Below, one piece after another: positions 1 through 64,000 of a DNA stretch of 64,000 nt. The notes under the pieces are model-generated. The model did not search any database. It saw nothing but the letters and a program-made list of their open reading frames with translations, and was not told the DNA's origin. How positions within the stretch are numbered: position 1 is the first letter of the stretch; every line of letters begins with the position of its first letter. A program made the position numbers and the translations under genes. The DNA comes from Candidatus Harrisonbacteria bacterium. Lineage in GTDB: Bacteria; Patescibacteriota; Minisyncoccia; UBA6257; UBA11618. The DNA lies in NCBI GenBank assembly GCA_016867415.1, contig VGJO01000001.1:80052-144051 (forward strand), in the 5' to 3' direction.

Positions 1-1331
1 ACATCTGGTTTGACTCTGGAAGCATGCCTCTCGCTTCCTGGCACTATCCTTTTGAAAATAAATCTCTTATTAATTCCGGCGAGCAGTATCCCGCCGACTA
101 CATCTGCGAAGCGATGGACCAGACCCGTGGCTGGTTTTATACCCTTCTTTCTATCGCTACTCTTCTCAAAAAGCCGGCTCCTTTCAAAAACGTAATTTCT
201 GTTGGTCTTATCCTCGATAAAAACGGCGAGAAGATGAGTAAGTCAAAAGGGAATGTGGTTAGCCCCTGGGAGCTCAGTGATAAGTATGGTGTCGACGCTC
301 TTCGTTTTTATCTCTATTCCATCAATCCGCCCGGTGAAGCTAAGCGTTTTGATGAGACTGATCTTGGCAAAGTGGGGAATCGCATCATGACCACCCTTTA
401 TAACTCTTTTGTTTTCTATGATACCTACGCCCTGAAAAATATCGAGATTGATTGGAAAAAGGAAAAACTCACAAATATTCTTGATCGCTGGATCCTTGCC
501 CGCTTTGAGTCAGCGAGTGGTGAAATGACTAAACTTCTTGAAAAATATGACGTTCACGAAGCCACGAAAGTGATTGACGCTTTGATCGACGATCTTTCTC
601 GTTGGTACATTCGCCGCTCCCGCAAACGCTTCCAACAGCCGATAAAAAACGATCATCGCATCGCCTCCGCCGTCCTTTACCGGTCTCTCCTTACCCTCGT
701 AAAACTCATGGCGCCCTTCACTCCCTTCATAAGCGAAGCATTATATCAAGCTTTGAAAAAAGACTCCGATCCCGAGTCCGTCCATTTCCTCGACTATCCA
801 GTAGGGGATAAAACCCTTTTTAATAAAGAGCTCGTGAAGTCTATGGGTCTCATCCGCGATTATGCTTCCTCTGGTCTCTCCGCTCGGCAAAAGGCTGCTC
901 TCAAAGTCCGCCAACCTCTCTCTTCTTTGTCGCTAAAGATAAAAAAATCTCCTTTTAATAAAAAAGATGAAACAGCCCTCCTCGATATCCTTCGCGACGA
1001 GGTAAATGTGAAGAAAATTATTTTTTCCGCGGATCTTAAGGAAGAGGTTGTGCTTGATACTAAGCTCACCGAAAAACTGAAGCGCGAAGGTTACCTCCGT
1101 GAAATTTCCCGTCTTGTCCAAGGTCTTCGCCAAGAGGCCGGTTTTTCGCCCAAAGATCAAATTATCCTGTATGCGACTGGTGACGACTACCTGGTCGATC
1201 TTATGAAGTCGAGCAAGTCTTTAAAGAAATCAGTCGGCGCGGCCACAATAGAATTCCGTAAAGTAGCCGGAGTTAAAGCGAACGACGAACTCCTCCTCGA
1301 CAACTACCGCCTCTGGCTCGGAATAAAATAA
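1..1331 (+). CDS. ileS: isoleucyl-tRNA synthetase, C-terminal part (5' end outside window); type-2/eukaryote-like signature
   Basis: Frame open from window start. WFDSGSMP and DQTRGWFYTL motifs and the KMSKS loop (EKMSKSKGN) of class I aaRS. C-terminal anticodon-binding/editing-like region. Confidence 0.9.
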   Translation, partial: IWFDSGSMPLASWHYPFENKSLINSGEQYPADYICEAMDQTRGWFYTLLSIATLLKKPAPFKNVISVGLILDKNGEKMSKSKGNVVSPWELSDKYGVDALRFYLYSINPPGEAKRFDETDLGKVGNRIMTTLYNSFVFYDTYALKNIEIDWKKEKLTNILDRWILARFESASGEMTKLLEKYDVHEATKVIDALIDDLSRWYIRRSRKRFQQPIKNDHRIASAVLYRSLLTLVKLMAPFTPFISEALYQALKKDSDPESVHFLDYPVGDKTLFNKELVKSMGLIRDYASSGLSARQKAALKVRQPLSSLSLKIKKSPFNKKDETALLDILRDEVNVKKIIFSADLKEEVVLDTKLTEKLKREGYLREISRLVQGLRQEAGFSPKDQIILYATGDDYLVDLMKSSKSLKKSVGAATIEFRKVAGVKANDELLLDNYRLWLGIK

Positions 1332-1364
1332 CATTAAAAAACGGCTTTCACCGTTTTTTAATGT
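1331..1364. terminator. bidirectional intrinsic terminator between convergent ileS and trpS
   Basis: Perfect 14-bp inverted repeat acattaaaaaacgg / ccgttttttaatgt with a 6-nt loop. A-run and T-run flank it, so it is usable on both strands. Confidence 0.7.
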
Positions 1365-2347
1365 TATAAAAGTCCAATTACTCTCTTCACTTCCCGTATT
1401 TTTTTATCCGCTATCTTTCTCGCTTTTTCCTCTCCTGCCTGAAATATTTCCTCTACCTGTTTTTGCTTATGACCCCATTCTCCTTTTGCTTCACGGTAAA
1501 GGAGAAGGGCGTTGCTAATAGTTTCGGCCGCCATTTTTTTAAAATCCCCATAACTCATCCCCGCCGCTTCTTTTTCGAGTGTTATAATCTCTTTTTGAGT
1601 AAGCCCCGAAAGAATAGTGAGAAGATTGCTAATTCCCGGTTTCTTTTCCTCGTCGTAGCGAATTTCTCGATCCGAATCTGTTACCGCTTTCCCTACTTTA
1701 TCGTGAATAATCTCCGGCGTGTCATCGATAAAAAGACACCCGCCCGGCAGTGACTTGCTCATCTTTCGTGTCGGATCATCGAGACTCATGACTCTTGTGG
1801 CTTGAGTCATCAGTGCCTTCGGTTCTATAAATAATTGTCCAAACCGATTATTAAATCGTCGGGCCAAGTCCCGCGTGAGCTCTAGGTGCTGTACCTGGTC
1901 CTCACCTACCGGCACCACCTCGGTGTCATAGAGGAGAATATCCGCCGCCATGAGGACCGGATAGGTAAAAAGAGCCGAGTTAATATTTTCCTCCTGTCGA
2001 CTCACCTTGTCTTTGTACTGCGTCATTCGCGACAGCTCGCCAAAGTAGGTGATGGTTGAGAGGAGCCAATAGAGCTCCGACTGTTCACTAATCCGGGATT
2101 GTCGAAAAAGCGTAGATCGGAGAGGGTCAAGTCCGGCCGCGAGAAAGGTGGTCATGAGATCCATAATTTCCGCCCGTTTCTCTTCTGGCGTGTAGCTCTG
2201 CGTGAGTGAATGCAGATCTGCTACCATAAACAAACATTCATGATTTGCCTCCTCCTGCAGTTGGACGAAATTAGTCAGTGCCCCTAAATAATTCCCTATA
2301 TGCAGTCTCCCCGTCGGCTGTATCCCCGACAACACCCTATACTTCAT
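1364..2347 (-). CDS. trpS: tryptophanyl-tRNA synthetase
   Basis: QPTGRLHIGNYLGA (HIGH-like) and KMSKS motifs. Start chosen at MKYRVLSG (ATG 2345-2347, GAAGG 7 nt upstream). The ORF track extends to 2518, but that N-extension has no TrpRS-like sequence. Confidence 0.85.
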   Translation of the reverse strand: MKYRVLSGIQPTGRLHIGNYLGALTNFVQLQEEANHECLFMVADLHSLTQSYTPEEKRAEIMDLMTTFLAAGLDPLRSTLFRQSRISEQSELYWLLSTITYFGELSRMTQYKDKVSRQEENINSALFTYPVLMAADILLYDTEVVPVGEDQVQHLELTRDLARRFNNRFGQLFIEPKALMTQATRVMSLDDPTRKMSKSLPGGCLFIDDTPEIIHDKVGKAVTDSDREIRYDEEKKPGISNLLTILSGLTQKEIITLEKEAAGMSYGDFKKMAAETISNALLLYREAKGEWGHKQKQVEEIFQAGEEKARKIADKKIREVKRVIGLL

Positions 2348-2607
2348 ACAATTACCTTCGATTGTATCAACTATCCCCTCCATCATCAAATAAGGATTTT
2401 TCTCTGGCATTACGAAGTTCATAAGATGCCCTCCTCCTCGCGCAGAATTTTTGTCCCTATGACGAGGAGAAAGCAAGTATTGCGAGGAGGCATACATAAT
2501 CGGTATGTTGACGAGCAAAAGGAGCTTTCGACAATGTCAGAGGGAAAAAAGACAAGCGCTTAAAAAAACCAAAAGTAAAAGTTATTTTTTGATTGAGTTA
2601 ATTAAGC

Positions 2608-4350
2608 TTATACCTCAATCACTACGGGCAATATCATTGGCCTTCGTTTGGTTTTTTTAAATAAAAAGGAACCAATCTGTTCGCGAATTACTGTCTTCAC
2701 ATAATCCGACTCCGGATCTTGTCCTTGCACCCGCTCCATCACTGATCGGATCTTGCGTCGGATCTCATCCATCATCTCCTTACTTTCTTTGAGATAAATA
2801 AAGCCGCGGGAAATAATATCTGGATTTTTAAGGAGGCGGCCATTGTGCTTGTCAATCGTCGCAATGATCACGAGCATTCCTTCCTGAGAGAGAAGGATGC
2901 GATCTCGTAGCACCACTTCACCGACGTCTCCTACGCCGAGGCCATCCACCATCACGTAGTAGCTATCGATCGTCTCGCCGGTAATCATTGCTTTGTTTTC
3001 TTCGAGCTCCGCCACGTGTCCATTATCGAGAAGTAAGACATTATCTTTAGGGATTCCGCATTTTACCGCTAGCTCTCTATTCGCCGCTCGCTTAAAGAAG
3101 TAGCCATGAGTCGGAATCATAAACTTTGGCTTGATAAGTTTGATCGCACTTATAAGTTCATCCGCCGGCGCGTGTCCGGAAGAGTGAATATCAATATCCT
3201 TTGACTGAAAGACTCTCGCTCCCTGCCGAGTAAGATTGTCCTTCAAATTCTGCACCCCCCGCTCATTACCTGGAATAATTGAGGATGATAGGACGAAAGT
3301 GTCGCCTGGTTTAGTCTGTAGTATTTTATGCTCGCCGTTTGCAATCCGCATGAGCGAAGCATTTGATTGTCCTTGGGCGCCTGTACAGAAAATGATTACT
3401 TTTTCATCCTTATATTTATTAATCTCCTCAATCGGGATAATCGTATCCTTGGGGAATTTCATATAACCCATGTTTTGGGCGATCTGAATATTCGTCTTCA
3501 TTGAGTAGCCGTCAATAAAGACTTTTCGTTTCAGTTTAATAGCGATCTTAATCATTTCACGCAAGCGGGTAAGGAGCGAAGCAAATGTCGAGACGATAAT
3601 TCTTCCTGACGCTTCATCAAAAAGTATTTCTAAATTCTTTTCCACGAGCCGCTCCGACACGGTCTTACCGGGGATATCCGCGTTCGTACTGTCGATGAGA
3701 AGAGTGTGCACTCCCATCTTCCCAATCCGCTCGAAGTCATCAAGCCCTATCGGATTATCATCATGGTCGTAATCAATCTTAAAGTCGGTAAAGTGGACGA
3801 TATTGCCAATCGGCGTCTTAAGAATTGTCCCAATCGTATCCGGTACTGTGTGATCAAGCGTAAAAAACTCTGCTTGGAAATATTTTCCAAATGACACTTT
3901 ATCGCCCGGATTCACCACCATTGCGTCGAGTTTTGGTAAGTTCCGGAATTCTTCATGGCGCTTCGCCACCATTTCTTTGGTAATTGGCGCCATGTAGACC
4001 GTCGGATTGCCGAGCTTCGGCAAGACGTAGGGGATAGCGCCTGTGTGATCATAGTGGCCGTGGGTAATAATGAGCGCCCGGATTTTGTGCTTGTTGCGTT
4101 CCAGGTAATTGACGTTTGGAATGATAAAGTCGATACCCGGCGTCGTTTCCTCGGGAAATTGGAGACCTGCGTCAATGATTACAATTTCGTCATCATACTC
4201 AAAAAAGCACATGTTCCGACCGATTTCTTCAAAACCACCCAAAGGGGCAAAACGCATTCGCTTCTTGCCATCTTGAGGTGGTGCCACTCTTTCTTTTACG
4301 CCATTTTCCCGATCCCGAGAAAACGACCTTCTGTTGTTTTTATGTTCCAT
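2608..4350 (-). CDS. rnj: ribonuclease J (metallo-beta-lactamase/beta-CASP)
   Basis: HGHYDHTGAIPY (HxHxDH) motif, PLGGFEEIGRNM N-terminus and beta-CASP region typical of RNase J. Length 580 aa. Confidence 0.88.
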   Translation of the reverse strand: MEHKNNRRSFSRDRENGVKERVAPPQDGKKRMRFAPLGGFEEIGRNMCFFEYDDEIVIIDAGLQFPEETTPGIDFIIPNVNYLERNKHKIRALIITHGHYDHTGAIPYVLPKLGNPTVYMAPITKEMVAKRHEEFRNLPKLDAMVVNPGDKVSFGKYFQAEFFTLDHTVPDTIGTILKTPIGNIVHFTDFKIDYDHDDNPIGLDDFERIGKMGVHTLLIDSTNADIPGKTVSERLVEKNLEILFDEASGRIIVSTFASLLTRLREMIKIAIKLKRKVFIDGYSMKTNIQIAQNMGYMKFPKDTIIPIEEINKYKDEKVIIFCTGAQGQSNASLMRIANGEHKILQTKPGDTFVLSSSIIPGNERGVQNLKDNLTRQGARVFQSKDIDIHSSGHAPADELISAIKLIKPKFMIPTHGYFFKRAANRELAVKCGIPKDNVLLLDNGHVAELEENKAMITGETIDSYYVMVDGLGVGDVGEVVLRDRILLSQEGMLVIIATIDKHNGRLLKNPDIISRGFIYLKESKEMMDEIRRKIRSVMERVQGQDPESDYVKTVIREQIGSFLFKKTKRRPMILPVVIEV

Positions 4351-4454
4351 TATTGTTTTTATAATTTTTTATTTTTTGTAATATTTTTTTACTTTTTATT
4401 TCTAATGATGTTCATTAAGAATTTTTCTCCGAAGCCGCTAGAAATGTGGTATTC

Positions 4455-4586
4455 GGAAAATTCTTGAGGATTTTTCATCGAGTCCGAGGCGCTTTCTCTT
4501 TTGCGACTAAGGTGTACATAAGGAGTACTCCGCGGGAGAAAAAGAGGAAGGAACAAAGGAATCGATGAAAAAGACCAAGAATTTTG
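4455..4586 (+). repeat. tRNA-adjacent variant of the dispersed structured repeat family
   Basis: Shares aggatttttc-gag, gagtactc palindrome and gggagaaaaa...aaaagaccaa blocks with the copy at 14703-14837 and with the main family. Confidence 0.55.
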
Positions 4587-4669
4587 TGCCCCCAAGAGGA
4601 CTTGAACCTCTACAGGATTTCTCCCACAAGTACCTGAAACTTGCGCGTCTGCCATTTCGCCATGGGGGC
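4587..4669 (-). tRNA. tRNA-Leu (anticodon CAG), type II long variable arm, CCA not encoded
   Basis: Manual fold: acceptor GCCCCCA/TGGGGGC, 3-bp D stem, anticodon stem CAAGT/ACTTG with loop TTCAGGT, long variable arm, T stem AGAGG/CCTCT with TTCAAGT loop. Confidence 0.85.
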
Positions 4670-4687
4670 TGTTTGTTTATGTAATGC

Positions 4688-6373
4688 TCATTTTTGAAAA
4701 ACTCTTGCTGTTTTTTGATACCAATCCGCTACCCGAGAAAATCGTTCCCGTGGTTCCTGAATAAAGAAGGAAAGTGAAGGAATGGTGCTTTTATTCATAA
4801 AGTAGTAGAAATCTGGGGAAAAGAGAAAGAGTACCGGCAAGTCTTTTTGAATATTTTCTTGGACTTGCTTGAGTTTTTCCTCTCGTCGCTTTTCGTTTGT
4901 ATCATTTTTAAGTGAGGTAAGAAGCGTATCTACCTGTGGATTACTATAGAGAGCCAGGTTTGATCCTGGATGCACTCTATTATCCGAATGAAAGAAAGGG
5001 AGAAGATCAGGATTTTTTCTCATCTCTATTCCATAGAGCAGTGCCTCGTACTCTCTTGGTTTTATTATCTCCGCAAGTATCTTCTGAGATTCGATCGGCC
5101 GCAAGGCCACTTCAAAGCCAATTGCTTGATAATTCTTTGCAAGGAGCTCTACTGTTTCTTTCAGGAATCCTATTTCCGGGTAGGTAATAGTGAGTTGTAA
5201 GCGTGTAAGCGTCTTACCTTCTACTTTCATTCTGCCATTTTTTTCGTCCTTTTTAAAGCCCGCTTCATCAAGGAGTTTGTTGGCTTGCTCAAGAGAAAAT
5301 TCCTGCTTTTCCAAACCTTTCAAAAAACCTTTTACATTTGCCCCGATCGGTCCCACGCTTACTCGCGCTGAATTCTGGAAAATCTTTTCAACAATTTCTT
5401 CTCTGTTTGTTGCAAATAATAATGCCTTCCGTACATTCACATTTTGTAGGACCGGATTTTTTACCTGATTAAAAAAGAGCGCAAATGATCGCGGCATCGT
5501 GATAGCAAAACTTTCTTGATCAACGGTAATTTCTTTTTCTGCTTGCGGGTTATAAGTTCCATAGCCATCAATCTCTCGTCGCTGGAAAGCGGCAATTGCC
5601 TCCATCTCACTTGTGTAATATCGGAAAGAAAAATCAGTGATATTTGGCTTTCGCTCTGCAAATGCCTTATTAACTGCAAGCCTCACCTCTTTGATGAAGC
5701 CATCCTTTTCAGTAACCACCTCTTTTACTGTGTATGGGCCATAACCGATAGGGGAAAGATTATAGCTTGATAGCCGGAGATTAGGTACCGGAATACTTTC
5801 AAAGACATGCGCTGGGGCTACTCGTAAATCCTGGAGAATCTCAAGAAAATATGGTTTAGTAGTCCCGAGACTAAAACGTGCTTCATCCTCATTAATTTTT
5901 TCTACTGCCACATTATGCCACCGGCTTCGTTCCGTATGATTTGCGTCTGGATTTTGCATCGTCTTCACGGTAAAGATGAGATCTTTAGCGGTGATCGGCG
6001 CCCCATCAGAAAATCTTGCTCCTTTCTTAAGTTTTACTAAATAATTTTTTCCATTTTCTGAAATATCAATCGTCTCCGTGATAGTCGAAAGTCCAGGAAA
6101 GATGATTTCAATAAGATCTCGATCCGCTTGAGCCCCACTCCCTAAAAGGGGATTAATAAATACTGGTTGTCCCACCACTCCCTCAGTAAAACTCCCTCCC
6201 TCTCGTGGGGCTTCATAAGTAATATGAAAATATCCGGAGATAAGAATAAAGAGGAGTGCTAAGATAGCCGTCACTCCCGTCCCAAAGATCACCCTACGCT
6301 CGAGTGGGGTGAGGTGTCGCATTGTTGTAGAAAGGAGATGAAACACGTTGAGAAAAGAAGTTCGCCTCTGCAA
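4688..6373 (-). CDS. ABC transporter substrate-binding protein, family 5 (peptide/nickel type), membrane-anchored
   Basis: N-terminal TM helix and size and motifs of SBP_bac_5 (ARFSDGAPITAKDL...). An alternative start at MRHLTPLE is possible. Confidence 0.55.
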   Translation of the reverse strand: MQRRTSFLNVFHLLSTTMRHLTPLERRVIFGTGVTAILALLFILISGYFHITYEAPREGGSFTEGVVGQPVFINPLLGSGAQADRDLIEIIFPGLSTITETIDISENGKNYLVKLKKGARFSDGAPITAKDLIFTVKTMQNPDANHTERSRWHNVAVEKINEDEARFSLGTTKPYFLEILQDLRVAPAHVFESIPVPNLRLSSYNLSPIGYGPYTVKEVVTEKDGFIKEVRLAVNKAFAERKPNITDFSFRYYTSEMEAIAAFQRREIDGYGTYNPQAEKEITVDQESFAITMPRSFALFFNQVKNPVLQNVNVRKALLFATNREEIVEKIFQNSARVSVGPIGANVKGFLKGLEKQEFSLEQANKLLDEAGFKKDEKNGRMKVEGKTLTRLQLTITYPEIGFLKETVELLAKNYQAIGFEVALRPIESQKILAEIIKPREYEALLYGIEMRKNPDLLPFFHSDNRVHPGSNLALYSNPQVDTLLTSLKNDTNEKRREEKLKQVQENIQKDLPVLFLFSPDFYYFMNKSTIPSLSFFIQEPRERFSRVADWYQKTARVFQK

Positions 6374-6406
6374 AACGAACTAAAAGATAAAAATATGTGA
6401 AATAAA

Positions 6407-6628
6407 TTAATTAACGAGGTTGACAAACGCAAGCGCTACAAAAACCACTGTCAATATGATCGTCGAAGTAAACACCACTTTCTCCAAGCCGCGTCGGGCC
6501 TGGTAAAAACCAGGAGCCTCCGAGCCGCCAAACGCCCCACCCAATCCGCTTCCTCGCTCCTGAAGAAGGACAAGAATGATAAGAATGACCGAGACCGCGA
6601 TCTGAGCAAAAGTAAGAATGAAATTCAT
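6407..6628 (-). CDS. secG: preprotein translocase subunit SecG
   Basis: 73 aa, two TM helices, LLQERGSGLGGAFGG motif typical of SecG. Confidence 0.7.
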   Translation of the reverse strand: MNFILTFAQIAVSVILIILVLLQERGSGLGGAFGGSEAPGFYQARRGLEKVVFTSTIILTVVFVALAFVNLVN

Positions 6629-6637
6629 ATTTGGTAT

Positions 6638-6976
6638 TTACGGCAAGATCTCAAGGACAAGATTCGTCGCTCCTAGAGCGAGCGCCGCATAGAGAAGTGA
6701 TTGATAGCTACTAATGGTAATGTTTTTGGAATAAAAGTCAAGAATCAAAAACACTCCGCCATTTATTGCCACTCCCAAAATTCCAAAGGTTAGATAGTAA
6801 AAAGGCGTGAGAAGCATGGTCATGATCGGCCGCAACCCTCTATTGATAAAAGTAAAAAGCACCGCTAAAAGTCCAATCTCCCATAGCCTCCCTGTAAGAA
6901 AAAACCCCGAGAGCCACCTCATCAGTACAAGTAGTAACAAAAAATGAATTAACACTGTCCCCAATAACCGAATCAT
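6638..6976 (-). CDS. small 4-TM membrane protein (DUF360 / phage-holin-4_2-like)
   Basis: 112 aa, four hydrophobic segments, NRGLRP...LTFGILGVAINGG pattern resembling DUF360. Confidence 0.45.
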   Translation of the reverse strand: MIRLLGTVLIHFLLLLVLMRWLSGFFLTGRLWEIGLLAVLFTFINRGLRPIMTMLLTPFYYLTFGILGVAINGGVFLILDFYSKNITISSYQSLLYAALALGATNLVLEILP

Positions 6977-7035
6977 AGCTAACTAATTATAATTCATTAA
7001 AAATAATTTTTTTTATATTGTATCTTAAAGGCCTA

Positions 7036-7156
7036 AGCGAAGTAGTTTTGAGCTTAGTTTCGTTCTTCTTTTTGAAAGTAAACTAAGAGCTACTAGGAAA
7101 GTCTATGAAGATTTTCCGGAGAAAAAAATAATGAAAATAAGGCAAAAGCATGAGCG
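7036..7156 (+). repeat. copy of dispersed structured intergenic repeat (divergent copy)
   Basis: agcgaagtagttttgag...ggagaaaaaaataatgaaaat...aaaagcatgagcg aligns with the family consensus. Confidence 0.55.
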
Positions 7157-7447
7157 CTACTCAAGTAATCTTGCAACACGCTCTAATTCTTGCTCAACTA
7201 AAGAACTATCATAATCCCCACTATGTACTGACGCCCCCTCATAGCTTGGTCGCTTCTGATCCAGGTGAAGAGAAAGAAAAAGTTTCCCTTCGGCCACCCG
7301 CGTATACATATGAAACTTCGGATACTCCATTCTGGAGAGTCGTCGCACGAAGCTCGTCTCCGCCCCTTTCTGCCTGTCATAGGCATACCCCGCCCGCCGC
7401 ATAAACACCTGCAAATTTTCTCGAAAACCCTCCACCATCTTTTTCAT
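7157..7447 (-). CDS. hypothetical protein
   Basis: 96-aa ORF with non-repetitive composition, in tandem with gpmI. No recognisable motif. Confidence 0.35.
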   Translation of the reverse strand: MKKMVEGFRENLQVFMRRAGYAYDRQKGAETSFVRRLSRMEYPKFHMYTRVAEGKLFLSLHLDQKRPSYEGASVHSGDYDSSLVEQELERVARLLE

Positions 7448-7621
7448 CTTTCACATTCTATGATCTTTTCCTTTTCTCTGCTAGGTTAATTCTTTAAAAA
7501 TTTCATATCGCGTATTAAATGCAGATTTTTTGAATAAACCTTCACTACCTCTAAACTTCTTATGATAAAAAATACAATCAATCAGTTTTACAACTTTATG
7601 AGTGAATAGAAGTCAGGGATA

Positions 7622-9217
7622 TTAGTTAATTCGAGAGACTAGACTTTCTCCCGTCATATTATCTGGTTTCTTTATCCCTAGTATCTGAAGTATGGTCGGT
7701 GCCACATCTGATAAAAGCCCAATCACGGATAGTCTCTCCTCTGCTCTCCATCTCCTCCTTTCTTCTAAGCTTCGCTCCCACTCCGACCCGACTAAATAAA
7801 AATGCACCTCCGATGCATTATGCTTCGTTTCCGGAATCCCCGTGATTGGATCCATCATTCGCTCCACATTCCCATGATCCGAAGTAATGATCGTGGTCAC
7901 TCCTCGTGTTAGCGCCGCGCTTGCGATTCTTGCGATCTCTGTGTCGAGCACTTCGAGCGCCTTGACCGCCGCGGCAAAGTCGCCCGTGTGTGCAATCATG
8001 TCCGCGTTCGCAAAGTTTACCAAGATAAAATCCATCGCTCCCTCCTCAATCGTCGCAATCACTCGTTCGCTAATCTCTCGCGCCCGCATCTCCGGATGCT
8101 CATTATGATGGGCAGTAGAGGAAGAGGGGATGAGGACTCGATATTCATTTGGTTCCGGCGCCTCAGTGAGTCCGTTAAAAAAATACGTCACGTGAGCATA
8201 TTTCTCCGTCTCAGCAATTCGCAGTTGATTGAGTCCTGCCCTCGATATCACTTTTCCGAGCGGCTCCTCTACTCGTTCGGGTGGAAAAATGATGAGCGGT
8301 GTGATCCCTGCCGCGTATTCAGTCATAGTAGCAAGGATCACTTCCACCTTTTCTTCCTTTACAAAATCTGGATAAAAACTCTGTCCGGCAAGATCTGTAC
8401 TTGAGAAACAACTCGCTATCTGCCGGATACTATCCTCTCGATAATTAAAAAAAAGTACGGCATCGTGAGCTCGCACCGCCCCCTCCATAAAGAACATCGC
8501 TGGTAGTAATTGATCATCATTGAGCCCTTGGGCATACTGTGCCTCGATATACGTCCTGATCCTCTCCCGCTCCTCTCCCTCCTCTGCCACCAGTTTTTTA
8601 TTCCCAATGATCGCCTCGTACATTTCCTTTGTCCGATCAAAGTGCCGATCTCGATCGAGACCAAACACCCGTCCCCCGATACTTCCCATCCTTGCTCCGT
8701 GCTTTTGCATCGTTGGTAAAAGCCGTTCATATAATTCTAAAAAAGATCTTGGAGCGCTATCTTTCCCATCCGCAAATAAATGTAAATATATCTCTATCCC
8801 TCCCTCTTTCCCCGCGACCTCAATGAGCTGTATGAGGTGCTCAAGCGACGCATGCACATGCCCTTGTGACAAGAGACCGATAAGGTGCAGTCGCCCACTC
8901 TGCCGAGCTTTGGTCAGCGTCTCTCGGAGTACCGGATTTTTCGCAAAATCGCCCGTCTCAATCGCAATCGAAATTCGGGGGTAGTGCTGATAGAGAATTT
9001 TACCAGCGCCGAGTGTTAGGTGCCCTACCTCGCTATTGCCTACTTCGCCCCAAGGTAGACCCACGGCAATCCCCGAGGCCTGGAGCGCCCCGCCCCTATA
9101 ATGGCTTCGGATGATCTCCATATTTGGGAGTTTAGCTGTCATGATGGGATTCGTCTGATCTCGTTCTCCCTCCCCCCAGCCATCAGTAATAATAAGACAA
9201 ACTTTTTTCTTTGACAT
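7622..9217 (-). CDS. gpmI: 2,3-bisphosphoglycerate-independent phosphoglycerate mutase
   Basis: N-terminus MSKKKVCLIITDGWG and HLIGLLSQGHVH match iPGM. Length 531 aa. Confidence 0.88.
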   Translation of the reverse strand: MSKKKVCLIITDGWGEGERDQTNPIMTAKLPNMEIIRSHYRGGALQASGIAVGLPWGEVGNSEVGHLTLGAGKILYQHYPRISIAIETGDFAKNPVLRETLTKARQSGRLHLIGLLSQGHVHASLEHLIQLIEVAGKEGGIEIYLHLFADGKDSAPRSFLELYERLLPTMQKHGARMGSIGGRVFGLDRDRHFDRTKEMYEAIIGNKKLVAEEGEERERIRTYIEAQYAQGLNDDQLLPAMFFMEGAVRAHDAVLFFNYREDSIRQIASCFSSTDLAGQSFYPDFVKEEKVEVILATMTEYAAGITPLIIFPPERVEEPLGKVISRAGLNQLRIAETEKYAHVTYFFNGLTEAPEPNEYRVLIPSSSTAHHNEHPEMRAREISERVIATIEEGAMDFILVNFANADMIAHTGDFAAAVKALEVLDTEIARIASAALTRGVTTIITSDHGNVERMMDPITGIPETKHNASEVHFYLVGSEWERSLEERRRWRAEERLSVIGLLSDVAPTILQILGIKKPDNMTGESLVSRIN

Positions 9218-9329
9218 TTTACTCTTGACTACCTACTATCTTCTTAAACCGAGTCATTACTTCTATTATAGTTTCTATTATATTATGTAGTAAGGAAGGC
9301 TTGATTTCACTAATACCCAATAAAAAGCA

Positions 9330-9412
9330 CAGGATTTTTCGAGGAAATTTTGTTTTTTCTTGTGAGTAAGCGCCGGAGCATACTAAAAATAAGCTCGTAG
9401 ACACCTAATACT
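9330..9412 (+). repeat. copy (5'-truncated subtype) of dispersed structured repeat
   Basis: caggatttttcgagga...gcgccggagcatactaaaaataagctcgtagac aligns with the 22118-22253 copy. Confidence 0.5.
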
Positions 9413-9540
9413 CTCAATTCTCTAAGGGCTATAGATCCTAGGTATTCTCCGGGAAATAAAAAAATAGAAAGTTATCGAAAAAGACCAGCTCTTAATTGAT
9501 AGAAAAAATCGTTAATATCAAATGTCTATTTTTAACTACT

Positions 9541-11061
9541 ATGCCACCCCTTATTGCTGCTCTCTTGGGCGCACTCTTTTCCGCCGCTCTTATTCTCGCC
9601 TTTCGCCGCCGCGAAGCGCTTCGATCTAAAGATCAGGAAGAGCTCGAATGGAAAAAGCTCCGTGATATCGCTGATCTTGAAGCCCAAAAAGTCATCCTTG
9701 AAGCCAAGGAAAAATCTTCCACTCTTTTTGAAAAGATAAAAAAAGAAGAATCCGATCGGCAGGAAAAACTCTCCGCCTTCGAATCTCGTCTCTTAGAAAA
9801 AGACAAAAGTCTTGATCGGCGCGATGAAGATCTCCGGGTCAAAGAATCCGTTCTAATTGATCGTGATAAAAAAAATGAGACTGAAAAAGAAGCGCTGAAA
9901 GAAAAAGAAAATGAAGTTATTGCCCGTTTAGAGTCAGTTGCTCAGCTTAGTAAAGTTGAGGCCAAGGACCTCCTCTTTGATCGTGTCCGCAAAGAAAACG
10001 CCGCAAGCCTGGCCGAGACTCTCTCTCGCCTTGAGCGAGAGCGTCGGGAAGAGATTGAGAAAAAAGCCGGCGAGATCATTACGACCGCCCTCGAGCGCTA
10101 TTCCCGCTCGCACATCACAGAGCTCTCCACCTGCGTCTTCACCCTAAAAAGCGAGGAGTTCAAAGGCAAGATTATTGGCCGTGAAGGGAGAAATGTGAAG
10201 ACTCTCGAGCGTCTGACCGGCGTTGATTTCATCTTTGATGAGAGTCCCGAGAGCATTACCATCTCTTCCTTCGATCCTATTCGCCGTGAGATCGCTCGCC
10301 TCGCTCTTGATAAGCTCATTCGCGATGGCCGCATCCAGCCCGCGAAGATTGAGGAAAAGGTTGAGGAAGCACGAGGTGAGCTCGAAAAGAGAATTATGGA
10401 GTTTGGTGAAGAAGCTGTCTACGAGCTCGGTATCGTTGATTTCCCCAAAGAGATTGTGAAGCTCTTAGGCCAGCTTCACTTCCGCACAAGCTACGGCCAA
10501 AATGTTTTGCATCACTCGGTAGAGATGGCGCACTTGGCCGGCATGATCGCCAAAGAAATTGGCGCCGATGTGATGATCGCCAAAAAAGGCGCGCTCGTCC
10601 ACGACATTGGTAAAGCCATCGATCATGAAGTAGAGGGGACACATATTGAGCTTGGTCGCAAAATTCTCGAAAAAGCTGGCGTTGATCGCCGGGTTATTCA
10701 GGCTATGGAAGCTCATCACAATGATTATCCACACGCCACCCCCGAAGCCTTTATTGTCACCGCCGTTGACGCTCTCTCTGGCGGCCGCCCTGGCGCGCGC
10801 CGCGACTCCTCAGAAATGTATCTGAAGCGCCTAGGAGATCTCGAGCGCATTGCCCTCTCCTTCCCAGGGGTCAAGACCGCATATGCTATCTCTGGAGGCC
10901 GGGAAGTTCGTATCTTTGTCACCCCTGAGCGTATTGATGACTTTGGTGCCCTTGAGCTTGCCAAAAACGTCGCCGACCGCATCCGCTCCGAAATGACCTT
11001 CCCCGGAGAAATCAAGGTGAATGTTATAAGAGAGCTTAGAGCAACTGAAATCGCCCGTTAG
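9541..11061 (+). CDS. rny: ribonuclease Y
   Basis: N-terminal TM helix (MPPLIAALLGALF), coiled-coil, KH domain (GKIIGREGRNVKTLE) and HD domain (LHHSVEMAHLAGMIA...HDIGKA). ATG 9541 preferred over the upstream TTG 9496. Confidence 0.88.
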   Translation: MPPLIAALLGALFSAALILAFRRREALRSKDQEELEWKKLRDIADLEAQKVILEAKEKSSTLFEKIKKEESDRQEKLSAFESRLLEKDKSLDRRDEDLRVKESVLIDRDKKNETEKEALKEKENEVIARLESVAQLSKVEAKDLLFDRVRKENAASLAETLSRLERERREEIEKKAGEIITTALERYSRSHITELSTCVFTLKSEEFKGKIIGREGRNVKTLERLTGVDFIFDESPESITISSFDPIRREIARLALDKLIRDGRIQPAKIEEKVEEARGELEKRIMEFGEEAVYELGIVDFPKEIVKLLGQLHFRTSYGQNVLHHSVEMAHLAGMIAKEIGADVMIAKKGALVHDIGKAIDHEVEGTHIELGRKILEKAGVDRRVIQAMEAHHNDYPHATPEAFIVTAVDALSGGRPGARRDSSEMYLKRLGDLERIALSFPGVKTAYAISGGREVRIFVTPERIDDFGALELAKNVADRIRSEMTFPGEIKVNVIRELRATEIAR

Positions 11062-11096
11062 TTTTAATCTTTATTGTAGAATAATTCTCTTAGGCA

Positions 11097-11227
11097 TTGC
11101 GCTCTCCACGCGAAGTAATCTTAGATAGAGTCTACGATTTATTTTTGAGGAAAGGCCTGGAGCATACTAAGAGCTGGGCATATGAGGACTTTCTGGAGAA
11201 AAAACGGGAAAATTCGCCAAAAAGAAA
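11097..11227 (+). repeat. copy of dispersed structured intergenic repeat
   Basis: cacgcgaagtaatcttag...tacgatttattttt-gagga...ggagcatactaag...ggagaaaaaacgggaaaattcgccaaaaag. Confidence 0.6.
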
Positions 11228-11232
11228 AGCTT

Positions 11233-11265
11233 TCTAGTAAATAAAAAATCCGAGAAAATTTCTCT
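11233..11265. terminator. bidirectional intrinsic terminator between rny and HU gene
   Basis: Stem tccgaga/tctcgga (7 bp, loop aaattt), flanked by an A-run upstream and a T-run downstream. Confidence 0.7.
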
Positions 11266-11286
11266 CGGATTTTTTATTTACTAGAT

Positions 11287-11559
11287 TTATTTAACTGCTT
11301 CTTTGAGAAGCTTACCGGCTCGGAACTTAGGCTTAATAGCGGCGGCGATTTTGATCTGCTCACCGGTGGCTGGGTTACGGCCCATACGCTCGGCTCGCTT
11401 ATATACCTTAAAGGTACCAAAGCCCGAGACAACGACGTCTTCACCCTTACCCATAGTCTTCACAATAGTGTCAAAGAGAGTGTCCACGGCCAAGGTGGAA
11501 TCTTTCTTACTCATGCCGGTCGCGTTCATCATCGCTTCCACTAATCCTGACTTTTTCAT
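11287..11559 (-). CDS. hup: DNA-binding protein HU
   Basis: 90 aa; GFGTFKV...R.ARMGRNP.TGE..I signature of HU/IHF. Confidence 0.85.
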   Translation of the reverse strand: MKKSGLVEAMMNATGMSKKDSTLAVDTLFDTIVKTMGKGEDVVVSGFGTFKVYKRAERMGRNPATGEQIKIAAAIKPKFRAGKLLKEAVK

Positions 11560-11941
11560 AATTTTATTTATTCGCGTTATGAAATTTAAAAAACTGCAAT
11601 TTCATAATCTGAAGTGTTTAGGTCTTCGACCTTTTCTTCTCATCAATTTTTTACAATCTCGCTGAAAAAAGCAAGTAAATACTAATCTTTGACTAAAAAG
11701 AAGCTTTCGTGGTATAAAAATACTAATTATTGAAAACCCAGATTTTCAGGGTGAGGGATAGATGAGTATAGTGATGATGATTCTTTCATTCTCCTTTTTT
11801 CTCTCTTTTTGATCTTCAAGTGCCGAGATATGGATTCCTAAAATAAAGAACGCATCCGTTGCACTTCCCCCCACTCCCAGCCTCCCACTGGGTTTTTTCT
11901 TTTCAAAATTAAAAAAATAGATTACATTTATGAGCTATAAA

Positions 11942-12012
11942 GCGGGCGTCGTATAGTGGTAGTACACGACCCTTCCAAGGTTGAGGTGGGAGTTCGATTC
12001 TCCTCGCCCGCT
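11942..12012 (+). tRNA. tRNA-Gly (anticodon UCC), CCA not encoded
   Basis: Manual fold: acceptor GCGGGCG/CGCCCGC, D stem GTAT/GTAC, anticodon stem CGACC/GGTTG with loop CTTCCAA, T stem GGGAG/CTCCT with TTCGATT loop, discriminator U. Confidence 0.85.
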
Positions 12013-12084
12013 CAAAGTTTTTCTTTCTCATTTATATTTTTTTAATCTTGTTATCTAGTAAAAAATTGACAGAAATAAGCCAGG

Positions 12085-12110
12085 GTAACATAAACATAAG
12101 TATATCGTTA
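12085..12110 (+). promoter_or_regulatory. putative ECF-sigma-type promoter (GTAAC-N16-CGTTA) upstream of the ECF sigma gene
   Basis: AAC and CGT elements separated by exactly 16 nt. Lies 8 nt upstream of the sigma factor ATG, the usual arrangement for autoregulated ECF sigma genes. Confidence 0.4.
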
Positions 12111-12117
12111 TAAATTA

Positions 12118-12654
12118 ATGGAAGATCTTGACAAAGAGCTAGTCCGTCGGGCAAGACTTGGAGATAAAGACGCTTTTGCAGCTATTTACGAGCATAATCT
12201 GCCTCGTATTTACCGTTTTATCTATTTCAAGACTGCTAATCGCGCAACCGCCGAAGAAATCACCCAGGAGGTATTTTTGGCCGCTTTGCGAGCCATTCCG
12301 CGGTATCATGATGAGGGTTTTCTGGTTTCTAGCTGGCTTTATGAGATCGCTCGCAATAAAGTCATTGATTTCTACCGGTCTAAAAAGAGCGATATCTCAA
12401 TCGACGAAGAGCTTGAGGAGCGTCCCGAGCTTACCTCCACTGATTTTGTAAAAACCATGGAGACAAAGATTGAAGCCGACAAACTAAAAAACCTTTTAAA
12501 AAAACTTCCCGAAGATTATCAAAACATCATCCTTCTTCGTTTTGTAGAAGATCTCTCAAATGAAGAAGTAGCTCATTCATTAGGTAAGAGTCTGGGTGCC
12601 GTCCGCGTCCTTCAGCACCGCGCCTTAAAAGCTCTCCGTAAATTAGTCGAGTAA
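12118..12654 (+). CDS. RNA polymerase sigma factor, ECF (sigma-70 family regions 2 and 4)
   Basis: Region 2 (VFLAALRAIPRY...WLYEIARNKVIDFYR) and region 4 HTH (EEVAHSLGKSLGAVRVLQHRALKALR). Confidence 0.85.
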   Translation: MEDLDKELVRRARLGDKDAFAAIYEHNLPRIYRFIYFKTANRATAEEITQEVFLAALRAIPRYHDEGFLVSSWLYEIARNKVIDFYRSKKSDISIDEELEERPELTSTDFVKTMETKIEADKLKNLLKKLPEDYQNIILLRFVEDLSNEEVAHSLGKSLGAVRVLQHRALKALRKLVE

Positions 12655-12670
12655 ATAAAATATTTTACAT

Positions 12671-13027
12671 ATGACCAAAGAACGAATCCATAATTTATTT
12701 GATAAAGCCAAAGAGATTAAGCCTTCTGAAGGCTTCCTTTCTCGTACTCGCGCTCGCCTTTATGAAGAGCCACTTGATCATCCGCGTTCCCAATTTTTCT
12801 TTGAATCCCTCCACTTTGGCGCCACCCAAGCTGGTATCTACGCCACCGCCGCCTGCGCCGCCGCTTTTATTATTTACATGAGCAGCAGCATCTCCGTGAA
12901 TGAAAAGCAAAGCGTTGCTATGAAGCGCACCGAGCAGATAGAAGACTACAAGATAGATGTCACTCTAAAAGATGCTAGATACTACAAAGAAGTCGCCCCA
13001 AATGTTTTTGTTGTGGTTTCTAAGTAA
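12671..13027 (+). CDS. putative anti-sigma factor (small single-TM protein downstream of ECF sigma)
   Basis: 118 aa with one TM helix (GIYATAACAAAFIIYM), 17 nt after the sigma gene stop. Assignment by context only. Confidence 0.4.
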   Translation: MTKERIHNLFDKAKEIKPSEGFLSRTRARLYEEPLDHPRSQFFFESLHFGATQAGIYATAACAAAFIIYMSSSISVNEKQSVAMKRTEQIEDYKIDVTLKDARYYKEVAPNVFVVVSK

Positions 13028-13050
13028 TTTAGATAAGAATTTTAAAATAG

Positions 13051-13082
13051 AAAAAGCAAGGAGTATTTGCCCTTGCTTTTTC
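13051..13082 (+). terminator. intrinsic terminator
   Basis: Stem agcaagg/ccttgct, 9-nt loop, followed by TTTTT. Confidence 0.6.
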
Positions 13083-13113
13083 TATCTATTTTATCCAGAA
13101 TATCCGGTACATA

Positions 13114-13704
13114 ATGAATTCCCGGATTATCTTTGGTGTTCTTATAGCTCTAGTATTAGCGGCTTTGGCCGGTAATTTTTATCTCCGGCCAATCGTTGAA
13201 GGGAAAAATCTCCCTCCAGAATTCCAGCAAGCTCGCGAAGATGGCTCGCTCGTCAGTAAAAAAATTGTTTTTCTTTCTAATCAGGCTCTTGCCGGACTCG
13301 AGCAGATTGGTCACTTCGACGAAAAGAAGCAATATACCAAAGCCCTCGAGCTCGTGAGACTTGAATTAAAGCGCAATGAAGATGCTCGTAAGGAAGCTCT
13401 TCTTCTTTCTAGCCACTTAAATACGATGTCTATTTATCTCGAACAGATTAGCCCGAGCCGCGCCCGCTCCCTTGCTATTGAAGCCATCGGTTCCGAAGTC
13501 TCTCTCGTTAATCACCTCATCACCTACCATGGCCTGCTTTCAGATCTCTTTCAGACTCTCGAAGAAAAGTTTGAAGGGAAGACCATCGACGCCGCTCGGG
13601 TCAAAAGTCTCCTTGAGGCCGTAAATAGTGAAATCCGCGTTATCAACGATCTTAATCAACGCGCCATAAGGACCCTTGAATCCTTCGACTCTTTCTATAA
13701 GTGA
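13114..13704 (+). CDS. hypothetical membrane-anchored protein
   Basis: N-terminal TM helix, then a helical soluble domain. No known motif. Confidence 0.5.
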   Translation: MNSRIIFGVLIALVLAALAGNFYLRPIVEGKNLPPEFQQAREDGSLVSKKIVFLSNQALAGLEQIGHFDEKKQYTKALELVRLELKRNEDARKEALLLSSHLNTMSIYLEQISPSRARSLAIEAIGSEVSLVNHLITYHGLLSDLFQTLEEKFEGKTIDAARVKSLLEAVNSEIRVINDLNQRAIRTLESFDSFYK

Positions 13705-13991
13705 CTGCCATAGGCCACGTGGAAAAGGATATATGTATTTTTTTATTTATGTGGTCATCTCGACCTTGCCTCGCTTCGCTGTAGCTTACTAGCGAAAGTG
13801 GGATTTAGGATCCAGACTTCCCCCTAATAGAGGCACACCAAATTGATCTCCCTTTTCTTTCTATGTTCTCTAATTTCTTCTTTCTTGTTTTTCTTTTTAT
13901 AGAGTTTTCCCCATGTACCCCTTGTGTTAGTCGGGGAGCGGTATACAATAATAAATAATACATAAATCTTTTCTCAAAGACTATCATTTAT

Positions 13992-14345
13992 ATGAAAAAA
14001 ACACCTTTATTAAATCAAGCTGGAGGTAACACTATCTTCTGGGTAGTCTTTGGCGTCCTCGTCATTGGTCTCGTCCTCATCTCATCCTCAAAACCATTAA
14101 TTAATCCTCAAGCAGAGGGATTTCCTGTTTCCACAGATCTAGAAAATTTTGTTTCACTTAATCCAGAAGATTGCCCAGAGGAACCTCTATTAGAAGCCAC
14201 TCCTGATCCTGCTGGTTCTGCTGGTTCTGCTGGTCCTGCTGCTGGTTCTGCTGCTGGTTCTGCTGGTTCTGCTGCTGGTTCTGCTGGTCCTGCTGCTGGT
14301 CCTGCTGCTGGTCCTGCTGAGATGGAGCTCCTCCGCCTCCCCTAA
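13992..14345 (+). CDS. small membrane-anchored protein with (A)GSAG(P) tandem repeat tail
   Basis: ATG with TM segment. C-terminal region encoded by gctggttct/gctggtcct tandem repeats. Confidence 0.5.
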   Translation: MKKTPLLNQAGGNTIFWVVFGVLVIGLVLISSSKPLINPQAEGFPVSTDLENFVSLNPEDCPEEPLLEATPDPAGSAGSAGPAAGSAAGSAGSAAGSAGPAAGPAAGPAEMELLRLP

Positions 14346-14350
14346 TAAAC

Positions 14351-14378
14351 AAAAAAAACCGGTCTCCACCGGTTTTTT
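14351..14378. terminator. intrinsic terminator (usable on both strands)
   Basis: Stem aaccgg/ccggtt, loop tctcca, A8 upstream and T6 downstream. Confidence 0.65.
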
Positions 14379-14399
14379 AATAAAAGTTTTTTGAAAGGC

Positions 14400-14642
14400 T
14401 TAATCATTCAGGGGAAAATCACCTCCAATCCCGTCTCCATGATGAGAGTGAAAAATTCCGGAGGGATCTGAAAAGCCCCTCACTTTTTTCTGTTTGATCA
14501 GCATCACTAGCCGCGCTTTCTCTGCAAACGATCGAAAAGCACCCCCTCTGTCCGCCGTATCAAAATCAAATTCCCGTTCCGCGCTTACAATCGACCTATA
14601 TGGTCGCCGAGCCATATTCTGCAATCCAATAAATATCTTCAC
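14400..14642 (-). CDS. hypothetical protein
   Basis: 80-aa ORF between a terminator and a repeat. No motif. Confidence 0.3.
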   Translation of the reverse strand: MKIFIGLQNMARRPYRSIVSAEREFDFDTADRGGAFRSFAEKARLVMLIKQKKVRGFSDPSGIFHSHHGDGIGGDFPLND

Positions 14643-14702
14643 TGTTAAGCTTTTTTAAAGAACATGTTTATAGTTAATCGGAGAATAAACATTGAGTAAC
14701 TA

Positions 14703-14837
14703 GTAAATTTCTGAGGATTTTTTTCCGAAGGGTTAGGCGTCTTTGAGCATTACGACCAAGATGTACAAAGGAGTACTTTGCGGGAGAAAACAGAAAAGGC
14801 AACAACGCCATTCGAAAAAAAAGACCAAAAAGATTAG
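14703..14837 (+). repeat. tRNA-adjacent variant of the dispersed structured repeat family
   Basis: Near-collinear with 4455-4586 (tgaggattttt...aaggagtact..gcgggagaaaa...aaaagaccaaaaag), immediately abutting the tRNA-Arg 3' end. Confidence 0.55.
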
Positions 14838-14909
14838 TGCCCCCTATAGGAATCGAACCTATATCAACAGCTTAGAAGGCTGCTGCTCTATCCATTGAGC
14901 TAAGGGGAC
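14838..14909 (-). tRNA. tRNA-Arg (anticodon UCU), CCA not encoded
   Basis: Manual fold: acceptor GTCCCCT/AGGGGGC, D stem GCTC/GAGC, anticodon stem GCAGC/GCTGT with loop CTTCTAA, T stem ATAGG/CCTAT with TTCGATT. Confidence 0.85.
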
Positions 14910-14922
14910 TCTCTACTATCAG

Positions 14923-14993
14923 TCGGGCTGCCGAGATTTGAACTCGGACTAAATCCTCCCAAAGGACTCGTGCTGCCGTTACACTACAGCCCG
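14923..14993 (-). tRNA. tRNA-Pro (anticodon UGG), CCA not encoded
   Basis: Manual fold: acceptor CGGGCTG/CAGCCCG, D stem GTGT/GCAC, anticodon stem AGTCC/GGATT with loop TTTGGGA, T stem CCGAG/CTCGG with TTCAAAT. Confidence 0.85.
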
Positions 14994-15159
14994 GATGCAA
15001 ATCTTGCTCTCTTATCTTTGCACTAAAGATAAGAACTAGAATAACCCGAAATATGATAAAAATCAAAGAAAAAACATCTAAAATACTTTGCATTGTAAAA
15101 TGTATAATGCAAAGTATTTATCCCCACCTATATTTTTTTATTTTATACTAAAGGAGAAA

Positions 15160-15597
15160 ATGCGCGCTACTTTCTCTTTTTTCTTTATCCTTCTCTTCCC
15201 TATTTTTTTATTTAGCGTAAGAGCGCTGGGAAGCGCTTCATCTCCATCTCTCAAGACAGAAAAATCCCCCTCTGCTCCTATCCCCCTCTTCTCATCTATA
15301 AGTGACTATCCACAAGGCTTTGCAAGCGTTATCGAAAAGGAGGGGAGTATGATCTACACGATTTTTGCCCCTCTTGCCCCTCTTGATAATTCTTTCGTCT
15401 ACCGCGCTTGGCTCAAGCAGGCTTACGGAGGAGAAGTTTTCCCTTTAGGAGATCTTGCCTCCTCAATTGATGGTTTTTTCCTTGATGTCTCCCTCCGTCG
15501 CGACACCCAAACCTTCAAAAAAATAATCATCTCCAAAGACCCTGTCGCCCACCCCGGTGAATCCTCCAAAAATATCTTCCTTCAAGGCACTCTCTGA
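15160..15597 (+). CDS. hypothetical secreted protein
   Basis: AAGGAG 6 nt before ATG 15160. Signal-peptide-like N-terminus MRATFSFFFILLFPIFLFSVRALG. Extended -10 (TGTATAAT) at about 15102-15109. Confidence 0.55.
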   Translation: MRATFSFFFILLFPIFLFSVRALGSASSPSLKTEKSPSAPIPLFSSISDYPQGFASVIEKEGSMIYTIFAPLAPLDNSFVYRAWLKQAYGGEVFPLGDLASSIDGFFLDVSLRRDTQTFKKIIISKDPVAHPGESSKNIFLQGTL

Positions 15598-15701
15598 AAA
15601 TATCTTTCCGCCCGAAAAAAAAATAAGGTACAATAAAACCACACCTGTTTTTTATTTTTACAAAAAGAAATTAAAAAATAATAGAAGTAAATAATTCATA
15701 A

Positions 15702-15795
15702 AAGCGAAGTTATTTTGAGCTTAGTCCTTATCTAGATTCAGCATTTCGATAGCGCAGAAAAAATGAAGAAAATTCACCAAAATACAAACCCATAA
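15702..15795 (+). repeat. short/divergent copy of dispersed structured repeat
   Basis: aaagcgaagttattttgagcttagt...gcgcagaaaaaatgaagaaaattcaccaaaa. Same 5' end as the 7036 copy. Confidence 0.45.
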
Positions 15796-15811
15796 TTTTC
15801 AGAAAATATAT

Positions 15812-16351
15812 ATGCGTGAGTTTATATTTAGTCTCTGGGAGGTAGTCGAGGTGATCATCATCGCCCTCGCGATGGTTTTTGTCATGCGCTCTTTTATCGT
15901 CCAGCCCTTTTTAGTCTCCGGTTCTTCCATGCTCCATACTTTTCTTGATGGCGACTATGTCTTAGTGGATGAGCTCACTTATCGCTTTAAAGAGCCCGAG
16001 CGAGGAGATATTATTGTCTTCCGCTTTCCTCTCTCTCCTAATATTTATTATATTAAGCGCATAATCGGAGTTCGCGGTGATCGAGTCGTCGTCTCTAGTG
16101 GCGAAGTGAAGATAAATGACAAGAAAATAAAAGAAGATTACCTTGATAAGGGCATGTACACTAACGGCAAGTCTGATGCCTTTGTTGGTGATGATCAGAT
16201 CTTCGTTATGGGGGATAATCGCACTGGCAGCTCCGATAGTCGGATTTGGGGCTTAGTCCCATATGAAAATATTATTGGTGTCGTCCGTCTTCGCCTCCTC
16301 CCTTTAAATAATGCTGGAATCTTTGACCGACCTACCTACAACCTCGAATAA
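15812..16351 (+). CDS. lepB: signal peptidase I
   Basis: SGSSM catalytic Ser motif, YIKRIIGVRGD box, GDNRTGSSDSRIWG box. Confidence 0.85.
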   Translation: MREFIFSLWEVVEVIIIALAMVFVMRSFIVQPFLVSGSSMLHTFLDGDYVLVDELTYRFKEPERGDIIVFRFPLSPNIYYIKRIIGVRGDRVVVSSGEVKINDKKIKEDYLDKGMYTNGKSDAFVGDDQIFVMGDNRTGSSDSRIWGLVPYENIIGVVRLRLLPLNNAGIFDRPTYNLE

Positions 16352-16360
16352 TAAATAATA

Positions 16361-16389
16361 AAAATCCCCGAAATTTTTCGGGGATTTTT
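16361..16389. terminator. bidirectional intrinsic terminator between lepB and ftsK
   Basis: Stem tccccgaaa/tttcgggga with a 2-nt loop, A-run and T-run flanks. Confidence 0.75.
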
Positions 16390-16424
16390 ATTAAAAAATT
16401 AAGAAATCTTCCAAAAGTACAAGC

Positions 16425-18686
16425 TTATTCCTCATCAGTAGAGTCGTTACCTCCAACTTCAGCAAGCTTAGCAGTAATATCTAGCTTGAGGTATATTGGC
16501 GAATCATAATAAATCTCTCTTGGCTTTGCTCCTTCTCCTGGCCCAATCGCCCCCTTCTCTTCCATGATGTCGAGTAGTCGCGCCGCTCGGGCATAGCCTA
16601 CCTTCAATCGTCGCTGCAAGAGCGACGCTGACGCTTTCTTTGATTCGTAGACCACCGCGAGCGCCTGATCAAGCATCTCATCGTCATCGCCGCTTCCTTC
16701 ACTCCCACCGCCGTAATCATCAAAGTTTACATCTCTCCCTGTAGGCGCCCCAATTGCTTCCCCACCCATCGCATTCATCTGCTCCTTTGCCCCAGTGATA
16801 CTCACCTGCGTTTCTGGCGCTGCCTGATTATGCTCTCTGATAAATTCAGCCACCTCCCGGATTTCATCTTCAGAAATATACGCCCCCTGGATTCTTCGTG
16901 GCTTTGGAGAAGTTGAAGATACAAAAAGCATGTCCCCACCGCCCAAAAGCTTTTCCGCTCCAGCACTATCGAGAATGGTTCGTGAGTCAATTTGGGAAGC
17001 GGTCTGTAAAGCGATTCTGGTCGTAATATTAGCTTTAATAAGTCCGGTGATGACCTCTACCGACGGCCGTTGGGTGGCGAGCACGAGGTGAATGCCCGTC
17101 GCCCGCGCCATCTGTGCTAGCCGCACGATTGCCGCTTCGATCTCCCGTCCTGAAGTGGCCATTAAGTCTGCCAGTTCATCCACTATGAGTACTATGTATG
17201 GCAGTTTCTCCTCAGCTGATTTGTTGTAACTTCCAATATCTCTCGTACCCGCCCTCATAAGTGTCTCATAGCGCCGATCCATCTCCGCTACCGCCCAGCG
17301 AAACACATTCATTGATTTTTTATTGTCGGTCACGACTGGCGCGGCAAGGTGGGGGATACCATTATACACCGAGAGCTCTACTTTTTTCGGGTCAATCATG
17401 ATGAGTCGTAAAGTCTCCGGCGAATTTTTATAGAGTAGCGATATGATAAACGAGTGCACCAAAATAGACTTTCCCGAACCCGTCGATCCAGAGATGAGAC
17501 AATGAGGCATCTTCTCGATGTTTGCCTCAATTGGCTCGCCGTTCACATCTCGTCCGATAAGAAGTGCAAGAGGCCCAAGTTTCATAAAGTTCGGATAGGA
17601 GATGAGCGACCCGAGCCGCACTATCGCCGCTGTTTTGTTTGGCACCTCGATCCCGACGAGCGATTTCCCCGGAATCGGCGCCTCGATACGGATTGGGTGT
17701 GCTGCGAGCGCGAGTGATAGATCACTATTCAAGGCCGTGATCCTCGTGAGGCGCACACCTTCCGCCGGCTTCAAAGTATAGCGGGTCACCTTCGGTCCGA
17801 TATTGATCTCACCCATCTCTACATTGATTCCAAAGCTCTCGAGCGTCCGCTTGATGATATTTGCATTGGCCTTCAAGTCTCCCGCCGTAGGTTTTTCAAT
17901 CGTTGCTTTGAGTAAGTTAAGCGGTGGGGGAGTGTAGTTATGAAGGAGAGCTACTGGCGCCACATTTGGCCCATCAATAGGCACGGCTTCCATCTTATCC
18001 TTGGCAATTTTCACCTCAACCTCTTTTTTCTCCTCGGGTTTTTTAACTTCTTCTTTCTTTTCTTTTTCTTGTACCCCTGAAGAAAGTTCTTCTGCTTCAT
18101 CTGGTAATCCAGTCACCACTGGCTCTTCTTCAATAGTTGCCGCTTTCTTTCCTGGTAATTGTATTTTAAGAGGTATATTAAGGGTCATAAGAGCTGATGA
18201 GACAAGGACTACCGACCCCACCACCATCGCCGCCACATTCCCAAATGGCACCTCAATCATACCAAGTGCCTGCCCTAATAGCCCCGCCTTATCTGGAAAA
18301 GCCACGTCAATCATTGAGAGTAATGCCCCGGTAAATACCACTGCTCCTGCAAGCGATGGCCCCAAGACCACCATCTCTGCGGCGGTGAGAAACAAGCCCG
18401 AGACTACGAGCGCTACCAAAGGCAAAACATAATATCCCCAGCCCAATCCTTTATAAAGAAAAGAAAAAAGCGTCTCGCCCGCCGGCCCTGCCTGGTGAAA
18501 CATTGCAAGGAGTAAAATGATGGCTAAGCCAATAAGTACTATTCCTGATATGCTCTTTTTTACGTGAGCTGAAACCCAGGGCATCTCTTCTTTGCCTTCA
18601 TCATCCTCTTCTTCTCGCGCCTTTTTCTTCTTTTTTATCTCCTTTACCGCTTTTTTACTGGTTTCTTTTTGTTTTGTCCTGGGCAT
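16425..18686 (-). CDS. ftsK: DNA translocase FtsK/SpoIIIE
   Basis: N-terminal TM region, Pro/Glu-rich linker, Walker A GSTGSGKS and the FtsK motor domain. Confidence 0.88.
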   Translation of the reverse strand: MPRTKQKETSKKAVKEIKKKKKAREEEDDEGKEEMPWVSAHVKKSISGIVLIGLAIILLLAMFHQAGPAGETLFSFLYKGLGWGYYVLPLVALVVSGLFLTAAEMVVLGPSLAGAVVFTGALLSMIDVAFPDKAGLLGQALGMIEVPFGNVAAMVVGSVVLVSSALMTLNIPLKIQLPGKKAATIEEEPVVTGLPDEAEELSSGVQEKEKKEEVKKPEEKKEVEVKIAKDKMEAVPIDGPNVAPVALLHNYTPPPLNLLKATIEKPTAGDLKANANIIKRTLESFGINVEMGEINIGPKVTRYTLKPAEGVRLTRITALNSDLSLALAAHPIRIEAPIPGKSLVGIEVPNKTAAIVRLGSLISYPNFMKLGPLALLIGRDVNGEPIEANIEKMPHCLISGSTGSGKSILVHSFIISLLYKNSPETLRLIMIDPKKVELSVYNGIPHLAAPVVTDNKKSMNVFRWAVAEMDRRYETLMRAGTRDIGSYNKSAEEKLPYIVLIVDELADLMATSGREIEAAIVRLAQMARATGIHLVLATQRPSVEVITGLIKANITTRIALQTASQIDSRTILDSAGAEKLLGGGDMLFVSSTSPKPRRIQGAYISEDEIREVAEFIREHNQAAPETQVSITGAKEQMNAMGGEAIGAPTGRDVNFDDYGGGSEGSGDDDEMLDQALAVVYESKKASASLLQRRLKVGYARAARLLDIMEEKGAIGPGEGAKPREIYYDSPIYLKLDITAKLAEVGGNDSTDEE

Positions 18687-18879
18687 AATAGCTCTATATG
18701 ATAAAAAATTTTACCATATATAAAAAGATCTGTAATAGAAGCCTAGGTTCCTTGTGTTTTAAAAAAGGAGAAAACAGGGTATATTATCCAAAGATCCATA
18801 AAAGCGCTATATAGCACTTCGCACCTTGATTCCCGCCTATCTTCATGTGATAGGCTATCACTTTTTCTGGAGGACTATC

Positions 18880-19275
18880 ATGTTTGGTCGCCGTCGTTTT
18901 CGAGAGCGGTTTCAGTTTCCCTGTAGTCTTTTGAGGCGCATGAGAATGGCTAGTATAGCCATCATCCTCTGCATGCTTTCCTTGTTTCTTGTGGCTGATA
19001 CAGCTCAGGCTCAGTCCGGAATTTTCTTGTCTTGGGGATTGGGAAGTAGATGGGACAGTTACCATTTTCGCCCGCCCTATCAGGGTGACTATTGGCACTA
19101 CCATCCCCGTTGCTATTCCTACCCTATGCCATATCCATACTACTATGGAGGGCATTATCCTTCGTACCCGATCTTCAATGGTCCTTGGGGTACGCCCATC
19201 TACACCTTCCCTGCATATGGTTGGGGTTATGGTGGTGGGTATAGCTTTGGTGGTGGATACTACCGTTCCTGGTAA
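18880..19275 (+). CDS. secreted Tyr/Gly/Pro-rich low-complexity protein
   Basis: GGAGG 7 nt before ATG 18880. Arg-rich n-region then hydrophobic core and AQA cleavage-like site. Mature part YPYYYGGHYPSYP...GWGYGGGYSFGGGYY. Confidence 0.55.
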   Translation: MFGRRRFRERFQFPCSLLRRMRMASIAIILCMLSLFLVADTAQAQSGIFLSWGLGSRWDSYHFRPPYQGDYWHYHPRCYSYPMPYPYYYGGHYPSYPIFNGPWGTPIYTFPAYGWGYGGGYSFGGGYYRSW

Positions 19276-19321
19276 TGAAACTTTACTACCCGGCCCTTCT
19301 TCTCCATCTCTCCTTCTTTCA

Positions 19322-19356
19322 CATTCCCGCATCTTGAATGCGGGTTTCTCTTTATT
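19322..19356 (+). terminator. intrinsic terminator
   Basis: Stem cccgcat/atgcggg followed by a T-rich tract. Confidence 0.55.
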
Positions 19357-19444
19357 TATAAGGTACTGGATCCTGGATCAAAGGCCGGAAGATAAGATGT
19401 TAAATTAAGCAGAAACATGAGCAAAAGAATTCAAAGTATGAGTA

Positions 19445-20011
19445 CTAAAAAAGACTAGCCTTTACTTCAAAGCTTGGTAAGACTAACGGCACCCTCACAA
19501 TTTCATTCGTATATTTCTTCGGTATTGCCACATAGCCATTTTTTTTAATGAAATCATAAAGCATCTTCGTCACCTTCACGTCCTGCAGACAATATTCCTG
19601 AAGTTCTTTAAGCTTTCCCTCTTCCCAGTAACGAATAGCATCCAAGCCATGCCCCGTCTTCCCCACTCCCAGATTAGTCTGCGCCAAGATATCAAGCCCG
19701 ATCCGCGATCCATATGCCGCCTCGATCACTTCAAGAAGATCTAAGTTATTTAGCGCCATGATATTGAAGTTGAAATACTTCCGCATCACCGGCAGATCAA
19801 ACCGCTTGGTGGCAAAGCCTATCACCATTCCCGCGTTTTGAAAGATTGGTCCCAGTTGCGGAAAATCCTCCTCGAAGAAAGACAAATATTTATCTTGTTG
19901 GTACGAATACACACCCACAAAGCTTGTCTCTAATCGATCAATATTATGCGCTCCGCCTACATCCGCAAAGGTATTTTTCGTCTCAATATCAAACACAATG
20001 ACATCTTTCAT
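19445..20011 (-). CDS. DnaQ-like (DEDD) 3'-5' exonuclease superfamily protein
   Basis: VIVFDIET (Exo I motif) and YCLQDV (Exo III-like YxxxD) motifs. 188 aa. Confidence 0.5.
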   Translation of the reverse strand: MKDVIVFDIETKNTFADVGGAHNIDRLETSFVGVYSYQQDKYLSFFEEDFPQLGPIFQNAGMVIGFATKRFDLPVMRKYFNFNIMALNNLDLLEVIEAAYGSRIGLDILAQTNLGVGKTGHGLDAIRYWEEGKLKELQEYCLQDVKVTKMLYDFIKKNGYVAIPKKYTNEIVRVPLVLPSFEVKASLF

Positions 20012-20112
20012 ATAAGAAAATATCCCTCATAATACCTTACTTTTTTACAGAAAAGAAAAAGTGCAAATTTCCCTTATTTTATAGGCTTATTTGACAAGTT
20101 TTAATAGGCATA

Positions 20113-20141
20113 TTGACTTTAATTTATAAGTATGCTATAAT
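20113..20141 (+). promoter_or_regulatory. sigma70-type promoter (TTGACT-17-TATAAT)
   Basis: TTGACT at 20113-20118, 17-nt spacer, TATAAT at 20136-20141. About 90-nt leader with an aagcc/ggctt hairpin before the 20235 gene. Confidence 0.5.
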
Positions 20142-20234
20142 ATAAAATGAAAAGCCTGAATAAGGCTTGTGACCGAAACTTGAAAATCTTCTTATCCCCA
20201 GCCGATTCTCTCTCGGCGCATCAGAAAGGTAATC

Positions 20235-20957
20235 ATGGCCACATGGCAGAAATGGGTTTTTGGAATCTTGGCGGGAATCATTCTCCTGCCAGCGGTCCCG
20301 GAGATCATCAAAGGTCTTCGTGAGTCAATAATTCAAGGAGTGCGGGGTTCGACAGCGACGGTTAACACCGTCAACCAAGTCAATCCCCAGGGTCAAGTCA
20401 GTGTTTCTCAGCAACTGCCCAACGGAAGTTTCATCGACTTCCAAGGTCAAGTCTGGGGCCGAGTCAAAGATGACTCGGCTCCCGCTACCGGCAGTTCAGT
20501 GATCCATGTGGACGAGCACAACCATCACTACCATGTAGTGGACGGTGGTGCAGTCCAAGGTGGCGGTCAGCAAGTGGTGGAGCAATGTGTTACCCCTGCC
20601 GCTGTCTACTGCGAGCAGCCTGCCACGACACAGTGGTGCGCCAATCCAGCCACTGCCCGCGCCTCTGCGAGTTACAACAATAGCTTCAATCGCTATATAG
20701 ATCGCAGTCGCAACGCTCCGTTTATTGATCTTTCGGGCCTTATCAGCCTGAACGTCGCAAACGGTGGCGGTGGTTTCCTTGGTGGCGGTGGAGGTTACGG
20801 CTTTACGAGTGGTGGATACTGGGACAACTACTACGCGAGTGGTTCCAGTATTTGCGGTGGGGGATTATTTGGAGGCGGTGGTTACTACTACCCTCGCCCT
20901 CAACCTCGCCCTCAACCTCCGGTCTGCGCTCCACCCCAGCGCTACCGCAGCTACTAA
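20235..20957 (+). CDS. membrane-anchored/secreted protein with His-rich segment and Gly/Tyr/Pro-rich tail
   Basis: N-terminal TM, HVDEHNHHYH, GGGGFLGGGGGYG...YYYPRPQPRPQPP. GC-rich codon usage relative to neighbours. Confidence 0.55.
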   Translation: MATWQKWVFGILAGIILLPAVPEIIKGLRESIIQGVRGSTATVNTVNQVNPQGQVSVSQQLPNGSFIDFQGQVWGRVKDDSAPATGSSVIHVDEHNHHYHVVDGGAVQGGGQQVVEQCVTPAAVYCEQPATTQWCANPATARASASYNNSFNRYIDRSRNAPFIDLSGLISLNVANGGGGFLGGGGGYGFTSGGYWDNYYASGSSICGGGLFGGGGYYYPRPQPRPQPPVCAPPQRYRSY

Positions 20958-20986
20958 CCGGGCGCCGATTCACTTCGGCTTCCCTG

Positions 20987-21021
20987 ACCTCAGACAGCAC
21001 TCCGTCTGAGGTCTTTTTTTT
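20987..21021 (+). terminator. intrinsic terminator
   Basis: Stem acctcagac/gtctgaggt, 8-nt loop, followed by T8. Confidence 0.7.
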
Positions 21022-21133
21022 GTCTGCCGTTCTGCAATTACGAAGGAGGATTTTACCCCCGGCTTCACCTTTTCATATCTTTATGCGAAGGCAGGAGCCT
21101 TAGGTAAAAGAGACTTTTTATTTTTTAAAAAAT

Positions 21134-21162
21134 TTGACTTCAATTATTATATATGATAATAT
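21134..21162 (+). promoter_or_regulatory. sigma70-type promoter (TTGACT-17-TAATAT)
   Basis: TTGACT 21134-21139, 17-nt spacer, TAATAT 21157-21162. GAGG 6 nt before ATG 21242. Confidence 0.5.
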
Positions 21163-21241
21163 GTTGTAAATTTGGAGGATGTCCTCTAAACGCAAATTGA
21201 AAGATTAATCAAACAAAGCAAGCAAGAAAGTGAGGTCTCTC

Positions 21242-21931
21242 ATGCGATGCCTTCGATTTTTTTGTTTCGTGGCCCTAGCGCTTTGTGCGCTGGCTACCTC
21301 AGCAGAAGCTTCGCCCGGCTCTTCCGGCAGCGCGCCCAATCCACCTATGGAGCCCGGCGCCTCCGCCGCTTGCCCCGGCGGTGCCAAATGCCACGCCTGG
21401 CAGGAACGCTGCTTCAAGAAAAAGCGCGTTCCCGTCACCGTTACCACTGAAGTGGAAGTTGATGTCGAAGAGGTCATCATCCACAATCACAATGAGAAAG
21501 TCGTTGAAGTCATTAAGGAGGTGCCGGTCGAAAAGCGGATCTGCGTCCCGGTGGATCGGCCTGTGCCGGTCTATCGAGATCGAGTGCAGGTAGTGGAGAA
21601 GAGGGTCTGCGTTCCTGTCCCGGTGGACCGAATCGTCTATCGTGATCGGATTGTGTACCGGGATCGCCCTGTCTACGTTCCGTCCTGCATCGAGCACTGC
21701 CCACCGCCTCCAAATGGTGGTTGTTGTGTGCTCGGTTTCGGTAGTAGTGCACCTTCCATGCGAACGCGGCAACTCTCAATCATCGGGCCTCAAGCATCGG
21801 TGCAGGTCGGCGGGGGAGTCTTCGCGCGAGTGAAGGCGGCCCTGCCGATAATCAACTACCGAAGCGAGACTCATCGTGGCCCTCATCGCCCCTTGAGCTC
21901 TAGTGTGGGTGATCCGCTCTACCAGCCGTAA
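21242..21931 (+). CDS. secreted Cys-containing protein with VPVDRxVYRDR tandem peptide repeats
   Basis: Signal peptide MRCLRFFCFVALALCALATSAEA. Repeats VPVDRPVPVYRDR / VPVDRIVYRDRIVYRDRPVYVP. GC-rich. Confidence 0.55.
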   Translation: MRCLRFFCFVALALCALATSAEASPGSSGSAPNPPMEPGASAACPGGAKCHAWQERCFKKKRVPVTVTTEVEVDVEEVIIHNHNEKVVEVIKEVPVEKRICVPVDRPVPVYRDRVQVVEKRVCVPVPVDRIVYRDRIVYRDRPVYVPSCIEHCPPPPNGGCCVLGFGSSAPSMRTRQLSIIGPQASVQVGGGVFARVKAALPIINYRSETHRGPHRPLSSSVGDPLYQP

Positions 21932-21978
21932 AGACGGCAGAAGTCACCGCGTATGGCCCCCTCGCTGTGACGCCGTCT

Positions 21979-22013
21979 AGCTCCCGAGATTCTGAATCTC
22001 GGGAGCTTTTTTT
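21979..22013 (+). terminator. intrinsic terminator
   Basis: 12-bp stem agctcccgagat/atctcgggagct, 5-nt loop, T7. Confidence 0.75.
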
Positions 22014-22117
22014 ATCTCGCCGCAGCTTTTCATAAAAGTGAATCCAAACGTATTTCTGTACTTAATTACCAAAAAATGTTTTAATCCAAAAAAATAAAAA
22101 TTTTTATCGGTGACTTA

Positions 22118-22253
22118 CGCCACGAAAGCGCAGGATTTTTGAGAAGAGTTTGGATTTTCTTTGTGAGCAGCGAACGGAGCATACTAGAACTTGAGTATGT
22201 GAGTACGAGACGCAGCAAAAAAATCAAGATCTTCTAAAAAATACAAGCTTATT
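22118..22253 (+). repeat. copy of dispersed structured intergenic repeat, ending 4 nt before the cysteine desulfurase start
   Basis: cgccacgaaagcgcaggatttttgag...gaacggagcatactagaacttgagtatgtgagtacgag...caaaaaaatcaag...acaagctt. Confidence 0.6.
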
Positions 22254-22256
22254 AAT

Positions 22257-23489
22257 ATGGAAAAGAGAATCTATCTAGACTACGCCTCCTCCACCCCCCT
22301 CGACCCCCAAGTGTTGTCTGCCATGCAGCCTTATTTTTATAAGCTCTTCGGCAATCCCGGCTCTACCCACCGTGAAGGCCAAATCGCCTTCGCCGCCCTT
22401 GCTGAAGCACGCGAGATGATCTCTCTCGCTCTTGGCGCCGAGTGGAAAAACACCCTCTTTCTTCCCTCCGCGACCGAAGCCAATAATTTCATCCTCCGTG
22501 GCGCTCTATCGGTCTGGGGAAAGTCTCATCCTGGCATAATTCCCGAATATATCATTTCTCCCCTTGAGCACCCCTCGCTCATTGCTACTGCTAAGGATCT
22601 TGCGAGGGAAGGAAAAATTATTCTTCATTTTCTTAAAGTTACTGAAGCCGGTATTGTGGATTTTACCTCGCTCTCCCCCCTCCTTTCTCCTCGCACCTGC
22701 CTCATCGCTGTCCAAAGCGCCAACAGCGAGCTTGGTACCCTCCAGCCTATTCAAGAAATCGCCACTCTCATATCTTCTTATAAAGAATCTAAAAAAAATA
22801 ATAGTCATTCCGGACTTAGCACACCTCGCTCTAAGCGGGATCCGGAATCTATAAAAAATAATTCTTACCCGCTTTTTCACATCGACGCGGTCCAGTCTTT
22901 CCAATATTTCCCCATCACCCTTGCCGAATCCGGCGCGGATTCTATTATCATCTCTTCGCATAAGCTCTATGGTCCCAAAGGCGCTGCCGCGCTTTCTCTC
23001 AAAAATTCTTCTCTCTCCTCTCCTCTTCTTTTTGGCGACACTCGGGAATCCGGCCTTCGCTCCGGTACAGAAAATGTTCCATCTATAGTCGGTTTTGGTA
23101 AAGCCGTTGAACTTGCGGAAAAAAATCGGGCTAAGGAATCAAAAAGAATAAAAATTCTCCGAGATTTCCTTTGGGAAGGCCTTGCAAAAATCTATCCTCA
23201 TATAAAACTGAATGGAGACTTAGAACGCCGCCTGCCACATAATCTAAGCGTCTATTTTCCCGGCACCCCTTCAACCGATTTTATGATTGAGCTTGATATG
23301 CAAGGTATTGCCGTCTCCGCCGGCACTGCCTGCTCCGCTCGCGCTCTTACTCCGTCTCCTGTCCTTGAGATCCTTTATCCCGATTCCGACCGTCCCTATT
23401 CTTCCCTCCGCTTCACTCTTGGCCGACCAACCAAAAAATCCGACCTCGTAAGCGTCCTCAAAATCCTCAAAAACCGCAGGCCGAAATAA
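22257..23489 (+). CDS. cysteine desulfurase (class V aminotransferase, IscS/NifS family) with an internal low-complexity insertion
   Basis: N-terminal YLDYASSTP, SSHKLYGPKG (PLP-Lys), GTACSAR near the C-terminus. Confidence 0.8.
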   Translation: MEKRIYLDYASSTPLDPQVLSAMQPYFYKLFGNPGSTHREGQIAFAALAEAREMISLALGAEWKNTLFLPSATEANNFILRGALSVWGKSHPGIIPEYIISPLEHPSLIATAKDLAREGKIILHFLKVTEAGIVDFTSLSPLLSPRTCLIAVQSANSELGTLQPIQEIATLISSYKESKKNNSHSGLSTPRSKRDPESIKNNSYPLFHIDAVQSFQYFPITLAESGADSIIISSHKLYGPKGAAALSLKNSSLSSPLLFGDTRESGLRSGTENVPSIVGFGKAVELAEKNRAKESKRIKILRDFLWEGLAKIYPHIKLNGDLERRLPHNLSVYFPGTPSTDFMIELDMQGIAVSAGTACSARALTPSPVLEILYPDSDRPYSSLRFTLGRPTKKSDLVSVLKILKNRRPK

Positions 23490-23566
23490 TTTACTGTTTT
23501 TTTCTATTTGGCCGAAGGCCACGTGAGAAATTATGCAATCATAATTTATTTTGCGTCATAAAAAAT

Positions 23567-23590
23567 CCCCCACTCCGTACGGAGTGGGGG
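23567..23590 (-). terminator. hairpin with U-tract only on the minus strand
   Basis: Perfect palindrome cccccactccgtacggagtggggg. A-runs on the + strand on both sides, so the T-run follows it only when read on the minus strand. Confidence 0.4.
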
Positions 23591-24054
23591 AAAAAAGAAG
23601 TCAGAGAATAATAAGCCACTTTATCAAACATTATTATTTCTCTGGTCAAAGAAGAAAGCGCAGAAAAACCCTCCTAATTTTCACCTGATTCTCTTTCCAC
23701 GCTCAAAAAAGAAAGGTAAGGAAGAGGCGGAGTATTCTCTCACCCTTTGATATTTCCTTACCTTAATTTTAAAGAAGAGAGTGAAGAATTGTCCATTTTT
23801 TTCAATCCCAGCATCCTCCACTCTCAAATGCAAAGTTTTCAATGAATAACTATTATATACCATATAAATATATAGGAGTCAAAAAAATAAAAATCAATAA
23901 TGTTAATATATATGTATAAGCTAGATTTAAGAAGATTTTATTAAAAAATACTCGCTCTGCAAAAGCGCATAATTTTTGGACGAGTCTCCACTGGCAATTA
24001 GCTCTCTTAAACTAAAAAATAAAAGAATTAGTAAAAAAGAACTAAAATGAGCTA

Positions 24055-24170
24055 GATCAGCGAGGCTCCCCATTTCTTTTCGAGGAGCTACCGGAGCATA
24101 CTAAGGGAAGTCTGTAAGGAGATACCGCAGGAAAAAACGGGAAAATTCGCCAAAAAGACAAGCTTTTCAC
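24055..24170 (+). repeat. copy of dispersed structured intergenic repeat (5'-short)
   Basis: atttcttttcgaggagctaccggagcatactaagggaagtctgtaagg...ggaaaaaacgggaaaattcgccaaaaagacaagctt. Confidence 0.55.
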
Positions 24171-24442
24171 ATGAAGACAAAACCCACGCGCCCTTTTTTA
24201 TATTTCTAATATTTGAAGCCGAGATAAAAAATATACAGTTTGTAAAAATATAAATAATAAAGATCTAGTAATTCGTTTAAATGCAGAGAATGAAGTAAGA
24301 GAAAAGTTATTCTGCGAACCAGAAGCATCAATAAATACCAAGCCCTGTTACCCAACCCCGATTCGATTAACTAATCGAAAAAGAAAAGACAGAAAATCAT
24401 TTTCCCCTGTCTTTTCTTAAGTGATAAAACCAATTCCCTTCA

Positions 24443-24471
24443 TTGACTTTTGATATAAATTTTGCTAATGT
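24443..24471 (+). promoter_or_regulatory. sigma70-type promoter (TTGACT-17-TAATGT) upstream of clpB leader
   Basis: TTGACT 24443-24448, 17-nt spacer, TAATGT 24466-24471. The predicted transcript would carry the 24604-24723 repeat as a 5' leader. Confidence 0.45.
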
Positions 24472-24603
24472 ACATATACATTCAGACCTGAAAGTTTTTG
24501 AAGAAATGGACAAAAAAAGTAATACTAAATTAGTCTCTTAGAATTTTTCTTTTACATCTTATTTTACGTAAAAGCATAGGATATAAAGTCTTAGCACAAG
24601 CGT

Positions 24604-24723
24604 AAGCGAAGTAATTTTGGAGGGTATTTCGATTTTTCTTGAGAGTACGGGGCGGAGCATGCTAGGAAAGTCTGTGAGCACCGAACGGAACAAAAAATCG
24701 AAATGCACCCAAAAGTACGAGCG
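24604..24723 (+). repeat. copy of dispersed structured intergenic repeat, ending 10 nt before clpB ATG
   Basis: agcgaagtaattttggagggtatttcgattttt...ggagcatgctagg...caaaaaatcgaaatgcacccaaaagtacgagcg, with a compensatory tttcgattt/aaatcgaaa pair. Confidence 0.6.
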
Positions 24724-24733
24724 TAAAACACTA

Positions 24734-27391
24734 ATGAAACAGTTTAATAGGTTCACAATTAAAGCCCAAGAAGCCCTCCAAAATTCCCAAGACCTCGCCT
24801 CTCTTCGCAATCACGGCGAGTTTAAAGCCGTTCATCTTCTTCATAGTTTAATTCAGGATTCTCAATCCCTCGTTCAGCCAATGCTTGTGAAAGTCAGCGT
24901 TAATCTTGATCAACTTTTCGAAGAGCTTGAAGCTGAATTGGGTCGCATGCCCAAAATTTTTTCTGGTGGCAATACTGGCCAACTCTATCTCTCCCAAGAA
25001 ATTATTCAGATTCTCGATCGGGCCGGTAAAATCGCTCTCGCTCAAAAAGATGAGTTTGTGAGCTGCGAGCACCTTCTTTTGAGTATCCTCGATACCCGTT
25101 CGAGCGCGAAGGAAATCTTAGAGTCTTTCGGAGTGAAGCGCGATCCGCTTATTCGCGTTTTAGAAAAACTTCGCGGCTCTAATCGAGTCGTCGACGAGAC
25201 TCCTGAGAGTAAATTTCAGGTACTTGAAAAGTATGGCATCAATCTTACCGAGCGGGCCAAACAAGGAAAGCTTGATCCGGTCATCGGTCGCGACGATGAA
25301 GTTCGGCGCTTGATTCAAGTGCTTTCCCGCCGCACGAAAAATAATCCAGTCTTAATCGGCGAACCTGGTGTGGGAAAGACTGCGATAATCGAAGGCTTAG
25401 CCCAACGCATTATCTCCGGAGATGTTCCTGAAACACTTCGCGCGAAAGAAATTATTTCGCTGGATCTTGGCGCTCTTATTGCTGGCACGAAATTTCGCGG
25501 TGAATTTGAAGATCGGCTTAAGGCTTTTATGAAGGAGATTAAAAACAGCGATGGCCGCTTCATTCTTTTTATCGATGAGCTTCACATGATCGTCGGTGCC
25601 GGTGCCGCCGAAGGTGCCATCGACGCTTCCAATCTTTTAAAACCTTCTCTTGCTCGAGGTGAACTTCGCGCTATTGGTGCTACTACACTCCGGGAATATC
25701 AGAAACATATTGAAAAAGACCCTGCCCTGGAGCGCCGCTTCCAGCCTATCTTGGTAGAAGAGCCTTCTATTGAGGATGCGCTCGCTATTCTTCGTGGTCT
25801 TAAAGAAAAATATGAAATTCATCATGGTATTCGGATCAGTGATGAAGCCTTAGTTGCCTCGGTCAATCTTTCTGCTCGCTACATTACTGATCGTTTTCTC
25901 CCTGATAAGGCCGTAGATCTGATGGATGAAGCCGCTGCCGCTCGGCGTCTTGAATCCGAAAGTATTCCTCGTGAAATAGATCGCTTCCGTCGGGATATTA
26001 TGCGTCTCGAGATCGAGCAAAAAGCCTTGGAAAAAGAGCAGGAGGAAGTCTCCGGTACTGGTAAAGTAAAAGTAAAAAAGCGATTAGAAGAGATTAAGAG
26101 TGAGCTTTCCGCTCTTAAGGAAAAAAATGATGGCCTCTCTGCTAAGTGGCATAAGGAAAAGATCGCCTTTGAAAATCTTCACAAGCTTCGCCGGCGCGAG
26201 GATGATCTTCGCCGCGAAGCCGAAATTGCCGAACGTGATGGTAATCTCACTCGGGTCGCCGAGATCCTTTATGGCGAGCTTCCCGCCGCTCAAAAAGAAT
26301 ACAAAGATTTTGAAAAGAAATACTTCTCAAAAGGGAAGGCTACTAGTACCTCTGAAAAATTTCTCAAAGACGCTGTTGATGAGGAAGATGTGGCTGCGGT
26401 TGTTTCTCGTTGGACCGGAATCCCCGTTTCTCGCATGCTTGAGTCCGAAGCCGTTAAGCTCACTCGCCTTGAGGACGTCCTAAGTAAGCGCGTAGTGGGT
26501 CAGGAGACTGCTGTGACAGCCGTCGCTAATGCCCTCCGCCGGTCTCGAGCAGGCCTTGCTGATATGAGTCGTCCCCTTGGATCCTTTATGTTCTTAGGAC
26601 CTACCGGTGTTGGCAAGACGGAGCTTGCCAAAGCTTTGGCCGAATTCATGTTTAATGACGAAAAAGCCTTGATCCGCATTGATATGTCTGAATACATGGA
26701 GCGTCACGCCGTCTCTCGCCTTATTGGTTCGCCTCCTGGGTATGTTGGTCATGATGAAGGAGGGCAGCTCACTGAGATTATTCGTCATCGTCCCTATAGC
26801 ATCATTCTTTTCGATGAGATTGAGAAAGCTCATCCTGAAGTCTTTAATATTCTCTTGCAGGCTCTTGATAATGGCCGTCTCACCGACAGTAAGGGTAAGA
26901 CCGTCAATCTTAAAAACTGCGTAATTATTTTGACTAGCAACGTTGGGAGTCATCATTTTAAGGAGATTTCCCGCCTTGGCTTCAAGACCGAAGAAGGGGA
27001 AAATCTCGAAGCTAAGGAAAAAGATTTTCGTTCTCGCGTCATGGACGCTTTGAAGGATCAATTCCGTCCCGAGTTCTTAAATCGGCTCGACGAAATAATC
27101 ACCTTCAACGCCTTAAATCGCAATGTGATCGAAAAAATAGTTGAGATTCAACTCGAGAAGGTAAAAGAGCGGCTTGCCGAGCGAAGTATCCGGCTTAAGA
27201 TTGATGATTCTGCCAAAAAGTATATTGTCGAGCATGGTTTTGATCCTGATTATGGTGTCCGTCCGATTAAGCGCTTGATTCAAAAAGTGATTCTTGATCC
27301 GATGGCCGACAAGATTATAAAAGGCGAATTGAAAGACGGCGATGAAGCGAAGGTTAGCTTTAAGAAGTCCTTACTTACTGTTAGCGTGTAA
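24734..27391 (+). CDS. clpB: chaperone ClpB (AAA+ disaggregase)
   Basis: N-domain [15 protein letters not shown], two Walker A boxes ([16 protein letters not shown]), middle coiled-coil. The ORF-track start at 24617 is a read-through of the repeat. Confidence 0.88.
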
Positions 27392-28073
27392 GGCAGTTAT
27401 TGTAGGAATTGGAGCGGGGAGTGCCTTTGGGGACTCCCTTTTCCTTAAGGCTATCTTTTTTTTATTCTCTGCTCTCTTTTTCTTTTTTCCTACTATCCAG
27501 ACTCTTCCTTACTTCTGGAGCTGGCTTTTTCTCCTCAATCTTGTTTTTTGGAACGGATCCTTGGGGCTTTCCAATATTTTCACTCCTTTTTCTTTTGGTG
27601 TTTTTTTCGCCATTCTCTCTTTCGTGCATCTCGGCAGTAAAGATCTTATTTTTATCCGGCATAAAGAGCTTCATGTCATCCTCTGTCTTTTCCTTGTTTT
27701 TCTCTCCTTGCTTTTCTTAATGAATATTACCTCTCCCGCTTTCTTCTTGGAAAAAATATTTCTTGTTTTTCTTTCTTCTTTCTTTCTTATCCGGGAGTTT
27801 CTCTATGGTTATATAAAAAATTCCCGTTCTCGCATCGTCGCCCTTGTCCTCTCCCTCCTTTTGAGTGAGCTCTCTCTTTTCATTTCTTGGCTCCCCCTCT
27901 CTCCGCTCCGCTCCGCTCTCCTTATCTTTACCCCTCTCCTTTTCTTCCTTTATCTTCTCATGAAAAGCGAACGAGGTGGCAATTCTTTGAAAACCATCTC
28001 TCTCTCCGCCGATTTCTTCTTTTTCTTCCTTGTCATCACAGGCATCCTCCTCTCCTCCTACATCTTCCAATAG
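27342..28073 (+). CDS. hypothetical Phe/Leu-rich polytopic membrane protein (start uncertain; overlaps clpB end)
   Basis: Long hydrophobic ORF. Only in-frame ATG lies 50 nt inside clpB. Low-complexity T-rich DNA, so could be spurious. Confidence 0.3.
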   Translation: MKRRLALRSPYLLLACKAVIVGIGAGSAFGDSLFLKAIFFLFSALFFFFPTIQTLPYFWSWLFLLNLVFWNGSLGLSNIFTPFSFGVFFAILSFVHLGSKDLIFIRHKELHVILCLFLVFLSLLFLMNITSPAFFLEKIFLVFLSSFFLIREFLYGYIKNSRSRIVALVLSLLLSELSLFISWLPLSPLRSALLIFTPLLFFLYLLMKSERGGNSLKTISLSADFFFFFLVITGILLSSYIFQ

Positions 28074-28139
28074 CTTCCAAATTCCTTATTAAAAAAGGCA
28101 TTTTAAAGATATTGACAAACGCAAAACGAGTCGACGGGA

Positions 28140-28835
28140 ATGCAACAGAAAGTTAGTCAGTTGATGGGTAACGGCCTTTTGAAACAAGGGTGTTACGAAG
28201 CTGCAGTCAAGTGCTTTATTGCTGCTAGTGATCATGAAAAAATCATCACCTGTGGCAACGAGTGCCTGAAGAGCGGCAAGCTCAAAGAAGGTCTGCAAGC
28301 CTACGAAGCATTAGGGAGGATGATTCCACCCGAACTGCTCATTGCTTGTGGCGATGCGATCGTGGAGCATAACTATGGTCACGGCTATTGTTATGCGATT
28401 AAGGCCTACCAGATGGCCGGTGCTTCGAGCAAACTCATCGCCTTTGGCGAGCGAATTCTTGGAGAAATTTCGAGTGACAATTCTAGAAGAGACAATGAGT
28501 ACTATTATGGGCTTGTCGTCGAGGCTTTTATAGCCAGCGGATCACTCGAAAAAATCCTAGAGATTGCCCGCTGCTGTTACAATGGTGGATTTTTGGAGCT
28601 TGCCTTGAAAGCCTATGAGGTCGTAAGGGATAGGGCTAGTCTCATTGAGCTCGGAGATCGATACGTGCGTATTGGAGATTACTCCCATGCCGCACATTCA
28701 TTTTCCATCGCTTCCTCCTGGGAAAAGCTAATTGAGGTTGGAGACCATCTCATAAAGGACGGCTATGAAGATAAGGCCCTAGGGTTTTATAAGCAAGCAA
28801 TCGAACTATATGAGCAATCCAAACTAGTTAGCTGA
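28140..28835 (+). CDS. hypothetical protein built from ~6 degenerate ~35-aa helical repeats (LIxxGDxxxxxG...A...Y)
   Basis: Repeats ELLIACGDAIVEHNYGHGY, KLIAFGERILGEI, SLIELGDRYVRIGDY, KLIEVGDHLIKDGYEDKALGFY. GC-rich relative to flanks. Confidence 0.5.
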   Translation: MQQKVSQLMGNGLLKQGCYEAAVKCFIAASDHEKIITCGNECLKSGKLKEGLQAYEALGRMIPPELLIACGDAIVEHNYGHGYCYAIKAYQMAGASSKLIAFGERILGEISSDNSRRDNEYYYGLVVEAFIASGSLEKILEIARCCYNGGFLELALKAYEVVRDRASLIELGDRYVRIGDYSHAAHSFSIASSWEKLIEVGDHLIKDGYEDKALGFYKQAIELYEQSKLVS

Positions 28836-28855
28836 GATCCATCTCGCCCTAAATA

Positions 28856-28897
28856 CCCCAACGATCACGTCATGTGATCCGCGGGGTTTTTCTTTTC
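28856..28897 (+). terminator. intrinsic terminator
   Basis: Palindrome gatcacgtcatgtgatc extended by cccc/gggg, followed by TTTTT. Confidence 0.55.
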
Positions 28898-28980
28898 TAA
28901 AAAGTTAAGATTCTTACTCTATTTAGTAAAAATGTATGAACGTCGGCTTTCTAGGAAATTATAAAACTTCGCATTACACC

Positions 28981-29158
28981 ACGCGAAGTAATTTTGAGTC
29001 GAGTTTACGATTTATTTCTGAGGACAAGCCCGGGAGCACTACTAAGAAAAAGGTATGTCGAAGGTATGGAGTACTCTCCGTACCGGAGATCTCGAGTGCT
29101 CTCGAGGTGAAGGACTTACCGGAAGAAAAAATCGCAAAATTGGCCAAAAGTACGAGCG
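28981..29158 (+). repeat. long variant (with ~55-nt internal insertion) of dispersed structured repeat
   Basis: acgcgaagtaattttgagtcgagtttacgattt...gggagcactactaag + insertion ggtatggagtactctccgtacc / ctcgagtgctctcgag + ggaagaaaaaatcgcaaaattggccaaaagtacgagcg. Confidence 0.6.
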
Positions 29159-29163
29159 CCTTA

Positions 29164-31035
29164 TCAGATGGATAGGTCGGGTCGGAGTAATTGCAACTTA
29201 CTCCTCAATCTTCCCAATTCCTTCTGATCCCCCTCCTCCATCGCAATCCGTGCCTGAATCTGGATAAATTCAATGCGAGTAGGCGAATAATCTTCCCCTG
29301 TTTTAGCAAGTGCTTTTGCTTTCTCACTATATTGCGGATTTTTTGTCGCTTCAAATGCCGCCATGTAGAGCAAGTTGTATATATAGTGATTTTTTATACC
29401 TGGATAGATCGTGGGCTCATACCATTTGTCCGCCATCCCTAGTACTCGGTTCATGAAGTTAGGATCTCGAGGAAGCGCCGGGTTTTCCTTTTGAGCCATT
29501 TGAATCGCATTTTGCAAAAAGAGGAAGAGACTACTTTCTAGCTCTGACTGCCCTACTACCGACTTATATTGCAATGCCTTCTCATAGTCATTCAGCGCTT
29601 GGTCTAAATTTTTCGCATTATAGACCGCCGATGTGATAAGGAGGACATTTTTTCGATAAATAGTGTAAGTGAGACCAAATCCAGTAAGGAGTAATAAGAC
29701 AATGACTGCCTGCCCTCCTGCTCGCGTAAAAGTTAGTTGTTTTCTTTGCGTCATAAGCTTAGAAAGAGCTGTTTCCTCAAGAAAGCCGGCGGTGTTTGCT
29801 GTGTAAAAAGCCAGGAAGAGAAAAAGCATGAGATACGTTGGCAAGATGGCAAAGATAGTCAGTCCCTGGATGATAAACATAAGCGGCATGATAAGAAAAA
29901 TAATCCGCCATATTCCCGAAGGAATCTTTTTTAAGCTCATATAGTAGGCGATAAAGATTCCAATATAAGCAAGAAGGAGAAGGATTCCCCCATTCATTAA
30001 TTCGTCAATAAAGATATTATGAGCCCGATCAAACCATGACTCTCTTCCAAAGTGATTGGGATTATAATACATATCAAAGACCGAAGGGAAACTCTCCGCT
30101 CCATACCCCAAAAGTGGTCGTTCTAAAAATCCTTGGTACGCTGATCCCCAGGTCCAAAAACGAGTATTAAATGCTTCTAGAATATTTCCTCCCTTTTCTG
30201 CTGAAACAAGAAAAAGTGAGCCAAAAGTAATAAAGCTAATAAGAAGGACTAAAAACGCATAGAAAAAAGTCTTTGCTTTTTTATTAAGCTTCTCGAAGTA
30301 ATAGAGATGAAGGTGGGGGATGAGAAGCAAGAGTCCGACTACGCCGCCAATTCCCACTGCCCCCAAAGCCGCTGTCGTCTTTGATCGGTAAAAAACGAAG
30401 ATCGCCCAAAGAGTGTACCAGGCAAGCATAGTCCAGGTTTTCACCGATTTTGTATTCTGACTCATCCAATAAAGGTAAAAGAAGATAAATATCATATAGC
30501 CTCCAAGATACGAGGCATTTCCTAATGTTCCTGCTACCTGTGAGGCACTTCCAATGAAAAAACTAGGTGCTATACCGAAAGCCTGCGCGGTCGCATAGAG
30601 CATCACATAGAGAGTCTCAATAAGGAGAAATGAGATGAGCCATTTCCAATGCTGTTTCGTTGTATAGGTGGAGATAAGAAGCACGTAAAAAGTCACATAG
30701 TGAATGATTTGAAATCCCCCTTCCGCCCGTTCAAAGTTAGACCAAAAAGAAAAACCTGGGTTGATTCCAGTAAGTGAAGTAAGGACATAAAAAAATGCAT
30801 ATGCAAGAACTGCGATCGAGACCGGATGCCTCAACCGTTCTTTGATGACTGTCCAGTACCCCGGATTATAAATGAGATAACTCAAGAGGCAAAAAAGGGC
30901 GATTTCCACCATCGATCGGAAATAGAGCGCCTTTCCGGTAATAAAGGGGAAGTACAAACCTCGGGTAACAAGGAGAAATGAAAGAAGTGCCGCCCCGGTA
31001 AAAATCCGCGCCGCTCTGATAAAAAAAGTATTCAT
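29164..31035 (-). CDS. Wzy_C (O-antigen ligase/PglL-like) polytopic membrane protein with C-terminal TPR-like domain
   Basis: About 11 TM segments, YNPNHFGRESWFDRAHNIFIDELMNGGILLLLAY loop motif typical of the Wzy_C family. C-terminal soluble helical repeats. Confidence 0.7.
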   Translation of the reverse strand: MNTFFIRAARIFTGAALLSFLLVTRGLYFPFITGKALYFRSMVEIALFCLLSYLIYNPGYWTVIKERLRHPVSIAVLAYAFFYVLTSLTGINPGFSFWSNFERAEGGFQIIHYVTFYVLLISTYTTKQHWKWLISFLLIETLYVMLYATAQAFGIAPSFFIGSASQVAGTLGNASYLGGYMIFIFFYLYWMSQNTKSVKTWTMLAWYTLWAIFVFYRSKTTAALGAVGIGGVVGLLLLIPHLHLYYFEKLNKKAKTFFYAFLVLLISFITFGSLFLVSAEKGGNILEAFNTRFWTWGSAYQGFLERPLLGYGAESFPSVFDMYYNPNHFGRESWFDRAHNIFIDELMNGGILLLLAYIGIFIAYYMSLKKIPSGIWRIIFLIMPLMFIIQGLTIFAILPTYLMLFLFLAFYTANTAGFLEETALSKLMTQRKQLTFTRAGGQAVIVLLLLTGFGLTYTIYRKNVLLITSAVYNAKNLDQALNDYEKALQYKSVVGQSELESSLFLFLQNAIQMAQKENPALPRDPNFMNRVLGMADKWYEPTIYPGIKNHYIYNLLYMAAFEATKNPQYSEKAKALAKTGEDYSPTRIEFIQIQARIAMEEGDQKELGRLRSKLQLLRPDLSI

Positions 31036-31145
31036 AAAGAAGTTCTATTTATTGTATCGTCCCTTATCTATTTTCTCAAAGACACGAGGTAGTAATTATG
31101 TAAATATTTGCAAACTTATTGCTATCTATTATACTTCTCACCGCT

Positions 31146-31964
31146 ATGATTACCCCTCACATTTCTGGAAAAGATGCCGCCTTCCGCCTTCTCCGAGCCT
31201 CTCTTCATGTTCGCCGCTCCGAGCTCCGCATTCGTCTTGAGTATTGGGTTTTTGAACTCCTCGAATCCTGTGCTGTGGGCGATAGAGACCGTATTGCTCG
31301 CTCCCTTTCTGTTGCCTCTGAGCTTATTGCCTTTGCCGAACAAATAAATGAGCTTGATCCTATTTCTTACCAGGAGTTAATTTCCTCACTGGAAGGAATA
31401 GAAGAAAAGTGGAAGGATATGAAAGAATTAAAAAAAGAGGATATTTCAGAAAATTTCCCTATTAGGCAAAATACGGCAAAAGAAGAAAATATAAATACGG
31501 CAATAAGGCAAAAAAAGGAAATTTTAGAAAATAATACGGCAATATACGGCAATAATTCTTATAAAAAAGAAAAAGAAGTATCTTCAAATTCAACGGAAAA
31601 GGAAGTTGAAAAAGAATCCCGTGGTTTTAGTCATCTCTTAAGTGGAGAAACCTTCTCTTCTGAAGACCCTCGTTCTTCTTATCTCGATGAAGCCCCTATT
31701 ATATCTTCTTCAGAAACCATAAAAAACTCTGAAAGAGAAGAAGATCTTGATAATAACAGTCCTCGGACAATCATGCGCCAAAGCGCCATTCTTCGCAGAG
31801 TTCGGGAAAGTGGTGGATTAGGCTGCCGCTTAAAGGAGTTAATTGAGGAATTTCCCCAGGTTTCCGAGCGTACTCTTCGCTACGATCTCGAACGCCTGAT
31901 TAATCAAGGTCATATTATTCGCGTAGGTCAAGGCCCAGTCTCCACCTATCTTAGTAAGTCTTAA
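31146..31964 (+). CDS. hypothetical protein with C-terminal winged-helix/HTH-like domain; internal 10-nt DNA tandem repeats
   Basis: C-terminus LRRVRESGGLGCRLKELIEEFPQVSERTLRYDLERLINQGHIIRV resembles a DeoR/HTH_11-type wHTH. DNA aatacggcaa repeated 4 times. Start uncertain (TTG 31119 or ATG 31146). Confidence 0.4.
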   Translation: MITPHISGKDAAFRLLRASLHVRRSELRIRLEYWVFELLESCAVGDRDRIARSLSVASELIAFAEQINELDPISYQELISSLEGIEEKWKDMKELKKEDISENFPIRQNTAKEENINTAIRQKKEILENNTAIYGNNSYKKEKEVSSNSTEKEVEKESRGFSHLLSGETFSSEDPRSSYLDEAPIISSSETIKNSEREEDLDNNSPRTIMRQSAILRRVRESGGLGCRLKELIEEFPQVSERTLRYDLERLINQGHIIRVGQGPVSTYLSKS

Positions 31965-32247
31965 ATTAGCAAAAAAGCTAAAAATAAAGCCTATTTTTAA
32001 AAGAATAAGTATGTATAGTATGTATTATAATTATGCAACTTAAATTTTAATATTCCTACCGTAACTCTTTTAACTCTCTCTCGTTGTAATAATTGCAGAA
32101 ACGACAGACTATATCCGCGTGGCCGTTCTTATTAATTGACTTTCGGCAGCTAAGTACGCTAGTATATAGCTGCTAATAATACATAAAGAACTGATCCCGT
32201 GTGAGGCTGGATTGGCTCAAAAAGGCTCATTATCTGGGCCATTTTGC

Positions 32248-32270
32248 CACCGACCTTACCGTCGGTTTTT
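32248..32270 (+). terminator. intrinsic terminator with no annotated upstream ORF
   Basis: Stem accgac/gtcggt, 6-nt loop, T6. No ORF between 31964 and this hairpin. Confidence 0.55.
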
Positions 32271-32426
32271 TGTTATTAGTGGTTACCCCTCTCTTTTGCC
32301 AAGACAGAAAAGCAGTAAAAGCTCAATGTCAAAAAACAAATTGGTCGATAAGAATTAGGTAGCTTGATATGTCAATACAAATTACATTACTAACTAGAAT
32401 TCTTTAAGAAACGTTAATCATAAAAA

Positions 32427-35400
32427 ATGAACAGTCATTTCAGAAAAATCACGTCCGTGGCGGTTTCCGCTACGACCGTGGCCTGGTTGTCTGGTGCTTC
32501 GATGCTTATGCCCGCGGCTTTTGCCCAGAGCGTGACCGATGTTGCTAGTCTTCAGGCGCTTATTGCTCAGCTTACTGCGCAGCTTGCGGCTTTGCAGGGC
32601 AGTGGTTCTGCTTCGACCGGTGTTTCCGTTGCGGGTATTCCCGCCGGATTTCAGTTTACCAGCAACCTCACTGTTGGTAGCCGAGGCACCGATGTGAAGT
32701 ATCTTCAGATGCTTTTGAACGCGGATTCCGCTACTCAAGTTGCCGCTTCCGGCGCTGGCTCTCGTGGTTTAGAGACCGATTCCTTCGGTCCTCGCACCAA
32801 GGCGGCTGTAGCAAAGTTCCAAAATAAATATGCGAGCGAAGTTTTGACTCCTGCTGGTCTTACTACTGGTACTGGTTACTGGGGTGCGGCCACTCGTGCC
32901 AAGGCTAACTCGATCGTAATGGCAGGCGGCAGTACTACTCCTACTCCGACTCCTACGCCGGGCATTACTGGCGCGGTAGTTGTTTCCCTTGCTAGCGACA
33001 CTCCGGTGGCGTCAAACGTCCCGAAGGGCGCTTCGCAAATTCCATTTACCAAGCTTGTCTTCACTGGCAACGGCAGAATCGATTCTTTGACCTTTAAGCG
33101 GGTCGGCGTCGGTCAGACCGGCGACTTTGTCTCAAGTGGTATCAACCTCTATGAGGGTGCCACTCGTTTGACCACTGGCAAGACTATCAATTCCACCAGC
33201 CACGAGGTGAACTTCCCGAACTTGAATCTTCAAGTAAGCGGTACTCGCACTCTCTTGCTCGCTGCGGACATTAGTTCCAGCGCGACCTCTGGTGATTTGA
33301 ACGGTTTCACTCTTATCAGTGCGATCATCGATGGTAAGACTCAGGCTACCGATATTCGTGGCGCTCAGATTGCTATCTCGGGAGCTTCCGTCGGTGCTGC
33401 GACCAGCACCAAGCAGGGCTCTCTCTCCAATCCGAACGTTGGTCAGGTTGCTGCCAAGGTTTCCGAGTTCAAGATTACCGCTGGGACTGCGGAAGATATC
33501 ATGGTAAAGAAAATCGTCTTGACCAATGGTGGCTCGATGAGCTCTGCTAATCTCACTAATGTGACCATTAAGCAAAGTGGTACCACTCTTGGTACTGCTG
33601 CTGCGGTCTCTGGTCGAGATCTCTTTGTGGTTGACTTCACCACTCCTCTTCAGATCTTAAAGGGTCAGTCGAAGAATTTCGAAGTCTTTGGTAACATCAG
33701 TCCTTTGGCGAAGAGAGCGGAAACTATCAAGCTCTATCTTGATACGACCTCTGATATCTTTGCAACTGGTGCTACCTACGGTTATGGCGTCTCGATGGAC
33801 ATCAGCGAATTTGATTCCGATTCGTCTAATCACCACGTCTTAACTCTCTCTGGCGCTGAAGTAACCATCACCTTCAATGGTCCGGTTGCTCGCAATATTC
33901 CGGTCCGTGGTCAGGATGTCACTTTGTTTGACTTCTCGATCGCTTCCGCGAATAACATCGAAATCCGCAACTCGTCCTTCACTGTGGCGATTGCCAACTG
34001 GGCGTCTGGTGACGAAGTCACCGATTTCAAGGTTATTGATGCGTCTACTGGCGCGGCGGTAACGAGTGCTACCACTATTGGTGACTCGGCTGCTACCGAA
34101 TCAGTATCCTTCACTGACACTATTAATATTGCTGCCGGCCAGACCCGCAAGTTCTTGGTAACTGGTGACATCAGCTCCACTATGGATGCTAGCGACACTA
34201 TTACTGTGACCTTGGGTGCCTTTGGTTCCAGCTCTATTAAGAACTTGGATAACAACCAGTTTGTCAGCACTTCGGATATCGTTCCTGCTACTGCGATCGC
34301 GGGTAACACTCAGACCGTAAAGGCAGTAACGCTCGATGTGACTCTCTCTGGTACTCCCGCTTCCCACAATGTGGTAAAGGGTTCCTCCAACGAACAGCTT
34401 GTTGGCTTCAATTTGAAGGCGACCAGCGGTAAGGTTCGTGTGAGCTCCTTGACGGTTTCCGCTTCGGCGGCTCCCGGTAGCGAAACCCAGGTTCGCAATG
34501 ACCTTCGCAGTGCTTCTCTCTTGATTGACGGCGTAATGGTCGGATCTAAGAAGAGTTTCACTGATGAGGGAGATGTTTCCTCTGCTGCCTTTGACAATTT
34601 GAATTACGAGATTGAAGAAGGTAAGACCGTGAAAGCGGTTGTGCAGGTGGATCAGATCTCGACCGATGCGACTTCGGGCAATGTGTATCGTGCGTACATC
34701 AATGATCTCTCCGCTGATATCTCGGCGACTGATGTTGATGGCAATGCGCTTTCCTTGTCTGGTAGTGTCAACGGTGGCGACACGACTGCTGGTACTGTGA
34801 CTGTGACTGTCGCTACTCCGACCGTGCAGATTTCTAAGATCGATGATCAGGAGACCGAAGAGGGCCTTGTCGTCGGTGGTCAGGAACAGCGCTTGGCGAA
34901 GTTTGAAGTCTTTGCTCAGTACTCTGATGTCCGAATTAATAAGTGGCGTGTTGGTGTAAACACCTCGGCTGCCGCGGGCACCACCACTGCTCTTAATGAG
35001 GAGGTCAAAGAAATTCGTCTCTATGACGGCGCCACTCTTATTGCCTCTGGAGTTCCTTCTGGTAGCGGTGCGGATGCGGGTGCGGTCAAGTTTGAGAACA
35101 CTGCTGGTCTCTTCTCGGTTGCTGCAAACAGCACCAAGAAGATTGAGGTTCGCGCCATGTTGGGTGAAGTGACTGGTGTGACTGGTGGCGCTGACACTGG
35201 TTCGAGTATTGTCGCCTATTCTTCAAGTTCTGACTTTGAAGCGGTCGCTGGCAACACTCAACTCACGACCTTCTCTTCGACCACTCCTCCTATCGGCAAT
35301 ATCAAGAGACTCTATCGCAGCATTCCGACTGTGGATGTCTCAAGTCCCTCAAGCGCTGTCCTTACGGCTGGCGAAGTTGAGGCCTTGAAGTTCACGATCT

Positions 35401-35864
35401 CTGCTGATCCGAAGGGTGATGTTGATGTAGCAAGAGTCGAGTTCGAAGTGTCCGTGAGCAACGCTACTATTACTGCTGACAGTATTGTGGTTCGATATGC
35501 TGGGAGCAATATCACGCTTTCAACGTCCACTATCATTGCGGCAAATCCTTCTACCACTACCGCTTCGGGTACCATTTCGTTCACTACTCCGGAGAGAATC
35601 AGCGCCGGCCAGTCTAAGACCTACTCTGTGTTCTTGACTGTTGGGGCGGTTGGTTCCGGATCTGCGTCGCTTGTCACCAAGCTTCTCAGAGACGAAACAG
35701 CTTTTGCCACTCCGGCCTCCCGCGCGAGCTTGGACGTTACTGCGAATTCCTTCGTATGGAGCGATCGCGGTATCTCGCCTCACAGCGTGAGCACTGCCGA
35801 CTTTCACAATGGCTTCAGAGTGAAGACTCTTCCCTCTGGCGCCAAGGCTTTATCTAAGAGCTAA
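32427..35864 (+). CDS. large secreted cell-surface protein: signal peptide, coiled-coil, PG_binding_1-like domain, then tandem Thr/Ser/Gly/Val-rich beta-sandwich-like repeats
   Basis: Signal peptide ...MLMPAAFA-Q. Segment GSRGTDVKYLQMLL...DSFGPRTKAAVAKFQNKY...GYWGAATRAKA resembles a peptidoglycan-binding domain. About 900 aa of repeated approximately 100-aa modules. Markedly GC-rich. Confidence 0.8.
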   Translation: MNSHFRKITSVAVSATTVAWLSGASMLMPAAFAQSVTDVASLQALIAQLTAQLAALQGSGSASTGVSVAGIPAGFQFTSNLTVGSRGTDVKYLQMLLNADSATQVAASGAGSRGLETDSFGPRTKAAVAKFQNKYASEVLTPAGLTTGTGYWGAATRAKANSIVMAGGSTTPTPTPTPGITGAVVVSLASDTPVASNVPKGASQIPFTKLVFTGNGRIDSLTFKRVGVGQTGDFVSSGINLYEGATRLTTGKTINSTSHEVNFPNLNLQVSGTRTLLLAADISSSATSGDLNGFTLISAIIDGKTQATDIRGAQIAISGASVGAATSTKQGSLSNPNVGQVAAKVSEFKITAGTAEDIMVKKIVLTNGGSMSSANLTNVTIKQSGTTLGTAAAVSGRDLFVVDFTTPLQILKGQSKNFEVFGNISPLAKRAETIKLYLDTTSDIFATGATYGYGVSMDISEFDSDSSNHHVLTLSGAEVTITFNGPVARNIPVRGQDVTLFDFSIASANNIEIRNSSFTVAIANWASGDEVTDFKVIDASTGAAVTSATTIGDSAATESVSFTDTINIAAGQTRKFLVTGDISSTMDASDTITVTLGAFGSSSIKNLDNNQFVSTSDIVPATAIAGNTQTVKAVTLDVTLSGTPASHNVVKGSSNEQLVGFNLKATSGKVRVSSLTVSASAAPGSETQVRNDLRSASLLIDGVMVGSKKSFTDEGDVSSAAFDNLNYEIEEGKTVKAVVQVDQISTDATSGNVYRAYINDLSADISATDVDGNALSLSGSVNGGDTTAGTVTVTVATPTVQISKIDDQETEEGLVVGGQEQRLAKFEVFAQYSDVRINKWRVGVNTSAAAGTTTALNEEVKEIRLYDGATLIASGVPSGSGADAGAVKFENTAGLFSVAANSTKKIEVRAMLGEVTGVTGGADTGSSIVAYSSSSDFEAVAGNTQLTTFSSTTPPIGNIKRLYRSIPTVDVSSPSSAVLTAGEVEALKFTISADPKGDVDVARVEFEVSVSNATITADSIVVRYAGSNITLSTSTIIAANPSTTTASGTISFTTPERISAGQSKTYSVFLTVGAVGSGSASLVTKLLRDETAFATPASRASLDVTANSFVWSDRGISPHSVSTADFHNGFRVKTLPSGAKALSKS

Positions 35865-35904
35865 TCCAATTAGCTTCTAGGGAAAACCTAGTGTTATTCG
35901 ACGC

Positions 35905-35934
35905 AAAAATCCCCCTCCCGGGGGATTTTTGTTT
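35905..35934 (+). terminator. intrinsic terminator
   Basis: aaaaatccccc tccc gggggattttt: 7-bp stem with A/T flanks. Confidence 0.75.
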
Positions 35935-36021
35935 TATAACAGTAAGTCCTGTACTTAATCAAAAAAAAATGTTTTAATCTAATATTCCTAATACTTAATT
36001 TTTAAAGATTTTGCCCGTCGC

Positions 36022-36197
36022 CACGCGAAGTAATTTTGGATGGAGTTTGTGATTTCTTTCCGAGGAGCCGCCGCAACGTATAAATAAAAGGTATGTCGAA
36101 GGTACTTAGTACTCTAATACCGGAGATCTCGAGTACTCTCGAGGTGAAGAAGCTAGCACAGAAAAAACTGCGAAAATTCGCCAAAAAACAAGCTTAT
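36022..36197 (+). repeat. long variant (with internal insertion) of dispersed structured repeat, ending 3 nt before GT4 start
   Basis: ccacgcgaagtaattttggatggagtttgtgatttc... + insertion ggtacttagtactctaatacc / ctcgagtactctcgag + ...gaaaaaactgcgaaaattcgccaaaaaacaagctt. Confidence 0.6.
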
Positions 36198-36200
36198 ACC

Positions 36201-37385
36201 ATGAATAAAAAGATGAGTAAAAAAGTTTTATTAATAATTACGCAACCCACCTGGGGCGGCGCCCAACGCCATGTCTTTGATCTCGCTCTTGGCCTAAAAG
36301 AGGAAGGTTTCAAGGTGGTGGTAGGGACAGGGAAACCCAAGTCTTCTGCTAAAGAAGACTCTCTTCTCATCGAAAAGTTAAGAGAAAAAGAAATCACCAC
36401 TCAAATCTTTTCTCATCTCACCCGTCCTATTAGACCCCTTTCAGACATTCGCGCTATTTTCGAAATCTTTTCTTTCCTCCAAAAAAATAAAATAAATATT
36501 CTCCATCTCCATAGTTCGAAGGCCGGGGTGGTGGGAGCGGTGGCCGGCTTTCTTGCTCGCACCCCTCGCCGTCTTTTTACCGCTCACGGCTTAGTGCTGA
36601 ATGAGCCTCTTCCCCGGTATCTTCATGGTCTCTATTACATCCTTGAATGGATTAGCTTCCGCCTCTCGCATCACATCATTACCGTCTCTGATTTCGACCG
36701 TCATATTGCGCTAAAAAGTCGTCTCACTTCTCCTCTTAAAATCTCCACAATCTGGAACGGCATTGATCAAAAAGTATTTACCTCTTCACTCTTACCTAAA
36801 GAGACTGCTCGAAGAAAAATTCTCTCTCTCTTTCCCCACTCCATAGATGAAAAAAACTTCATTATCGGAACCATCGCTCATTTCTACAAGAATAAGGGCC
36901 TCTCTTTTTTAGTTTCCGCGGCCGAGATCGTGGTAAAAAGTTTCCCGCAAGCCCACTTTGTCATTATAGGGAGTGAAGGTTCGGAGCGCGCTTCTATTGA
37001 GCAAAAAATAAAAGAGTGCTCACTTGAAAAAAACATTCACTTGCTAGGTTTCATAGAAAATCCCGAATCATTATTAAATAGTTTTGACCTCTATGTTTCC
37101 TCATCTCTCAAAGAAGGCCTTCCATACTCCTTAATCTCAGCTCTTTCTGCGGAAGTACCAATAGTGGCTACTCAGGTTGGTGGCTGTTCTGAAATTATTA
37201 TTAATGAAGAAAATGGACTCCTTGTCCCTCCTGCCGACGCACCTGTTCTTGCTTCTGCTATTAGCCGCTTCCTAATCTCTCCTCACCTAAAAGAAAAAAC
37301 AAGAGAAAATAATAAAGTCCGCTCCTCGCTCTTCTCCCTTTTTGAAATGATTGATAAAACTATCGCAATCTACGATAATCGCTAG
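36201..37385 (+). CDS. glycosyltransferase family 4 (GT-B)
   Basis: EGLPYSLISALSAEVPIVATQVGGCSEII..ENGLLV (E-x7-E motif region). The ORF-track N-extension from 36093 is translated repeat sequence. Confidence 0.8.
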   Translation: MNKKMSKKVLLIITQPTWGGAQRHVFDLALGLKEEGFKVVVGTGKPKSSAKEDSLLIEKLREKEITTQIFSHLTRPIRPLSDIRAIFEIFSFLQKNKINILHLHSSKAGVVGAVAGFLARTPRRLFTAHGLVLNEPLPRYLHGLYYILEWISFRLSHHIITVSDFDRHIALKSRLTSPLKISTIWNGIDQKVFTSSLLPKETARRKILSLFPHSIDEKNFIIGTIAHFYKNKGLSFLVSAAEIVVKSFPQAHFVIIGSEGSERASIEQKIKECSLEKNIHLLGFIENPESLLNSFDLYVSSSLKEGLPYSLISALSAEVPIVATQVGGCSEIIINEENGLLVPPADAPVLASAISRFLISPHLKEKTRENNKVRSSLFSLFEMIDKTIAIYDNR

Positions 37386-37389
37386 AAAT

Positions 37390-39531
37390 ATGCTCTCTAA
37401 AACAATAAAAATTCTTCTATTTCTGACCGCTCTCACTCCTCTTATCTGGTCTTCGTATTTTATTTTTCCTTACGTTTCGGCAAAGATGTTCTTTTTTCGG
37501 GGACTTATCGAGATCGCTACTCTTCTCGCTCTTATTCAAAGCATAAGTGATGAAAATCTGCGCCAAAAAGCAAAAAAGATTTTTCGCAATCCACTCTTTC
37601 TTTCCCTGTTATCCTTTCTCATTATTAGCGGAATTGCGAGCATCTTTTCGGTAAATCCTTCCATTGCTTTTTTTGGTAATCTAGAACGTGGCGAGGGTTT
37701 TATTAGTCTGGTCCACTACCTCATCTTTTTCTTTCTCCTCTGCGTATTTTTCGAAGATCGTGATTTTCTTGGATTTCTTATTAGTTCCTTCTGGGTTGGC
37801 ATCGGTGTGACGTTTTTAGGCTTTTTTCAAAGATTAGGTCTGGATAACCTTCCGTTTGTCCCGCCGTATAAACCTGATTTTGATTCCACTTTAGGGAATA
37901 GAGCTTATGTAGCGGGTTATAGTCTTTTCCTTATCGGTTCTTCTCTTTTCTTATTTTTAGAAAAGAATACTCGCTCTTTCATGAGATATTGGTACGGCGG
38001 GGGAATTATTCTATTCTCTATTCTTCTCTTACTTACTAATAATAGAGGTTCTCTCGTCGCTCTTTTTGTATCTCTTCTTATTACTTTAGGTATTATTGCT
38101 TTTCATTCCTCTTCCCTTGTCGCCCGACGGGCGAAAATTGCTGGTATCTGTCTTGTTCTTTTTGGACTTTGTTTTTTTATTACTCGTTCTTTTCCGATAT
38201 GGCAGTACATTCCCGGACTTTCTCGTGTGGCTAATATTAGTCTCTCAGATGCTACGATGCGCACTCGCTACCTTTCTCTCATCTCTTCTCTCAATGCTTT
38301 TAAAGAGAAGCCATTATTAGGTTGGGGGAATGATCATTTCATCACTGCTTATAATAAATATTACGAACCAAGCTATGCCAGGTTTGAAAATTCCTGGTTT
38401 GATCGCGCTCATAATAAACTCGCCGAGATATTGGTAGAAACCGGCCTTATTGGTCTTCTCGCCTACTTAAGCATTTTTCTCTTTGTTTTTCTTTTTCTTC
38501 GGAAAGAAGGATTACGCAAAGAAACATTAATACTAGGAAGTATTTTTATTGCTTATTTTTTGCAAAATCTTTTTCTTTTTGATCACCCGACAAGTTATCT
38601 TCTTTTCTACTTCTTTCTTGCGTTTCTCATTATTCGAAGTAAAGAAGAAGTAAAAAATATTCCTTCCTCTCAACCTCTCTCATTCTCTTTTATTCCCCTT
38701 GGAGGCCTTGTAATATATCTCCCCCTTCTTCTCTACTGTTTTACATATCTTGAGGCAAAGCCGATCAAAGCTGCCTATGCCGCAAACATGCTTTCCCAAA
38801 AAGACTCTCTTTGGAATGAAAAGCCGGAGTTAATAAATATGGTAATAACTGGCTCTAGTTTTTCTAAAATAGATACGCATCGCTTTCTTATGGGCTTTAT
38901 AAATAGCCGAGGTTTGTTTATGAATAAAGCTTGGCAATCTAAACTTTTCCCATTTCTCCATTCATATGAGGGTTTAGTAATAGATAATAAGTACGACCCC
39001 CGAATAAATATTAGTCTCTCCGATGCCTATGAAGACCTGGGAGAAAAAGATCCCGGCTTTCTTGATAAAAAGCTCCAGGTTTTGGAATCAGCTCTCCCAC
39101 TTGCCCCGCGTCGCCAAGATCTTTTTTATGAGCTCGCTTTTGCTCATTCTCTAAAAAAAGAAAACGAAAAAGCGATAGAGATTGCCCGCTCCGCCATCGC
39201 ACTTGATCCCGAAGTCGCCCGCGCTCACTATGTGTTAAGCGCCATTCTTTATCTTGCGAAGGCTGATAAAGAAGAGAGTATCAGGGAGCTTGCACTTACT
39301 TTCGAGTACCCTGGCGCTTTCTTAAGTAGCCAGGACCAAGAAAATATAAAAAACATTCTCATCACCTACCTTGCTAATTCGGTAAAGAGTCGAGATGAAA
39401 AAGGTGTGACAAGCACGGCAACTCTCCTAAAAAAAGTCATCCCGGAAAAAATAGGAGAGTTCGATCAAATCATCGCTCTTGGCAAAGCTCATAACTGGTA
39501 CGCCCTGGAATATGGCCTTGATATCAAGTGA
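37390..39531 (+). CDS. Wzy_C (O-antigen ligase/PglL-like) polytopic membrane protein with C-terminal TPR-like domain (paralog of 29164-31035)
   Basis: YYEPSYARFENSWFDRAHNKLAEILVETGLIGLLAY motif, about 12 TM segments, C-terminal helical repeat region. Confidence 0.7.
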   Translation: MLSKTIKILLFLTALTPLIWSSYFIFPYVSAKMFFFRGLIEIATLLALIQSISDENLRQKAKKIFRNPLFLSLLSFLIISGIASIFSVNPSIAFFGNLERGEGFISLVHYLIFFFLLCVFFEDRDFLGFLISSFWVGIGVTFLGFFQRLGLDNLPFVPPYKPDFDSTLGNRAYVAGYSLFLIGSSLFLFLEKNTRSFMRYWYGGGIILFSILLLLTNNRGSLVALFVSLLITLGIIAFHSSSLVARRAKIAGICLVLFGLCFFITRSFPIWQYIPGLSRVANISLSDATMRTRYLSLISSLNAFKEKPLLGWGNDHFITAYNKYYEPSYARFENSWFDRAHNKLAEILVETGLIGLLAYLSIFLFVFLFLRKEGLRKETLILGSIFIAYFLQNLFLFDHPTSYLLFYFFLAFLIIRSKEEVKNIPSSQPLSFSFIPLGGLVIYLPLLLYCFTYLEAKPIKAAYAANMLSQKDSLWNEKPELINMVITGSSFSKIDTHRFLMGFINSRGLFMNKAWQSKLFPFLHSYEGLVIDNKYDPRINISLSDAYEDLGEKDPGFLDKKLQVLESALPLAPRRQDLFYELAFAHSLKKENEKAIEIARSAIALDPEVARAHYVLSAILYLAKADKEESIRELALTFEYPGAFLSSQDQENIKNILITYLANSVKSRDEKGVTSTATLLKKVIPEKIGEFDQIIALGKAHNWYALEYGLDIK

Positions 39532-39534
39532 GTT

Positions 39535-39562
39535 GGCATTCCAGTCTTGACTTGGAATCCAG
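39535..39562 (+). repeat. short hairpin repeat (family H2): ggCATTCCag tcttgac ttGGAATCCag
   Basis: One of three near-identical stem-loops (also 46966-46991, 50776-50806). Followed at 39567-39585 by a second hairpin ctgccgcc/ggcggcag. Confidence 0.5.
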
Positions 39563-39608
39563 TTCTCTGCCGCCCACGGCGGCAGTATAAATTATTATCC
39601 TATTTTTT

Positions 39609-40754
39609 ATGGAATCTTCAGTTAAAAAAATACTAATTGCCTCAGGTATTTTTTCGCCTGAAATTGGAGGTCCCGCTACCTTCTCAAAAATCATTCTCAA
39701 TGAATATCAAAAAAGTGAGAAAATAGATCCAATTGTTCTCTCCTACTTCCTTCCTCATCATGCATCCCAAGATTCGCGTGTTTTTAGTGTTTCCAAATCT
39801 TTGCCAAAAGGCCTTCGCCATCTCATCTATTTTTACAAATGCTTATTTCTCTCTCGAAGGCGAAAACTAGTCCTTGCCCTCGATCCAGTCTCTGCCGGCT
39901 TACCCGCCCTTCTCTCCTCTTTCTTTATGGGAAATAAGTTTCTCGTTCGCATCGCCGGTGACTATGCCTGGGAAGAAGGCTCTCGTCGCTTTGGCGTGAC
40001 AGATACGCTCGATGATTTTCAAAAAAAATCCTATGGCCTTCGAGTCGAGTGGCTCCGCTCCGTCCAGAAATATGTGGCCAAGAAAGCTGAGAAAATAATC
40101 GTTCCCAGTGAGTATCTAAAAAAAATACTAGTGACCGGATGGGGGATAGGGCCGGAAAAAATCATCATAATCTACAACGCTGTTGATTTTCCTGATGCGC
40201 CCGTAGAAAAATCCCTTTCCGTTTCTCCTGCCTTCTCTCTTTTTTCTGCCGGTCGCCTTGTCTCCTGGAAGGGTTTCGACAGCTTATTAGATCTTATGCA
40301 TGAACTCCCCTCGACTATCACACTCGCGATCGCCGGCGATGGGCCGGAAGAACAATCTTTAAGAAAAAAAATAATTGATCTAGATCTTACCTCTCGGATC
40401 ACTCTCCTCGGCCGCCTAGAGAAAAAAGACTTAGTAAATAGATTAAAAGCCGCTGATCTCTTTATTTTGAATACTAAGTATGAAGGCTTTTCTCACCAAA
40501 TTCTCGAGAGTCTTGCCCTCGGCGTCCCGGTAATTACTACAAATATCGGTGGCAATCCCGAGCTTGTAAAAGAGGGTGAAAATGGTTTTCTCGTCGCGCC
40601 CGATGATATGCTTGGCTTTAAAAAAGCTATAGAAAAAATAAGCACTGATAAGTCTCTCTACGCTCACCTTAGCAAGAATGCTTTGCAAGTCCGCCACCTT
40701 TTCTCAAAAAATCGCCTCATTACTGATTTTGAAAATTTGATAAAAAACATATGA
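39609..40754 (+). CDS. glycosyltransferase family 4
   Basis: EGFSHQILESLALGVPVITTNIGGNPELVKEGENGFLV. Confidence 0.8.
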   Translation: MESSVKKILIASGIFSPEIGGPATFSKIILNEYQKSEKIDPIVLSYFLPHHASQDSRVFSVSKSLPKGLRHLIYFYKCLFLSRRRKLVLALDPVSAGLPALLSSFFMGNKFLVRIAGDYAWEEGSRRFGVTDTLDDFQKKSYGLRVEWLRSVQKYVAKKAEKIIVPSEYLKKILVTGWGIGPEKIIIIYNAVDFPDAPVEKSLSVSPAFSLFSAGRLVSWKGFDSLLDLMHELPSTITLAIAGDGPEEQSLRKKIIDLDLTSRITLLGRLEKKDLVNRLKAADLFILNTKYEGFSHQILESLALGVPVITTNIGGNPELVKEGENGFLVAPDDMLGFKKAIEKISTDKSLYAHLSKNALQVRHLFSKNRLITDFENLIKNI

Positions 40755-41890
40755 AAGTTCTAATGATATCAATTGACAAGGGGATTTTAGATCGAAATAC
40801 TCCAGCGGGAAAAAGAATGAAAGAATATTCCGAGCTTTTCGACGAGCTTGTGATTATTGTTTTTGCAAAAAAAGGAAAAGGGAGTGGTTACGAAAATGGC
40901 AGGCTAAAAGTTTTTTCTTCTGATTCTCTTTCTAAAGTTTTTTATTTCTGGGACGCTTGGAAAATAATCCGTCGCCTGCGAATAAATAAAGATTGGGTTA
41001 TCACCTCCCAAGACCCCTACGAGACCGGTCTCTTCGCGCTCCTTGTGAAGTGGTGGTATAAGGTTCCGCTTGAGATGCAGATCCACGTCGATATCTTCTC
41101 TCCGTATTTCAAACATTTGAGTTTTCGCAACCGATTTCGCGCCTGGCTTGCAAAGCAGACCCTTCCGTTTGCTACTCGCGTCCGCGCCGTCGCCTCTCGG
41201 GTCAAGCAATCAATTATCGATCAAAAGCTTCTCCTGCCAGAAAAAATCACCGTCATTCCCGTCCCGACTAATAACGAAGAGATACGAAAAAAATCCTCCG
41301 CCTTTTCCCTCAAAGAAAAATACCCAGGGTTCGCGCATTACTTTCTCATCGTCTCCCGCCTCGCTCCCGAAAAAAACATCCCGCTTGCGATTGAGGCCTT
41401 TGCCGAAGTCATCCAAAAATATCCCGAAGCCTTTCTTCTCATTGTTGGCAAAGGAAGTGAGGAGAATTCTTTAAAAAAGTTAGTTTTTCGCTTGAAATTG
41501 GAAAAAAACATTTGCTTTGAGTCCTGGACCTCTGATCCTTTTTCCTACATGAAGACCGCCGACATTTTCCTTCTCCCTTCCCTCTACGAAGGCTGGGGCC
41601 TCTCTGCCATTGAGTCTCTCGCCTGCGGCCTCCCTATCATTATGACCGACGTCGGCTGTGCTGGTGAGGTAGTGCGAGATGGCAAAAATGGCCTCATTGT
41701 TCCGGTGGCGGACAAAATAGCTCTCCAAAAAGCTATGGAAAAAGTAATAAAAGATTCCTCCCTCCTTTCCTCCCTCAAAGCCGGCACTCATGCCACTGAT
41801 TTTTCTCGTATAGAGAAGCCAGAGATTCTAAAAGCCCTGAAAGAAAATCTGGAGAAAACCGCCGCCTCTTTCCTCTTCCATAAATCATAA
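40751..41890 (+). CDS. glycosyltransferase family 4
   Basis: EGWGLSAIESLACGLPIIMTDVGCAGEVVRDGKNGLIV. 4-nt overlap with the upstream gene (operon). Confidence 0.8.
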   Translation: MKVLMISIDKGILDRNTPAGKRMKEYSELFDELVIIVFAKKGKGSGYENGRLKVFSSDSLSKVFYFWDAWKIIRRLRINKDWVITSQDPYETGLFALLVKWWYKVPLEMQIHVDIFSPYFKHLSFRNRFRAWLAKQTLPFATRVRAVASRVKQSIIDQKLLLPEKITVIPVPTNNEEIRKKSSAFSLKEKYPGFAHYFLIVSRLAPEKNIPLAIEAFAEVIQKYPEAFLLIVGKGSEENSLKKLVFRLKLEKNICFESWTSDPFSYMKTADIFLLPSLYEGWGLSAIESLACGLPIIMTDVGCAGEVVRDGKNGLIVPVADKIALQKAMEKVIKDSSLLSSLKAGTHATDFSRIEKPEILKALKENLEKTAASFLFHKS

Positions 41891-41912
41891 AAAAATTGTA
41901 TAATATGGAGAA

Positions 41913-44021
41913 ATGCGCGTTCTCGTCTTTTCTACCGATGATTTTCTTCCTCCCGCTGGTGGCGCCGAGCTTGCTTTAGGTGAGATTATCCGCCATCTTC
42001 CCGAAGTTCAGTTTGAAGTCATCTCTGCCAAAATCCACCGAGGTCCTCGCCCCACAAATATCCCAAAAAACGTCACTATCCGTCACATTGGCTGGGGATT
42101 TTGGCCTCTCCTCGACAAACTTCTACTCGTTCTTTTAGGGCCCTCTATAGCCTATAAAAGCCATAAGAAAGCCCCTTTTGATCTAGTCTGGTCCATGATG
42201 GCCTCCTATAGTGCTTTTGCTGCCCGAATCTTCAAAAAGAAGGCTAAAACCCCCTATCTTCTCACCCTGCAGGAGGGAGATCCGATTACTCGGCCCCTAT
42301 ACCGCATTTTGAAGCGCTTAGGGCTCTTTGGACCGCTTTTTTCCGATGCCAACGCCCTCCAACCTATCTCTCATTTTCTCTCTCGCTGGGGTCATTTTAT
42401 GGGCTTTAAAGGGCCTGTAGAGGCTATCATTCCCAATGGCGTTGATACTGATCATTTTTCGAGAGAAATCTCCGCCGCCGAGCGGGAGAAGCACCGCTCC
42501 TCTTTTGGTTTTCCTCCTGATGCCCTCATTCTCATTTCCGTCTCCCGCTTTGTCGCCAAAAATGGCCTTGCGGACATCATTCGCGCTCTCCCTCTTCTTC
42601 CCGAAAAAGTTTGTCTTGTTCTCTGCGGTTTTGGTGATCTAGATCAATCACTCCGCGATCTTGTCGCGCGTCTAGATCTTGAGCATCGTGTTCACTTTTT
42701 TGGTTCTTGTTCTCACACTCATCTTCCCGCCGTCCTTTCCGCCACCGATATCTTCATTCGCCCGTCTTTGAGTGAAGGGCTAGGTAATTCTTTTCTCGAA
42801 GCCATGGCCTGCAGCCTGCCAGTAATTGGCACTAAAGTAGGTGGCATCCCGGATTTTCTTGAGGATGGAAAGACTGGTTTTTTTTGTCTTCCCGAAAATC
42901 CCGAAAGCATAAAAGACACAGTACTAAAAATAATAAACTCCAATCCTGCTCGTCTTACCGAAATAAAAAAATCCGCCAAAGATTTGGTTATCAAAAAATA
43001 CAATTGGCGCTTGATAAGCAGTGGGATGAAGAATCTTTTCGAAAAGACGCAAGCGATTACCCCTCTCTGTCTAGAAAAACCTCTCTTCATCCTCTCGCTC
43101 GACGTCGAGCTTGCCTGGGGTATGAAGGGTTCAAAAAGATTTTTCCACCAATACGAAAAAAAGCGGGAAGTAGTCGATAAGCTTCTACAGCTTTTTGAAA
43201 AGTACGACATCCCCGCCACCTGGGCGGTGGTTGGGCATCTCTTTCTTGATAGCTGCGCCCCCGTCTCGGGCGTGAAGCATCCAGAAATTATTCGACCAAA
43301 AAAAGAGGGTACGAATGACTGGTTTGAAATTGATCCCTGTACCTCTATTACCACTCACCCTTTTTGGTATGGCAAAGATATTGTGGGAAAAATCATTAAG
43401 TCAGAAAAGCAAGAGCTCGCCTGCCATACCTTCTCGCATGTATACATGGATTTCCCCTCTCTTACCAAAGACTGGTTTGAAAGTGAATTAGCGGAATGTC
43501 AGCGGCTTGCCAAAGATCATGGCCGATCTCTAACTTCTTTTATCTTTCCGCAAAACAAAATCCGTTTTGTAGATAGTCTCGCCCCCCATGGCTTCACCGC
43601 TTACCGCGCTCCTGATGACAATTGGTATAGTTCTTTAAGAGGACTCCTGAAGCGTATCGCTCATGTGATTGATGATTATTTGTGCTTGCCTGTTCGTTCC
43701 GTCCTCCCTTATAAAGACAATGATCTCATCGCCATCCCCGGCAGTTATTTCTACGTCCATAAAGTCGGCTGGGCGCGTTTTCTCCCCGTCTCCTTTCGAG
43801 TAAAAAAAGCCAAGTGGGGGATAGATGATGCAATAGAGACCGGTAAAATATTTCACCTCTGGACTCACCCTTTTAATCTCACGGATAAAGATGGTAAGCT
43901 CCTTGCCGGTCTCGAAGAAATCCTGCGCTACGTCGCCGAAAAAAGACGACAAGGAAAAATCTCTATTACCTCTATGAACAAAGTTAATAATTTTTTAAAA
44001 AATAATGAAAACTCTAAGTAG
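41913..44021 (+). CDS. bifunctional GT4 glycosyltransferase (N-terminal) / polysaccharide deacetylase, NodB-like (C-terminal) fusion
   Basis: N-terminal half: EGLGNSFLEAMACSLPVIGTKVGGIPDFLEDGKTGF. C-terminal half: LDVELAWG, ATWAVVGHLF, CHTFSH His motif of NodB-type deacetylases. Confidence 0.7.
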   Translation: MRVLVFSTDDFLPPAGGAELALGEIIRHLPEVQFEVISAKIHRGPRPTNIPKNVTIRHIGWGFWPLLDKLLLVLLGPSIAYKSHKKAPFDLVWSMMASYSAFAARIFKKKAKTPYLLTLQEGDPITRPLYRILKRLGLFGPLFSDANALQPISHFLSRWGHFMGFKGPVEAIIPNGVDTDHFSREISAAEREKHRSSFGFPPDALILISVSRFVAKNGLADIIRALPLLPEKVCLVLCGFGDLDQSLRDLVARLDLEHRVHFFGSCSHTHLPAVLSATDIFIRPSLSEGLGNSFLEAMACSLPVIGTKVGGIPDFLEDGKTGFFCLPENPESIKDTVLKIINSNPARLTEIKKSAKDLVIKKYNWRLISSGMKNLFEKTQAITPLCLEKPLFILSLDVELAWGMKGSKRFFHQYEKKREVVDKLLQLFEKYDIPATWAVVGHLFLDSCAPVSGVKHPEIIRPKKEGTNDWFEIDPCTSITTHPFWYGKDIVGKIIKSEKQELACHTFSHVYMDFPSLTKDWFESELAECQRLAKDHGRSLTSFIFPQNKIRFVDSLAPHGFTAYRAPDDNWYSSLRGLLKRIAHVIDDYLCLPVRSVLPYKDNDLIAIPGSYFYVHKVGWARFLPVSFRVKKAKWGIDDAIETGKIFHLWTHPFNLTDKDGKLLAGLEEILRYVAEKRRQGKISITSMNKVNNFLKNNENSK

Positions 44022-44025
44022 TGCA

Positions 44026-44148
44026 AAGCGAAGTAATTTTGGATGGAGTTTGCGATTTCTTTTCGAGGACAAGCCCGGAGCATACTGGGCTCAAGTATGT
44101 GAGGACTTACCGGAGAAAAAAATCGCAAAATTCGCCAAAAGTACGAGC
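44026..44148 (+). repeat. canonical copy of dispersed structured intergenic repeat, ending 11 nt before ATP-grasp gene ATG
   Basis: gcgaagtaattttggatggagtttgcgatttcttttcgaggacaagcccggagcatact gggctca agtatgtgaggacttaccggagaaaaaaatcgcaaaattcgccaaaagtacgagc. Confidence 0.65.
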
Positions 44149-44159
44149 ATAAATAATAT

Positions 44160-45320
44160 ATGACTTGTCTAATTCTCGACGCTCATCTTCATAGCGCTCT
44201 TTCTACCGTTCGATCTTTGGGTAAAAAAAATAGTAAGATTTTTTCTGCTTCTGACACCCGGCTCGCCCCCAGCTTTTTTTCCCGCTACTCAGTAAAAAAT
44301 TTTCTCTACCCTTCTCCTCTCAAAGATGAATCTGCTTTTATAAAAAAAATAACTTCCATTCTAGAAAGTCTTAAGGACGATTGTCTTATATATATTTTCA
44401 GCGAGACTACTCTTTTGCCTCTTTCCCGAAACAGGAATAAACTGCCAAAAAATACCCGTCTTATTCTCGGCTCTCTCGAAAATGTCGAGCTCGCCTCCGA
44501 CAAAGCCGCTACTCTCACTCTTGCGGCAGAAAATAATATCCCCATTCCCCAAACTTTCTTTCCCGGTTCTTTCGCTGAAGCTCAAAACTTTCTCTCCAAA
44601 ATTCCCTACCCCTGCATTGTGAAGCCTCGCCATAACTGCGTCTGGAAAGATGGTGCCTCTGTCTATGAGACCGCCCATCTTGTCGAGACGAAAGAAGAGG
44701 CGGAAAAAATCTGGCGGGAACTTTTTAATGCTTCCGGTGAACCGCCCCTTATTCAAGAAAGAGTAGTTGGTGAAGAGCGAGGAATCTTCACCTTCGCAGT
44801 AAAAGGGGAGGGCTTTGCTTGGTTTGCGCATAAGCGGCTTGAGTCTTTAAAGAAGTTAGGTGGCGCAAGTATCCTCCGAGAAAGCATAGAAGTAGATCCT
44901 AAGCTTAAAAGTTATTCTGAATTACTTATAAAAAAACTTGATTGGACCGGCCCTCTTATGATTGAGTGGAAGTGGGATGAAAATGCTAAGAGGTATCTCC
45001 TCATGGAGATCAATGCCCGTTTCTGGGGTTCTCTGCCGCTTGCTGTTGCCTCAGGGGTAGACTATCCCGCACTCATGCTTGATTTCGCAGTCGGACAATC
45101 GCTTCCTAATGAAGTTACTTATAAGATTAGTATCCGTTCCCGCCATTTCTTTGGCGCTCTAAGAAGTCTCCTTCGAGCAAAGACGTGGAGAGATTTTCAG
45201 AAGCTCTGGCAAATAATGTGGGGGGAAAAAACGATTGATGATGTTTTCTCTTTCTCCGATCCCCTCCCTTTTCTTGGAGAAGTTCTATTTATTGGTAAAA
45301 CATTTATATGGAAAAAATAA
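44160..45320 (+). CDS. ATP-grasp superfamily ligase
   Basis: CIVKPRHNCVWKDGASVY, GEERGIFTFAVKG, LMIEWKWDE..YLLMEINARFWGS. Characteristic ATP-grasp B/C subdomain motifs. Confidence 0.65.
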   Translation: MTCLILDAHLHSALSTVRSLGKKNSKIFSASDTRLAPSFFSRYSVKNFLYPSPLKDESAFIKKITSILESLKDDCLIYIFSETTLLPLSRNRNKLPKNTRLILGSLENVELASDKAATLTLAAENNIPIPQTFFPGSFAEAQNFLSKIPYPCIVKPRHNCVWKDGASVYETAHLVETKEEAEKIWRELFNASGEPPLIQERVVGEERGIFTFAVKGEGFAWFAHKRLESLKKLGGASILRESIEVDPKLKSYSELLIKKLDWTGPLMIEWKWDENAKRYLLMEINARFWGSLPLAVASGVDYPALMLDFAVGQSLPNEVTYKISIRSRHFFGALRSLLRAKTWRDFQKLWQIMWGEKTIDDVFSFSDPLPFLGEVLFIGKTFIWKK

Positions 45321-46096
45321 TTGGCGTCGCTCACATCCACTCCCGCTTTTCCTATGATGGCAAGCTCTCTTTGCCTGAGCTAAAATCACTTTTTCAAAAA
45401 AACAATCTTCGCTTTGCTTTAGTCTCCGAGCACGAAGATGATTTTGATGAGAAAAAATGGATTGCTTTAGTAGAGGAGTGCCAAAAGCTAAGCGATGATA
45501 GTTTTCTTTTCATCCCTGGTCTGGAGATAAACTACGCTGGCGGTCACGTCCTCTGCTTTGGCCTCAATCAGCCAATCTCTTATATGAAAGGGATAGAGAC
45601 TTTAAAAGAAGCAAATAAAGCCGGCGCACTCATTGTGTTTGCGCACCCTCATCGCAGTAGATATAGAGTAGGGGAGGAGCTTCAGCAAATAATAAACGGC
45701 GTTGAAATCTGGAATTCGCACTATGATGGCAAATGGTCGCCTCGATTTCTTTCATATAAACTCTGGCAAAAAGTAAACAGAGAGGATAAAAAAATCTTCG
45801 CCTTTGCCGGCCTCGATTTTCATGATCTTCATCATCTCCACGGGCCACGACTAGAAGTAGCATCTTCTTTTTCGATAGAGGCAATTCTTAAAGCGCTTAT
45901 ATCGGGAAGCTTTGTGATTAAAAAAGATGAAAAAATAATCTCCGCTTTTCCCGATCTTAATATGTTTCCTCTTTTTATAAAAAGTTTCCTCTCTCTTTGC
46001 ATTCTCGGTGGTTATAAATTCGCTGGCAATATATTCTCCTTTTTCCCAAAAAGTTGGAAGAGAAAGATAAAACTATCCTTAAGAAAAAATCTTTAA
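45308..46096 (+). CDS. PHP-family metal-dependent phosphoesterase (CpsB-like)
   Basis: GVAHIHSRFSYDG N-terminal His motif, VSEHED, FAHPHR. Size about 260 aa, as for PHP tyrosine phosphatases. Overlaps the upstream gene by 13 nt. Confidence 0.55.
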   Translation: MEKIIGVAHIHSRFSYDGKLSLPELKSLFQKNNLRFALVSEHEDDFDEKKWIALVEECQKLSDDSFLFIPGLEINYAGGHVLCFGLNQPISYMKGIETLKEANKAGALIVFAHPHRSRYRVGEELQQIINGVEIWNSHYDGKWSPRFLSYKLWQKVNREDKKIFAFAGLDFHDLHHLHGPRLEVASSFSIEAILKALISGSFVIKKDEKIISAFPDLNMFPLFIKSFLSLCILGGYKFAGNIFSFFPKSWKRKIKLSLRKNL

Positions 46097-46100
46097 AAGA

Positions 46101-46958
46101 ATGAATGCAAAACAAAAAAGCGTCCCCTACTTTATAGGCATCGGCGGTCAGCGCTGTGGCACTTCCTGGACCTATGCCTGCCTCTTCGAGCATCCTGAGA
46201 TCTGCGCTCCCGAAAAAGAAATTCACTTCTTCAGCCGTGATCAAAAATTTTCTCAAGGCTACGATTGGTATGAGTCTTTTTTTAAAAACTGTGGTGCTAA
46301 AAAAGCCGGAGAGTTTTCCACTTCCTATATTTCTGATCCTCGTGTCGCCGAGCGTATCGCCGCTCGTTACCCAGAGATAAAAATTATTGCCATCCTAAGA
46401 AACCCCGTCGATCGAGCAGTTTCTAACTATTTCAATGACCTCGCCTCCGGCAAAGTCGAGAAAAGCATCTCCTTCGATGAAGCGCTTCAAAATCACCCAG
46501 AGTACATTGATCAAGGGCTGTACGGAAAGCACCTAGAGCCTTTCTTCAAAGCTTTTTCAAAAAAACAGATCCTTATTCTCCGTTATGAAGATTCGCTAAC
46601 AAACCCCGAGGAGTTTATTCGATCCATCTATCAATTTTTAGAGGTCGATTCTTCATTCAAACCTTCCTATTTGAAAAAGAAGGTAAATGTGAGCCGCGTC
46701 CCGACTTTTGTGGGTCTTGATAACGCTTTCCTAAAAATATCTTCTTTCTTAAGAAAGAGTGGTCTCACCTCCCTCTGGTGGCTTATCAAAAAATCCGGCC
46801 TTCCCAGACTCATCCTTTGGGCAAACACTAGCGAGCAAAGAGGGGAAACGGAATCTCTTCGCCTAAAAAAAGAAACCAAAGAATATCTTCAGTCTATCTT
46901 CGCCTCCGACAAGCAAAAACTCACTTCCCTAACCGGCATAAATTTCCCCAACTGGTAA
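46101..46958 (+). CDS. sulfotransferase-family protein
   Basis: FIGIGGQRCGTSW (5'-PSB-like P-loop of PAPS-dependent sulfotransferases). RNPVDRAVS 3'-PB-like region. Confidence 0.6.
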   Translation: MNAKQKSVPYFIGIGGQRCGTSWTYACLFEHPEICAPEKEIHFFSRDQKFSQGYDWYESFFKNCGAKKAGEFSTSYISDPRVAERIAARYPEIKIIAILRNPVDRAVSNYFNDLASGKVEKSISFDEALQNHPEYIDQGLYGKHLEPFFKAFSKKQILILRYEDSLTNPEEFIRSIYQFLEVDSSFKPSYLKKKVNVSRVPTFVGLDNAFLKISSFLRKSGLTSLWWLIKKSGLPRLILWANTSEQRGETESLRLKKETKEYLQSIFASDKQKLTSLTGINFPNW

Positions 46959-46965
46959 AACGCAT

Positions 46966-46991
46966 TGTCATTCCAGACTCGATCTGGAATC
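46966..46991 (+). repeat. short hairpin repeat (family H2): tgtCATTCCag actcgat ctGGAATC
   Basis: Stem attccaga/tctggaat. Same loop consensus as the other two copies. Confidence 0.5.
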
Positions 46992-47019
46992 TATAAAAAT
47001 ATTTACCTTATTTCTAAAA

Positions 47020-47715
47020 ATGACTCTCACTAATAAAAAAAGGATTCTCTGCTTCCATGACGTGCTTGATTCCGATATCTTCGAGTCTCGCCTTTTGCTT
47101 TGCAAAAAATTAGGCTTCCAGTTTATATCTCTGGCCAAACTTTTAGATAACAAGACTGCCGGTCCCGCTCTCGCCGTTACCTTTGATGACGGCTATCAAT
47201 CTGTGTATCAAAATGCTCTGCCTATTTTACGCAAACTTCACATCCCCGCCACTTTTTTCATAACCAATGATTTTATTGGCCTCAAGGAAGACGCTCTAAA
47301 AAGCTTTTTGAAAAATAATCTTCTCCGCTCTTCCTACCGTGAGCCCATGTCCTGGGAAGAAGTAGGAAAAATCGCTTCTGATCCTCTTTTTGAAATCGGC
47401 GCTCACACCGCCTCCCATCCCCGTTTGAATGATAAGTATCCGAAAGAATTAGCCGAAAAAGAAATAATCGAAGCCGGTGATAATCTCGAAAAAAAGATCA
47501 GTAAAAAAATCCGCTACTTCGCCTTCCCTTTCGGCGACAGTGATAGTGCTGGTAAAGCCGCTCGATCTCTCGTCCGCACTCGCTATGAGGCCGCCTTTTC
47601 TATTATTCCAGGAAAGATTAGCGGAAATGAAACTGATACGTCATTTCTTCCCCGTCACAGCCTCGACCCTGAAAGAAATATTCTAGTTTGGCTTTTTCAT
47701 TTATTATTTTTGTAA
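47020..47715 (+). CDS. polysaccharide deacetylase (NodB homology domain)
   Basis: AVTFDDGYQSV (TFDDG motif), IGAHTASHP (HxxxH). Confidence 0.75.
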   Translation: MTLTNKKRILCFHDVLDSDIFESRLLLCKKLGFQFISLAKLLDNKTAGPALAVTFDDGYQSVYQNALPILRKLHIPATFFITNDFIGLKEDALKSFLKNNLLRSSYREPMSWEEVGKIASDPLFEIGAHTASHPRLNDKYPKELAEKEIIEAGDNLEKKISKKIRYFAFPFGDSDSAGKAARSLVRTRYEAAFSIIPGKISGNETDTSFLPRHSLDPERNILVWLFHLLFL

Positions 47716-47747
47716 AAATATCATAAGTAGGTAATCGTCCTCAGTTC

Positions 47748-47870
47748 CGCGAAGTAATTTTGGATGGAGTTTGCGATTTCTTTTCGAGGACAAGCCCGGA
47801 GCATACTAAAGGAAGTATGTGAGGACTTACCGGAGAAAAAAATCGCAAAATCCGCCAAAAGTACGAGCGC
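47748..47870 (+). repeat. canonical copy of dispersed structured intergenic repeat in a convergent intergenic region
   Basis: Near-identical to 44026-44148 except the central loop (aaagga vs gggctca) and 2 substitutions. Confidence 0.65.
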
Positions 47871-48929
47871 CTAAGAAAAATTAAACATTACTTCATAAAT
47901 CGCTTCCGCAAGATGCTCCACACTATGCTCTCTCACAACAAGCTCCCTGAAATACTTTCTCATCTCTTCTTTTTCTATTTCCTTTAAAGAAAGAAGTGTG
48001 TCTATAGCTTTTCCAACTTGATCGGCCTTCTCGTTATTTTTTATAAAAAGATACCCCTGCCATTTCTTAGGGATAAGAGGAAGGAACGAAGGGTTAGAAG
48101 TGAGTACGAGGCATCCCGCCGCCATCGCTTCTAAGACACTTTTATCAAAAGATCCTTTCGGAGTGAAATTAAAAAGAATCTCCGCTTTCTGAAAATAAAA
48201 AGGAATAGCATTATAAGGTTTTGCCCCCAGAAAAAGCACCTCTTTTTCATTATTTCCTACAGATATCTTTTCTTTAAGGGATGATAAATACTTTCTATCT
48301 GTCTCACTCTTCGCTTCCCCAATTATCTGAAGCAATTCTGTTGCGTGCGATGCGTAGTAGCCCGTGATAATATTTTCTATTTTTTTCACATGAGTGATTC
48401 TGCCTAAAAAAAGAAGCGTGTCCCGTTTCTTTTCTGAGGGAGAGGAAAAAAGTTCAGTCTGAATCCCGTGTCCTACCGGGTATATTGGGGCTGATTGAAG
48501 TTGAAAAGTTTCTCGGGTGGAAGTAAACACTCCTTGGAGAAAAAAAGTAGAAAATCGCAAAAGAAGTCCTGGTTTGTAGCATGAAGTCTTCCAAAGGAAG
48601 ACCGGCTTATGGGTAAGTCGGAAAAACCAACCACCCAAAGCCGCATAGATTTCATTCATATGGACAAAGATCGCGTCATAATTCTTTCTTTCTTGAATGA
48701 TGAGTTGAAAGAAGCGAAAAAAAGCCTGTAATTTAGAAAAAAGTCCTCGTTCTCCCGACTTTCGGAGAGAAAAAAGCCGGACATTGATAGGGAGTGTTTC
48801 AGAAGAAGGAAAAAGACTAATGACTGTTATTTGGGAAAACTGCTTGCTAAAAGCCTGGACCAGGTAATAGGTATAGCCCAAGACATCATCATCTTTGTCG
48901 ATTTTTTGCGTAAAAAAGAGTATTCTCAT
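47871..48929 (-). CDS. glycosyltransferase (GT-B fold, GT4-like)
   Basis: N-terminal MRILFFTQK Rossmann start. FDKSVLEAMAAGCLVLTSN motif. Confidence 0.6.
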   Translation of the reverse strand: MRILFFTQKIDKDDDVLGYTYYLVQAFSKQFSQITVISLFPSSETLPINVRLFSLRKSGERGLFSKLQAFFRFFQLIIQERKNYDAIFVHMNEIYAALGGWFFRLTHKPVFLWKTSCYKPGLLLRFSTFFLQGVFTSTRETFQLQSAPIYPVGHGIQTELFSSPSEKKRDTLLFLGRITHVKKIENIITGYYASHATELLQIIGEAKSETDRKYLSSLKEKISVGNNEKEVLFLGAKPYNAIPFYFQKAEILFNFTPKGSFDKSVLEAMAAGCLVLTSNPSFLPLIPKKWQGYLFIKNNEKADQVGKAIDTLLSLKEIEKEEMRKYFRELVVREHSVEHLAEAIYEVMFNFS

Positions 48930-48937
48930 AGCATTCT

Positions 48938-50770
48938 ATGTGCGCTATAAACGGCATTACCTGTAAAGATCAAAGACTGGTAGAGCAGATGAATGCGTGT
49001 CTCGCTCACCGCGGCCCTGATGGTACCGGTATTTTTGTGGACCCGATAATCACCCTGGGCCATAACCGCCTTTCTATTATTGATCTTACGAGTAATGCTT
49101 CTCAGCCTATGGTCTCCGCCTCCGGAGAAACAGTGATTTCTTTTAATGGCGAGATTTATAACTTCCGAGAGCTAAGAGAACTCTACTGCAAAAAGCAATC
49201 TTTTAAAAGCGCGAGCGACACTGAAGTAATAGTAAATCTTTATGAAATCCTGGGAGAAAAAGCCTTCTCTCTTTTGAATGGTATCTTTGCCTTCGCTCTC
49301 TTTGATAAAAAAAAGAAAAAACTTTTTCTTGTCCGTGACTCTTCAGGAGTAAAGCCTCTTTATTACTCTTGCTTGGGGGATGATGTGATCTTTTCCTCAG
49401 AAATAAAAGCCATTCTTGAAAATAAAGAAGTTCCCCGAAGGCTCAATCATGAGGCAACGGAATTTTATTTCCGCCTGGGGTTTGTCTCCGAAGAAGAAAC
49501 GCTTTTTAAAGATATTAGGAAAGTCAAAGCCGGCCATTATCTCGAGTATGACCTTGCAAAAAAAGTTTTCTCAATAAAAAAGTTTGCTGAATTTGCGATC
49601 AAAAAAGAAACCGGCAAAAAATCCGCCCCCGAGCTTGAGTCTTTAGTTCGAAACGCGGTGACACGACAGCTCGTCGCTGATGTGCCTGTCGGCGTCTATC
49701 TTTCCGGCGGTATTGATTCCAGTATTATTTTAGATGCAGTGGCGCGTACGATGACGAGTCCCAAGACCTACACCATTCGCTACGCTCTGGATAAAGACGA
49801 AGAGCCGGCAAAGTTCAATATCGACGCGGACGTGGCTTTGAGGACGAGTCGTCATTATGGCACCGATCATCATGAGCTTGTCATCTCCTCCGAAGATGTG
49901 TTGGCTAATTTTGAAGCCGCTATTTCTCACGCAGATGAGCCCATCGCTCATCCCACCTCTGTTCCCATGTTTCTTCTCTCTAAAGAAGCCAAAAAGACCG
50001 TGACCGTGATTCTGACCGGCGATGGGGGAGACGAATTATTTGGTGGCTATGAACGCTATCGTACTCTGCGTAAAATCCTTTTATATCAGAAGCTTATCCC
50101 TGAAAATCTTCGGAGTATTTTAACAAAAATACACCCCGCTCTTTCTAAGGTGAAGAGTGGTAAACCTTTAGATATCTTCGGTCTTCTTTGGTTTTCTAAG
50201 TCTCCGCTTGAAAAGATTGTAAAAAGTGAATTTCTTGATAATAAACTGATAAGAAGTATTTACTCTCCTTATCTTGCTGATAAGAGTGATCTCCATCTTA
50301 TTGAGCGCTTCATGATAGCGGAAAAAAATACTTGGCTCATCGATTTTCACCTCAATCTCGCTGACAAAATGGCTATGGCGCATGGCGTGGAAAATCGCGT
50401 GCCTTTCCTCGACAAAGAGGTGATAGAATTCGCCGAGCGTCTTCCTCTCTCGCAAAAAGTTTCTTTCTTTGATCGGAAAATCCTTTTAAAGCGGGCTTTT
50501 CGTCACTCTCTTCCCGAAGAGCTTTTTCACCTCCCTAAGCGCGGTTGGATCTCTCCCGGCGCCAAATGGCTCCGCCACCCCCGCTTCATTGGCTTTGCTA
50601 AAGAAATTTTATCTCCTTCCTATCATTCCAGCACCGCCGATCTTTTTTACTGGCCTGAGATTGAACGCATCCTAAGAAGTCATATAGAAAAAAAAGAGTA
50701 CAATCTCAATCTCATCTGGCAACTCCTCACTTTCCAAGTCTGGGCCAAGAGCTTCCACATCACTTTATAA
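48938..50770 (+). CDS. asnB: asparagine synthetase (glutamine-hydrolysing) family amidotransferase
   Basis: MCAINGI (Cys2 nucleophile), YLSGGIDSS PP-loop. Confidence 0.85.
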   Translation: MCAINGITCKDQRLVEQMNACLAHRGPDGTGIFVDPIITLGHNRLSIIDLTSNASQPMVSASGETVISFNGEIYNFRELRELYCKKQSFKSASDTEVIVNLYEILGEKAFSLLNGIFAFALFDKKKKKLFLVRDSSGVKPLYYSCLGDDVIFSSEIKAILENKEVPRRLNHEATEFYFRLGFVSEEETLFKDIRKVKAGHYLEYDLAKKVFSIKKFAEFAIKKETGKKSAPELESLVRNAVTRQLVADVPVGVYLSGGIDSSIILDAVARTMTSPKTYTIRYALDKDEEPAKFNIDADVALRTSRHYGTDHHELVISSEDVLANFEAAISHADEPIAHPTSVPMFLLSKEAKKTVTVILTGDGGDELFGGYERYRTLRKILLYQKLIPENLRSILTKIHPALSKVKSGKPLDIFGLLWFSKSPLEKIVKSEFLDNKLIRSIYSPYLADKSDLHLIERFMIAEKNTWLIDFHLNLADKMAMAHGVENRVPFLDKEVIEFAERLPLSQKVSFFDRKILLKRAFRHSLPEELFHLPKRGWISPGAKWLRHPRFIGFAKEILSPSYHSSTADLFYWPEIERILRSHIEKKEYNLNLIWQLLTFQVWAKSFHITL

Positions 50771-50775
50771 AAGTA

Positions 50776-50806
50776 TTGTCATTCCGGACCCCGAGCCGGA
50801 ATCCAG
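50776..50806 (+). repeat. short hairpin repeat (family H2): ttgtCATTCCgg accccga gccGGAATCCag
   Basis: Stem cattccgg/ccggaatc. Third copy. Confidence 0.5.
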
Positions 50807-50822
50807 TACATTATGTAAACTT

Positions 50823-51764
50823 ATGACCCTCTCTCTCATCCTCCCTATCTACAACGAAGAAAAAAATCTCCCCTCATTATTTGAGCGTATAGAAAAAGTG
50901 ATGAGTGACGGCAGGTATGATTACGAAGTCATTGCTATAGATGATGGCTCAAAAGATAGTAGCCTGCAGTTTCTAAAAAAAGTGGCTGGAGAAAACCTTC
51001 GTTGGAAGTTAATCAGCTTTTATAAGAATTATGGTCAGACCGCCGCCCTCCAAGGAGGGATAGAGCACGCGAGCGGCGACATCATCATCCCTCTCGATAG
51101 TGATCTTGAAAATCATCCCGAAGATATTCCCCTCCTTCTTCAAAAAATGAGGGAGGGTTATGATCTAGTTTCCGGTTGGCGCCTGGATCGCTGGCGGGAA
51201 AATCCTCTTTCTCGCCGCCTACCCTCGCTCATCGCTAACAAAATTATTTCTTTTGTCACCGGTATTTCTCTCCATGACTATGGCTGCACGCTCAAAGCGT
51301 ATAAAAGAGAAGTTATCGTCGATCTTCCTCTCTACGGAGAAATGCATAGATTTCTTCCTGCTTATGCCGCCCGGCGCGGCGCAAAAATCACCGAAATTCC
51401 CGTACGCTACAGCCCCCGCGCTTCTGGCAAGAGTAATTACGGGCTCTCCCGCACCTTCCGCGTCCTCCTCGATCTCCTCGTCATCCACTTTCTCGATCGC
51501 TACCTTGACCGCCCCATTCATTTTTTCGGGGGCGGGGGATTGTTGTTTATCTTTGGAAGTCTCCTCTCGGGCCTCTACGCGATTTACTTGAAAGCATTTG
51601 CGGGCACGAGCCTTATCCGCACCCCGCTTCCTATCCTAAGTGCCTTCTTGTTTCTCTCTGGCTTTAACTTTATCCTTATGGGACTTATCTCCGAGCTCCT
51701 TATCCGCACCCATACCCCACTCTCCCCAAAAAACTCAAAAATAAAAGAGAAAGTTAATTTCTAA
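50823..51764 (+). CDS. GT2 glycosyltransferase, polyprenol-phosphate sugar synthase type (DPM1/ArnC/GtrB-like) with C-terminal TM helices
   Basis: ILPIYNEEKNL, AIDDGSKDSS, DSDLENHPEDIP (DxD). Two C-terminal TM segments. Confidence 0.8.
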   Translation: MTLSLILPIYNEEKNLPSLFERIEKVMSDGRYDYEVIAIDDGSKDSSLQFLKKVAGENLRWKLISFYKNYGQTAALQGGIEHASGDIIIPLDSDLENHPEDIPLLLQKMREGYDLVSGWRLDRWRENPLSRRLPSLIANKIISFVTGISLHDYGCTLKAYKREVIVDLPLYGEMHRFLPAYAARRGAKITEIPVRYSPRASGKSNYGLSRTFRVLLDLLVIHFLDRYLDRPIHFFGGGGLLFIFGSLLSGLYAIYLKAFAGTSLIRTPLPILSAFLFLSGFNFILMGLISELLIRTHTPLSPKNSKIKEKVNF

Positions 51765-51829
51765 GATTCGGGATTGAGAAAATCTTTGCCAAATACCCAA
51801 TTATCATTAAAATATTCAAAATCTCTGAA

Positions 51830-52651
51830 ATGTTTAATAAAGACTTATTTCTTTTGCAAAAAGTTACAAACACAGACGTCATTCATACGCCTTTTCCTTA
51901 TTTTGTAATAAAAAATGCATTACCCGAAAATATTGTTTCTGAACTCGTAAAAAAATTTCCTTCAACTGGAAAAATAACCAAAGGACAGAGGTACGGGAGT
52001 AATGAACGTTTTGATTATACGATAACTGATGCTGCTTCTGATTCAAGCCTCGATTCTCTATGGATAGATTTCTTAGATACGAATAGTTCAGATGTTTTTT
52101 ATGAAAAAATATTTGAGTTATTCGATAAAGATATTGCTCAGCTGTATCCCGAATTAAGTTTCCGAAAAAATAATAATTATTTAAAAAAAGGAATTCGTTA
52201 TCAAGATCCGCTTTGGGAAGACTCTATTAATTTTGATTGCCATATCTCAATAAATACCCCAGTAACAGAAAAACCTACCTCGGTAAGAAAAGTGCATGTT
52301 GATGATCCTAAAAAACTTTTCGGAGGTCTTTGGTATTTGAGAGATGATGACGATCAAAGCACGGGAGGTGATCTGGAGCTCTACGAATACATAAGAACTC
52401 CTAAAATGTTTGGGCAGCAAGTCTATGAAAACAGAGTGAAAAAAATAAAGACCGTGCCATACGAGAAAAATCTTCTTATTATATTTTTGAATTCTTTTAA
52501 TTCTCTGCACGGAGTCACTATAAGGGGAAAAACAGAAAAAACAAGAAAATTTGTAAACGTGGTGGCCGAATTAAAAAATTCTCTTTTTGATATAAATAGT
52601 TTTCAAGAAAATTTTATAGAAAGAAAAATAAGGCAAATGATAAGCAGTTAA
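51830..52651 (+). CDS. hypothetical protein, possibly 2OG/Fe(II) oxygenase-like
   Basis: HVDD (HxD) and a downstream LHGV..R. Otherwise no clear motif. Confidence 0.35.
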   Translation: MFNKDLFLLQKVTNTDVIHTPFPYFVIKNALPENIVSELVKKFPSTGKITKGQRYGSNERFDYTITDAASDSSLDSLWIDFLDTNSSDVFYEKIFELFDKDIAQLYPELSFRKNNNYLKKGIRYQDPLWEDSINFDCHISINTPVTEKPTSVRKVHVDDPKKLFGGLWYLRDDDDQSTGGDLELYEYIRTPKMFGQQVYENRVKKIKTVPYEKNLLIIFLNSFNSLHGVTIRGKTEKTRKFVNVVAELKNSLFDINSFQENFIERKIRQMISS

Positions 52652-52672
52652 TAAAATAAAGATTAGCTTGAT

Positions 52673-53458
52673 ATGTTTCAAAAAATAACGAAAACTATTT
52701 ATCGAATTCTAATCCCATCTTTTATAGAAAGGGGAGCTGATCCGGAAAAAGAGAGCTTAAGAAAATTTATAGAAACGGTAGCGGCAAAAGAAATAAGAGC
52801 GAAAGAGCGGATGTTAGATGCCGGAGCTGGGTTTAAAAGATATGAGGGTTTTTTTAAGCACGCAATATATGAATCGACTGATTTTGAAGATATTTTCAAT
52901 AAAGATTTTAAAAATAAACACACATTCGTTTGTAGTCTAGATAATATCCCAGTGGCTGATAATACATACGATGCAATTATAAATAATCAGGTTCTGGAGC
53001 ACGTAAAGTATCCTAAAAAAGTTTTAGAAGAGCTATTTCGAATACTAAAGCCTGGAGGGAAGATATTTGTTACGGTCCCTCAAATCTCTCATGTCCACGG
53101 AGCGCCTTACAATTTTTTCTTTTTTACTAATTTCGGCTTAGAACTTCTTCTAAAAGAGACAGGTTTCAGAATCATTTCTATTAAACCTCGAGGAGGTATC
53201 TTTTTTGTGATTGCTAAATGGATGAATGTCTTTTCCGATTATTTGTTCTATCAGCACGTCTTTAATGGATGGAAGAGAAATATCTCTTTCAAACCTGAAA
53301 AAACAGGCAGGGTAAAATTTTATCTTTTATTCCCTTTTTATTTTATTTCTAGAATAGTGATTGGCGAGTGGGGCGCTTATTGCGTCTCAAAGTTAGATTT
53401 TCTAGATAAGCAGAAAAACTTCACTCTTGGTTATTCTGTTTATTGTATAAAGCCTTAA
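52673..53458 (+). CDS. class I SAM-dependent methyltransferase
   Basis: MLDAGAGFKRY (motif I), LKPGGKIFVTVP (post-II). Confidence 0.65.
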   Translation: MFQKITKTIYRILIPSFIERGADPEKESLRKFIETVAAKEIRAKERMLDAGAGFKRYEGFFKHAIYESTDFEDIFNKDFKNKHTFVCSLDNIPVADNTYDAIINNQVLEHVKYPKKVLEELFRILKPGGKIFVTVPQISHVHGAPYNFFFFTNFGLELLLKETGFRIISIKPRGGIFFVIAKWMNVFSDYLFYQHVFNGWKRNISFKPEKTGRVKFYLLFPFYFISRIVIGEWGAYCVSKLDFLDKQKNFTLGYSVYCIKP

Positions 53459-53465
53459 TCTCTCG

Positions 53466-54722
53466 TTATATTTTCCTGATAAATAAAATAAGAAGTACCC
53501 AACCCGCCAACTTTGAAAAGATCCGGGCAAAAATTAAGCCGGGAATCTGGAAGAAATAAACCCCAATAACAAGAAAAAGTATTTTTATGACACTGCTGTA
53601 AGTAGTGAGTTTGTATTTATCTAATATTCTCCTTTGGGAATCAAAAAATGAAATAGGTACTACGGAAGAGAGGAGTATTGTTACCGCATATAATTTAGAG
53701 TAATAAATTGAATTCTGATAAAGAGGAAAGAAAAAGCGGATAAGAAAATCTGCGGAATATAGATAGAAAAGAAAAATAGTGATAAGGGGAATAAAAAAGA
53801 GCGTTTCTTTTTTAAGAAGGTTTGATTTCACGTCTCTCCTGTCCCGAGCAGCGAATCTCGGAATAAGGAGAGACATGAGTTTTTTTGCTACCGATTGGAA
53901 GTAATTTGGAAAAAGAGTGGTAAAGTTATAAATAGCTAACTGAGTTGCCCCTAAAAATTGAAATACAAGCACCCCATCAATTTTGTCAGCTATTGCAGCA
54001 ATCCCATTAATAAAAGTGAGGTGAAAGGAAAGATCTTGGGATTCTTGAGTTTCTTTCGTTGTAACGGGAGAAATATTTTGTGTTATAAGTCTTTTTCTTG
54101 TAAGAGCGTAGCCGATAAAAGAGATGATTACTCTTGGGGCAAAAAAAGCCGTAATGAGAAAAAAGATGCTCTGTGAAAAAAAGATGGCAGAAGAAAGAGT
54201 AAATGTTCCAAAAAGATTTCCATAGAATTGATAAAGAGTAAGGAGTCTAAAATTCTTTTCTCCATTAAGAGTCGCAGAAAAAACCTCAAAGATTTTAAGA
54301 AGGTAGTTAGCAAGCGCGATTATGAGTAAACTGAGTCCAAAATCAATATTTTTGTTGTAGAAGTAATAAATTGATGCTCCTATGGTAATTATGAGAAAAG
54401 GAATATTCCATTTGACCGCCTGATTATAAGCGCTGAAGAAAACCTCTTTCTTGCCTCGAGCTACCGATCGCACCACTGCTGGAGAAAGCCCAGTGAGTGA
54501 AAAGGCTAAAAAAATTCCTAATAATGACTGAATGTATTTATATTGGCCAAAAATTTCTGGAGGAAGTTTGTTGCCTAGAAAATATGTAGTGATAAAACTT
54601 AGAAGAGTGGCGGTAATGATGTCAAAAGCTATCCAAAATCCCCCTTTCGCTAAGTAAAGAGCGTCAAATTTAAATAACCTTCCTAGCGTAGTAAGAAGGG
54701 AATGAGTCTGCCGTTTAATCAT
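53466..54722 (-). CDS. polysaccharide biosynthesis protein / Wzx-like flippase (MOP superfamily)
   Basis: 418 aa, about 12 TM segments, typical size/topology of O-unit flippases. Confidence 0.55.
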   Translation of the reverse strand: MIKRQTHSLLTTLGRLFKFDALYLAKGGFWIAFDIITATLLSFITTYFLGNKLPPEIFGQYKYIQSLLGIFLAFSLTGLSPAVVRSVARGKKEVFFSAYNQAVKWNIPFLIITIGASIYYFYNKNIDFGLSLLIIALANYLLKIFEVFSATLNGEKNFRLLTLYQFYGNLFGTFTLSSAIFFSQSIFFLITAFFAPRVIISFIGYALTRKRLITQNISPVTTKETQESQDLSFHLTFINGIAAIADKIDGVLVFQFLGATQLAIYNFTTLFPNYFQSVAKKLMSLLIPRFAARDRRDVKSNLLKKETLFFIPLITIFLFYLYSADFLIRFFFPLYQNSIYYSKLYAVTILLSSVVPISFFDSQRRILDKYKLTTYSSVIKILFLVIGVYFFQIPGLIFARIFSKLAGWVLLILFIRKI

Positions 54723-55590
54723 TGGTAAGCGAGGAAATCATTAATAAAAAATCTTTCCGAACAAAGCTTTTTTTTATTGCTTCCTGTATCATATCTTCCG
54801 TTATAAAATTTTGATCAAGCGCTTCCTTAGCTAAAGAAAAAAAGAATCGCTCTATTTTTTTATCCGGATGAGGCTGGTAAGTATTGGGAATTTTACCCAA
54901 TAATCGAAAGAATGGTTCTCGAGGGATAATCCCAAAAAACTTTGGTAAGGGGTTCATTGTGAAGTCTATTGGTAATCCTGTTTTCCAAGGTTGAGTGAGG
55001 CGGTTGGTAGTATGAAGAAGTTTAGTTTCTGAGGTAAGAGTGTCCAGATTATTCCATATTCGCGACAAAGGAAGAATGCTCTTTTCTTTCTTAAGAGTCA
55101 TTATTGAATCATAATCCTCCCGTTTTTCTTCAAGATCAGCGAGCATTTTCTCTAAAGAGATCTGAGAGAGTTTCTCACAATCCATTATCATCACGCTCGT
55201 ATCCCAAGCGTTCTTTCTCGGGCAACAGGCAATAGCCTTCCCTTCTAGATTCATAAAAAAAAGTTCTCCGATATTTTGTACGGCGAAGATATCAGGATCT
55301 ATTACCACTGCTCTTCCTTTATATCCCATTAATTGAGGTGGTATAAAACGAGAAAGAGTAAATGACTGAAGGTCATTGGGGTTGTAAGTTACCAGTTTTC
55401 CTTTCCTAAAATATGTTTTACCCGAAAATCTTTTAAATAAATCAAGCTCATCGACATTTACTATCTCAATTTCATAATCGTCACCTGCTTTTTTTGTCTT
55501 AGTCAGGGCAAAAGCGGCAAGAAGCGCTCCTATTTTCTGCTTATTATTTGCCTGAATAAATACCTTGCGTAAAACCGCCATATTCACCAT
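54715..55590 (-). CDS. hypothetical protein, possibly GT-A-fold nucleotide-sugar transferase
   Basis: VVIDPDIF (DxD-like) and LHTTNRLTQPWK (GT8-like H..KPW). Overlaps the flippase gene by 8 nt. Confidence 0.4.
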   Translation of the reverse strand: MVNMAVLRKVFIQANNKQKIGALLAAFALTKTKKAGDDYEIEIVNVDELDLFKRFSGKTYFRKGKLVTYNPNDLQSFTLSRFIPPQLMGYKGRAVVIDPDIFAVQNIGELFFMNLEGKAIACCPRKNAWDTSVMIMDCEKLSQISLEKMLADLEEKREDYDSIMTLKKEKSILPLSRIWNNLDTLTSETKLLHTTNRLTQPWKTGLPIDFTMNPLPKFFGIIPREPFFRLLGKIPNTYQPHPDKKIERFFFSLAKEALDQNFITEDMIQEAIKKSFVRKDFLLMISSLTND

Positions 55591-55610
55591 AATACCTATG
55601 TTTTTTCACT

Positions 55611-56573
55611 ATGAAAAGCCGGAATAAAAACGAGTTAGGTGATTTTATAAAAACCCAAATTAAAGGGCTTTCTTCTATTCCTAAAGAAAATAGCGAAGAG
55701 TTAATAAAGAATATTATCAATATTTTAGTAAAAAAAGAGGGGAAAGTGGTTATCTCTGGTATTGGTAAGTCGGGTTTCGTTGGAAAAAAAATAGCTTCTA
55801 CCTTTTTAAGTTTTGGACTTGAAGCTTCTTTTCTTCATCCAGTAGAAGCGTTTCATGGTGATTTAGGGATGGTAAGAGGGTGCGATACTTTGATCTGCGT
55901 ATCAAACAGTGGTGAAACAAAAGAATTACTTCGTTTGTTGAATAATATCCCTTCGGAGTGCGCGGTAGTCACTATTACCGGAAACAAAAAAAGTTCTTTG
56001 GCAGAGAAGAGTCAGTTTGTCCTTAGTTATAAAGTAGAAGATGAGGGTTCTCCTCATAATCTAGCTCCTATGAGTAGCGTAATCGCTGCTATGGCGGTAG
56101 GGGATTTTTTAGCCGGTTCATATGCGAAAGTAGTTAATTTTTCTAAAAAGAATTTCTCCAAATTTCATCCCAGCGGTTTTTTGAATCTTAAAGCGGCTTC
56201 TGTAGCGACGCTTATGAAATCAGGAAAGGATATTCCTAAAGTCAGCCCCTCTTCTTCTTTGAAGGAGCTTATTAGAGAAATGTCGGGAAAAAAGTTAGGC
56301 GTCACGCTTGTGCTAGAAAAAGGGGTTTTGAAAGGAATTATTACCGACGGTGATTTGCGAAGATTCTTTGAGCGGTCAGATTTTTCATTTTCTGCCAAAG
56401 CGGAAAAAATCATGACGAAGAATCCTGCTTCTATAGATAAAGAAAAAAGCTTAAAAGAAGCCCTGGATATTTTAGAAAAGAAAAAAATAACTACTCTACC
56501 GGTAATGGATAAAAAGAGGATAGTAGGAATTCTTCATCTTCACGATGTAATAAGTTATGGAAAGACTAACTAG
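55611..56573 (+). CDS. KpsF/GutQ-family sugar-phosphate isomerase (SIS domain + tandem CBS domains)
   Basis: VVISGIGKSGFVGKKIA SIS P-loop, CVSNSGETKE. C-terminal two CBS repeats. Confidence 0.75.
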   Translation: MKSRNKNELGDFIKTQIKGLSSIPKENSEELIKNIINILVKKEGKVVISGIGKSGFVGKKIASTFLSFGLEASFLHPVEAFHGDLGMVRGCDTLICVSNSGETKELLRLLNNIPSECAVVTITGNKKSSLAEKSQFVLSYKVEDEGSPHNLAPMSSVIAAMAVGDFLAGSYAKVVNFSKKNFSKFHPSGFLNLKAASVATLMKSGKDIPKVSPSSSLKELIREMSGKKLGVTLVLEKGVLKGIITDGDLRRFFERSDFSFSAKAEKIMTKNPASIDKEKSLKEALDILEKKKITTLPVMDKKRIVGILHLHDVISYGKTN

Positions 56574-57981
56574 AACTGAAGAAGCCAAGCTGATACTCAA
56601 GGAAATAAATCAAATCTTTTACTCAAAAAATTGGGAAAAAGATCTTTATTCCAAAAAAACAAAACACTCTCTTTGGGCTATAAATCAACAAATATTCTTC
56701 AATAAAATCCTTTCCGAGCTAGAAGGAAAGAAAGATAAGAAAGAAAAAATTTTTTTTTGGCTGGAAAACATAATATTTTTCTTTCTTTCTATTTCTTCTA
56801 ATTTCTTCTTCTCTTTTCTTTGCCGAATAAAACAAAAAGAAATAGGGGTCTACGCAATTTATAAAGGAAAAGATAAAGATTTTCGTCTTAAAAAGTTCTT
56901 TTCTTTCCTGGATAAAGAGCGAATAGAATACGGAAATATTGTATATTGCGGAACTAAATCTTTGGTATGGAGGGCAATCGCTTCAAATAGATTTCCTCTT
57001 TTTATAAAAACTCCGCTACCTTTTCCAAAAAGATGCAGCGGACCTCAATTAGAAAAAGAAGATCTTCAAAAGATAGAGAGTGAACAGTATAGAAAAATAA
57101 TCTCAAAGCTTTTTCCTATTTTTATTCGTCTTTCTCAAAAAAATAGGTTTGAAATAAAATTCCTTTCTTTTTTTCTGAAAGCAAGTGGCATTAAAAAAAT
57201 TTTCGCCATTGATGATTATCGTCATATGTTTCTTCTCACTGAAGCCGCTCATGAGAGTAGAGTGAATATCATCTTCATTCAACATGGTCGGTTTAATAAA
57301 TCACTGGGATGGCTTAACGACTTTATTGATTCATCCCTTTATCCTATCCCAGAAGAATATCTCTTAAAAAATGAATTTTGGAGAAAAGCGTTATTAAAAA
57401 ATAGTAATATATTTACTAACTATACAAATAGACTAAAGATATTTGGTTCCGCCTCTGAAGACATATCGTTTGAAAATAAAGAAAATAAAGAAAAAAAGGA
57501 GATTATTTCCATACTAATTCCGTATGAGACCGCCACTGATCATGAAGAAATTCGCTCGATAGTGGAAGAGATAAAAAAGGACAAAAAATATTATATTTTT
57601 TTCCGTCCTCGACCTGATCTTGATAAAGAGAAGCAGCTTAAAGATTATTCTTTGCCTTCTTCTACAAAAATAGTGGAAGACATTAATTCTTTTCTTAAAA
57701 ATGAATCCATTGATTTTATTTTAGGGACGTACACTACTCTCCTTTACGAATTCGCAGCGGTAAGTATTCCTTCTATAATAGTAGAAACCAAGAATACCGA
57801 CGCTTTTGATCTCTTTGAAGAAAAACTTGGTTTTCTAGTGAGGAAAGAAAATTGCACAGAAGAAATAGCAAAAAAACACTCTGACCTTTCCTGGTTTAAT
57901 AAAACAAAAGCGGCAGAGCTTGTAATAAAAGACGATTTTATTAAAAACTGCAAAGAAGTTTTAAAAAATGTGCGGAATTAA
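56557..57981 (+). CDS. hypothetical protein
   Basis: 474-aa ORF in operon context (overlaps neighbours). No confident motif. Confidence 0.45.
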   Translation: MERLTRTEEAKLILKEINQIFYSKNWEKDLYSKKTKHSLWAINQQIFFNKILSELEGKKDKKEKIFFWLENIIFFFLSISSNFFFSFLCRIKQKEIGVYAIYKGKDKDFRLKKFFSFLDKERIEYGNIVYCGTKSLVWRAIASNRFPLFIKTPLPFPKRCSGPQLEKEDLQKIESEQYRKIISKLFPIFIRLSQKNRFEIKFLSFFLKASGIKKIFAIDDYRHMFLLTEAAHESRVNIIFIQHGRFNKSLGWLNDFIDSSLYPIPEEYLLKNEFWRKALLKNSNIFTNYTNRLKIFGSASEDISFENKENKEKKEIISILIPYETATDHEEIRSIVEEIKKDKKYYIFFRPRPDLDKEKQLKDYSLPSSTKIVEDINSFLKNESIDFILGTYTTLLYEFAAVSIPSIIVETKNTDAFDLFEEKLGFLVRKENCTEEIAKKHSDLSWFNKTKAAELVIKDDFIKNCKEVLKNVRN

Positions 57982-59824
57982 CGGCTACAGTTTCAGCGAT
58001 AACGACCTTATCAGAAGAATGAATAAGGCGACAAAGCATCGAGGACCTGACGGAGAGGGGGTATTTGTAAATGAAGACATATCTTTTGGGCATAACCTTC
58101 TTTCTATTACTGACACGCCTTTGCATTCTCATCAGCCTTTTGTAAGCGAAGATAAAAAGAGAGTTCTAGTCTATAACGGAGAAATATATAACTACCGGAA
58201 TCTTCGGAGTGTCCTGGAAAAAAAATATTCTATAAATTTTAAAACTGACTGCGATACAGAAGTTCTTTTCTGGGGCATTTGCAAGGAAGGTATTAATTTT
58301 CTTTCTCGAGTAAATGGCATGTATGCTTTTGCTTTTTATAATGCTGAGGAGAAGAAAATAATTCTTTCTCGAGATCCTTCCGGCATCAAGCCTCTCTACT
58401 ATTACACATCAAAATCTCACCTATTTTTTTCCTCAGAGATCAAGGGATTATTTGCTTCTGAAGCAGAGAGAACCTTAGATTATGATGGATTTTCTCTTTA
58501 CTACTTTCTAGGATATATTCCCGGGGAAAGGACTTTGATAAAGAATATAAAAAAACTTACTCCCGGAGAGGTGATAGAGTACGATCTTATAAAAAATACC
58601 TTAGTAAAAAAGAAAGTCTTACTTCTAAATAAAAAAGAAACAAAAGAAAAAAGTGCTCCAAGTGAAATAAGGAATACGATTTCTGAAGCTGTCGAAAGAC
58701 ACTTAATAGGTCTTCGCCCTTTCGGTATGTATTTAAGTGGGGGATTAGATTCTTCTATTATTTTCTACGAGTTAGTAAAGAGTGGAAAAAAATGCATCAC
58801 CTACACCACTCGATTTGAGGCAAAAGATTATAAGTATAATGAAGACGCAAACATTGCCCAAAGATTTTCGGAGGATCTAGGGATAGAGCACAGAGAGCTC
58901 TATGTGACAGAAAAGGATTTTATAAGAGATTATGAAGAGTCCATCTCAACCATTGAGGAACCGCGTTACAATCCTTCTATTGGAGCATATTTTGCTCTCG
59001 CTCGCCTTGCCGCCAAAGAATCAACTGTGATCGTAAATGGTAGTGGGGGAGATGAGCTTTTTTTCGGTTATCCCAAGTACATGGAATCAAGAAAGATCTC
59101 TGATAAACTTTCGAAATATGGTAATAACCTGGCTCAAATACTTTTTCTCTCTCATTTTATTAAGAGCGGATTTATTAAAAATATTCCTGATTTTTTTAAT
59201 TTTCTCCAACTAAACAAACCTCTCGACCGCTGGGTCTATCTTAATAGAATCAACTCCACACCTTTTAAAAATGGATTTCATTCACAAAGCTTAAAAACAG
59301 TCCGCGATCTCCTTATGAAGGAGCTTCCTTTATTTTCTTCTGATGATACTGAAAACAATATCGCTATCCTTGATAGGATTTTCTGGCTAGCAAACGAAGA
59401 ATTTATCAGAACTGATAAAATAACCATGCATTTTGGCATGGAAGGACGATTCCCATTGCTAGATAAGGAAGTAGTGGACTTAGCGTACAATATTCCAAGT
59501 AGACAAAAACTTGTAAATGGTAATCTTAAGGCGCTCCTAAAAGAAAGCTACAAGGACAAACTCCCCGACTACATTATAAACAAGAAAAAGACCGGCTGGA
59601 CCGCACCCGTAGCAGAGTGGATGGAAAAACCCTCATTCTCTTCTTTCATAAAAGAAGTTTCCACTCCTTCCTTTTATAAGGAAATGAATCCGTTAATGCA
59701 AAAAACAATAGAAAGTAATTATATGGAGAAAAGAGGCTCATGGAGTACGGTTCACTTAAAAAAGATTATGCCTCTCATCGCTTTTAAAATCTGGGCAAAA
59801 AACTTCAACATCACCCTTCCCTAA
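57968..59824 (+). CDS. asparagine synthetase family amidotransferase (second paralog)
   Basis: MCGINGY (Cys2), YLSGGLDSS PP-loop. Confidence 0.85.
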   Translation: MCGINGYSFSDNDLIRRMNKATKHRGPDGEGVFVNEDISFGHNLLSITDTPLHSHQPFVSEDKKRVLVYNGEIYNYRNLRSVLEKKYSINFKTDCDTEVLFWGICKEGINFLSRVNGMYAFAFYNAEEKKIILSRDPSGIKPLYYYTSKSHLFFSSEIKGLFASEAERTLDYDGFSLYYFLGYIPGERTLIKNIKKLTPGEVIEYDLIKNTLVKKKVLLLNKKETKEKSAPSEIRNTISEAVERHLIGLRPFGMYLSGGLDSSIIFYELVKSGKKCITYTTRFEAKDYKYNEDANIAQRFSEDLGIEHRELYVTEKDFIRDYEESISTIEEPRYNPSIGAYFALARLAAKESTVIVNGSGGDELFFGYPKYMESRKISDKLSKYGNNLAQILFLSHFIKSGFIKNIPDFFNFLQLNKPLDRWVYLNRINSTPFKNGFHSQSLKTVRDLLMKELPLFSSDDTENNIAILDRIFWLANEEFIRTDKITMHFGMEGRFPLLDKEVVDLAYNIPSRQKLVNGNLKALLKESYKDKLPDYIINKKKTGWTAPVAEWMEKPSFSSFIKEVSTPSFYKEMNPLMQKTIESNYMEKRGSWSTVHLKKIMPLIAFKIWAKNFNITLP

Positions 59825-59839
59825 AATAAAGAAGATAGC

Positions 59840-60469
59840 ATGAATCAAAACCGAGGTATTTTTGATGGGATTCTTATCGAGAAAAGCCTTCTTGAACTTA
59901 AAGAGCTTTGGCAAAAGCAAGTAACGCAACTTGTTCAAGAAGAAAAAAACATAACTTCTCTTCCTGATAAGCTCCATGTTCAATTAACTAATTATGTAAG
60001 TCAAAAAACCTATGAAGAATATAGATCTCGTGCTGATGTTGCGTGTGCAGATTTGGTGATTGTTACTAAGAGAGATGACGGTCACTGGGGCGTACTCTTA
60101 AGTAAACGTGGATCCGGAAAGTCTTTTGCTAGAAGTTGGTGGATATATGGAGGATCTATCCCTTCGTATTCCTCAATTCCTGATTTTATTGCCAAGCGAA
60201 GTGAAGAAGAATCCGGAGTAAAGGCTACTCCTGTCCTCCTTCTCGGCGTCTATCGGACCTGCGCCCCTGATTTTGTAGGCTCTTCAGTCAACCTTTGCTA
60301 TCTCGGAATCGCTTCCTGGAGCGAAGTCGAGAGAGTAGCAGGTGTTGATAAGGATCATGATTGCATTGGATGTTTCACTGCAGGCGATATTGAGGAATTG
60401 AAGCGAAATGAGGAGGTTCATTGGTACCCTCTTCACGTTGCTTCTCGTGCGCTTGAGATCGTTTCTTAA
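59840..60469 (+). CDS. hypothetical protein (weak Nudix-like box)
   Basis: IPDFIAKRSEEESGV loosely resembles RExxEExG. Otherwise unknown. Confidence 0.4.
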   Translation: MNQNRGIFDGILIEKSLLELKELWQKQVTQLVQEEKNITSLPDKLHVQLTNYVSQKTYEEYRSRADVACADLVIVTKRDDGHWGVLLSKRGSGKSFARSWWIYGGSIPSYSSIPDFIAKRSEEESGVKATPVLLLGVYRTCAPDFVGSSVNLCYLGIASWSEVERVAGVDKDHDCIGCFTAGDIEELKRNEEVHWYPLHVASRALEIVS

Positions 60470-60500
60470 TCCTCATTTCGAAGAAAAAAGGTCCTTAACT

Positions 60501-60527
60501 AGGAGGCGATGTCCGCCTCCTTTTTTT
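60501..60527 (+). terminator. intrinsic terminator
   Basis: Stem aggaggcg/cgcctcct, 5-nt loop, T7. Confidence 0.75.
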
Positions 60528-60589
60528 ATAGAAATATTTGAAAAAAAGGCAAAATTACCTATAATTAGCTTTGTTTAAAGAAAGTAGTC

Positions 60590-61690
60590 ATGCGGAAATT
60601 AGAGCGAAAAACAAAAGAAAAAAATCCTCCTTCTCAAAAAATCCTCCTCATTATTGGCGGGGCTGGTTTCATTGGAATTAATGCCGCTCGTCATTTTTTA
60701 ATGAAAAAAAACTGGTCGGTGATTATTTTTGATAACCTTTCAAGAAAAGGTTCGGATCTTAACCTCGCTCAATTAAAAAAGGATTTCCCCAAAGCTATTC
60801 ACTTCGTAAAAGGAGATATCGTAAGAGATATAACTGCGCTCAAACGTGAAGTAAATAAAAGTGATGCAGTGATTCACCTTGCCGCTCAAGTAGCGGTTAC
60901 TACCTCTGTTACCGATCCTAGAACTGATTTTGAGATCAATGCCCTTGGTACTTTCAATGTTCTAGAAGCGATCCGATTAAGCAAAAAGAAACCGTCTCTT
61001 ATTTATTCCTCTACTAACAAAGTATATGGCGGACTTGAAGATCTATCTGTAAAAGAATTAAAAAATCGGTACGAATTTTCCTCAAAAGAGTTCCGAGAGC
61101 AAGGTGTCTCGGAAGAGCGAAATCTAGATTTTCATTCCCCGTATGGCTGCAGTAAAGGGGCGGCTGATCAGTATGTGATTGATTATAGTCGGATCTATGG
61201 CTTAAAAACCGTGGTTTTTCGCCAGTCCTGCATCTATGGCCGCCATCAGTTTGGAGTTGAAGACCAAGGTTGGGTTGCTTGGTTTATGATTGCCTGCTTA
61301 GTTGGTCGCCCCATTACTATTTACGGAAATGGGAAACAAATTCGTGATATTTTATTTGTTGATGACCTAGTTGATCTCTATTCCCTAGCTCTTTCAAACA
61401 TCGAGAAAGTATCCGGCCGAGCCTACAACATTGGCGCTGGACCTAAACATACGATTTCTCTCATTGAGCTTTTGAGTTTTTTCAAAGAAAAATTTGGATT
61501 TGATCCAAAGCTTTCCCATGCTGCCATTCGTCCCGGTGATCAACCTATTTTTGTTTGTGATATTAAAAAGATTAAAAAAGATCTTGGCTGGGAGCCAAAG
61601 ACTAATATCAATGAAGGTCTTCACTGTCTGCGGGATTGGCTAGAAGATAATAAGCAAGTATTAACGAAGTTTTTCGGGAAGAATAATTAA
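60590..61690 (+). CDS. NAD-dependent epimerase/dehydratase (extended SDR; CDP-paratose 2-epimerase / UDP-sugar epimerase-like)
   Basis: GGAGFIGINAA (GxxGxxG), YGCSKGAADQY (YxxxK). Confidence 0.8.
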   Translation: MRKLERKTKEKNPPSQKILLIIGGAGFIGINAARHFLMKKNWSVIIFDNLSRKGSDLNLAQLKKDFPKAIHFVKGDIVRDITALKREVNKSDAVIHLAAQVAVTTSVTDPRTDFEINALGTFNVLEAIRLSKKKPSLIYSSTNKVYGGLEDLSVKELKNRYEFSSKEFREQGVSEERNLDFHSPYGCSKGAADQYVIDYSRIYGLKTVVFRQSCIYGRHQFGVEDQGWVAWFMIACLVGRPITIYGNGKQIRDILFVDDLVDLYSLALSNIEKVSGRAYNIGAGPKHTISLIELLSFFKEKFGFDPKLSHAAIRPGDQPIFVCDIKKIKKDLGWEPKTNINEGLHCLRDWLEDNKQVLTKFFGKNN

Positions 61691-61702
61691 TTTCAGCTTT
61701 TC

Positions 61703-62809
61703 TTACCCTTTCGCTACCTTTTTGTAGAGTTCTAAAAACTCCTGAGTGATAATAGACCAATCGTGCGCTTTTGCATAAGCGAAACCCGCTTCTCCCATAT
61801 CTTTTCGTAATTGTTCGTCATCAAGAAGAGCCTCTATTGCTCCCGCTGTTCCGATAACATCGCTTTCTTTTACTAAAAGAGCGGTTTTTCTAACTATAAT
61901 AGCATCCTTTACCCCCCCAGAGTCAGAGGCAATAATAGGCTTCTTGCAAGCCGCAGCTTCTAAGTAGACTATTCCAAAGCCTTCAAAGTTCCAGTTCCCT
62001 AAAACGGGAGTATGAACATAAATATCGCATTCATGAAACTTCTCCGCTACTCTGTCACTATTCACTTCTCCCGCAAAGATGACATTTTCAGTTATCTTTT
62101 CTTCTTTAGTTATTTCCTCAAGTTTTCCTCGTAATTCGCCGGAGCCGACTAATATATAAAGGAAGTCGTTACGTTTCTTCTTTAATAGTCCCAGAGCCCT
62201 AAGAACAATATCCTGACCTTTTCGCGCTTTAAGGCCTCCTACAGTCATAAGAACCTTTTTGTCTCCATATTCTTTTTTTCGGGGAGGGGGAGTCATCTGA
62301 AACTTTTCAAAATCGAGTCCATTGTGAATGACTTGTATAGGAGTCTTGGTTGGGGAAAACTTTTGGATATGATCCCGGGTAAATACGCTTGGCGCCGTTA
62401 TCATGCTTGCGGTATTATAAGCCCAATTAAGGAAATATTTTTCCGGAAACATAAAAAGTGGTTTGATCGCGTATGTTCCCTGAGTCCCTATGATGAGCGA
62501 CTTTTTATATTTTTTTGCGAGCTTTGCGGCTATAAGAGCGTAGGGAAACTCAAAAAAAGAATGAATAAGATCATAACCGCTCGCATCAAAATCAAAAAAG
62601 AGATATTGAAGAATCTTTTTTGATTTCAGATCAAAAATATACTCCGGTAAAATCTCTTTTACTTCAAAGTTGACTTCTTTTTTATTTTTTTGAGGAGGTA
62701 CAAGGAGAGTAATTTCGTGATGTTTACTTACCTCTTTGGTTAGCTCCCAAGTTATTTGGCCATAGCCATCATTCGTACCAAAAACCGAGGAAAAACAGAG
62801 AATTTTCAT
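61703..62809 (-). CDS. glycosyltransferase family 4
   Basis: EGFGIVYLEAAACKKPIIASDSGGVKDAI. Confidence 0.8.
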   Translation of the reverse strand: MKILCFSSVFGTNDGYGQITWELTKEVSKHHEITLLVPPQKNKKEVNFEVKEILPEYIFDLKSKKILQYLFFDFDASGYDLIHSFFEFPYALIAAKLAKKYKKSLIIGTQGTYAIKPLFMFPEKYFLNWAYNTASMITAPSVFTRDHIQKFSPTKTPIQVIHNGLDFEKFQMTPPPRKKEYGDKKVLMTVGGLKARKGQDIVLRALGLLKKKRNDFLYILVGSGELRGKLEEITKEEKITENVIFAGEVNSDRVAEKFHECDIYVHTPVLGNWNFEGFGIVYLEAAACKKPIIASDSGGVKDAIIVRKTALLVKESDVIGTAGAIEALLDDEQLRKDMGEAGFAYAKAHDWSIITQEFLELYKKVAKG

Positions 62810-63438
62810 ATTTGTATCACAAATTGGTTATTTCTTTTATAGGTTTGAAGATGATGATTTTGTGCAAATTCATCAACAGCTTGTTTTACCTCTGGAAGAT
62901 GATAATCATCTCCCGCAAGGACACCACCTTTCTTCATTTTTGAGTAGAAATTTTCCAAATCTTTTTTCACTTGAAAATAACTATGGTCCCCATCAATATA
63001 GATAAAATCAAAAAAACCTTCGTAAAATTGAGAGACTGCTTCATCTGATTTTTTTCTTATGACGTGAACTATATTTTTATCTATCTCCTTTCGTAAGGCG
63101 CGCAACACGAAAGAATATCTATTATCTTGATTATCTTGGTTGTATTTTTCTTTTCCTCCTGGGATTTCTAGCCATGGATCTATTAAATAAAGTTGCTGAG
63201 GTTTAGAAATTCGGATAATTCTTTTAGAAAATAAGCCATTATAAACACCTATTTCTGCACAAACTCCATTTTTTCTAATGCTTTTTAAAAGAAAATCTCT
63301 CGGTTCAGGGAGATGATTTTCAATGCTTTTATAAAGATTTTTTAAAAAAGGTTTTAAGAGTTTTCCAAAGGGATTTGTATTGGCAAAAACTTTAAGGTCA
63401 TTCTTTAGTTTGTAGTCATTTTTATAAAATTTAGCCAT
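62806..63438 (-). CDS. class I SAM-dependent methyltransferase (Methyltransf_24/TylF-like)
   Basis: GVCAEIGVYNGLFS motif I, FIYIDGDHSY. Confidence 0.65.
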   Translation of the reverse strand: MAKFYKNDYKLKNDLKVFANTNPFGKLLKPFLKNLYKSIENHLPEPRDFLLKSIRKNGVCAEIGVYNGLFSKRIIRISKPQQLYLIDPWLEIPGGKEKYNQDNQDNRYSFVLRALRKEIDKNIVHVIRKKSDEAVSQFYEGFFDFIYIDGDHSYFQVKKDLENFYSKMKKGGVLAGDDYHLPEVKQAVDEFAQNHHLQTYKRNNQFVIQI

Positions 63439-63509
63439 AGTTTTATTTTGCCATTTTTTGGTATAAACTCTCTAAAGACTAAGAAATATAAGGAATAAAT
63501 AAAAGGTAT

Positions 63510-64000
63510 ATGTCTAAGTTTTTCGCAAAACTAACCTCCACCAAACCCTCGATGTATTCAAAATCGTTATTTTTGAATATTCTCGGGATGCAATGGTATA
63601 GAATACTTTTTTTCTATTTGATAAGAAAGGTAAAAGCCTCTGTAACCATAAAACCTGAGTATAAAGAGTACTTAAAAATTTTAGAACGTGACGGCGTTAT
63701 CGTTATTCCTAATTTTCTTTCTGAAGCAGATTATAAGGAAGTGTTGGATGAATATCAAACACTCACACCTTCTTTTGTAAGGACTAACCACAATCTTTTA
63801 CCAAGAGTTGATGGGATAAGTATGTATGACAAAAGAGTTTTAGAAAAAAATAGAAACCTGTTTCTTAAAAGCGATCTAATTCGAAGTTTAGTTTCTTCTT
63901 ATCTCAATAGATATTATAATTTACAGCTCCCAATAGATTACAATCGCATCTACTGTAATCAGGAAGATTTAGATAAACCTAGAAATGGTGGTACCAATAA
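63510..64000 (+). CDS. hypothetical protein, 5' part (runs off window end); possibly PhyH-like 2OG/Fe(II) oxygenase
   Basis: ATG 63510 with AAAAGG upstream, open frame to the window end. ILERDGVIVIPNFLSEADYKEV resembles PhyH-family N-termini. Not in the ORF track because no stop is reached. Confidence 0.4.
   Translation, partial: MSKFFAKLTSTKPSMYSKSLFLNILGMQWYRILFFYLIRKVKASVTIKPEYKEYLKILERDGVIVIPNFLSEADYKEVLDEYQTLTPSFVRTNHNLLPRVDGISMYDKRVLEKNRNLFLKSDLIRSLVSSYLNRYYNLQLPIDYNRIYCNQEDLDKPRNGGTN

Follow-up and report, generated by a model that had tools for sequence, protein, structure and literature searches.

Wzx/Wzy-dependent clusters for O-antigen, capsule and EPS, including the Gram-positive cps/eps clusters, combine a Bac_transf priming enzyme, many GT4 and GT2 glycosyltransferases, MOP flippases and a multi-TM Wzy_C protein with sugar-nucleotide modifying enzymes and AsnB-type amidotransferases, in a low-GC mosaic structure. 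The same components are found in a locus of Candidatus Harrisonbacteria that occupies part of the 64,000-nt stretch analysed here (the window) and continues past its end. In contrast to those clusters, no chain-length regulator, tyrosine-kinase module, outer export component (Wza) or LCP-type ligase was found in the locus; its Wzy_C protein has a C-terminal TPR and a nearby paralogue, and its host is a minimal-genome CPR bacterium. Loci for S-layer glycans (slg) and general O-glycosylation (Geobacillus WsaB, Neisseria PglL, Tannerella) likewise cluster lipid-linked assembly genes with a Wzy_C-domain transferase, and the locus here adjoins the gene of a large secreted Ser/Thr-rich surface protein. 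Unlike the slg and O-glycosylation loci, however, it lacks an ABC-transporter route, and its Wzy_C-TPR/surface-protein linkage was not seen again in the CPR locus L041. Kdo is a sugar familiar above all from the lipopolysaccharide of Gram-negative bacteria, and the present organism, as a CPR member, is expected to have no outer membrane. Compared with the CMP-Kdo pathway (KdsD/KpsF, KdsA, KdsC, KdsB) and its transferases (WaaA, GT30; KpsC/KpsS, GT107; WbbB, GT99), the candidate transferase here falls in no curated family and has motifs of its own, and the locus has no lipid A or kps export genes.

The region from about 36.2 to 68.8 kb (~33 kb) is probably an island in which a CPR (Patescibacteria) bacterium encodes the synthesis of a cell-surface glycan. 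The reading that fits best is a Wzx/Wzy-like, polyprenol-linked pathway that probably yields a decorated surface glycan including Kdo, with chemistry, acceptor and Kdo synthesis all predicted from gene content. A preliminary description had proposed a ~27-kb unit at 36201-63438. Those boundaries proved wrong: contig L030, which matches the window with 0 mismatches over 4,397 bases and carries the sequence on to virtual position 70011, shows the locus running to about 68.8 kb, so that its last ~5 kb fall past the window end. Nor do the GC3 data bear out a single unit. The island is a mosaic of a GT4/AsnB block shared among CPR, a repeat-bracketed four-gene cassette and a 13-kb low-GC island with a Kdo module. 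HMM annotation (Pfam, NCBIfam) contradicted none of the family assignments in that description, and nearly all of its calls hold; its core reading, an extensive locus that makes a much-modified polysaccharide or protein glycan, is therefore upheld as far as gene content goes. The enzyme mix that it called unusual is not idiosyncratic, as the GT4 block with AsnB, KdsB, a sulfotransferase, 2OG oxygenases, TylF-type methyltransferases, Wzx and Wzy_C-TPR recur in similar combinations at other Patescibacteria loci. A CPR host is indicated by the flanking housekeeping genes, by an identical protein listed at NCBI under Candidatus Harrisonbacteria, and by the nearest genome matches, which are Magasanikbacteria, Saccharibacteria, Liptonbacteria and Sungiibacteriota. 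The description had also failed to recognise the most informative genes: the Kdo genes KpsF/KdsB and the GT-B and GT8 enzymes that go with them, the Wzy_C-TPR protein and, past the window, the transferase that would prime synthesis. Curated cut-offs are exceeded by KpsF, KdsB, Bac_transf, both AsnB proteins and Wzy_C.

Coordinates below are on the plus strand unless marked as minus, and loci of other genomes carry our labels (L). Upstream of the island, a Wzy_C-TPR paralogue (29164-31035, minus) has ~10 hydrophobic helices and a C-terminal soluble domain and is 27% identical over 361 residues to the island's Wzy_C protein (E 4e-30); a Pfam search with it returned no match below E 0.05, and we regard it as a candidate second polymerase or ligase. 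The following gene (31119-31964) may encode a transcription regulator, given a weak DeoR-type HTH match (PF08220) on the called 272-aa product, for which an NCBIfam search gave no match. The 1145-aa surface protein (32427-35864) has a signal-peptide-like N-terminus, a TPTPTP linker, 24% Ser+Thr, zero Cys and a weak PG_binding_1 match (E 0.0035), and is a candidate glycan acceptor. Directly after its gene lies a bidirectional terminator-like hairpin (35904-35931) with 12-nt perfect arms and T/A runs on both sides.

All six GT4 genes of the preliminary description were recovered by HMM. GT4a (36201-37385; Glycos_transf_1, E 5e-34) was started by gene callers at 36093, inside a repeat; the ATG at 36201 suits the domain better. 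It is followed by a gene that had been missed (37390-39531), encoding a membrane protein of the Wzy_C O-antigen ligase/polymerase family (PF04932, 68.5 bits against a cut-off of 31.7) that has 12 hydrophobic helices and, towards the C-terminus, a TPR domain (residues 544-650). Its weak PDB match is to WaaL (7tpg), and a similar 727-aa protein adjoins Wzx in the Parcubacteria locus L041. The Wzy_C domain would suit a polymerase, a ligase or a protein O-oligosaccharyltransferase alike. GT4b (39609-40754; Pfam E 1e-37), GT4c (40751-41890; E 8e-39) and GT4d (47871-48929, minus; E 8e-17) belong to a conserved GT4/AsnB block with orthologues at five other CPR loci. GT4b orthologues are 38-42% identical in Magasanikbacteria and Saccharibacteria loci, those of GT4c 35-42% in L004, L005, L007 and L008 and 33% in L009, and those of GT4d 28-34% in L004, L005, L009 and L040. 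The gene at 41913-44021 indeed fuses a GT4 to a CE4/NodB-type deacetylase (Polysacc_deac_1, 27.8 bits against 23.1; motifs LDVE and HTFSH); counterparts of the N-terminal GT4 half in six CPR loci (L004-L009) show 28-47% identity, and the fusion was seen only here. AsnB1 (48938-50770; TIGR01536, 446 bits) accompanies the GT4 block at CPR loci: 44-46% identical orthologues adjoin that block in L005 and L040. Like AsnB2 (57968-59824; 360 bits), to which it is 37% identical, it exceeds the TIGR01536 cut-off of 267. The DPM1-like GT2 was likewise borne out (50823-51764; Glycos_transf_2, E 5e-32, and two C-terminal hydrophobic TM helices) as a polyprenyl-phosphate glycosyltransferase of ArnC/GtrB/DPM1 type; ArnC is its top NCBIfam match at 172 bits, under the ArnC cut-off.

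Between the fusion gene and GT4d, two hairpin repeat copies bracket four genes. The left bracket (44026-44150; 125 nt, nhmmer E 1e-35, MFE -43.8 kcal/mol, z -5.6), at which short-read contigs break, is nearly identical to the right one (47747-47870; E 7e-36, -47.9 kcal/mol, z -6.3), with 100% identity over the 59-nt family D2 segment. A further copy with a ~45-nt insert at its tip (36022-36195; E 3.7e-13) stops 5 nt short of the ATG of GT4a. These three copies had been described as punctuating the locus. They exist, yet the repeat is a genome-wide hairpin element with 12 intergenic copies across the whole 70 kb, all on the plus strand, and not locus punctuation; no family corresponding to the "three small hairpin repeats" also listed there was found. 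The element is a ~125-nt imperfect palindrome in which compensatory changes keep the stem and some copies have an insert at a fixed internal site. In these respects, and in its many dispersed intergenic copies, it resembles ERIC/MITE-like palindromes, from which it differs in that 12/12 copies are co-oriented and 8 of them end 4-11 nt upstream of a start codon. No sequence similarity to Rfam families or phage records was detected, and no link to a transposase was seen.

The cassette begins with a PRK12767-like ATP-grasp ligase (44160-45320; ATPgrasp_Ter, 35.8 bits against 29.1; NCBIfam E 1e-18; PDB 2pn1), as previously called. The PHP phosphoesterase call is upheld as a PHP-type metal-dependent hydrolase (45308-46096) with sub-threshold support (CehA/McbA, 62 bits against 80; PDB 2anu, E 9e-6); that it is a PAP phosphatase would be a guess. 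Next are a sulfotransferase without TM or signal peptide (46101-46958; Sulfotransfer_1, E 4e-23) and the second NodB/CE4 deacetylase, also cytoplasmic (47020-47715; Polysacc_deac_1, E 6e-24; no TM), with an intact TFDD...HTASH metal site. The best structural relatives of the sulfotransferase by sequence are heparan sulfate 3-O-sulfotransferases and the NDST sulfotransferase domain (PDB 3rnl, 1zrh, 1nst, 8ccy), and with a CE4-type deacetylase encoded by the next gene, deacetylate-then-sulfate chemistry as in NDST is plausible as a working analogy, although the bacterial enzymes are two distinct small proteins of the cytoplasm. Genes for PAPS synthesis were not seen.

From 51.8 to 65.2 kb, GC3 falls to 0.21-0.35, as compared to 0.44-0.51 in six of the seven sampled housekeeping genes (0.365 in the seventh, a solute-binding protein). 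The first gene of this low-GC island (51830-52651; GC3 0.25) encodes a putative 2OG/Fe(II) oxygenase with a weak 2OG-FeII_Oxy_3 match (E 1e-3); homologues in L035 and L039 are 34-39% identical and match equally weakly. Of the "two or three oxygenases" previously suggested, this one holds weakly; a PhyH-family 2OG/Fe(II) oxygenase of 311 aa is encoded too, starting at 63510, beyond the end then given (5' part 63510-64000, remainder from L030). The other genes then without an assignment are not oxygenases: 54715-55590 (minus) encodes a GT8-fold, GT-A, retaining-type glycosyltransferase with an invariant D97-P98-D99, and 56557-57981 a ~480-aa GT-B-fold enzyme of an uncurated family, both of which had been missed. 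The two SAM methyltransferases stand, one of class I (52673-53458; Methyltransf_23/11) with a 45% identical orthologue in the same module of L035, the other a Methyltransf_24/TylF-type (sugar O-) enzyme (62806-63438, minus; PF13578, 61 bits against 26; TylF 27.6 bits). So do the Wzx-type (MOP) flippase, here Wzx1 (53466-54722, minus; Polysacc_synt, 60 bits against 28), whose orthologues adjoin the module in L035, L039, L041 and L042, and the SDR-type NDP-sugar epimerase/dehydratase (60590-61690; GDP_Man_Dehyd and Epimerase, E 1e-46 to 1e-48), which reached none of the NCBIfam equivalog cut-offs. GT4e (61703-62809, minus; Glycos_transf_1, E 3e-37) lies between the SDR and TylF-type genes. A 209-aa protein (59840-60469) has a weak NUDIX-like match below cut-off (E 0.007) and no NCBIfam match. 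After it comes a strong intrinsic-terminator-like hairpin (60501-60521; 8-bp stem, 6 GC pairs, T7 run) with a promoter-like site downstream (60538-60565; 11/12 match). This hairpin and the one at 35904-35931 are the two good terminator hairpins; terminator-like sites overall occur at about the number expected from shuffles.

At the center of the low-GC island, the KpsF/KdsD-type arabinose-5-phosphate isomerase (55611-56573; SIS + 2 CBS; TIGR00393, 256 bits against 204), which agrees with the earlier call, overlaps the start of the GT-B gene, with the GT8 gene diverging from it on the other side. L042 and L035 share this layout, and the KpsF/GT-B/GT8 core recurs in other Patescibacteria. AsnB2 also belongs to this module, with a 44% identical orthologue in that of L035. 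The GT8 family is 51-59% identical, and every source-named homologue is from Patescibacteria. The GT-B enzyme is marked by the motifs IDDxR, FQHG, PYE, FKxRPD and GxYSTxLYE, and we predict that it is a CMP-Kdo-dependent glycosyltransferase; the fold itself is generic, as UDP-GlcNAc 2-epimerases score level with transferases. Protein P0002 fuses the GT-B domain to a KdsB that is 45% identical to the KdsB of this genome, and a single 6.7-kb contig (L044) carries KpsF and GT8 followed by an operon of GT-B, KdsB and KdsA, all three Kdo enzymes scoring above curated cut-offs (equivalog models for KdsA and KdsB, a subfamily model for KpsF). A family member in L037 lies at a polysaccharide locus too, and the 17.5 kb read there contained no Kdo gene. 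Past the window end, L030 encodes the remainder of PhyH, KdsB (CMP-Kdo synthetase; TIGR00466, 239 bits against 155), a methyltransferase, a second Wzx and the Bac_transf priming enzyme (TIGR03025, 359 bits against 295). Neither KdsA nor KdsC was found within the 70 kb at hand, so that Kdo synthesis in this organism is a prediction.

From these family memberships a pathway can be proposed. The Bac_transf phosphoglycosyltransferase would prime a polyprenyl phosphate carrier, on which the six GT4, the GT8-fold and the GT-B-fold enzymes would grow an oligosaccharide at the cytoplasmic face. KpsF would supply arabinose-5-phosphate and KdsB CMP-Kdo, with Kdo8P synthase and the phosphatase necessarily encoded elsewhere, and the GT-B enzyme would be the Kdo transferase. 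None of the tailoring enzymes has TM or signal sequences, and they would decorate the intermediate in the cytoplasm. As judged by family, this may comprise de-N-acetylation by the two CE4 domains, sulfation by the NDST/3-OST-like enzyme adjoining the CE4 gene, amide formation on carboxylates by the two AsnB proteins and the ATP-grasp ligase (possibly as amino-acid ligation), methylation by the four methyltransferases of the full locus and hydroxylation by the 2OG/PhyH oxygenases. No UDP-sugar dehydrogenase that could supply uronic acids for AsnB and ATP-grasp is present in the locus. The two Wzx flippases would export the units, the Wzy_C-TPR protein may polymerise them or ligate them to an acceptor, and the ArnC-like GT2 could provide a polyprenyl-P-monosaccharide for extracytoplasmic side decoration.

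Given the two flippases and the compositional break, there could be more than one product. A quite possible alternative, if a minority one, is that two or three separate pathways are simply neighbours: a native CPR GT4/AsnB glycan that depends on Wzx2 and Bac_transf, a horizontally acquired Kdo-glycan module with Wzx1 as its own flippase, and GT2-dependent polyprenyl-P-sugar side decoration. The sharp GC3 drop from 51.8 to 65.2 kb, the terminator and promoter-like site at 60.5 kb, the self-contained low-GC module with its own Wzx in L035 and the presence of the GT4 block without that module in L004-L009 all point this way. However, only a single priming transferase was seen in the 70 kb, and L040 again unites GT4d/AsnB1 with GT8/KdsB/GT-B genes in one locus, which argues for functional coupling. 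Slightly less probable is that the system chiefly performs S-layer-glycan-type protein O-glycosylation, with the Wzy_C-TPR protein(s) as PglL/WsaB-like O-oligosaccharyltransferase(s) acting en bloc on the 1145-aa protein. The O-OTases PglL, PilO and WsaB carry the same Wzy_C domain, two Wzy_C-type paralogues flank this Ser+Thr-rich protein with its signal peptide and TP-rich linker, and no chain-length regulator was found. Against this, in L041 the Wzy_C-TPR gene is next to Wzx, and the genes called in the ~21 kb read there (10 kb to either side of GT8) include no large surface protein, sequence fits an OTase no better than a polymerase or ligase, the sole PDB match is the weak one to WaaL, and this group is not known to have a glycosylation sequon.

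It is unlikely that the GT-B enzyme is instead a TagF/TarL-like phosphotransferase for a teichoic-acid-like polymer, or 2-epimerase-like, with KpsF and KdsB serving another enzyme. The conserved QHG motif may be akin to the region around the catalytic His in enzymes of TagF type; nonetheless, the KdsB fusion and the KdsB-KdsA operon point to CMP-Kdo and not CDP-alditol, three family members match the Glyco_transf_4 Pfam model, and the locus contains no other candidate Kdo transferase (GT30, GT99, GT107 or Capsule_synth). That this is an ordinary Gram-negative LPS O-antigen or group-2 capsule locus mis-binned as CPR is scarcely credible, for although such loci commonly contain KpsF, KdsB, Wzx, Wzy_C and AsnB, it is contiguous with housekeeping genes typical of CPR/monoderms (RNase J and RNase Y, which flank it with FtsK, ClpC and aminoacyl-tRNA synthetases), one hairpin repeat family occurs inside it and on both flanks, the source-named GT8 homologues are all Patescibacterial, and the window and its L030 extension contain no KpsMT, KpsCS, KpsDE, WaaA, lipid A, Wzz or Wza genes. 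On the preferred reading, a Wzx/Wzy-like pathway to a decorated glycan that would include Kdo, the unusual feature of this island is a Kdo gene set tied to two sugar-transferring enzymes about which little is known and which are met repeatedly among Patescibacteria.

All long open reading frames among those listed across 34-64 kb were scanned against Pfam and NCBIfam, and the gene inventory of the preliminary description, which had outlined a glycan locus at 36201-63438, proved largely correct. Its six GT4 enzymes were recovered at 36201-37385, 39609-40754, 40751-41890, 41913-44021, 47871-48929 (-) and 61703-62809 (-), as were its two NodB-type deacetylases, one a CE4/NodB-type domain at the C-terminus of the fourth GT4 (41913-44021) and the other stand-alone (47020-47715) with intact TFDD and HTASH motifs. 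Both AsnB-type amidotransferases (48938-50770 and 57968-59824, 37% identical to one another) score above the TIGR01536 cut-off. The scan likewise bears out a sulfotransferase (46101-46958), whose closest solved relatives are heparan-sulfate 3-O-sulfotransferases and the NDST sulfotransferase domain, an ATP-grasp ligase (44160-45320), an ArnC/DPM1-like GT2 with two C-terminal membrane helices (50823-51764), a Wzx flippase matching Polysacc_synt (53466-54722 (-)), a KpsF above its curated cut-off (55611-56573; TIGR00393, 256 bits, cut-off 204), two methyltransferases and an SDR epimerase/dehydratase.

A few assignments fared less well. The PHP-type hydrolase (45308-46096) is backed at sub-threshold level only; a role as a PAP-phosphatase would be no more than a guess, and a CpsB/Wzh tyrosine phosphatase was rejected, since neither a partner kinase nor a PCP was seen. 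Where two or three oxygenases had been proposed, a weak 2OG match was obtained for 51830-52651 and the others did not stand; a PhyH gene starts at 63510, past the end originally given to the locus. With no Kdo-hydroxylase family among the Pfam matches, casting either protein as a KdoO-type Kdo hydroxylase would be speculation only. For the product of 56557-57981, no sequence match emerged in Pfam, NCBIfam or PDB. Overlooked in the initial reading was a Wzy_C protein at 37390-39531, with 12 helices and a C-terminal TPR domain. A Wzy_C-TPR paralogue lies upstream of the island (29164-31035), and the two paralogues flank the gene for a secreted protein of 1145 aa (24% Ser+Thr), a candidate glycan acceptor.

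The end at 63438 was also wrong. The same sequence is found on contigs of public assemblies. One of these, L030, is identical to the window end across 4,397 bases (0 mismatches) and adds 6 kb, in which the genes of the island run on in the order PhyH, KdsB, methyltransferase, second Wzx (473 aa) and Bac_transf, followed by DsbA and glutaredoxin. From this gene content, the island ends near virtual position 68.8 kb. KdsB is recognized by TIGR00466 (239 bits, cut-off 155). The seemingly missing priming enzyme is present beyond the window end: Bac_transf is a 447-aa phosphoglycosyltransferase encoded ~3.5 kb past it (TIGR03025, 359 bits, cut-off 295). Since the locus is flanked by housekeeping genes (IleRS, a class-I Trp/Tyr-type tRNA synthetase, RNase J, RNase Y, FtsK, IscS and ClpC), the region is chromosomal. 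The exact 474-aa product of 56557-57981 is on deposit from a Candidatus Harrisonbacteria MAG, where it is annotated as a hypothetical protein, and the nearest genome matches of the GT4-deacetylase fusion are from other CPR phyla. Four tRNA genes (4587-4669, 11942-12012, 14838-14909 and 14923-14993) are the sole Rfam matches in the window.

The island is a genuine large surface-glycan locus rather than an artefact, organized as a variant of the known Wzx/Wzy-type scheme. It encodes the Bac_transf primer and a MOP-family Wzx (53466-54722 (-)), with a second Wzx beyond the window. The Wzy_C domain of 37390-39531 scores 68.5 bits, and the protein matches WaaL only weakly. This domain is common to polymerases, WaaL ligases and O-OTases, and the Wzy_C-TPR protein is accordingly described, from its domains, as a candidate polymerase, ligase or protein O-OTase. 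No Pfam family for a chain-length regulator (PCP/Wzz, CpsC/D), Wza or LCP was present in the scanned ORFs of 1-64 kb or the called genes of L030, and no uronic-acid-forming dehydrogenase or PAPS genes were found. All of the tailoring enzymes are without signal peptide or transmembrane segment, and the modifications would therefore most likely be placed on the cytoplasmic face, prior to flipping. The CE4 deacetylase adjoining the NDST-like sulfotransferase suggests, as a hypothesis by analogy, a deacetylate-then-sulfate chemistry.

The gene set was also compared with other known systems. For protein O-glycosylation of the PglL/WsaB type, a Wzy_C domain and lipid-linked glycan genes are present, and the Wzy_C protein would be a candidate oligosaccharyltransferase. 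A group 2 (kps) capsule would bring KpsMT, the beta-Kdo transferases KpsC/KpsS and KpsD/E; none of these is here, and no ABC transporter, Capsule_synth or Poly_export family was found in the Pfam scan of the locus or in L030. The XrtA/PEP-CTERM EPS system, considered because AsnB, deacetylase and GT4 co-occur, is dismissed, with its amidotransferase model TIGR03108 at 406 and 294 bits (cut-off 817), its GT4 model TIGR03088 at 97-120 bits (cut-off 409) and no exosortase.

Within the Wzx/Wzy-type island, two poorly known transferases lie next to KpsF. The KpsF gene overlaps the start of 56557-57981 and is divergent from 54715-55590 and the first Wzx gene. The 54715-55590 product has a GT-A fold, a DxD motif and similarity to LgtC/glycogenin, which places it in GT8; with this GT8/LgtC-like fold, it is unlikely to be a Kdo transferase itself. 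The structure model of the 56557-57981 product is confident (pLDDT 91) and shows a GT-B fold, with two Rossmann-like domains and structural similarity to GT-B enzymes, which rules out an oxygenase or a membrane polymerase. The protein does not belong to the known Kdo transferase family models (GT30 WaaA, GT99 and GT107), and its GT-B fold is generic, with 2-epimerases and TagF/TarL scoring on a par with WaaA.

A word-index homologue search with 56557-57981 returned solely the query, and an exhaustive HMMER search was needed to reveal a family of 334 representatives. We examined the genomic context of the window and eight other members. The best family match, P0002 (L035 1485-3587), is a natural fusion of the GT-B domain to KdsB. 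The surrounding L035 module has a low GC (0.34), is colinear with 51.8-60 kb of the window and mirrors it gene for gene: GT8 (57% identity), KpsF (44%), 2OG protein (36%), methyltransferase (45%), the second AsnB (44%) and Wzx. In L038 and L043, KpsF lies directly upstream of the GT-B gene, and in L042, from a Patescibacteria MAG, GT-B and KpsF are divergent from GT8. The L040 locus combines GT8, KdsB, GT-B, orthologues of 47871-48929 (GT4) and 48938-50770 (AsnB), GT9 and a sulfotransferase, and L041, from a Parcubacteria genome, combines Wzy_C-TPR, Wzx, GT-B, GT8 and GT9. The only member examined with no Kdo genes in the sequence read around it (17.5 kb) is that of L037.

A compact set is that of L044 1-6745, a 6.7-kb metagenome contig (Logan SRR22388005) carrying KpsF, a methyltransferase and GT8 on one side and GT-B, KdsB, KdsA and a TylF-type methyltransferase on the other. 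Its GT8 is 57% identical to 54715-55590 and its GT-B protein 26% identical to 56557-57981, and all three Kdo enzymes exceed curated cut-offs; this is a near-complete Kdo pathway beside both transferases. KdsA occurs in the related gene sets of L044 and L005. Neither KdsA nor KdsC was found in the 70 kb read here, which gave no DAHP_synth_1 match by Pfam or by tblastn with CPR KdsA. For the GT8 family, more than 1,684 homologues were retrieved; the best 120 are 51-59% identical, and every source-named one among these is from Patescibacteria or Parcubacteria.

Because of the Kdo-gene neighbourhoods of its family and the KdsB fusion, the GT-B enzyme is predicted to use CMP-Kdo, by strong guilt-by-association. 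The KpsF/GT-B/GT8 set, with KdsB and KdsA, seems to be conserved among CPR bacteria. The second AsnB (57968-59824) travelling with this module suggests, again hypothetically, that a carboxylate is amidated, perhaps the one on Kdo. Heptose-related genes were observed at L042 10914-12747, L040 5732-6877 and L041 15389-16537, all in Patescibacteria-type loci with the GT8/KpsF/GT-B core. They comprise GmhA-like and RfaE-like (RfaE-domain-II-like) genes, both just below cut-offs, and a transaldolase, which lie beside GT-B and KpsF in L042, together with genes of the heptosyltransferase family GT9. There are thus hints in gene content that CPR bacteria may perform heptose as well as Kdo chemistry.

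The island is compositionally a mosaic. Of the housekeeping genes sampled, seven in all, six have GC3 values of 0.44-0.51 and one, encoding a solute-binding protein, has 0.365. Values span 0.35-0.52 across the block at 36-52 kb, drop to 0.21-0.35 between 51830 and ~65.2 kb, and are back at 0.46-0.50 in the last methyltransferase, second Wzx and primer. Similarly ordered orthologues of the 36-51 kb block are found in loci of Magasanikbacteria, Saccharibacteria, Liptonbacteria and Sungiibacteriota, covering the GT4 genes at 39609-40754 and 40751-41890, the GT4 half of the fusion, the GT4 at 47871-48929 and the AsnB at 48938-50770. In L005, a Saccharibacteria MAG locus, the conserved GT4/AsnB block is preceded, at a distance of ~4 kb, by a Kdo8P synthase gene (5378-6196; TIGR01362, 366 bits, cut-off 314). 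Repeat copies at 44026 and 47747, nearly identical and in direct orientation, form the exact borders of the ATP-grasp/PHP/sulfotransferase/NodB cassette, a layout (44026-47870) that would allow gain or loss of the four genes by recombination. Two independent short-read contigs stop at 44055, within the 44026 copy.

The three repeat copies that had been said to punctuate the locus are real but not specific to it, belonging to a family of 12 over 70 kb: 7034-7157, 9325-9491, 11107-11232, 15702-15800, 22126-22250, 24059-24166, 24603-24724, 28980-29159, 36022-36195, 44026-44150, 47747-47870 and, beyond the window in L030, 69601-69724. All 12 are intergenic, on the + strand, imperfect palindromes of ~125 nt, and none falls between 47.9 and 69.6 kb. 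Eight end 4-11 nt ahead of a start codon, and no Shine-Dalgarno sequence is evident there. Seven copies were folded. The five best preserved gave z of -3 to -6.3 against shuffles, and the degenerate copies 11108 and 24060 did not improve on their shuffles; a segment trimmed from the 36022 copy gave z -0.5. Compensatory changes occur in 14 of 31 stem pairs, and a tip insert of 45-50 nt is present in the 36022, 9325 and 28980 copies. The repeat has no Rfam or phage match, and a two-anchor exact pattern, which matches the window three times, matched nothing in metagenomes. As dispersed intergenic imperfect palindromes with a conserved stem, the copies resemble ERIC/MITE-type repeats, from which their strict co-orientation and start-codon proximity set them apart.

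The small hairpin repeats that had been claimed were not recovered as a family of their own. Clear terminator hairpins number only two (35904-35931 and 60501-60521). Sigma-70 promoter-like sites in the locus are no commoner than in shuffles, and terminator-like sites count 17 against 17.2 in shuffles for 35.8-50 kb and, modestly above expectation, 19 against 11.8 (sd 3.7) for 50-64 kb. Operon boundaries therefore rest on only the two good hairpins. The repeat copy downstream of RNase Y is directly followed by a 26-nt near-perfect palindrome (11233-11285; 96% complementary, 1-nt loop) with A/T runs on its flanks, probably a terminator acting in both directions. At 14191-14325, units of 9 and 12 nt form a tandem array (CTGCTGGTT...), which is probably a coding repeat of low complexity.

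CPR/Patescibacteria are epibionts of ultra-small size, for the most part uncultured, for which the host-cell contact surface is central to their biology, and they are thought to be without an outer membrane and LPS. Their genomes are typically ~1 Mb, which we take as an estimate here (the longest contig known for this genome is 228 kb). At 33 kb, the island would occupy ~3% of it, which argues that the glycan is important. We tentatively propose, at less than even confidence, that a surface glycan with Kdo, and in some lineages with heptose too, is common among Patescibacteria, a sugar chemistry of the LPS-inner-core type, made through an unrecognised GT-B Kdo-transferase family (56557-57981) acting with a CPR-specific GT8, and that the glycan here is also N-sulfated, amidated and methylated. 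What makes this notable is a Kdo gene set tied to an uncurated GT-B family and a CPR-specific GT8 family in a lineage from which no LPS is expected. A 2024 perspective on CPR/Patescibacteria nowhere mentions glycans, polysaccharides or S-layers; in the library searched, we found no relevant paper on Kdo, kdsA or kdsB with CPR names and nothing pertinent on CPR surface glycans or O-antigen ligase. This absence argues weakly for novelty. Should the Kdo prediction be wrong, the locus would remain a well-annotated CPR surface-glycan island. The 56557-57981 family is a candidate new Kdo-transferase family for glycoenzymology, and the conserved KpsF/GT-B/GT8 set, with KdsB and KdsA, predicts Kdo on the CPR cell surface.

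Follow-up and report, generated by a model that had tools for sequence, protein, structure and literature searches.

In the MshA/MshB, BshA/BshB and PIG-A/PIG-L pairs, GlcNAc is transferred by a GT4 glycosyltransferase, and its amine is then uncovered by a metal-dependent deacetylase dedicated to that step; in mycothiol and bacillithiol synthesis, acylation of this amine follows. In a scheme proposed for the Wbp/Vim proteins of Porphyromonas and Tannerella, a sugar loses its 2-N-acetyl group to the putative CE4 deacetylase VimE, and the amine is then acylated with Ser or Gly; other members are the aminoacyl transferase VimA, the putative glycosyltransferase VimF and WbpS, an AsnB-type amidotransferase that amidates a uronate (PMC7468200). 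A NodB-like deacetylase and a glycosyltransferase in one polypeptide have been described for Streptomyces MatB (SCO2962/SLI_3306) (PMC4391728). In C. jejuni, Cj1438 is a capsule GT2 fused to an ATP-grasp amidoligase, which forms a sugar amide with a phosphorylated amine; the phosphate is then taken off by a distinct phosphatase, Cj1435 (PMC11800379).

Among proteins with the NodB fold, the 'NodB1.2' subclass (3RXZ from M. smegmatis, HpPgdA (3QBU) from H. pylori and the PuuE-type proteins 1Z7A, 3CL6 and 3S6O) is poorly characterised, and the substrates of its members are small or of no assigned kind. HpPgdA, which carries D12-x-D14 as motif 1, showed no activity on GlcNAc or chitotriose; PuuE, an allantoinase, has an active site that is metal-independent, unlike that of HpPgdA (PMC3084791). 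The structures closest to ArnD are these same NodB1.2 proteins (PMC10967932). Here, we compare with these systems a gene of an uncultured Patescibacteria (CPR) bacterium, located in a 64,000-nt stretch of DNA (the window), that encodes a GT4 glycosyltransferase and a NodB-fold domain in a single protein.

The fused gene and its two folds

The gene (41913-44021, + strand) is one ATG-started ORF that encodes 702 amino acids and has a single, terminal stop, in agreement with the uninterrupted polypeptide claimed in the initial annotation of this DNA; the motifs quoted there were all found (EGLGNSFLEAMACSLPVIG at residues 288-306, DGKTGF at 318-323, LDVELAWG at 396-403, ATWAVVGHLF at 435-444 and CHTFSH at 504-509). 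GC and GC3 are alike in both halves of the ORF. A 100% identical database protein carries the label 'MAG: glycosyltransferase [Candidatus Harrisonbacteria bacterium]', and contigs from JGI 3300020198, SRR7990525 and SRR7052762 encode the same 702-aa protein (6 contigs read; independent samples). Other lineages have full-length fused homologues with 44-48% identity, all of them assembled at least twice, and the fused lineages P0002 and P0003/P0004 come from at least two samples each.

The two halves are joined by a linker (residues 379-389, TQAITPLCLEK; 43047-43079, +; pLDDT ~83 in the full-length model) that is homologous to the C-terminal tail of the GT4 and the N-terminal tail of the deacetylase of split genes. 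No in-frame ATG, GTG or TTG is present downstream of the GT4 domain up to D397; the start codon has been lost, and the linker is shorter than its counterpart in the split versions. As the halves abut or overlap as genes in relatives, a sequencing or assembly error of 1-2 nt could join them, but a frameshift artefact, a possibility raised in the initial annotation, was rejected as next to impossible because three or more independent samples and assemblers gave the identical product and the linker contains no start codon; the shortening of the linker and the two further fused lineages also argue against it. The 702-aa ORF is thus confirmed as a real single gene, an end-to-end fusion of two neighbouring pathway genes. 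A Foldseek search of the PDB with the full-length model found no solved structure that covers both halves.

Residues 1-378 (41913-43046, +) form a GT4 glycosyltransferase domain, as found with Pfam, Foldseek and phmmer, and the AF2 full-length model (pLDDT 93.6) has the GT-B fold in this half. Glycos_transf_1 (PF00534) was matched at residues 191-353 with E 2.9e-36 and 125 bits (cutoff 26.4) and Glyco_trans_1_4 (PF13692) with E 1.2e-29 and 103.9 bits, while Glyco_transf_4 (PF13439), at 16-180, reached 27.5 bits, slightly below its 28.5-bit cutoff. The E288-x7-E296 motif (E288-GLGNSFL-E296; 42774-42800, +), expected in the second of the two Rossmann-like domains of the GT-B fold, is present and is kept in fused homologues. 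With Foldseek, the GT4 half matched HepE at a TMt of 0.86 and BshA, MshA and PimB' at 0.75-0.84 (0.82-0.86 for HepE, BshA and MshA over ~390 columns), and its best PDB phmmer matches were to BshA (2jjm/3mbo, E 4e-19). The matches to BshA and MshA are of generic strength (~20% identity), and the GT4 half scored far below every cutoff of the NCBIfam equivalogs (TuaC, BshA, EpsE, MshA and others). The donor specificity of the GT4 cannot be read from its sequence.

Residues 390-702 (43080-44018, +) form a putative metal-dependent de-N-acylase domain of the CE4 superfamily ('NodB1.2'-like), with the distorted (beta/alpha) barrel of the NodB fold. The match to Polysacc_deac_1 at 418-546 is marginal (27.8 bits, or 29.6 for the domain alone, versus a cutoff of 23.1; E 2.6e-6), and most relatives of the domain carry no precomputed Pfam call. 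Judged by their sequence scores, the Pfam matches of both halves are far beyond chance, and they bear out the two domains that had been assigned initially. No NCBIfam match to the C-terminal half was found at E <= 0.1; a PEP-CTERM-type polysaccharide deacetylase family, suspected from the 'DVE' motif, was dropped as it gave no NCBIfam match. A PDB sequence search with this half returned only HpPgdA, marginally (phmmer E 0.041; HMM profile E 0.0038), and structure prediction was therefore required for a firm assignment. The structures nearest to the domain are 3RXZ, HpPgdA and PuuE-type proteins. As GH57 proteins are among the structural neighbours, a GH57-like glycosidase was considered as well; this reading was set aside because the scores of NodB1.2 proteins are much higher and the conserved His/acidic set fits a deacetylase metal site.

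At the end of strand beta1, the canonical TFDD of motif 1 is replaced by L-D397-V-E399 (D397-V-E399; 43101-43109, +), a D-x-E in which Glu sits where CE4 enzymes have the metal-binding Asp. D397 is the candidate catalytic base and E399 the candidate acidic metal ligand; each of them is conserved in 209 of the 214 relatives, and the remaining five show gaps and no substitutions. When the family profile was aligned to HpPgdA with hhalign, domain residues 41-320 were covered and the N-terminal D-x-E segment fell outside; the position at the end of beta1 and the conservation suggest that D397/E399 are analogous to D12-x-D14 of HpPgdA. Motif 2, H(S/T)xxH, is present as H505-T-F-S-H509 (43425-43439, +), an H-x3-H of predicted metal ligands that hhalign aligns to H86/H90 of HpPgdA (H505 in 213/214 relatives, H509 in 214/214). 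The strand that corresponds to motif 3 lacks RxPY and reads S-F-I-F-P546-Q-N548, without Arg, and an invariant R565 is found on the strand that follows. Motif 5 (LxH) is present in H648-L-W-T-H652 (43854-43868, +), of which both His residues are found in all 214 relatives; H652, aligned by hhalign to H247 of HpPgdA, would be the equivalent of the motif-5 catalytic His.

Typical CE4 enzymes carry a signal peptide or membrane anchor and act on a polymer outside the cytoplasm, whereas stand-alone relatives of this domain begin 10-20 residues before beta1, without a leader. Because it follows a cytoplasmic GT-B enzyme in the same chain and its stand-alone homologues are leaderless, the C-terminal domain is predicted to be cytoplasmic. 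The NodB-type deacetylase of the initial annotation therefore stands as far as the fold is concerned, but the D-x-E motif 1, the missing RxPY and the cytoplasmic location set the domain apart from canonical NodB/CE4 enzymes. The subfamily with the D-x-E / H-x3-H / H signature occurs in at least 579 species-level genomes from many phyla, and our literature searches found no characterised member of it. In the cultured Lutispora saccharofermentans (L017), a family member adjoins a GT4 gene, which makes this organism an experimentally tractable entry point to the family.

Split genes, alternative fusions and the gene module

In some lineages the two domains are fused, and in most genomes the GT4 and the deacetylase are abutting separate genes; the split genes abut or overlap in L001, L002, L003, L011 and L030. 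Trees of the GT4 and of the CE4 (simple NJ, without bootstrap support) agree broadly with each other. Only a handful of 50%-identity clusters among 1.84 billion representatives show the GT4::NodB architecture, and the GT4::CE4 fusion is apparently found in at least three independent lineages. The architecture, which had at first been described as non-standard, is thus indeed rare, yet it is a simple recurrent fusion of genes that adjoin in many relatives.

In the CPR clade, the GT4 and deacetylase are followed by an ATP-grasp ligase and then by a PHP-superfamily metallohydrolase. In the window, these are encoded at 44160-45320 (+; ATPgrasp_Ter/PRK12767-like by Pfam and NCBIfam) and at 45308-46096 (+), the latter with an HxH...SxDG N-terminal motif and a phmmer match to TM0559/2anu (E 8.7e-6). 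The best NCBIfam match of the PHP protein, the CehA/McbA metallohydrolase domain (E 4.7e-17), is below cutoff, and its orthologues have weak Pfam PHP matches; either a phosphoesterase or an amidohydrolase/esterase function is conceivable for this protein. GT4, CE4-like, ATP-grasp and PHP genes follow one another in this order in the window and in L003, L004/L025, L006, L010, L011, L013, L015, L022 and L030. The ATP-grasp follows the deacetylase gene in all cassette-type loci with downstream sequence, being fused to it in L022 and L012, and of 80 species loci, the 8 with an ATP-grasp orthologue are precisely the 8 with a PHP orthologue. Literature searches for a GT4/CE4/ATP-grasp/PHP cassette in CPR or Patescibacteria found nothing specific.

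Other genomes carry alternative fusions of the same partners. These include CE4::ATP-grasp (L022, P0245, P0290), CE4::ATP-grasp::PHP (P0244 and L012, where the three downstream members form one ORF and no orthologous-scoring GT4 is found) and, in reversed order, CE4::GT4 (P0249); in L024, the CE4 is fused to a different GT4 subtype. The CE4::ATP-grasp fusions fit glycosyl transfer before or after sugar modification equally well. Further fusions join the CE4 to a SAM-methyltransferase, to GNAT (Acetyltransf_6; P0342) and to NTP_transf_5, and most of the fusion partners could be enzymes able to derivatise an amine. Moreover, orthologues of this GT4 are elsewhere fused to NAD-dependent nucleotide-sugar epimerase/dehydratase domains (870-aa proteins). 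The alternative fusions can be taken as Rosetta stones that tie GT4, CE4, ATP-grasp and PHP into one pathway.

Upstream of the fusion gene, the window contains, by Pfam, a Wzy_C/TPR protein gene (37351-39531, +) and two GT4 genes (39609-40754, +, and 40751-41890, +). L004 and L006 likewise carry this Wzy_C/TPR gene ahead of the fused gene. The cluster as a whole encodes Wzy_C, a flippase, many glycosyltransferases, two AsnB-type amidotransferases, a sulfotransferase and a dehydratase. A scan for promoters and terminators over 36-48 kb gave counts at or below the shuffled expectation and is uninformative on operon structure.

Proposed function and competing explanations

Taking these data together, we favour, with a probability of roughly 0.55, a bifunctional GT4 and NodB-fold enzyme that transfers an N-acyl-hexosamine and deacylates the same sugar, the amine of which is then re-acylated downstream. 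We infer a substrate, an acyl group, an order of steps and roles for the ATP-grasp and PHP proteins as follows. At the cytoplasmic face, the GT4 domain would take from a UDP donor what is most likely an N-acyl-hexosamine, N-acetylated or otherwise, and add it to a glycan that is lipid-linked or being extended and is made by a large surface-polysaccharide or glycoconjugate cluster. The NodB-fold domain, a predicted metal-dependent amidohydrolase, would remove the N-acyl group from the sugar just transferred; E399, H505 and H509 would bind the metal, and D397 and H652 would serve as base and acid, respectively.

The conservation of the ATP-grasp downstream and its fusion to the deacetylase domain elsewhere suggest that the free amine is an intermediate that is re-derivatised. 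The addition and de-N-acetylation of a sugar, as proposed in the initial annotation, are therefore plausible, but GlcN- or GalN-type residues are probably not the end product. The ATP-grasp would re-acylate the amine with a carboxylate, e.g., an amino acid, and the PHP-type metallohydrolase could then take a phosphate or another group off the adduct. The four-enzyme module probably tailors an amino sugar of a cell-surface glycan; more tentatively, it may install an N-aminoacyl or N-acyl hexosamine in a CPR surface glycan through transfer, de-N-acetylation, ATP-dependent re-acylation and hydrolytic trimming.

The steps could also run in another order, with the NodB-fold, ATP-grasp and PHP proteins acting on a nucleotide sugar (e.g., UDP-HexNAc(A), converted to UDP-HexN(A) and then to an N-acyl derivative) and the GT4 transferring the finished sugar. 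Under this order, the fusion would join the first and last steps. The pockets of HpPgdA, PuuE and 3RXZ, which are closed and fit for small substrates, are consistent with such modification before transfer, as is the Wbp/Vim scheme, which leaves the position of VimE and VimA relative to glycosyl transfer unsettled (PMC7468200). The 870-aa epimerase/dehydratase fusions likewise show that partners of this GT4 can act before transfer, and gene order and fusions do not fix reaction order. However, to our knowledge, the characterised CE4-superfamily enzymes (ArnD, PgaB, IcaB, NodB and PgdA) act after glycosyl transfer, as do the GT4-coupled MshB, BshB and PIG-L, and we regard modification ahead of transfer as rather unlikely.

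There is a smaller chance that the C-terminal domain is no N-deacetylase, and is instead an O-acetyl esterase, an ArnD-like N-deformylase, a PuuE-like amidohydrolase, a GH57-like glycosidase or a non-catalytic binding module. The near-invariance of the catalytic-type residues among the 214 family members, which map onto the Zn site of HpPgdA, is in keeping with the amidohydrolase preferred here.

Finally, the module might make a soluble small molecule akin to mycothiol or bacillithiol and not a glycan residue, which appears very unlikely. In such a route, the GT4 would put GlcNAc on a small, possibly phosphorylated acceptor, and dephosphorylation by PHP, deacetylation by the NodB-fold domain and addition of an amino acid by ATP-grasp would follow. 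By sequence, the GT4 half matches BshA (2jjm, 3mbo, 5d00) best among solved proteins, with MshA also matched, the nearest structures to the deacetylase are small-substrate enzymes, and the four activities pair 1:1 with MshA, MshA2, MshB and MshC. These GT4 matches are, however, of the generic kind described above and fall below the NCBIfam cutoffs for BshA and MshA; moreover, the module sits among further glycosyltransferases in cassette loci with enough flanking sequence, and the window, L004 and L006 also contain Wzy_C, flippase or Bac_transf genes. That Patescibacteria re-invented the mycothiol/bacillithiol route with non-homologous enzymes is a long shot and less likely than the surface-glycan version; if true, the product would be a new GlcN-based small molecule, e.g., a low-molecular-weight thiol or compatible solute, in organisms of minimal metabolism.

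Comparison with known systems

For the preferred bifunctional enzyme, the structurally closest proteins are those of the NodB1.2 subclass, which share 16-20% identity with the domain. They differ from it in having D-x-D in motif 1 where the domain has D-x-E, and in lacking a 40-50 residue insertion (~445-495) with conserved C/H/W/D; none of the solved NodB1.2 proteins compared here is fused to, or described as adjoining, a glycosyltransferase. MatB, grouped here with the PgaC/PgaB and IcaA/IcaB systems, provides a precedent for a glycosyltransferase/deacetylase fusion. Its glycosyltransferase is a processive, PgaC-like membrane GT2 synthase at the C-terminus, and its NodB domain is N-terminal, canonical and active on an exported PNAG-type polymer, whereas the protein described here has a soluble GT4, no GT2 and a C-terminal, cytoplasmic, non-canonical NodB-fold domain and is not of the MatB type.

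Cj1438 together with Cj1435 parallels the ATP-grasp and PHP pair; there, a TupA-like ATP-grasp and an HAD-type phosphatase are used, GlcA supplies the carboxylate and no deacetylase takes part. The MshB, BshB and PIG-L deacetylases have the LmbE/PIG-L fold and not the NodB fold, and the MshA/MshB, BshA/BshB and PIG-A/PIG-L pairs are separate proteins that make small molecules or GPI anchors. The Wbp/Vim proteins, which are unfused and can be likened to the module by pathway logic alone, also have a glycosyltransferase gene alongside and an AsnB-type gene, of which the cluster in the window has two. Re-acylation in that pathway is carried out by a GNAT/Fem-like enzyme and not by the ATP-grasp that is the candidate here, although the family does include the CE4-like::Acetyltransf_6 fusion P0342. 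ArnC and ArnD, the Und-P-L-Ara4FN synthase and deformylase of polymyxin resistance, follow the same transfer-then-deacylate logic as proposed for the fused protein, but they are separate proteins, ArnC is a membrane GT2 and not a GT4, ArnD removes a formyl group, and neither has an ATP-grasp or PHP partner.

By comparison with these systems, a large and essentially unnamed NodB-fold subfamily appears to pair with GT4 glycosyltransferases inside the cell, and the ArnD-type logic of transfer followed by deacylation may extend well past polymyxin resistance. For Patescibacteria, whose envelopes are almost uncharacterised, this predicts a surface glycan with an amino sugar in which the N-acetyl group would be swapped for another substituent. 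The fusion itself is evolutionarily ordinary and is already in public databases, labelled only 'glycosyltransferase'; it is a rare, recurrent variant of the logic known from ArnC/ArnD, MshA/MshB and Wbp/Vim.

The fusion ORF and its split relatives

As the initial annotation had proposed, the fusion ORF (window 41913..44021, + strand) encodes a single polypeptide, running without interruption from an ATG start for 702 aa. Each of the motifs quoted there was found in place: the GT4 E-x7-E region (EGLGNSFLEAMACSLPVIG, residues 288-306, with E288-x7-E296), DGKTGF (318-323), LDVELAWG (396-403), ATWAVVGHLF (435-444) and CHTFSH (504-509). Pfam matches of the fusion protein were Glycos_transf_1 (residues 191-353, E 2.9e-36), Glyco_trans_1_4, a near-threshold Glyco_transf_4 (residues 16-180) and Polysacc_deac_1 (residues 418-546), which at 27.8 bits exceeded its 23.1-bit cutoff.

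An artefactual fusion, through a sequencing or assembly frameshift between the halves, was excluded. Among six contigs read, the identical 702-aa product recurred with the same neighbours in separately sampled and separately assembled data (JGI 3300020198, SRR7990525, SRR7052762). Public collections list the exact protein as 'MAG: glycosyltransferase [Candidatus Harrisonbacteria bacterium]', which makes its source a member of the Patescibacteria (CPR). Full-length fused homologues with 44-48% identity are P0002 (639 aa), P0003 (657 aa) and P0004 (686 aa); for the two whose recovery was looked up, P0004 came from JGI 3300014208 and ENA ERZ27249449, and P0002 from two Hainich groundwater assemblies and one Logan run. 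From the end of GT4 to D397 no in-frame ATG, GTG or TTG occurs; an intact C-terminal domain can thus arise only within the fusion. GC and GC3 are alike in both halves. The junction, ...MKNLFEK-TQAITPLCLEK-PLFILSLDVELAWG, aligns with the tails of the split genes, C-terminal for GT4 and N-terminal for the deacetylase, such as '...NIFNELTGGKN*' followed by 'MEELPIKLEKGIFILSLDMELAWG' in locus L002.

The C-terminal domain represents a CE4-like family with 889 matches in the indexed search, mainly stand-alone proteins of ~320 aa. At least 579 species-representative genomes carry this module, including Patescibacteria (CPR), Chloroflexota, Acidobacteriota, Bacillota (among them the cultured Lutispora saccharofermentans), Actinomycetota, Planctomycetota and others. 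When homologues were checked for fusion, close relatives were found to have the halves as separate abutting or overlapping genes (8-nt overlap in L001, 1-nt gap in L002, 3-nt gap in L003; also split in L011 and L030), and fused lineages were found as well. Across the 80 best species loci, GT4 was fused to the CE4-like module in 2, abutted it upstream in 14 and downstream in 4, was located elsewhere within ~6 kb in 35 and was missing from 25. When 1.84 billion 50%-identity representatives were searched exhaustively, P0002 was the only strong full-length match (603 bits; next 372 bits); the few other fused clusters are P0264, P0357, P0380 and, in reverse order (CE4-like::GT4), P0249.

In simple NJ trees of each half, built without bootstrap support, the three CPR fused lineages were each nearer to split versions than to one another. 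The window's protein was nearest L001, L003 and L010 (50-53% identity), L006 was nearest L001 (55-60%), and L004 was nearest the split L030 (66-71%) and L022 (65-68%), which has a CE4::ATP-grasp fusion instead. The GT4 and CE4 trees were also broadly congruent. This suggests a gene pair that co-evolves and has been fused independently on at least three occasions.

Properties of the two domains

The N-terminal half is a GT-B/GT4 enzyme of the standard type. Modelled at full length (pLDDT 93.6, pTM 0.83), the protein matched HepE, BshA and MshA in Foldseek (TMt 0.82-0.86), where no solved structure covering both halves was found. The top PDB sequence matches were BshA enzymes, which use UDP-GlcNAc, followed by PimB' and MshA. 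All matches to NCBIfam equivalogs were far under cutoff and so assign neither a donor nor an acceptor to the GT4. Orthologues of this half (45-48% identity) in other Patescibacteria are fused to an NAD-dependent epimerase/dehydratase (P0011, P0013, P0016, P0024 and similar, ~870 aa), and tandem GT4-GT4 proteins also occur (P0243 and similar, ~750-765 aa); fusion with pathway partners seems to be unusually common in this GT4 lineage.

The C-terminal domain was modelled very confidently by AlphaFold2 from 72 homologues (pLDDT 95.7, pTM 0.93). NCBIfam models did not match it, and a precomputed Pfam call is absent for most of its relatives. A 2024 review places 3RXZ, 3QBU, 1Z7A and 3S6O in a subclass, NodB1.2, comprising the closest relatives of ArnD, most without an experimentally identified substrate (PMC10967932). 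In HpPgdA (3QBU), D14, H86 and H90 are the metal ligands, and D12 and H247 hold the catalytic water (PMC3084791). Profile alignment to HpPgdA, its sequence confirmed against PDB entry 3qbu, mapped H505/H509 to H86/H90 and H652 to H247. D397-V-E399, at the end of beta1, corresponds by position to D12-I-D14, a mapping that is inferred, as this segment fell outside the local alignment. The domain is non-canonical: D-x-E replaces DD, RxPY is absent and the location is cytoplasmic. Among 214 family members, D397 and E399 were each found in 209 (the other 5 being gaps from truncation or trimming, with no substitutions), E501 in 212, H505 in 213, and H509, H648, H652, R565 and P546 in all 214. This near-invariance of active-site-type residues suggests a working metal-dependent deacylase and not a pseudoenzyme.

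The four-enzyme module and the surrounding glycan cluster

After the fusion ORF come an ATP-grasp ligase (44160-45320, ATPgrasp_Ter/PRK12767-like) and a 262-aa PHP-superfamily metallohydrolase (45308-46096). The latter matches 2anu/TM0559 (E 8.7e-6) and, below cutoff, a CehA/McbA domain (E 4.7e-17); its orthologues have weak Pfam PHP matches. This order is repeated in L003, L004/L025, L006, L010, L011, L013, L015, L022 and L030. Of the 80 species loci, 8 have an ATP-grasp orthologue, and precisely these 8 also have a PHP orthologue; an orthologous GT4 is present in 7 of them.

Alternative fusions join CE4 to ATP-grasp in L022 (990-3056, 688 aa, Pfam-confirmed), P0245 and P0290, and CE4 to ATP-grasp and PHP in P0244 and in L012 (5986-8895, 969 aa, Pfam-confirmed), a locus without an orthologous-scoring GT4. 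The 'uncultured Gammaproteobacteria' label of L012, L013 and L015 contrasts with their cassette, which is most like those of CPR; either the label is wrong or the cassette was horizontally transferred. Non-CPR phyla show promiscuous fusion of the CE4-like module to tailoring enzymes: SAM-methyltransferase (L028, L041, P0310), NTP_transf_5 (L018, P0278) and GNAT/Acetyltransf_6 (P0342), which might parallel the pairing of VimE with VimA. A different GT4 subtype is fused to it in L024. In P0005 (L009 8001-9983, 660 aa) the module is tandemly duplicated without GT4; genes for a formyltransferase and a hexapeptide acetyltransferase directly precede it, and those for a GT4+Bac_transf fusion and a DegT aminotransferase come after it, a context suggesting N-formyl or N-acetyl removal from a different amino sugar.

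A single glycan cluster occupies the window between ~36 and 63.5 kb, with GT4 genes, a Wzy_C/TPR protein, a sulfotransferase, a canonical NodB, two AsnB-type amidotransferases, a GT2, methyltransferases, a flippase, a KpsF-like isomerase and a dTDP-glucose-dehydratase-like enzyme. The Wzy_C protein (37351-39531, + strand, 726 aa; O-antigen ligase/polymerase family, C-terminal TPR repeats) could act in polymerisation, in ligation or as a PglL-like O-oligosaccharyltransferase; both L004 and L006 also have its gene conserved ahead of the fused one. Just upstream of the cluster, a 1145-aa ORF (32427-35864, + strand) has no Pfam match; a homologue (phmmer E 1.8e-40) is equally placed upstream of the Wzy_C/TPR gene in L004/L005, and in L006 this position is taken by a large protein that matches PG_binding_1 weakly. 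The ORF may encode a conserved surface protein tied to this glycan.

A Sulfotransfer_1-family sulfotransferase (46101-46958, +) adjoins the stand-alone NodB (47020-47715, +), which is of the canonical TFDDG/HTASH type. In Dehalococcoidia, SAR202 and Acidobacteriota loci (L049 3557-5523, L086 5423-7999, L082, L035), CE4-like genes likewise have sulfotransferase homologues next to them or nearby. The arrangement resembles the logic of an N-deacetylase/N-sulfotransferase (NDST) in split form, a hint that bacterial glycans may contain N-sulfated amino sugars. WbpS-type (AsnB-type) enzymes elsewhere turn uronic acids into uronamides, and the two AsnB-type genes (48938-50770 and 57968-59824, both +) hint at such residues here. 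GC falls from ~0.42-0.47 to ~0.33-0.36 over 52001-64000, the distal part of the cluster, where flippase, KpsF-like isomerase, second AsnB, dehydratase, GT4 and methyltransferase genes are located; this stretch of the locus may be variable or have been acquired horizontally.

Proposed pathway and known precedents

Folds, conserved residues, gene linkage and fusions were observed directly; the substrates, the acyl group and the step order are our inference. In the best-supported reading, the GT4 domain would transfer an N-acyl-hexosamine at the cytoplasmic face, the tethered NodB-fold domain would take off the N-acyl group, the ATP-grasp ligase would re-acylate the freed amine and the PHP enzyme would trim the adduct. 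A rival order is that the chemistry takes place on the nucleotide sugar, with GT4 transfer afterwards. Alternatively, the C-terminal domain could perform another hydrolysis (O-acetyl, formyl or PuuE-like), or the module, whose GT4 half matches MshA, could form a small-molecule pathway akin to mycothiol synthesis.

Both domain families and the logic of a glycosyltransferase plus a deacylase are already known, and fusion of adjacent pathway genes is an ordinary event. The joining of a soluble GT4 to a cytoplasmic, non-canonical NodB1.2-like domain is apparently without earlier characterisation, and the D-x-E NodB subfamily is a new one, large, unnamed and GT4-associated. Also new is the CPR four-enzyme module, whose alternative fusions predict a re-acylated amino sugar in the surface glycan.

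Precedents for this logic include ArnC/ArnD, as well as MshA/MshB, BshA/BshB and PIG-A/PIG-L. In the Wbp/Vim system, the putative CE4 deacetylase VimE comes before VimA, which aminoacylates the amine, and VimF and WbpS accompany them (PMC7468200). Further precedents are Cj1438, a GT2 fused to an ATP-grasp amidoligase and followed by the phosphatase Cj1435 (PMC11800379), and MatB, a NodB+GT2 fusion (PMC4391728).

What the first reader, a model, noticed from the sequence alone, without database searches (positions are those of the whole stretch)
46101..46958. PAPS-type sulfotransferase in a bacterial glycan locus
The protein has a clear sulfotransferase 5'-PSB-like P-loop (IGIGGQRCGTSW) and a 3'-PB-like region, and sits between the PHP phosphoesterase and a polysaccharide deacetylase. 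Sulfated glycans are uncommon in bacteria. It would also require a PAPS supply (CysC/CysN/CysD), which I do not see in this window.
Basis: partly seen in the sequence, partly recalled or inferred. Interest (0 to 1): 0.5.

Follow-up and report, generated by a model that had tools for sequence, protein, structure and literature searches.

The report
Glycan sulfotransferase in a CPR bacterium
The gene encodes a genuine PAPS-type carbohydrate sulfotransferase, already auto-annotated as such, inside the surface-glycan gene cluster of a tiny CPR bacterium (Candidatus Harrisonbacteria); it belongs to a conserved four-gene module with a sugar deacetylase, and where this organism gets its PAPS is still unknown.

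Summary
ORF 46101-46958 (+, 285 aa) carries IGIGGQRCGTSW and sits between a PHP phosphoesterase and a CE4 deacetylase. The nearest solved sequences and folds are a bacterial sulfotransferase (3RNL), heparan-sulfate 3-O-sulfotransferases and the NDST1 N-sulfotransferase domain. PAPS-binding and catalytic positions are invariant in 45 relatives; the canonical Lys is Arg here, a normal variant (K 24 / R 21).

The organism is a Candidatus Harrisonbacteria MAG, and NCBI already names the protein a sulfotransferase. New here is the context. Close relatives keep a GT4 + sulfotransferase + CE4 (+ AsnB) module: CE4 lies within 5.5 kb in 17/19 loci. The sulfotransferase is sometimes fused to GT4. Five non-redundant related loci carry PAPS-synthesis genes, including a Sat-CysC fusion inside a glycan cluster containing GT4-sulfotransferase-CE4.

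No PAPS genes occur in the window or 6.5 kb beyond it; the rest of the genome could not be searched. The PHP neighbour belongs to a separate ATP-grasp/PHP sub-module. Verdict: a new member of a known kind, moderately interesting. The open possibility is NDST-like N-sulfation.

The parts
46101..46958 (+). Sulfotransferase gene (285 aa; NCBI MBM3281239.1)
   Evidence: ORF. Pfam Sulfotransfer_1 82.6 bits and Sulfotransfer_3 62.5 bits. PDB phmmer: 3rnl 1e-20, 3-OST-1 2e-17, NDST1 7e-13. AF2 pLDDT 93.6. Foldseek TMq 0.65-0.70 to 3RNL, 3-OSTs and NDST1.
46134..46169 (+). 5'-phosphosulfate-binding loop IGIGGQRCGTSW (G13, G15, R18, G20, T21, S22, W23)
   Evidence: G13, G15, G20 and W23 are invariant in 45 relatives. 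Position 18 is K in 24 and R in 21. It aligns with GVRKGGT of 3-OST-1 and GAAKCGT of 3RNL.
46311..46313 (+). Codon of Glu71, the putative catalytic base
   Evidence: Invariant in 45/45. It aligns with the Glu of VEKTPAYF in 3-OST-1. That this Glu is the catalytic base of 3-OST-1 is prior knowledge, not tested here.
46392..46430 (+). 3'-phosphate-binding region ILRNPVDRAVSNY (R100, P102, R105, S108)
   Evidence: R100, P102, R105 and S108 are invariant in 45/45. The region aligns with LRDPSERVLSDY of 3-OST-1.
47020..47715 (+). CE4 polysaccharide deacetylase, the conserved downstream partner
   Evidence: Polysacc_deac_1 84.9 bits. Nearest named and solved relatives are PgaB/IcaB-type PNAG N-deacetylases. 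In close relatives it is directly downstream on the same strand in 20/36 loci and within 5.5 kb in 17/19. TFDD is present in 29/32 adjacent partners. No hydrophobic segment.
47871..48929 (-). GT4 glycosyltransferase, orthologue of the GT4 that directly precedes the sulfotransferase in relatives
   Evidence: Glycos_transf_1. It is the only window hit of the L020/L022 upstream GT4s, at E 2e-41 and 4e-34.
48938..50770 (+). AsnB-type glutamine amidotransferase, a frequent fourth member of the module
   Evidence: Asn_synthase 273 bits plus GATase_7. An AsnB gene lies within 8 kb downstream in 9/19 close relatives, usually directly after CE4.
45308..46096 (+). PHP-family metal phosphoesterase, 4 nt upstream of the sulfotransferase, specific function unknown
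   Evidence: Invariant H11, E41, H42, E73, H113, D170, H172, with H9 and H80 nearly so. 7 of 8 orthologues hit PF02811. AF2 pLDDT 85.5. Foldseek: TM0559 E 1e-11, RNase AM PHP domain 6e-7. In relatives it follows the ATP-grasp gene, not the sulfotransferase.
44160..45320 (+). ATP-grasp ligase, overlapping the PHP start by 13 nt; conserved partner of PHP
   Evidence: ATPgrasp_Ter 35.8 bits. The ATP-grasp then PHP pair recurs in L020, L022, L065, L066, L068, L071, L073, L108 and L109.
41913..44021 (+). GT4 fused to a CE4-like domain (702 aa)
   Evidence: Glycos_transf_1 125 bits plus Polysacc_deac_1 27.8 bits. It is the best window match of the GT4 domain that is fused to the sulfotransferase in L028/L031.
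36093..64000 (.). Wzx/Wzy-type glycan assembly cluster that contains the module and runs about 5.4 kb past the window end
   Evidence: GT4s, Wzy_C, Wzx (Polysacc_synt), GT2, methyltransferases, a second AsnB, SIS-CBS and an epimerase. Beyond the window: PhyH, CTP_transf_3, a methyltransferase, a second flippase and Bac_transf, then DsbA and glutaredoxin genes.

Best explanation
The gene encodes a cytoplasmic, PAPS-dependent carbohydrate sulfotransferase of the heparan-sulfate-sulfotransferase-like branch of the Sulfotransfer_1 family. It most likely works on a hexosamine-containing, lipid-linked oligosaccharide while the Wzx/Wzy-type cluster of this Candidatus Harrisonbacteria bacterium assembles it. 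It acts together with a partner GT4 glycosyltransferase and a CE4 de-N-acetylase, before the unit is flipped outward. Arg18 (Lys in half of the family), Glu71 and the R100/S108 3'-phosphate site would bind PAPS and catalyse in-line sulfuryl transfer, releasing pAp. Shown here: family membership, fold, residue conservation, the conserved gene module, GT4 fusions, and PAPS-gene linkage in relatives. Inferred: the acceptor sugar, the position sulfated (N or O), activity in this organism, and the PAPS source.
For: Pfam Sulfotransfer_1 82.6 bits against a cut-off of 22. Best solved sequences are 3RNL, 3-OST-1/3/5 and NDST1-NST. AF2 pLDDT is 93.6, with Foldseek TMq 0.65-0.70 and E 1e-14 to 1e-11 to the same set; TPST and cytosolic SULTs match much more weakly. 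G13, G15, G20, W23, E71, R100, P102, R105 and S108 are invariant in 45 relatives, and position 18 is K24/R21. Human TPST2 uses Arg78/Glu99/Lys158 as catalytic residues, so an Arg in this role has precedent (PMC10951654). Domain fusions with GT4 occur in L028, L031, L034, P0039, P0154, P0155, P0171 and P0153. The module is conserved: CE4 is directly downstream in 20/36 close relatives and within 5.5 kb in 17/19, against 0/16 and 0/10 in more distant relatives, and the GT4 orthologue is identified. PAPS genes are linked to relatives: APS kinase in L023/L024; a Sat-CysC fusion in L029 within the Bac_transf and Wzx operon of the same cluster; sat, cysC and a sulfotransferase in a row in L095; CysN-CysC in L017; a CysC fragment in L086. 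None of the module proteins has a hydrophobic or signal segment. CPR genomes with sat/cysC/cysN have been reported (PMC7906910).
Against: No PAPS-synthesis gene lies in the 64 kb window or in the 6.5 kb beyond its right end, and the rest of the genome could not be searched. The window protein departs from near-invariant family residues at A16G and R239L (R in 41/45). The acceptor is inferred from context only. There is no biochemical data for any member of this subfamily; the best PDB match, 3RNL, is deposited only as 'Sulfotransferase' and is, to my knowledge, uncharacterised. CE4 adjacency was scored with phmmer probes from this subfamily, so divergent CE4 genes near distant relatives may have been missed.
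Confidence: 0.75

Rival explanations
1. Split NDST-like system. The CE4 enzyme de-N-acetylates a GlcNAc (or other HexNAc) residue, and the sulfotransferase then N-sulfates the free amine. This would give an N-sulfo-hexosamine in a bacterial surface glycan and would be a functional analogue of animal N-deacetylase/N-sulfotransferase. It is a specific sub-case of the best explanation.
For: The sulfotransferase-to-CE4 gene coupling is tight and subfamily-specific, with overlapping stop and start codons in L022, L029 and L108. The CE4 is nearest to GlcNAc-polymer N-deacetylases PgaB/IcaB. The NDST1 N-sulfotransferase domain is among the top sequence and fold matches. Predominantly N-sulfated exopolymers of unknown enzymology were reported in Pontiella (PMC7356697).
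Against: 3-O-sulfotransferases match as well as or better than NDST. No sulfotransferase-CE4 two-domain fusion was found among about 100 loci or the top 150 representatives. NDST's deacetylase domain clusters closer to CE18 than to CE4 (PMC13353177), so any parallel is by analogy. In Nod-factor synthesis (prior knowledge) a CE4 enzyme and a sulfotransferase act at different sites.
Confidence: 0.22
2. The gene is intact but idle or decaying in this organism, because a reduced CPR genome cannot make PAPS. The module would be a horizontally acquired remnant.
For: No PAPS genes lie in or beside the cluster. The protein deviates from family consensus at A16G and R239L. The cluster is compositionally mosaic, with GC 0.33-0.36 after about 52 kb against 0.42-0.46 before.
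Against: The ORF is full length with every catalytic and PAPS-binding residue intact. The identical protein recurs on contigs from at least five independent samples. It sits in a tight operon, 4 nt after the PHP gene. Sat/cysC/cysN are documented in CPR genomes.
Confidence: 0.1
3. The acceptor is not a glycan but a lipid, a small metabolite or a protein tyrosine, and the location in the glycan cluster is incidental.
For: The Sulfotransfer_1 and Sulfotransfer_3 families include small-molecule, lipid and peptide sulfotransferases. TPSTs and cytosolic SULTs appear as weak fold matches.
Against: Fusions to GT4 recur in both orientations. The position inside glycan clusters is conserved across about 50 close relatives. 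The best structural matches are all polysaccharide sulfotransferases.
Confidence: 0.06
4. The adjacent PHP phosphoesterase is the pAp (3'-phosphoadenosine 5'-phosphate) phosphatase that removes the inhibitory by-product of the sulfotransferase, making the pair a functional unit.
For: pAp inhibits sulfotransferases, and the PHP-type enzyme Cv1693 hydrolyses pAp (PMC8268124). RNase AM shares Cv1693's active site (PMC9410882), and RNase AM and BAD_1165 are second-tier fold matches. The gap to the sulfotransferase is 4 nt. PHP lies in the same cluster as the sulfotransferase in 7/13 relatives with enough upstream flank.
Against: The best fold and sequence match is the uncharacterised TM0559, and matches to the RNase AM/Cv1693 group are weak: TM about 0.42, and profile E = 0.22. 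In relatives PHP is never directly adjacent to the sulfotransferase (0/13) but always follows an ATP-grasp gene. L109 has the ATP-grasp-PHP pair with no sulfotransferase within 10 kb. Many loci with 20 kb of sequence have the sulfotransferase without PHP.
Confidence: 0.12

Closest known systems
Heparan sulfate glucosamine 3-O-sulfotransferases (3-OST-1/3/5; PDB 1zrh, 3uan, 1t8t, 3bd9)
   Same: Same fold (Foldseek TMq 0.65-0.70, E about 1e-12). The 5'-PSB loop, the Glu at the catalytic-base position and the 3'-PB RxxxxRxxS align. The acceptor is a glucosamine-containing polysaccharide.
   Different: Only 20-22 % identity. The animal enzymes are Golgi enzymes (prior knowledge), while this protein is soluble with no signal or TM segment. 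Arg replaces the 5'-PSB Lys. Substrate-binding residues were not compared, and the acceptor here is unknown.
NDST1 N-deacetylase/N-sulfotransferase (PDB 1nst, 8ccy)
   Same: The sulfotransferase domain is a top sequence and fold match. The logic of a sugar N-deacetylase coupled to a sulfotransferase is mirrored by the conserved sulfotransferase-CE4 gene pair.
   Different: Two separate genes, and no two-domain fusion was found. The deacetylase is CE4, whereas NDST's deacetylase domain clusters closer to CE18 (PMC13353177). N-sulfation is not demonstrated.
Sulfotransferase from Alicyclobacillus acidocaldarius (PDB 3RNL)
   Same: Best sequence match (E 1.2e-20) and best fold match (E 1.2e-14, TMt 0.79). 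It is bacterial and soluble.
   Different: 24 % identity. The entry is deposited only as 'Sulfotransferase' and I know of no functional study, so it says nothing about the acceptor. It has Lys at the 5'-PSB position.
Rhizobial Nod-factor tailoring (NodB CE4 deacetylase, NodH sulfotransferase, NodPQ PAPS synthesis); comparison from prior knowledge
   Same: A bacterial pathway that combines a cytoplasmic CE4 de-N-acetylase, a PAPS-dependent sugar sulfotransferase and dedicated ATP-sulfurylase/APS-kinase genes, as seen in related locus L029.
   Different: Nod factors are short lipo-chitooligosaccharides, not Wzx/Wzy-built glycans. Similarity to NodH was not tested here. NodB scored only E 7e-6 against the CE4.
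Synechan (xss) sulfated exopolysaccharide cluster of Synechocystis (PMC8205485) and the putative sulfated-GAG cluster of Pontiella (PMC7356697)
   Same: Sulfotransferase genes embedded in bacterial polysaccharide clusters with GT4/GT2 enzymes, methyltransferases and flippases.
   Different: Different phyla. No sequence comparison was made here. The GT4-sulfotransferase-CE4-AsnB module is not described in the passages of those papers that I read.

Membership tests
PAPS-dependent sulfotransferases (Pfam PF00685 Sulfotransfer_1 / PF13469 Sulfotransfer_3) | Whole-protein HMM score above the curated gathering threshold | tested here: met
   82.6 bits against 22 (PF00685) and 62.5 bits against 27 (PF13469).
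PAPS-dependent sulfotransferases (Pfam PF00685 Sulfotransfer_1 / PF13469 Sulfotransfer_3) | 5'-phosphosulfate-binding strand-loop-helix (GxxGT[ST]) with a basic catalytic residue | tested here: met
   GIGGQRCGTSW. G13, G15, G20 and W23 are invariant and T21/S22 are present in 44/45. The basic residue is R18, and the family splits K 24 / R 21. Arg in a catalytic role has precedent in TPST2.
PAPS-dependent sulfotransferases (Pfam PF00685 Sulfotransfer_1 / PF13469 Sulfotransfer_3) | 3'-phosphate-binding motif (conserved Arg and Ser after a beta-strand) | tested here: met
   R100, R105 and S108 are invariant in 45/45 and align with the 3-OST-1 motif.
PAPS-dependent sulfotransferases (Pfam PF00685 Sulfotransfer_1 / PF13469 Sulfotransfer_3) | Sulfotransferase alpha/beta fold | tested here: met
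   AF2 pLDDT 93.6. The top 50 listed Foldseek PDB hits (of 98 at E<=1e-3) are all sulfotransferase-fold entries, including retinol dehydratase 1x8l.
PAPS-dependent sulfotransferases (Pfam PF00685 Sulfotransfer_1 / PF13469 Sulfotransfer_3) | Binds PAPS and transfers sulfate to an acceptor | not testable with these tools
   This needs biochemistry. Indirect support: relatives are linked to Sat/CysC genes.
PAPS-dependent sulfotransferases (Pfam PF00685 Sulfotransfer_1 / PF13469 Sulfotransfer_3) | A PAPS supply (ATP sulfurylase plus APS kinase) in the same organism | tested here: inconclusive
   Absent from the 64 kb window and from 6.5 kb beyond it.
Heparan-sulfate-type glucosamine sulfotransferases (3-OST / NDST-NST) | Catalytic Glu after the second beta-strand (Glu in VEKTPAYF of 3-OST-1) | tested here: met
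   E71 aligns with it and is invariant.
Heparan-sulfate-type glucosamine sulfotransferases (3-OST / NDST-NST) | Acts on GlcN/GlcNAc residues of a heparosan-type polymer | not testable with these tools
   There are only contextual hints: a conserved CE4 partner of PgaB/IcaB type.
Bifunctional N-deacetylase/N-sulfotransferase (NDST) | Deacetylase and sulfotransferase domains in one polypeptide | tested here: not met
   They are separate genes with a 61-nt gap in the window. No two-domain fusion was found in about 100 loci or among the top 150 representatives; the only hint is a weak DUF2334 hit in the four-domain protein P0153.
Bifunctional N-deacetylase/N-sulfotransferase (NDST) | Deacetylase domain homologous to NDST's | tested here: not met
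   The partner is CE4 (Polysacc_deac_1). NDST deacetylase domains cluster closer to CE18 than to CE4 (PMC13353177).
PHP-family pAp phosphatase / RNase AM group (Cv1693, TrpH), considered for neighbour 45308-46096 | Specific sequence or fold similarity to Cv1693 / RNase AM beyond the shared PHP barrel | tested here: inconclusive
   PHP metal ligands are conserved. The best match is the uncharacterised TM0559. RNase AM and BAD_1165 reach only TM about 0.42 and profile E = 0.22. The insertion domain that binds the nucleotide 5'-phosphate in RNase AM was not examined.

The most novel reading that the evidence does not exclude
The conserved, often translationally coupled sulfotransferase-CE4 pair is a bacterial, split functional analogue of animal NDST. 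CE4 exposes a hexosamine amine on the lipid-linked repeat and the sulfotransferase N-sulfates it. Ultra-small CPR episymbionts and many other uncultured bacteria would then display heparan-like N-sulfated surface glycans. This would also explain why CPR genomes carry sat/cysC/cysN, because the genes would supply PAPS for glycan sulfation and not for sulfate reduction.
Probability: 0.2. Interest if true: 0.75.

Novelty: new member of a known kind. Interest (0 to 1): 0.4.

Why it matters
CPR/Patescibacteria are thought to live attached to host cells, yet the chemistry of their surfaces is essentially unknown. A sulfated surface glycan would be strongly anionic and is a plausible determinant of attachment or of phage and host recognition.

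The work also defines a widespread, uncharacterised module of GT4 + heparan-sulfate-like sulfotransferase + CE4 deacetylase + AsnB, whose sulfotransferase family has 867 clusters at E<=1e-30. This gives concrete candidate enzymes for the sulfated, partly N-sulfated glycosaminoglycan-like polymers reported from bacteria and sludge granules, for which no prokaryotic sulfotransferase is known (PMC7356697). Soluble bacterial enzymes of this type would also interest groups working on chemo-enzymatic heparin synthesis, where expressing NDST in bacteria is a bottleneck (PMC13353177).

Finally, it suggests a testable reinterpretation of the sat/cysC/cysN genes seen in CPR genomes (PMC7906910).

Tried and rejected
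(1) The genome-contig scan with the single protein found only 23-34 % identical relatives. The window's own genome is not among the species representatives, so its other contigs could not be reached.

(2) The look-up of encoding contigs returned only short contigs (at most 10.4 kb) for window proteins, although a 227,960-bp contig exists. Walking along the genome to look for cysC/sat was therefore impossible.

(3) A look-up of ten NCBI-sourced relatives for organism names returned none, so the taxonomic spread of the close subfamily rests on few names: Harrisonbacteria, Nealsonbacteria and one Gammaproteobacteria MAG; its PHP neighbour's homologue P0144 is named Patescibacteria group.

(4) The idea that the PHP neighbour is the pAp phosphatase serving the sulfotransferase was tested by sequence profile, Pfam, structure and gene context. 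It found little support, because PHP travels with the ATP-grasp gene.

(5) I looked for a Rosetta-stone sulfotransferase-CE4 fusion. There was none as a two-domain protein; the fusions are with GT4. One 1150-aa protein, P0153, carries a weak deacetylase-like DUF2334 hit (26.2 bits against a cut-off of 26) together with methyltransferase, GT4 and sulfotransferase domains.

(6) Literature searches for CPR/Patescibacteria plus sulfotransferase found nothing relevant.

(7) I worried that Arg18 in place of the canonical Lys marks an inactive protein. I rejected this because K and R alternate 24/21 in the family.

(8) I ran no further search on an APS-kinase query. Only the best 120 hits are listed, with no taxon filter, so it could not answer whether this MAG has one.
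Full report
OBSERVATION. The ORF listing finds an ATG-initiated ORF at exactly 46101-46958 on the + strand, 285 aa. The ORF starts 4 nt after the stop codon of the upstream gene 45308-46096. That gene in turn overlaps the ATP-grasp gene 44160-45320 by 13 nt. The downstream gene 47020-47715 begins after a 61-nt gap.

WHAT THE PROTEIN IS. Pfam assigns it to Sulfotransfer_1 (82.6 bits, cut-off 22, E 3.8e-23) and Sulfotransfer_3 (62.5 bits). No NCBIfam model matches. Among solved structures, the best sequence matches are a bacterial sulfotransferase from Alicyclobacillus (3RNL, 1.2e-20), heparan sulfate 3-O-sulfotransferases 1, 5 and 3 (2e-17 to 6e-14), and the N-sulfotransferase domain of NDST1 (7e-13). 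Cytosolic SULTs match only around the 3'-PB region.

An AlphaFold2 model built on 45 family members is confident (pLDDT 93.6, pTM 0.89). Foldseek against the PDB returns the same set first, at E 1e-14 to 1e-11 and TMq 0.65-0.70. TPSTs, polyketide sulfotransferase domains and cytosolic SULTs fall far behind.

In an alignment of 45 relatives at 42-52 % identity, several groups of residues are invariant:
- G13, G15, G20 and W23 of the 5'-PSB loop.
- E71, which aligns with the Glu of VEKTPAYF in 3-OST-1. From prior knowledge this is the catalytic base.
- R100, P102, R105 and S108 of the 3'-PB motif.

The canonical 5'-PSB lysine (GVRKGGT in 3-OST-1, GAAKCGT in 3RNL) is Arg18 in this protein. Within the family the position is K in 24 and R in 21 sequences, so this is a normal variant. 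Human TPST2 likewise uses Arg78 with Glu99 and Lys158 as catalytic residues (PMC10951654). The window protein does deviate from near-invariant family residues at A16G and R239L; the consequence is unknown.

ORGANISM AND PRIOR ANNOTATION. Exact look-ups place the window proteins in a MAG of Candidatus Harrisonbacteria (CPR/Patescibacteria), on a contig of 227,960 bp. NCBI already calls the target 'sulfotransferase domain-containing protein' (MBM3281239.1). The neighbours FJY91_00590 and FJY91_00595 are 'hypothetical'. The identical protein occurs on contigs from one JGI and several SRA metagenome samples. The left two-thirds of the window is housekeeping: aminoacyl-tRNA synthetases, RNase J, RNase Y, iPGM, FtsK, ClpB, signal peptidase and tRNAs.

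THE LOCUS. A glycan-assembly cluster begins at about 36.1 kb and contains the following:
- GT4, a 726-aa Wzy_C protein, then GT4 and GT4.
- A GT4 fused to a CE4-like domain.
- ATP-grasp, PHP, the sulfotransferase and CE4.
- GT4 on the minus strand, then AsnB, GT2, a weak 2OG-oxygenase hit and a methyltransferase.
- A Wzx flippase, a KpsF-like SIS-CBS protein, a second AsnB, an epimerase/dehydratase, GT4 and a methyltransferase.

A Logan contig that overlaps the right end shows that the cluster continues with PhyH, a CTP_transf_3 cytidylyltransferase, a methyltransferase, a second flippase and a Bac_transf initiating transferase. It then ends at DsbA-like and glutaredoxin genes.

None of the sulfotransferase, CE4, partner GT4, AsnB, ATP-grasp or PHP proteins has a hydrophobic or signal segment in a Kyte-Doolittle scan. 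The tailoring is therefore predicted to happen in the cytoplasm, where PAPS would be available, before flipping.

COMPARATIVE CONTEXT. The family is large. Among 50 %-identity cluster representatives there are 867 at E<=1e-30, 18,509 at E<=1e-10 and 35,080 at E<=1e-3.

I assembled about 100 related loci, reduced them to 89 non-redundant ones, and searched their ORFs with probes from the window and a Pfam-verified APS kinase. Among the 50 close relatives (phmmer E<=1e-60):
- A CE4 gene lies directly downstream on the same strand in 20 of 36 loci with at least 1 kb of downstream sequence.
- A CE4 gene lies within 5.5 kb in 17 of 19 loci.
- An AsnB gene follows in 9 of 19 loci.

In more distant relatives the CE4 count is 0/16 and 0/10. 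In L022, L029 and L108 the CE4 start overlaps the sulfotransferase stop.

The gene immediately upstream of the sulfotransferase in L020 and L022 is a GT4. Its only match in the window is the GT4 at 47871-48929 on the minus strand (E 2e-41). The conserved module is therefore GT4 + sulfotransferase + CE4 (+ AsnB), with the GT4 inverted in the window.

The sulfotransferase domain is fused to a GT4 domain in L028, L031, L034, P0039, P0154, P0155 and P0171. In P0153 it is fused to deacetylase-like DUF2334, methyltransferase and GT4 domains. No simple sulfotransferase-CE4 fusion was seen. The fusions and the synteny tie the enzyme to a sugar acceptor made by a GT4.

The CE4 partner has the TFDD and HxxxH motifs. 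Its nearest named and solved relatives are the poly-beta-1,6-GlcNAc N-deacetylases PgaB and IcaB, which favours de-N-acetylation of a HexNAc residue.

PAPS. All window ORFs of at least 150 aa were scanned with Pfam. All stop-to-stop ORFs of at least 60 aa were searched with an APS-kinase probe and ATP-sulfurylase motifs. Neither search found a PAPS-synthesis gene. The cluster's continuation beyond the window has none either.

At the family level the link to PAPS is strong. Five non-redundant related loci carry Pfam-verified PAPS-synthesis genes:
- L023/L024 (a 50 %-identical relative) have an APS kinase at the cluster edge.
- L095 has ATP sulfurylase, APS kinase and a sulfotransferase in a row.
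- L017 has a CysN-CysC fusion.
- L086 has an APS-kinase fragment.
- L029 is the clearest case. A 50 %-identical relative sits in a GT4-sulfotransferase-CE4 arrangement in a cluster where a PUA-ATP-sulfurylase-APS-kinase fusion lies between the Bac_transf gene and the Wzx flippase gene.

He et al. [quoted passage not shown]

THE PHP NEIGHBOUR. On its own the protein has no significant Pfam hit. However, 7 of 8 orthologues match PF02811, and the PHP metal ligands are invariant or nearly so: H9, H11, E41/H42, E73, H80, H113, D170 and H172. Its model (pLDDT 85.5) matches the uncharacterised PHP protein TM0559 best (E 1e-11, TM about 0.6). RNase AM and BAD_1165 form a weaker second tier (E 6e-7 to 2e-5, TM about 0.42).

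The idea that it removes pAp was worth testing, because pAp inhibits sulfotransferases and the PHP-type Cv1693 hydrolyses pAp (PMC8268124; PMC9410882). Gene context argues against a dedicated link:
- In relatives the PHP gene always follows the ATP-grasp gene, usually next to a 332-338-aa CE4-like gene on the opposite strand.
- It lies 6-9 kb from the sulfotransferase and is directly adjacent in 0 of 13 loci.
- One locus (L109) has the trio with no sulfotransferase within 10 kb.

The window has simply compacted two sub-modules into one operon. By analogy from memory, untested here, an ATP-grasp amidoligase paired with a phosphatase resembles the enzymes that decorate capsular glucuronic acid with amino-alcohol phosphates in Campylobacter.

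MECHANISM PROPOSED. Bac_transf starts a lipid-linked repeat unit and the GT4s extend it. The partner GT4 adds a HexNAc residue, and CE4 removes its N-acetyl group. The sulfotransferase then transfers sulfate from PAPS and releases pAp: Arg18 and the 5'-PSB loop hold the phosphosulfate, R100 and S108 hold the 3'-phosphate, and Glu71 acts as base. AsnB and the methyltransferases add further tailoring, Wzx flips the unit, and the Wzy_C protein polymerises or ligates it.

Shown here are the family, fold, conserved residues, module, fusions and PAPS linkage in relatives. Inferred are the acceptor, the order of the steps, N- versus O-sulfation, and activity and PAPS source in this organism.

COMPARISON WITH WHAT IS KNOWN AND NOVELTY. 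The protein is a member of a known, curated family and is already auto-annotated as such, so it is a new member of a known kind. The conserved GT4-sulfotransferase-CE4-AsnB module and its presence in CPR bacteria do appear to be undescribed. Full-text searches for CPR/Patescibacteria with sulfotransferase returned nothing relevant.

The literature shows why the module could matter:
- Sulfated bacterial polysaccharides are regarded as rare (synechan, PMC8205485).
- NDST's deacetylase domain is closer to CE18 than to CE4 (PMC13353177), so an N-deacetylase/N-sulfotransferase reading of the pair would be convergence, not homology.

I put the NDST-like N-sulfation reading at about 0.2.

VERDICT. 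It is ordinary as a family assignment and moderately interesting for its context. The PAPS source in this reduced genome and the chemistry of the product remain open. Interest 0.4.

Noticed in passing
window 32427-35864 (+): A 1145-aa ORF with no Pfam hit sits directly upstream of the glycan cluster. It has an N-terminal signal-peptide-like segment, is rich in S/A/T/V/G and carries a TPTPTPTP linker. It looks like a secreted surface or S-layer-type protein and could be the glycan's protein acceptor.
   Followed up: partly
window 29164-31035 (-): A 623-aa ORF with about 10 hydrophobic segments and no Pfam hit. It may be a polytopic membrane glycosyltransferase or transporter next to the cluster.
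   Followed up: partly
window ~52000-64000: GC content drops from 0.42-0.46 to 0.33-0.36 inside the glycan cluster. This suggests a mosaic origin, with the right half horizontally exchanged or hypervariable.
   Followed up: no
window 41913-44021 (+): A GT4 glycosyltransferase is fused to a CE4-like deacetylase domain (702 aa). In relatives a separate 332-338-aa CE4-like gene lies beside the ATP-grasp-PHP pair on the opposite strand (L020, L022, L108, L109).
   Followed up: partly
window 44160-46096 (+); L020, L022, L065, L066, L068, L071, L073, L108, L109: A conserved ATP-grasp then PHP phosphoesterase gene pair of unknown function recurs in these glycan clusters. L109 has it without a nearby sulfotransferase. 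Only 11 PHP homologues were found in the 5.8-billion-protein index.
   Followed up: partly
window 55611-56573 (+) and L025 4805-5542: A KpsF-like SIS+CBS sugar-phosphate isomerase lies in the window, and a CTP_transf_3 cytidylyltransferase lies just beyond it. Together they hint at a Kdo-like or ulosonic acid sugar in the glycan of a CPR bacterium. No KdsA-like gene was recognised.
   Followed up: no
window 48938-50770 and 57968-59824 (+): Two AsnB-type glutamine amidotransferase paralogues lie in one cluster. The first is part of the conserved sulfotransferase module in relatives.
   Followed up: partly
L029 16516-20788 (-): Bac_transf, a PUA-ATP-sulfurylase-APS-kinase fusion and a Wzx flippase form one apparent operon inside a glycan cluster. 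PAPS synthesis is built into polysaccharide assembly there.
   Followed up: yes
L095 ~1300-9118: Four sulfotransferase genes, a CE4 gene and a sat-cysC pair lie within about 8 kb. This looks like a heavily sulfating glycan locus.
   Followed up: partly
L022 16131-19900: The related cluster on a 1.08-Mb contig ends with VTC, DUF4956 and a CotH/beta-helix protein, followed by an rve-family integrase/transposase.
   Followed up: no
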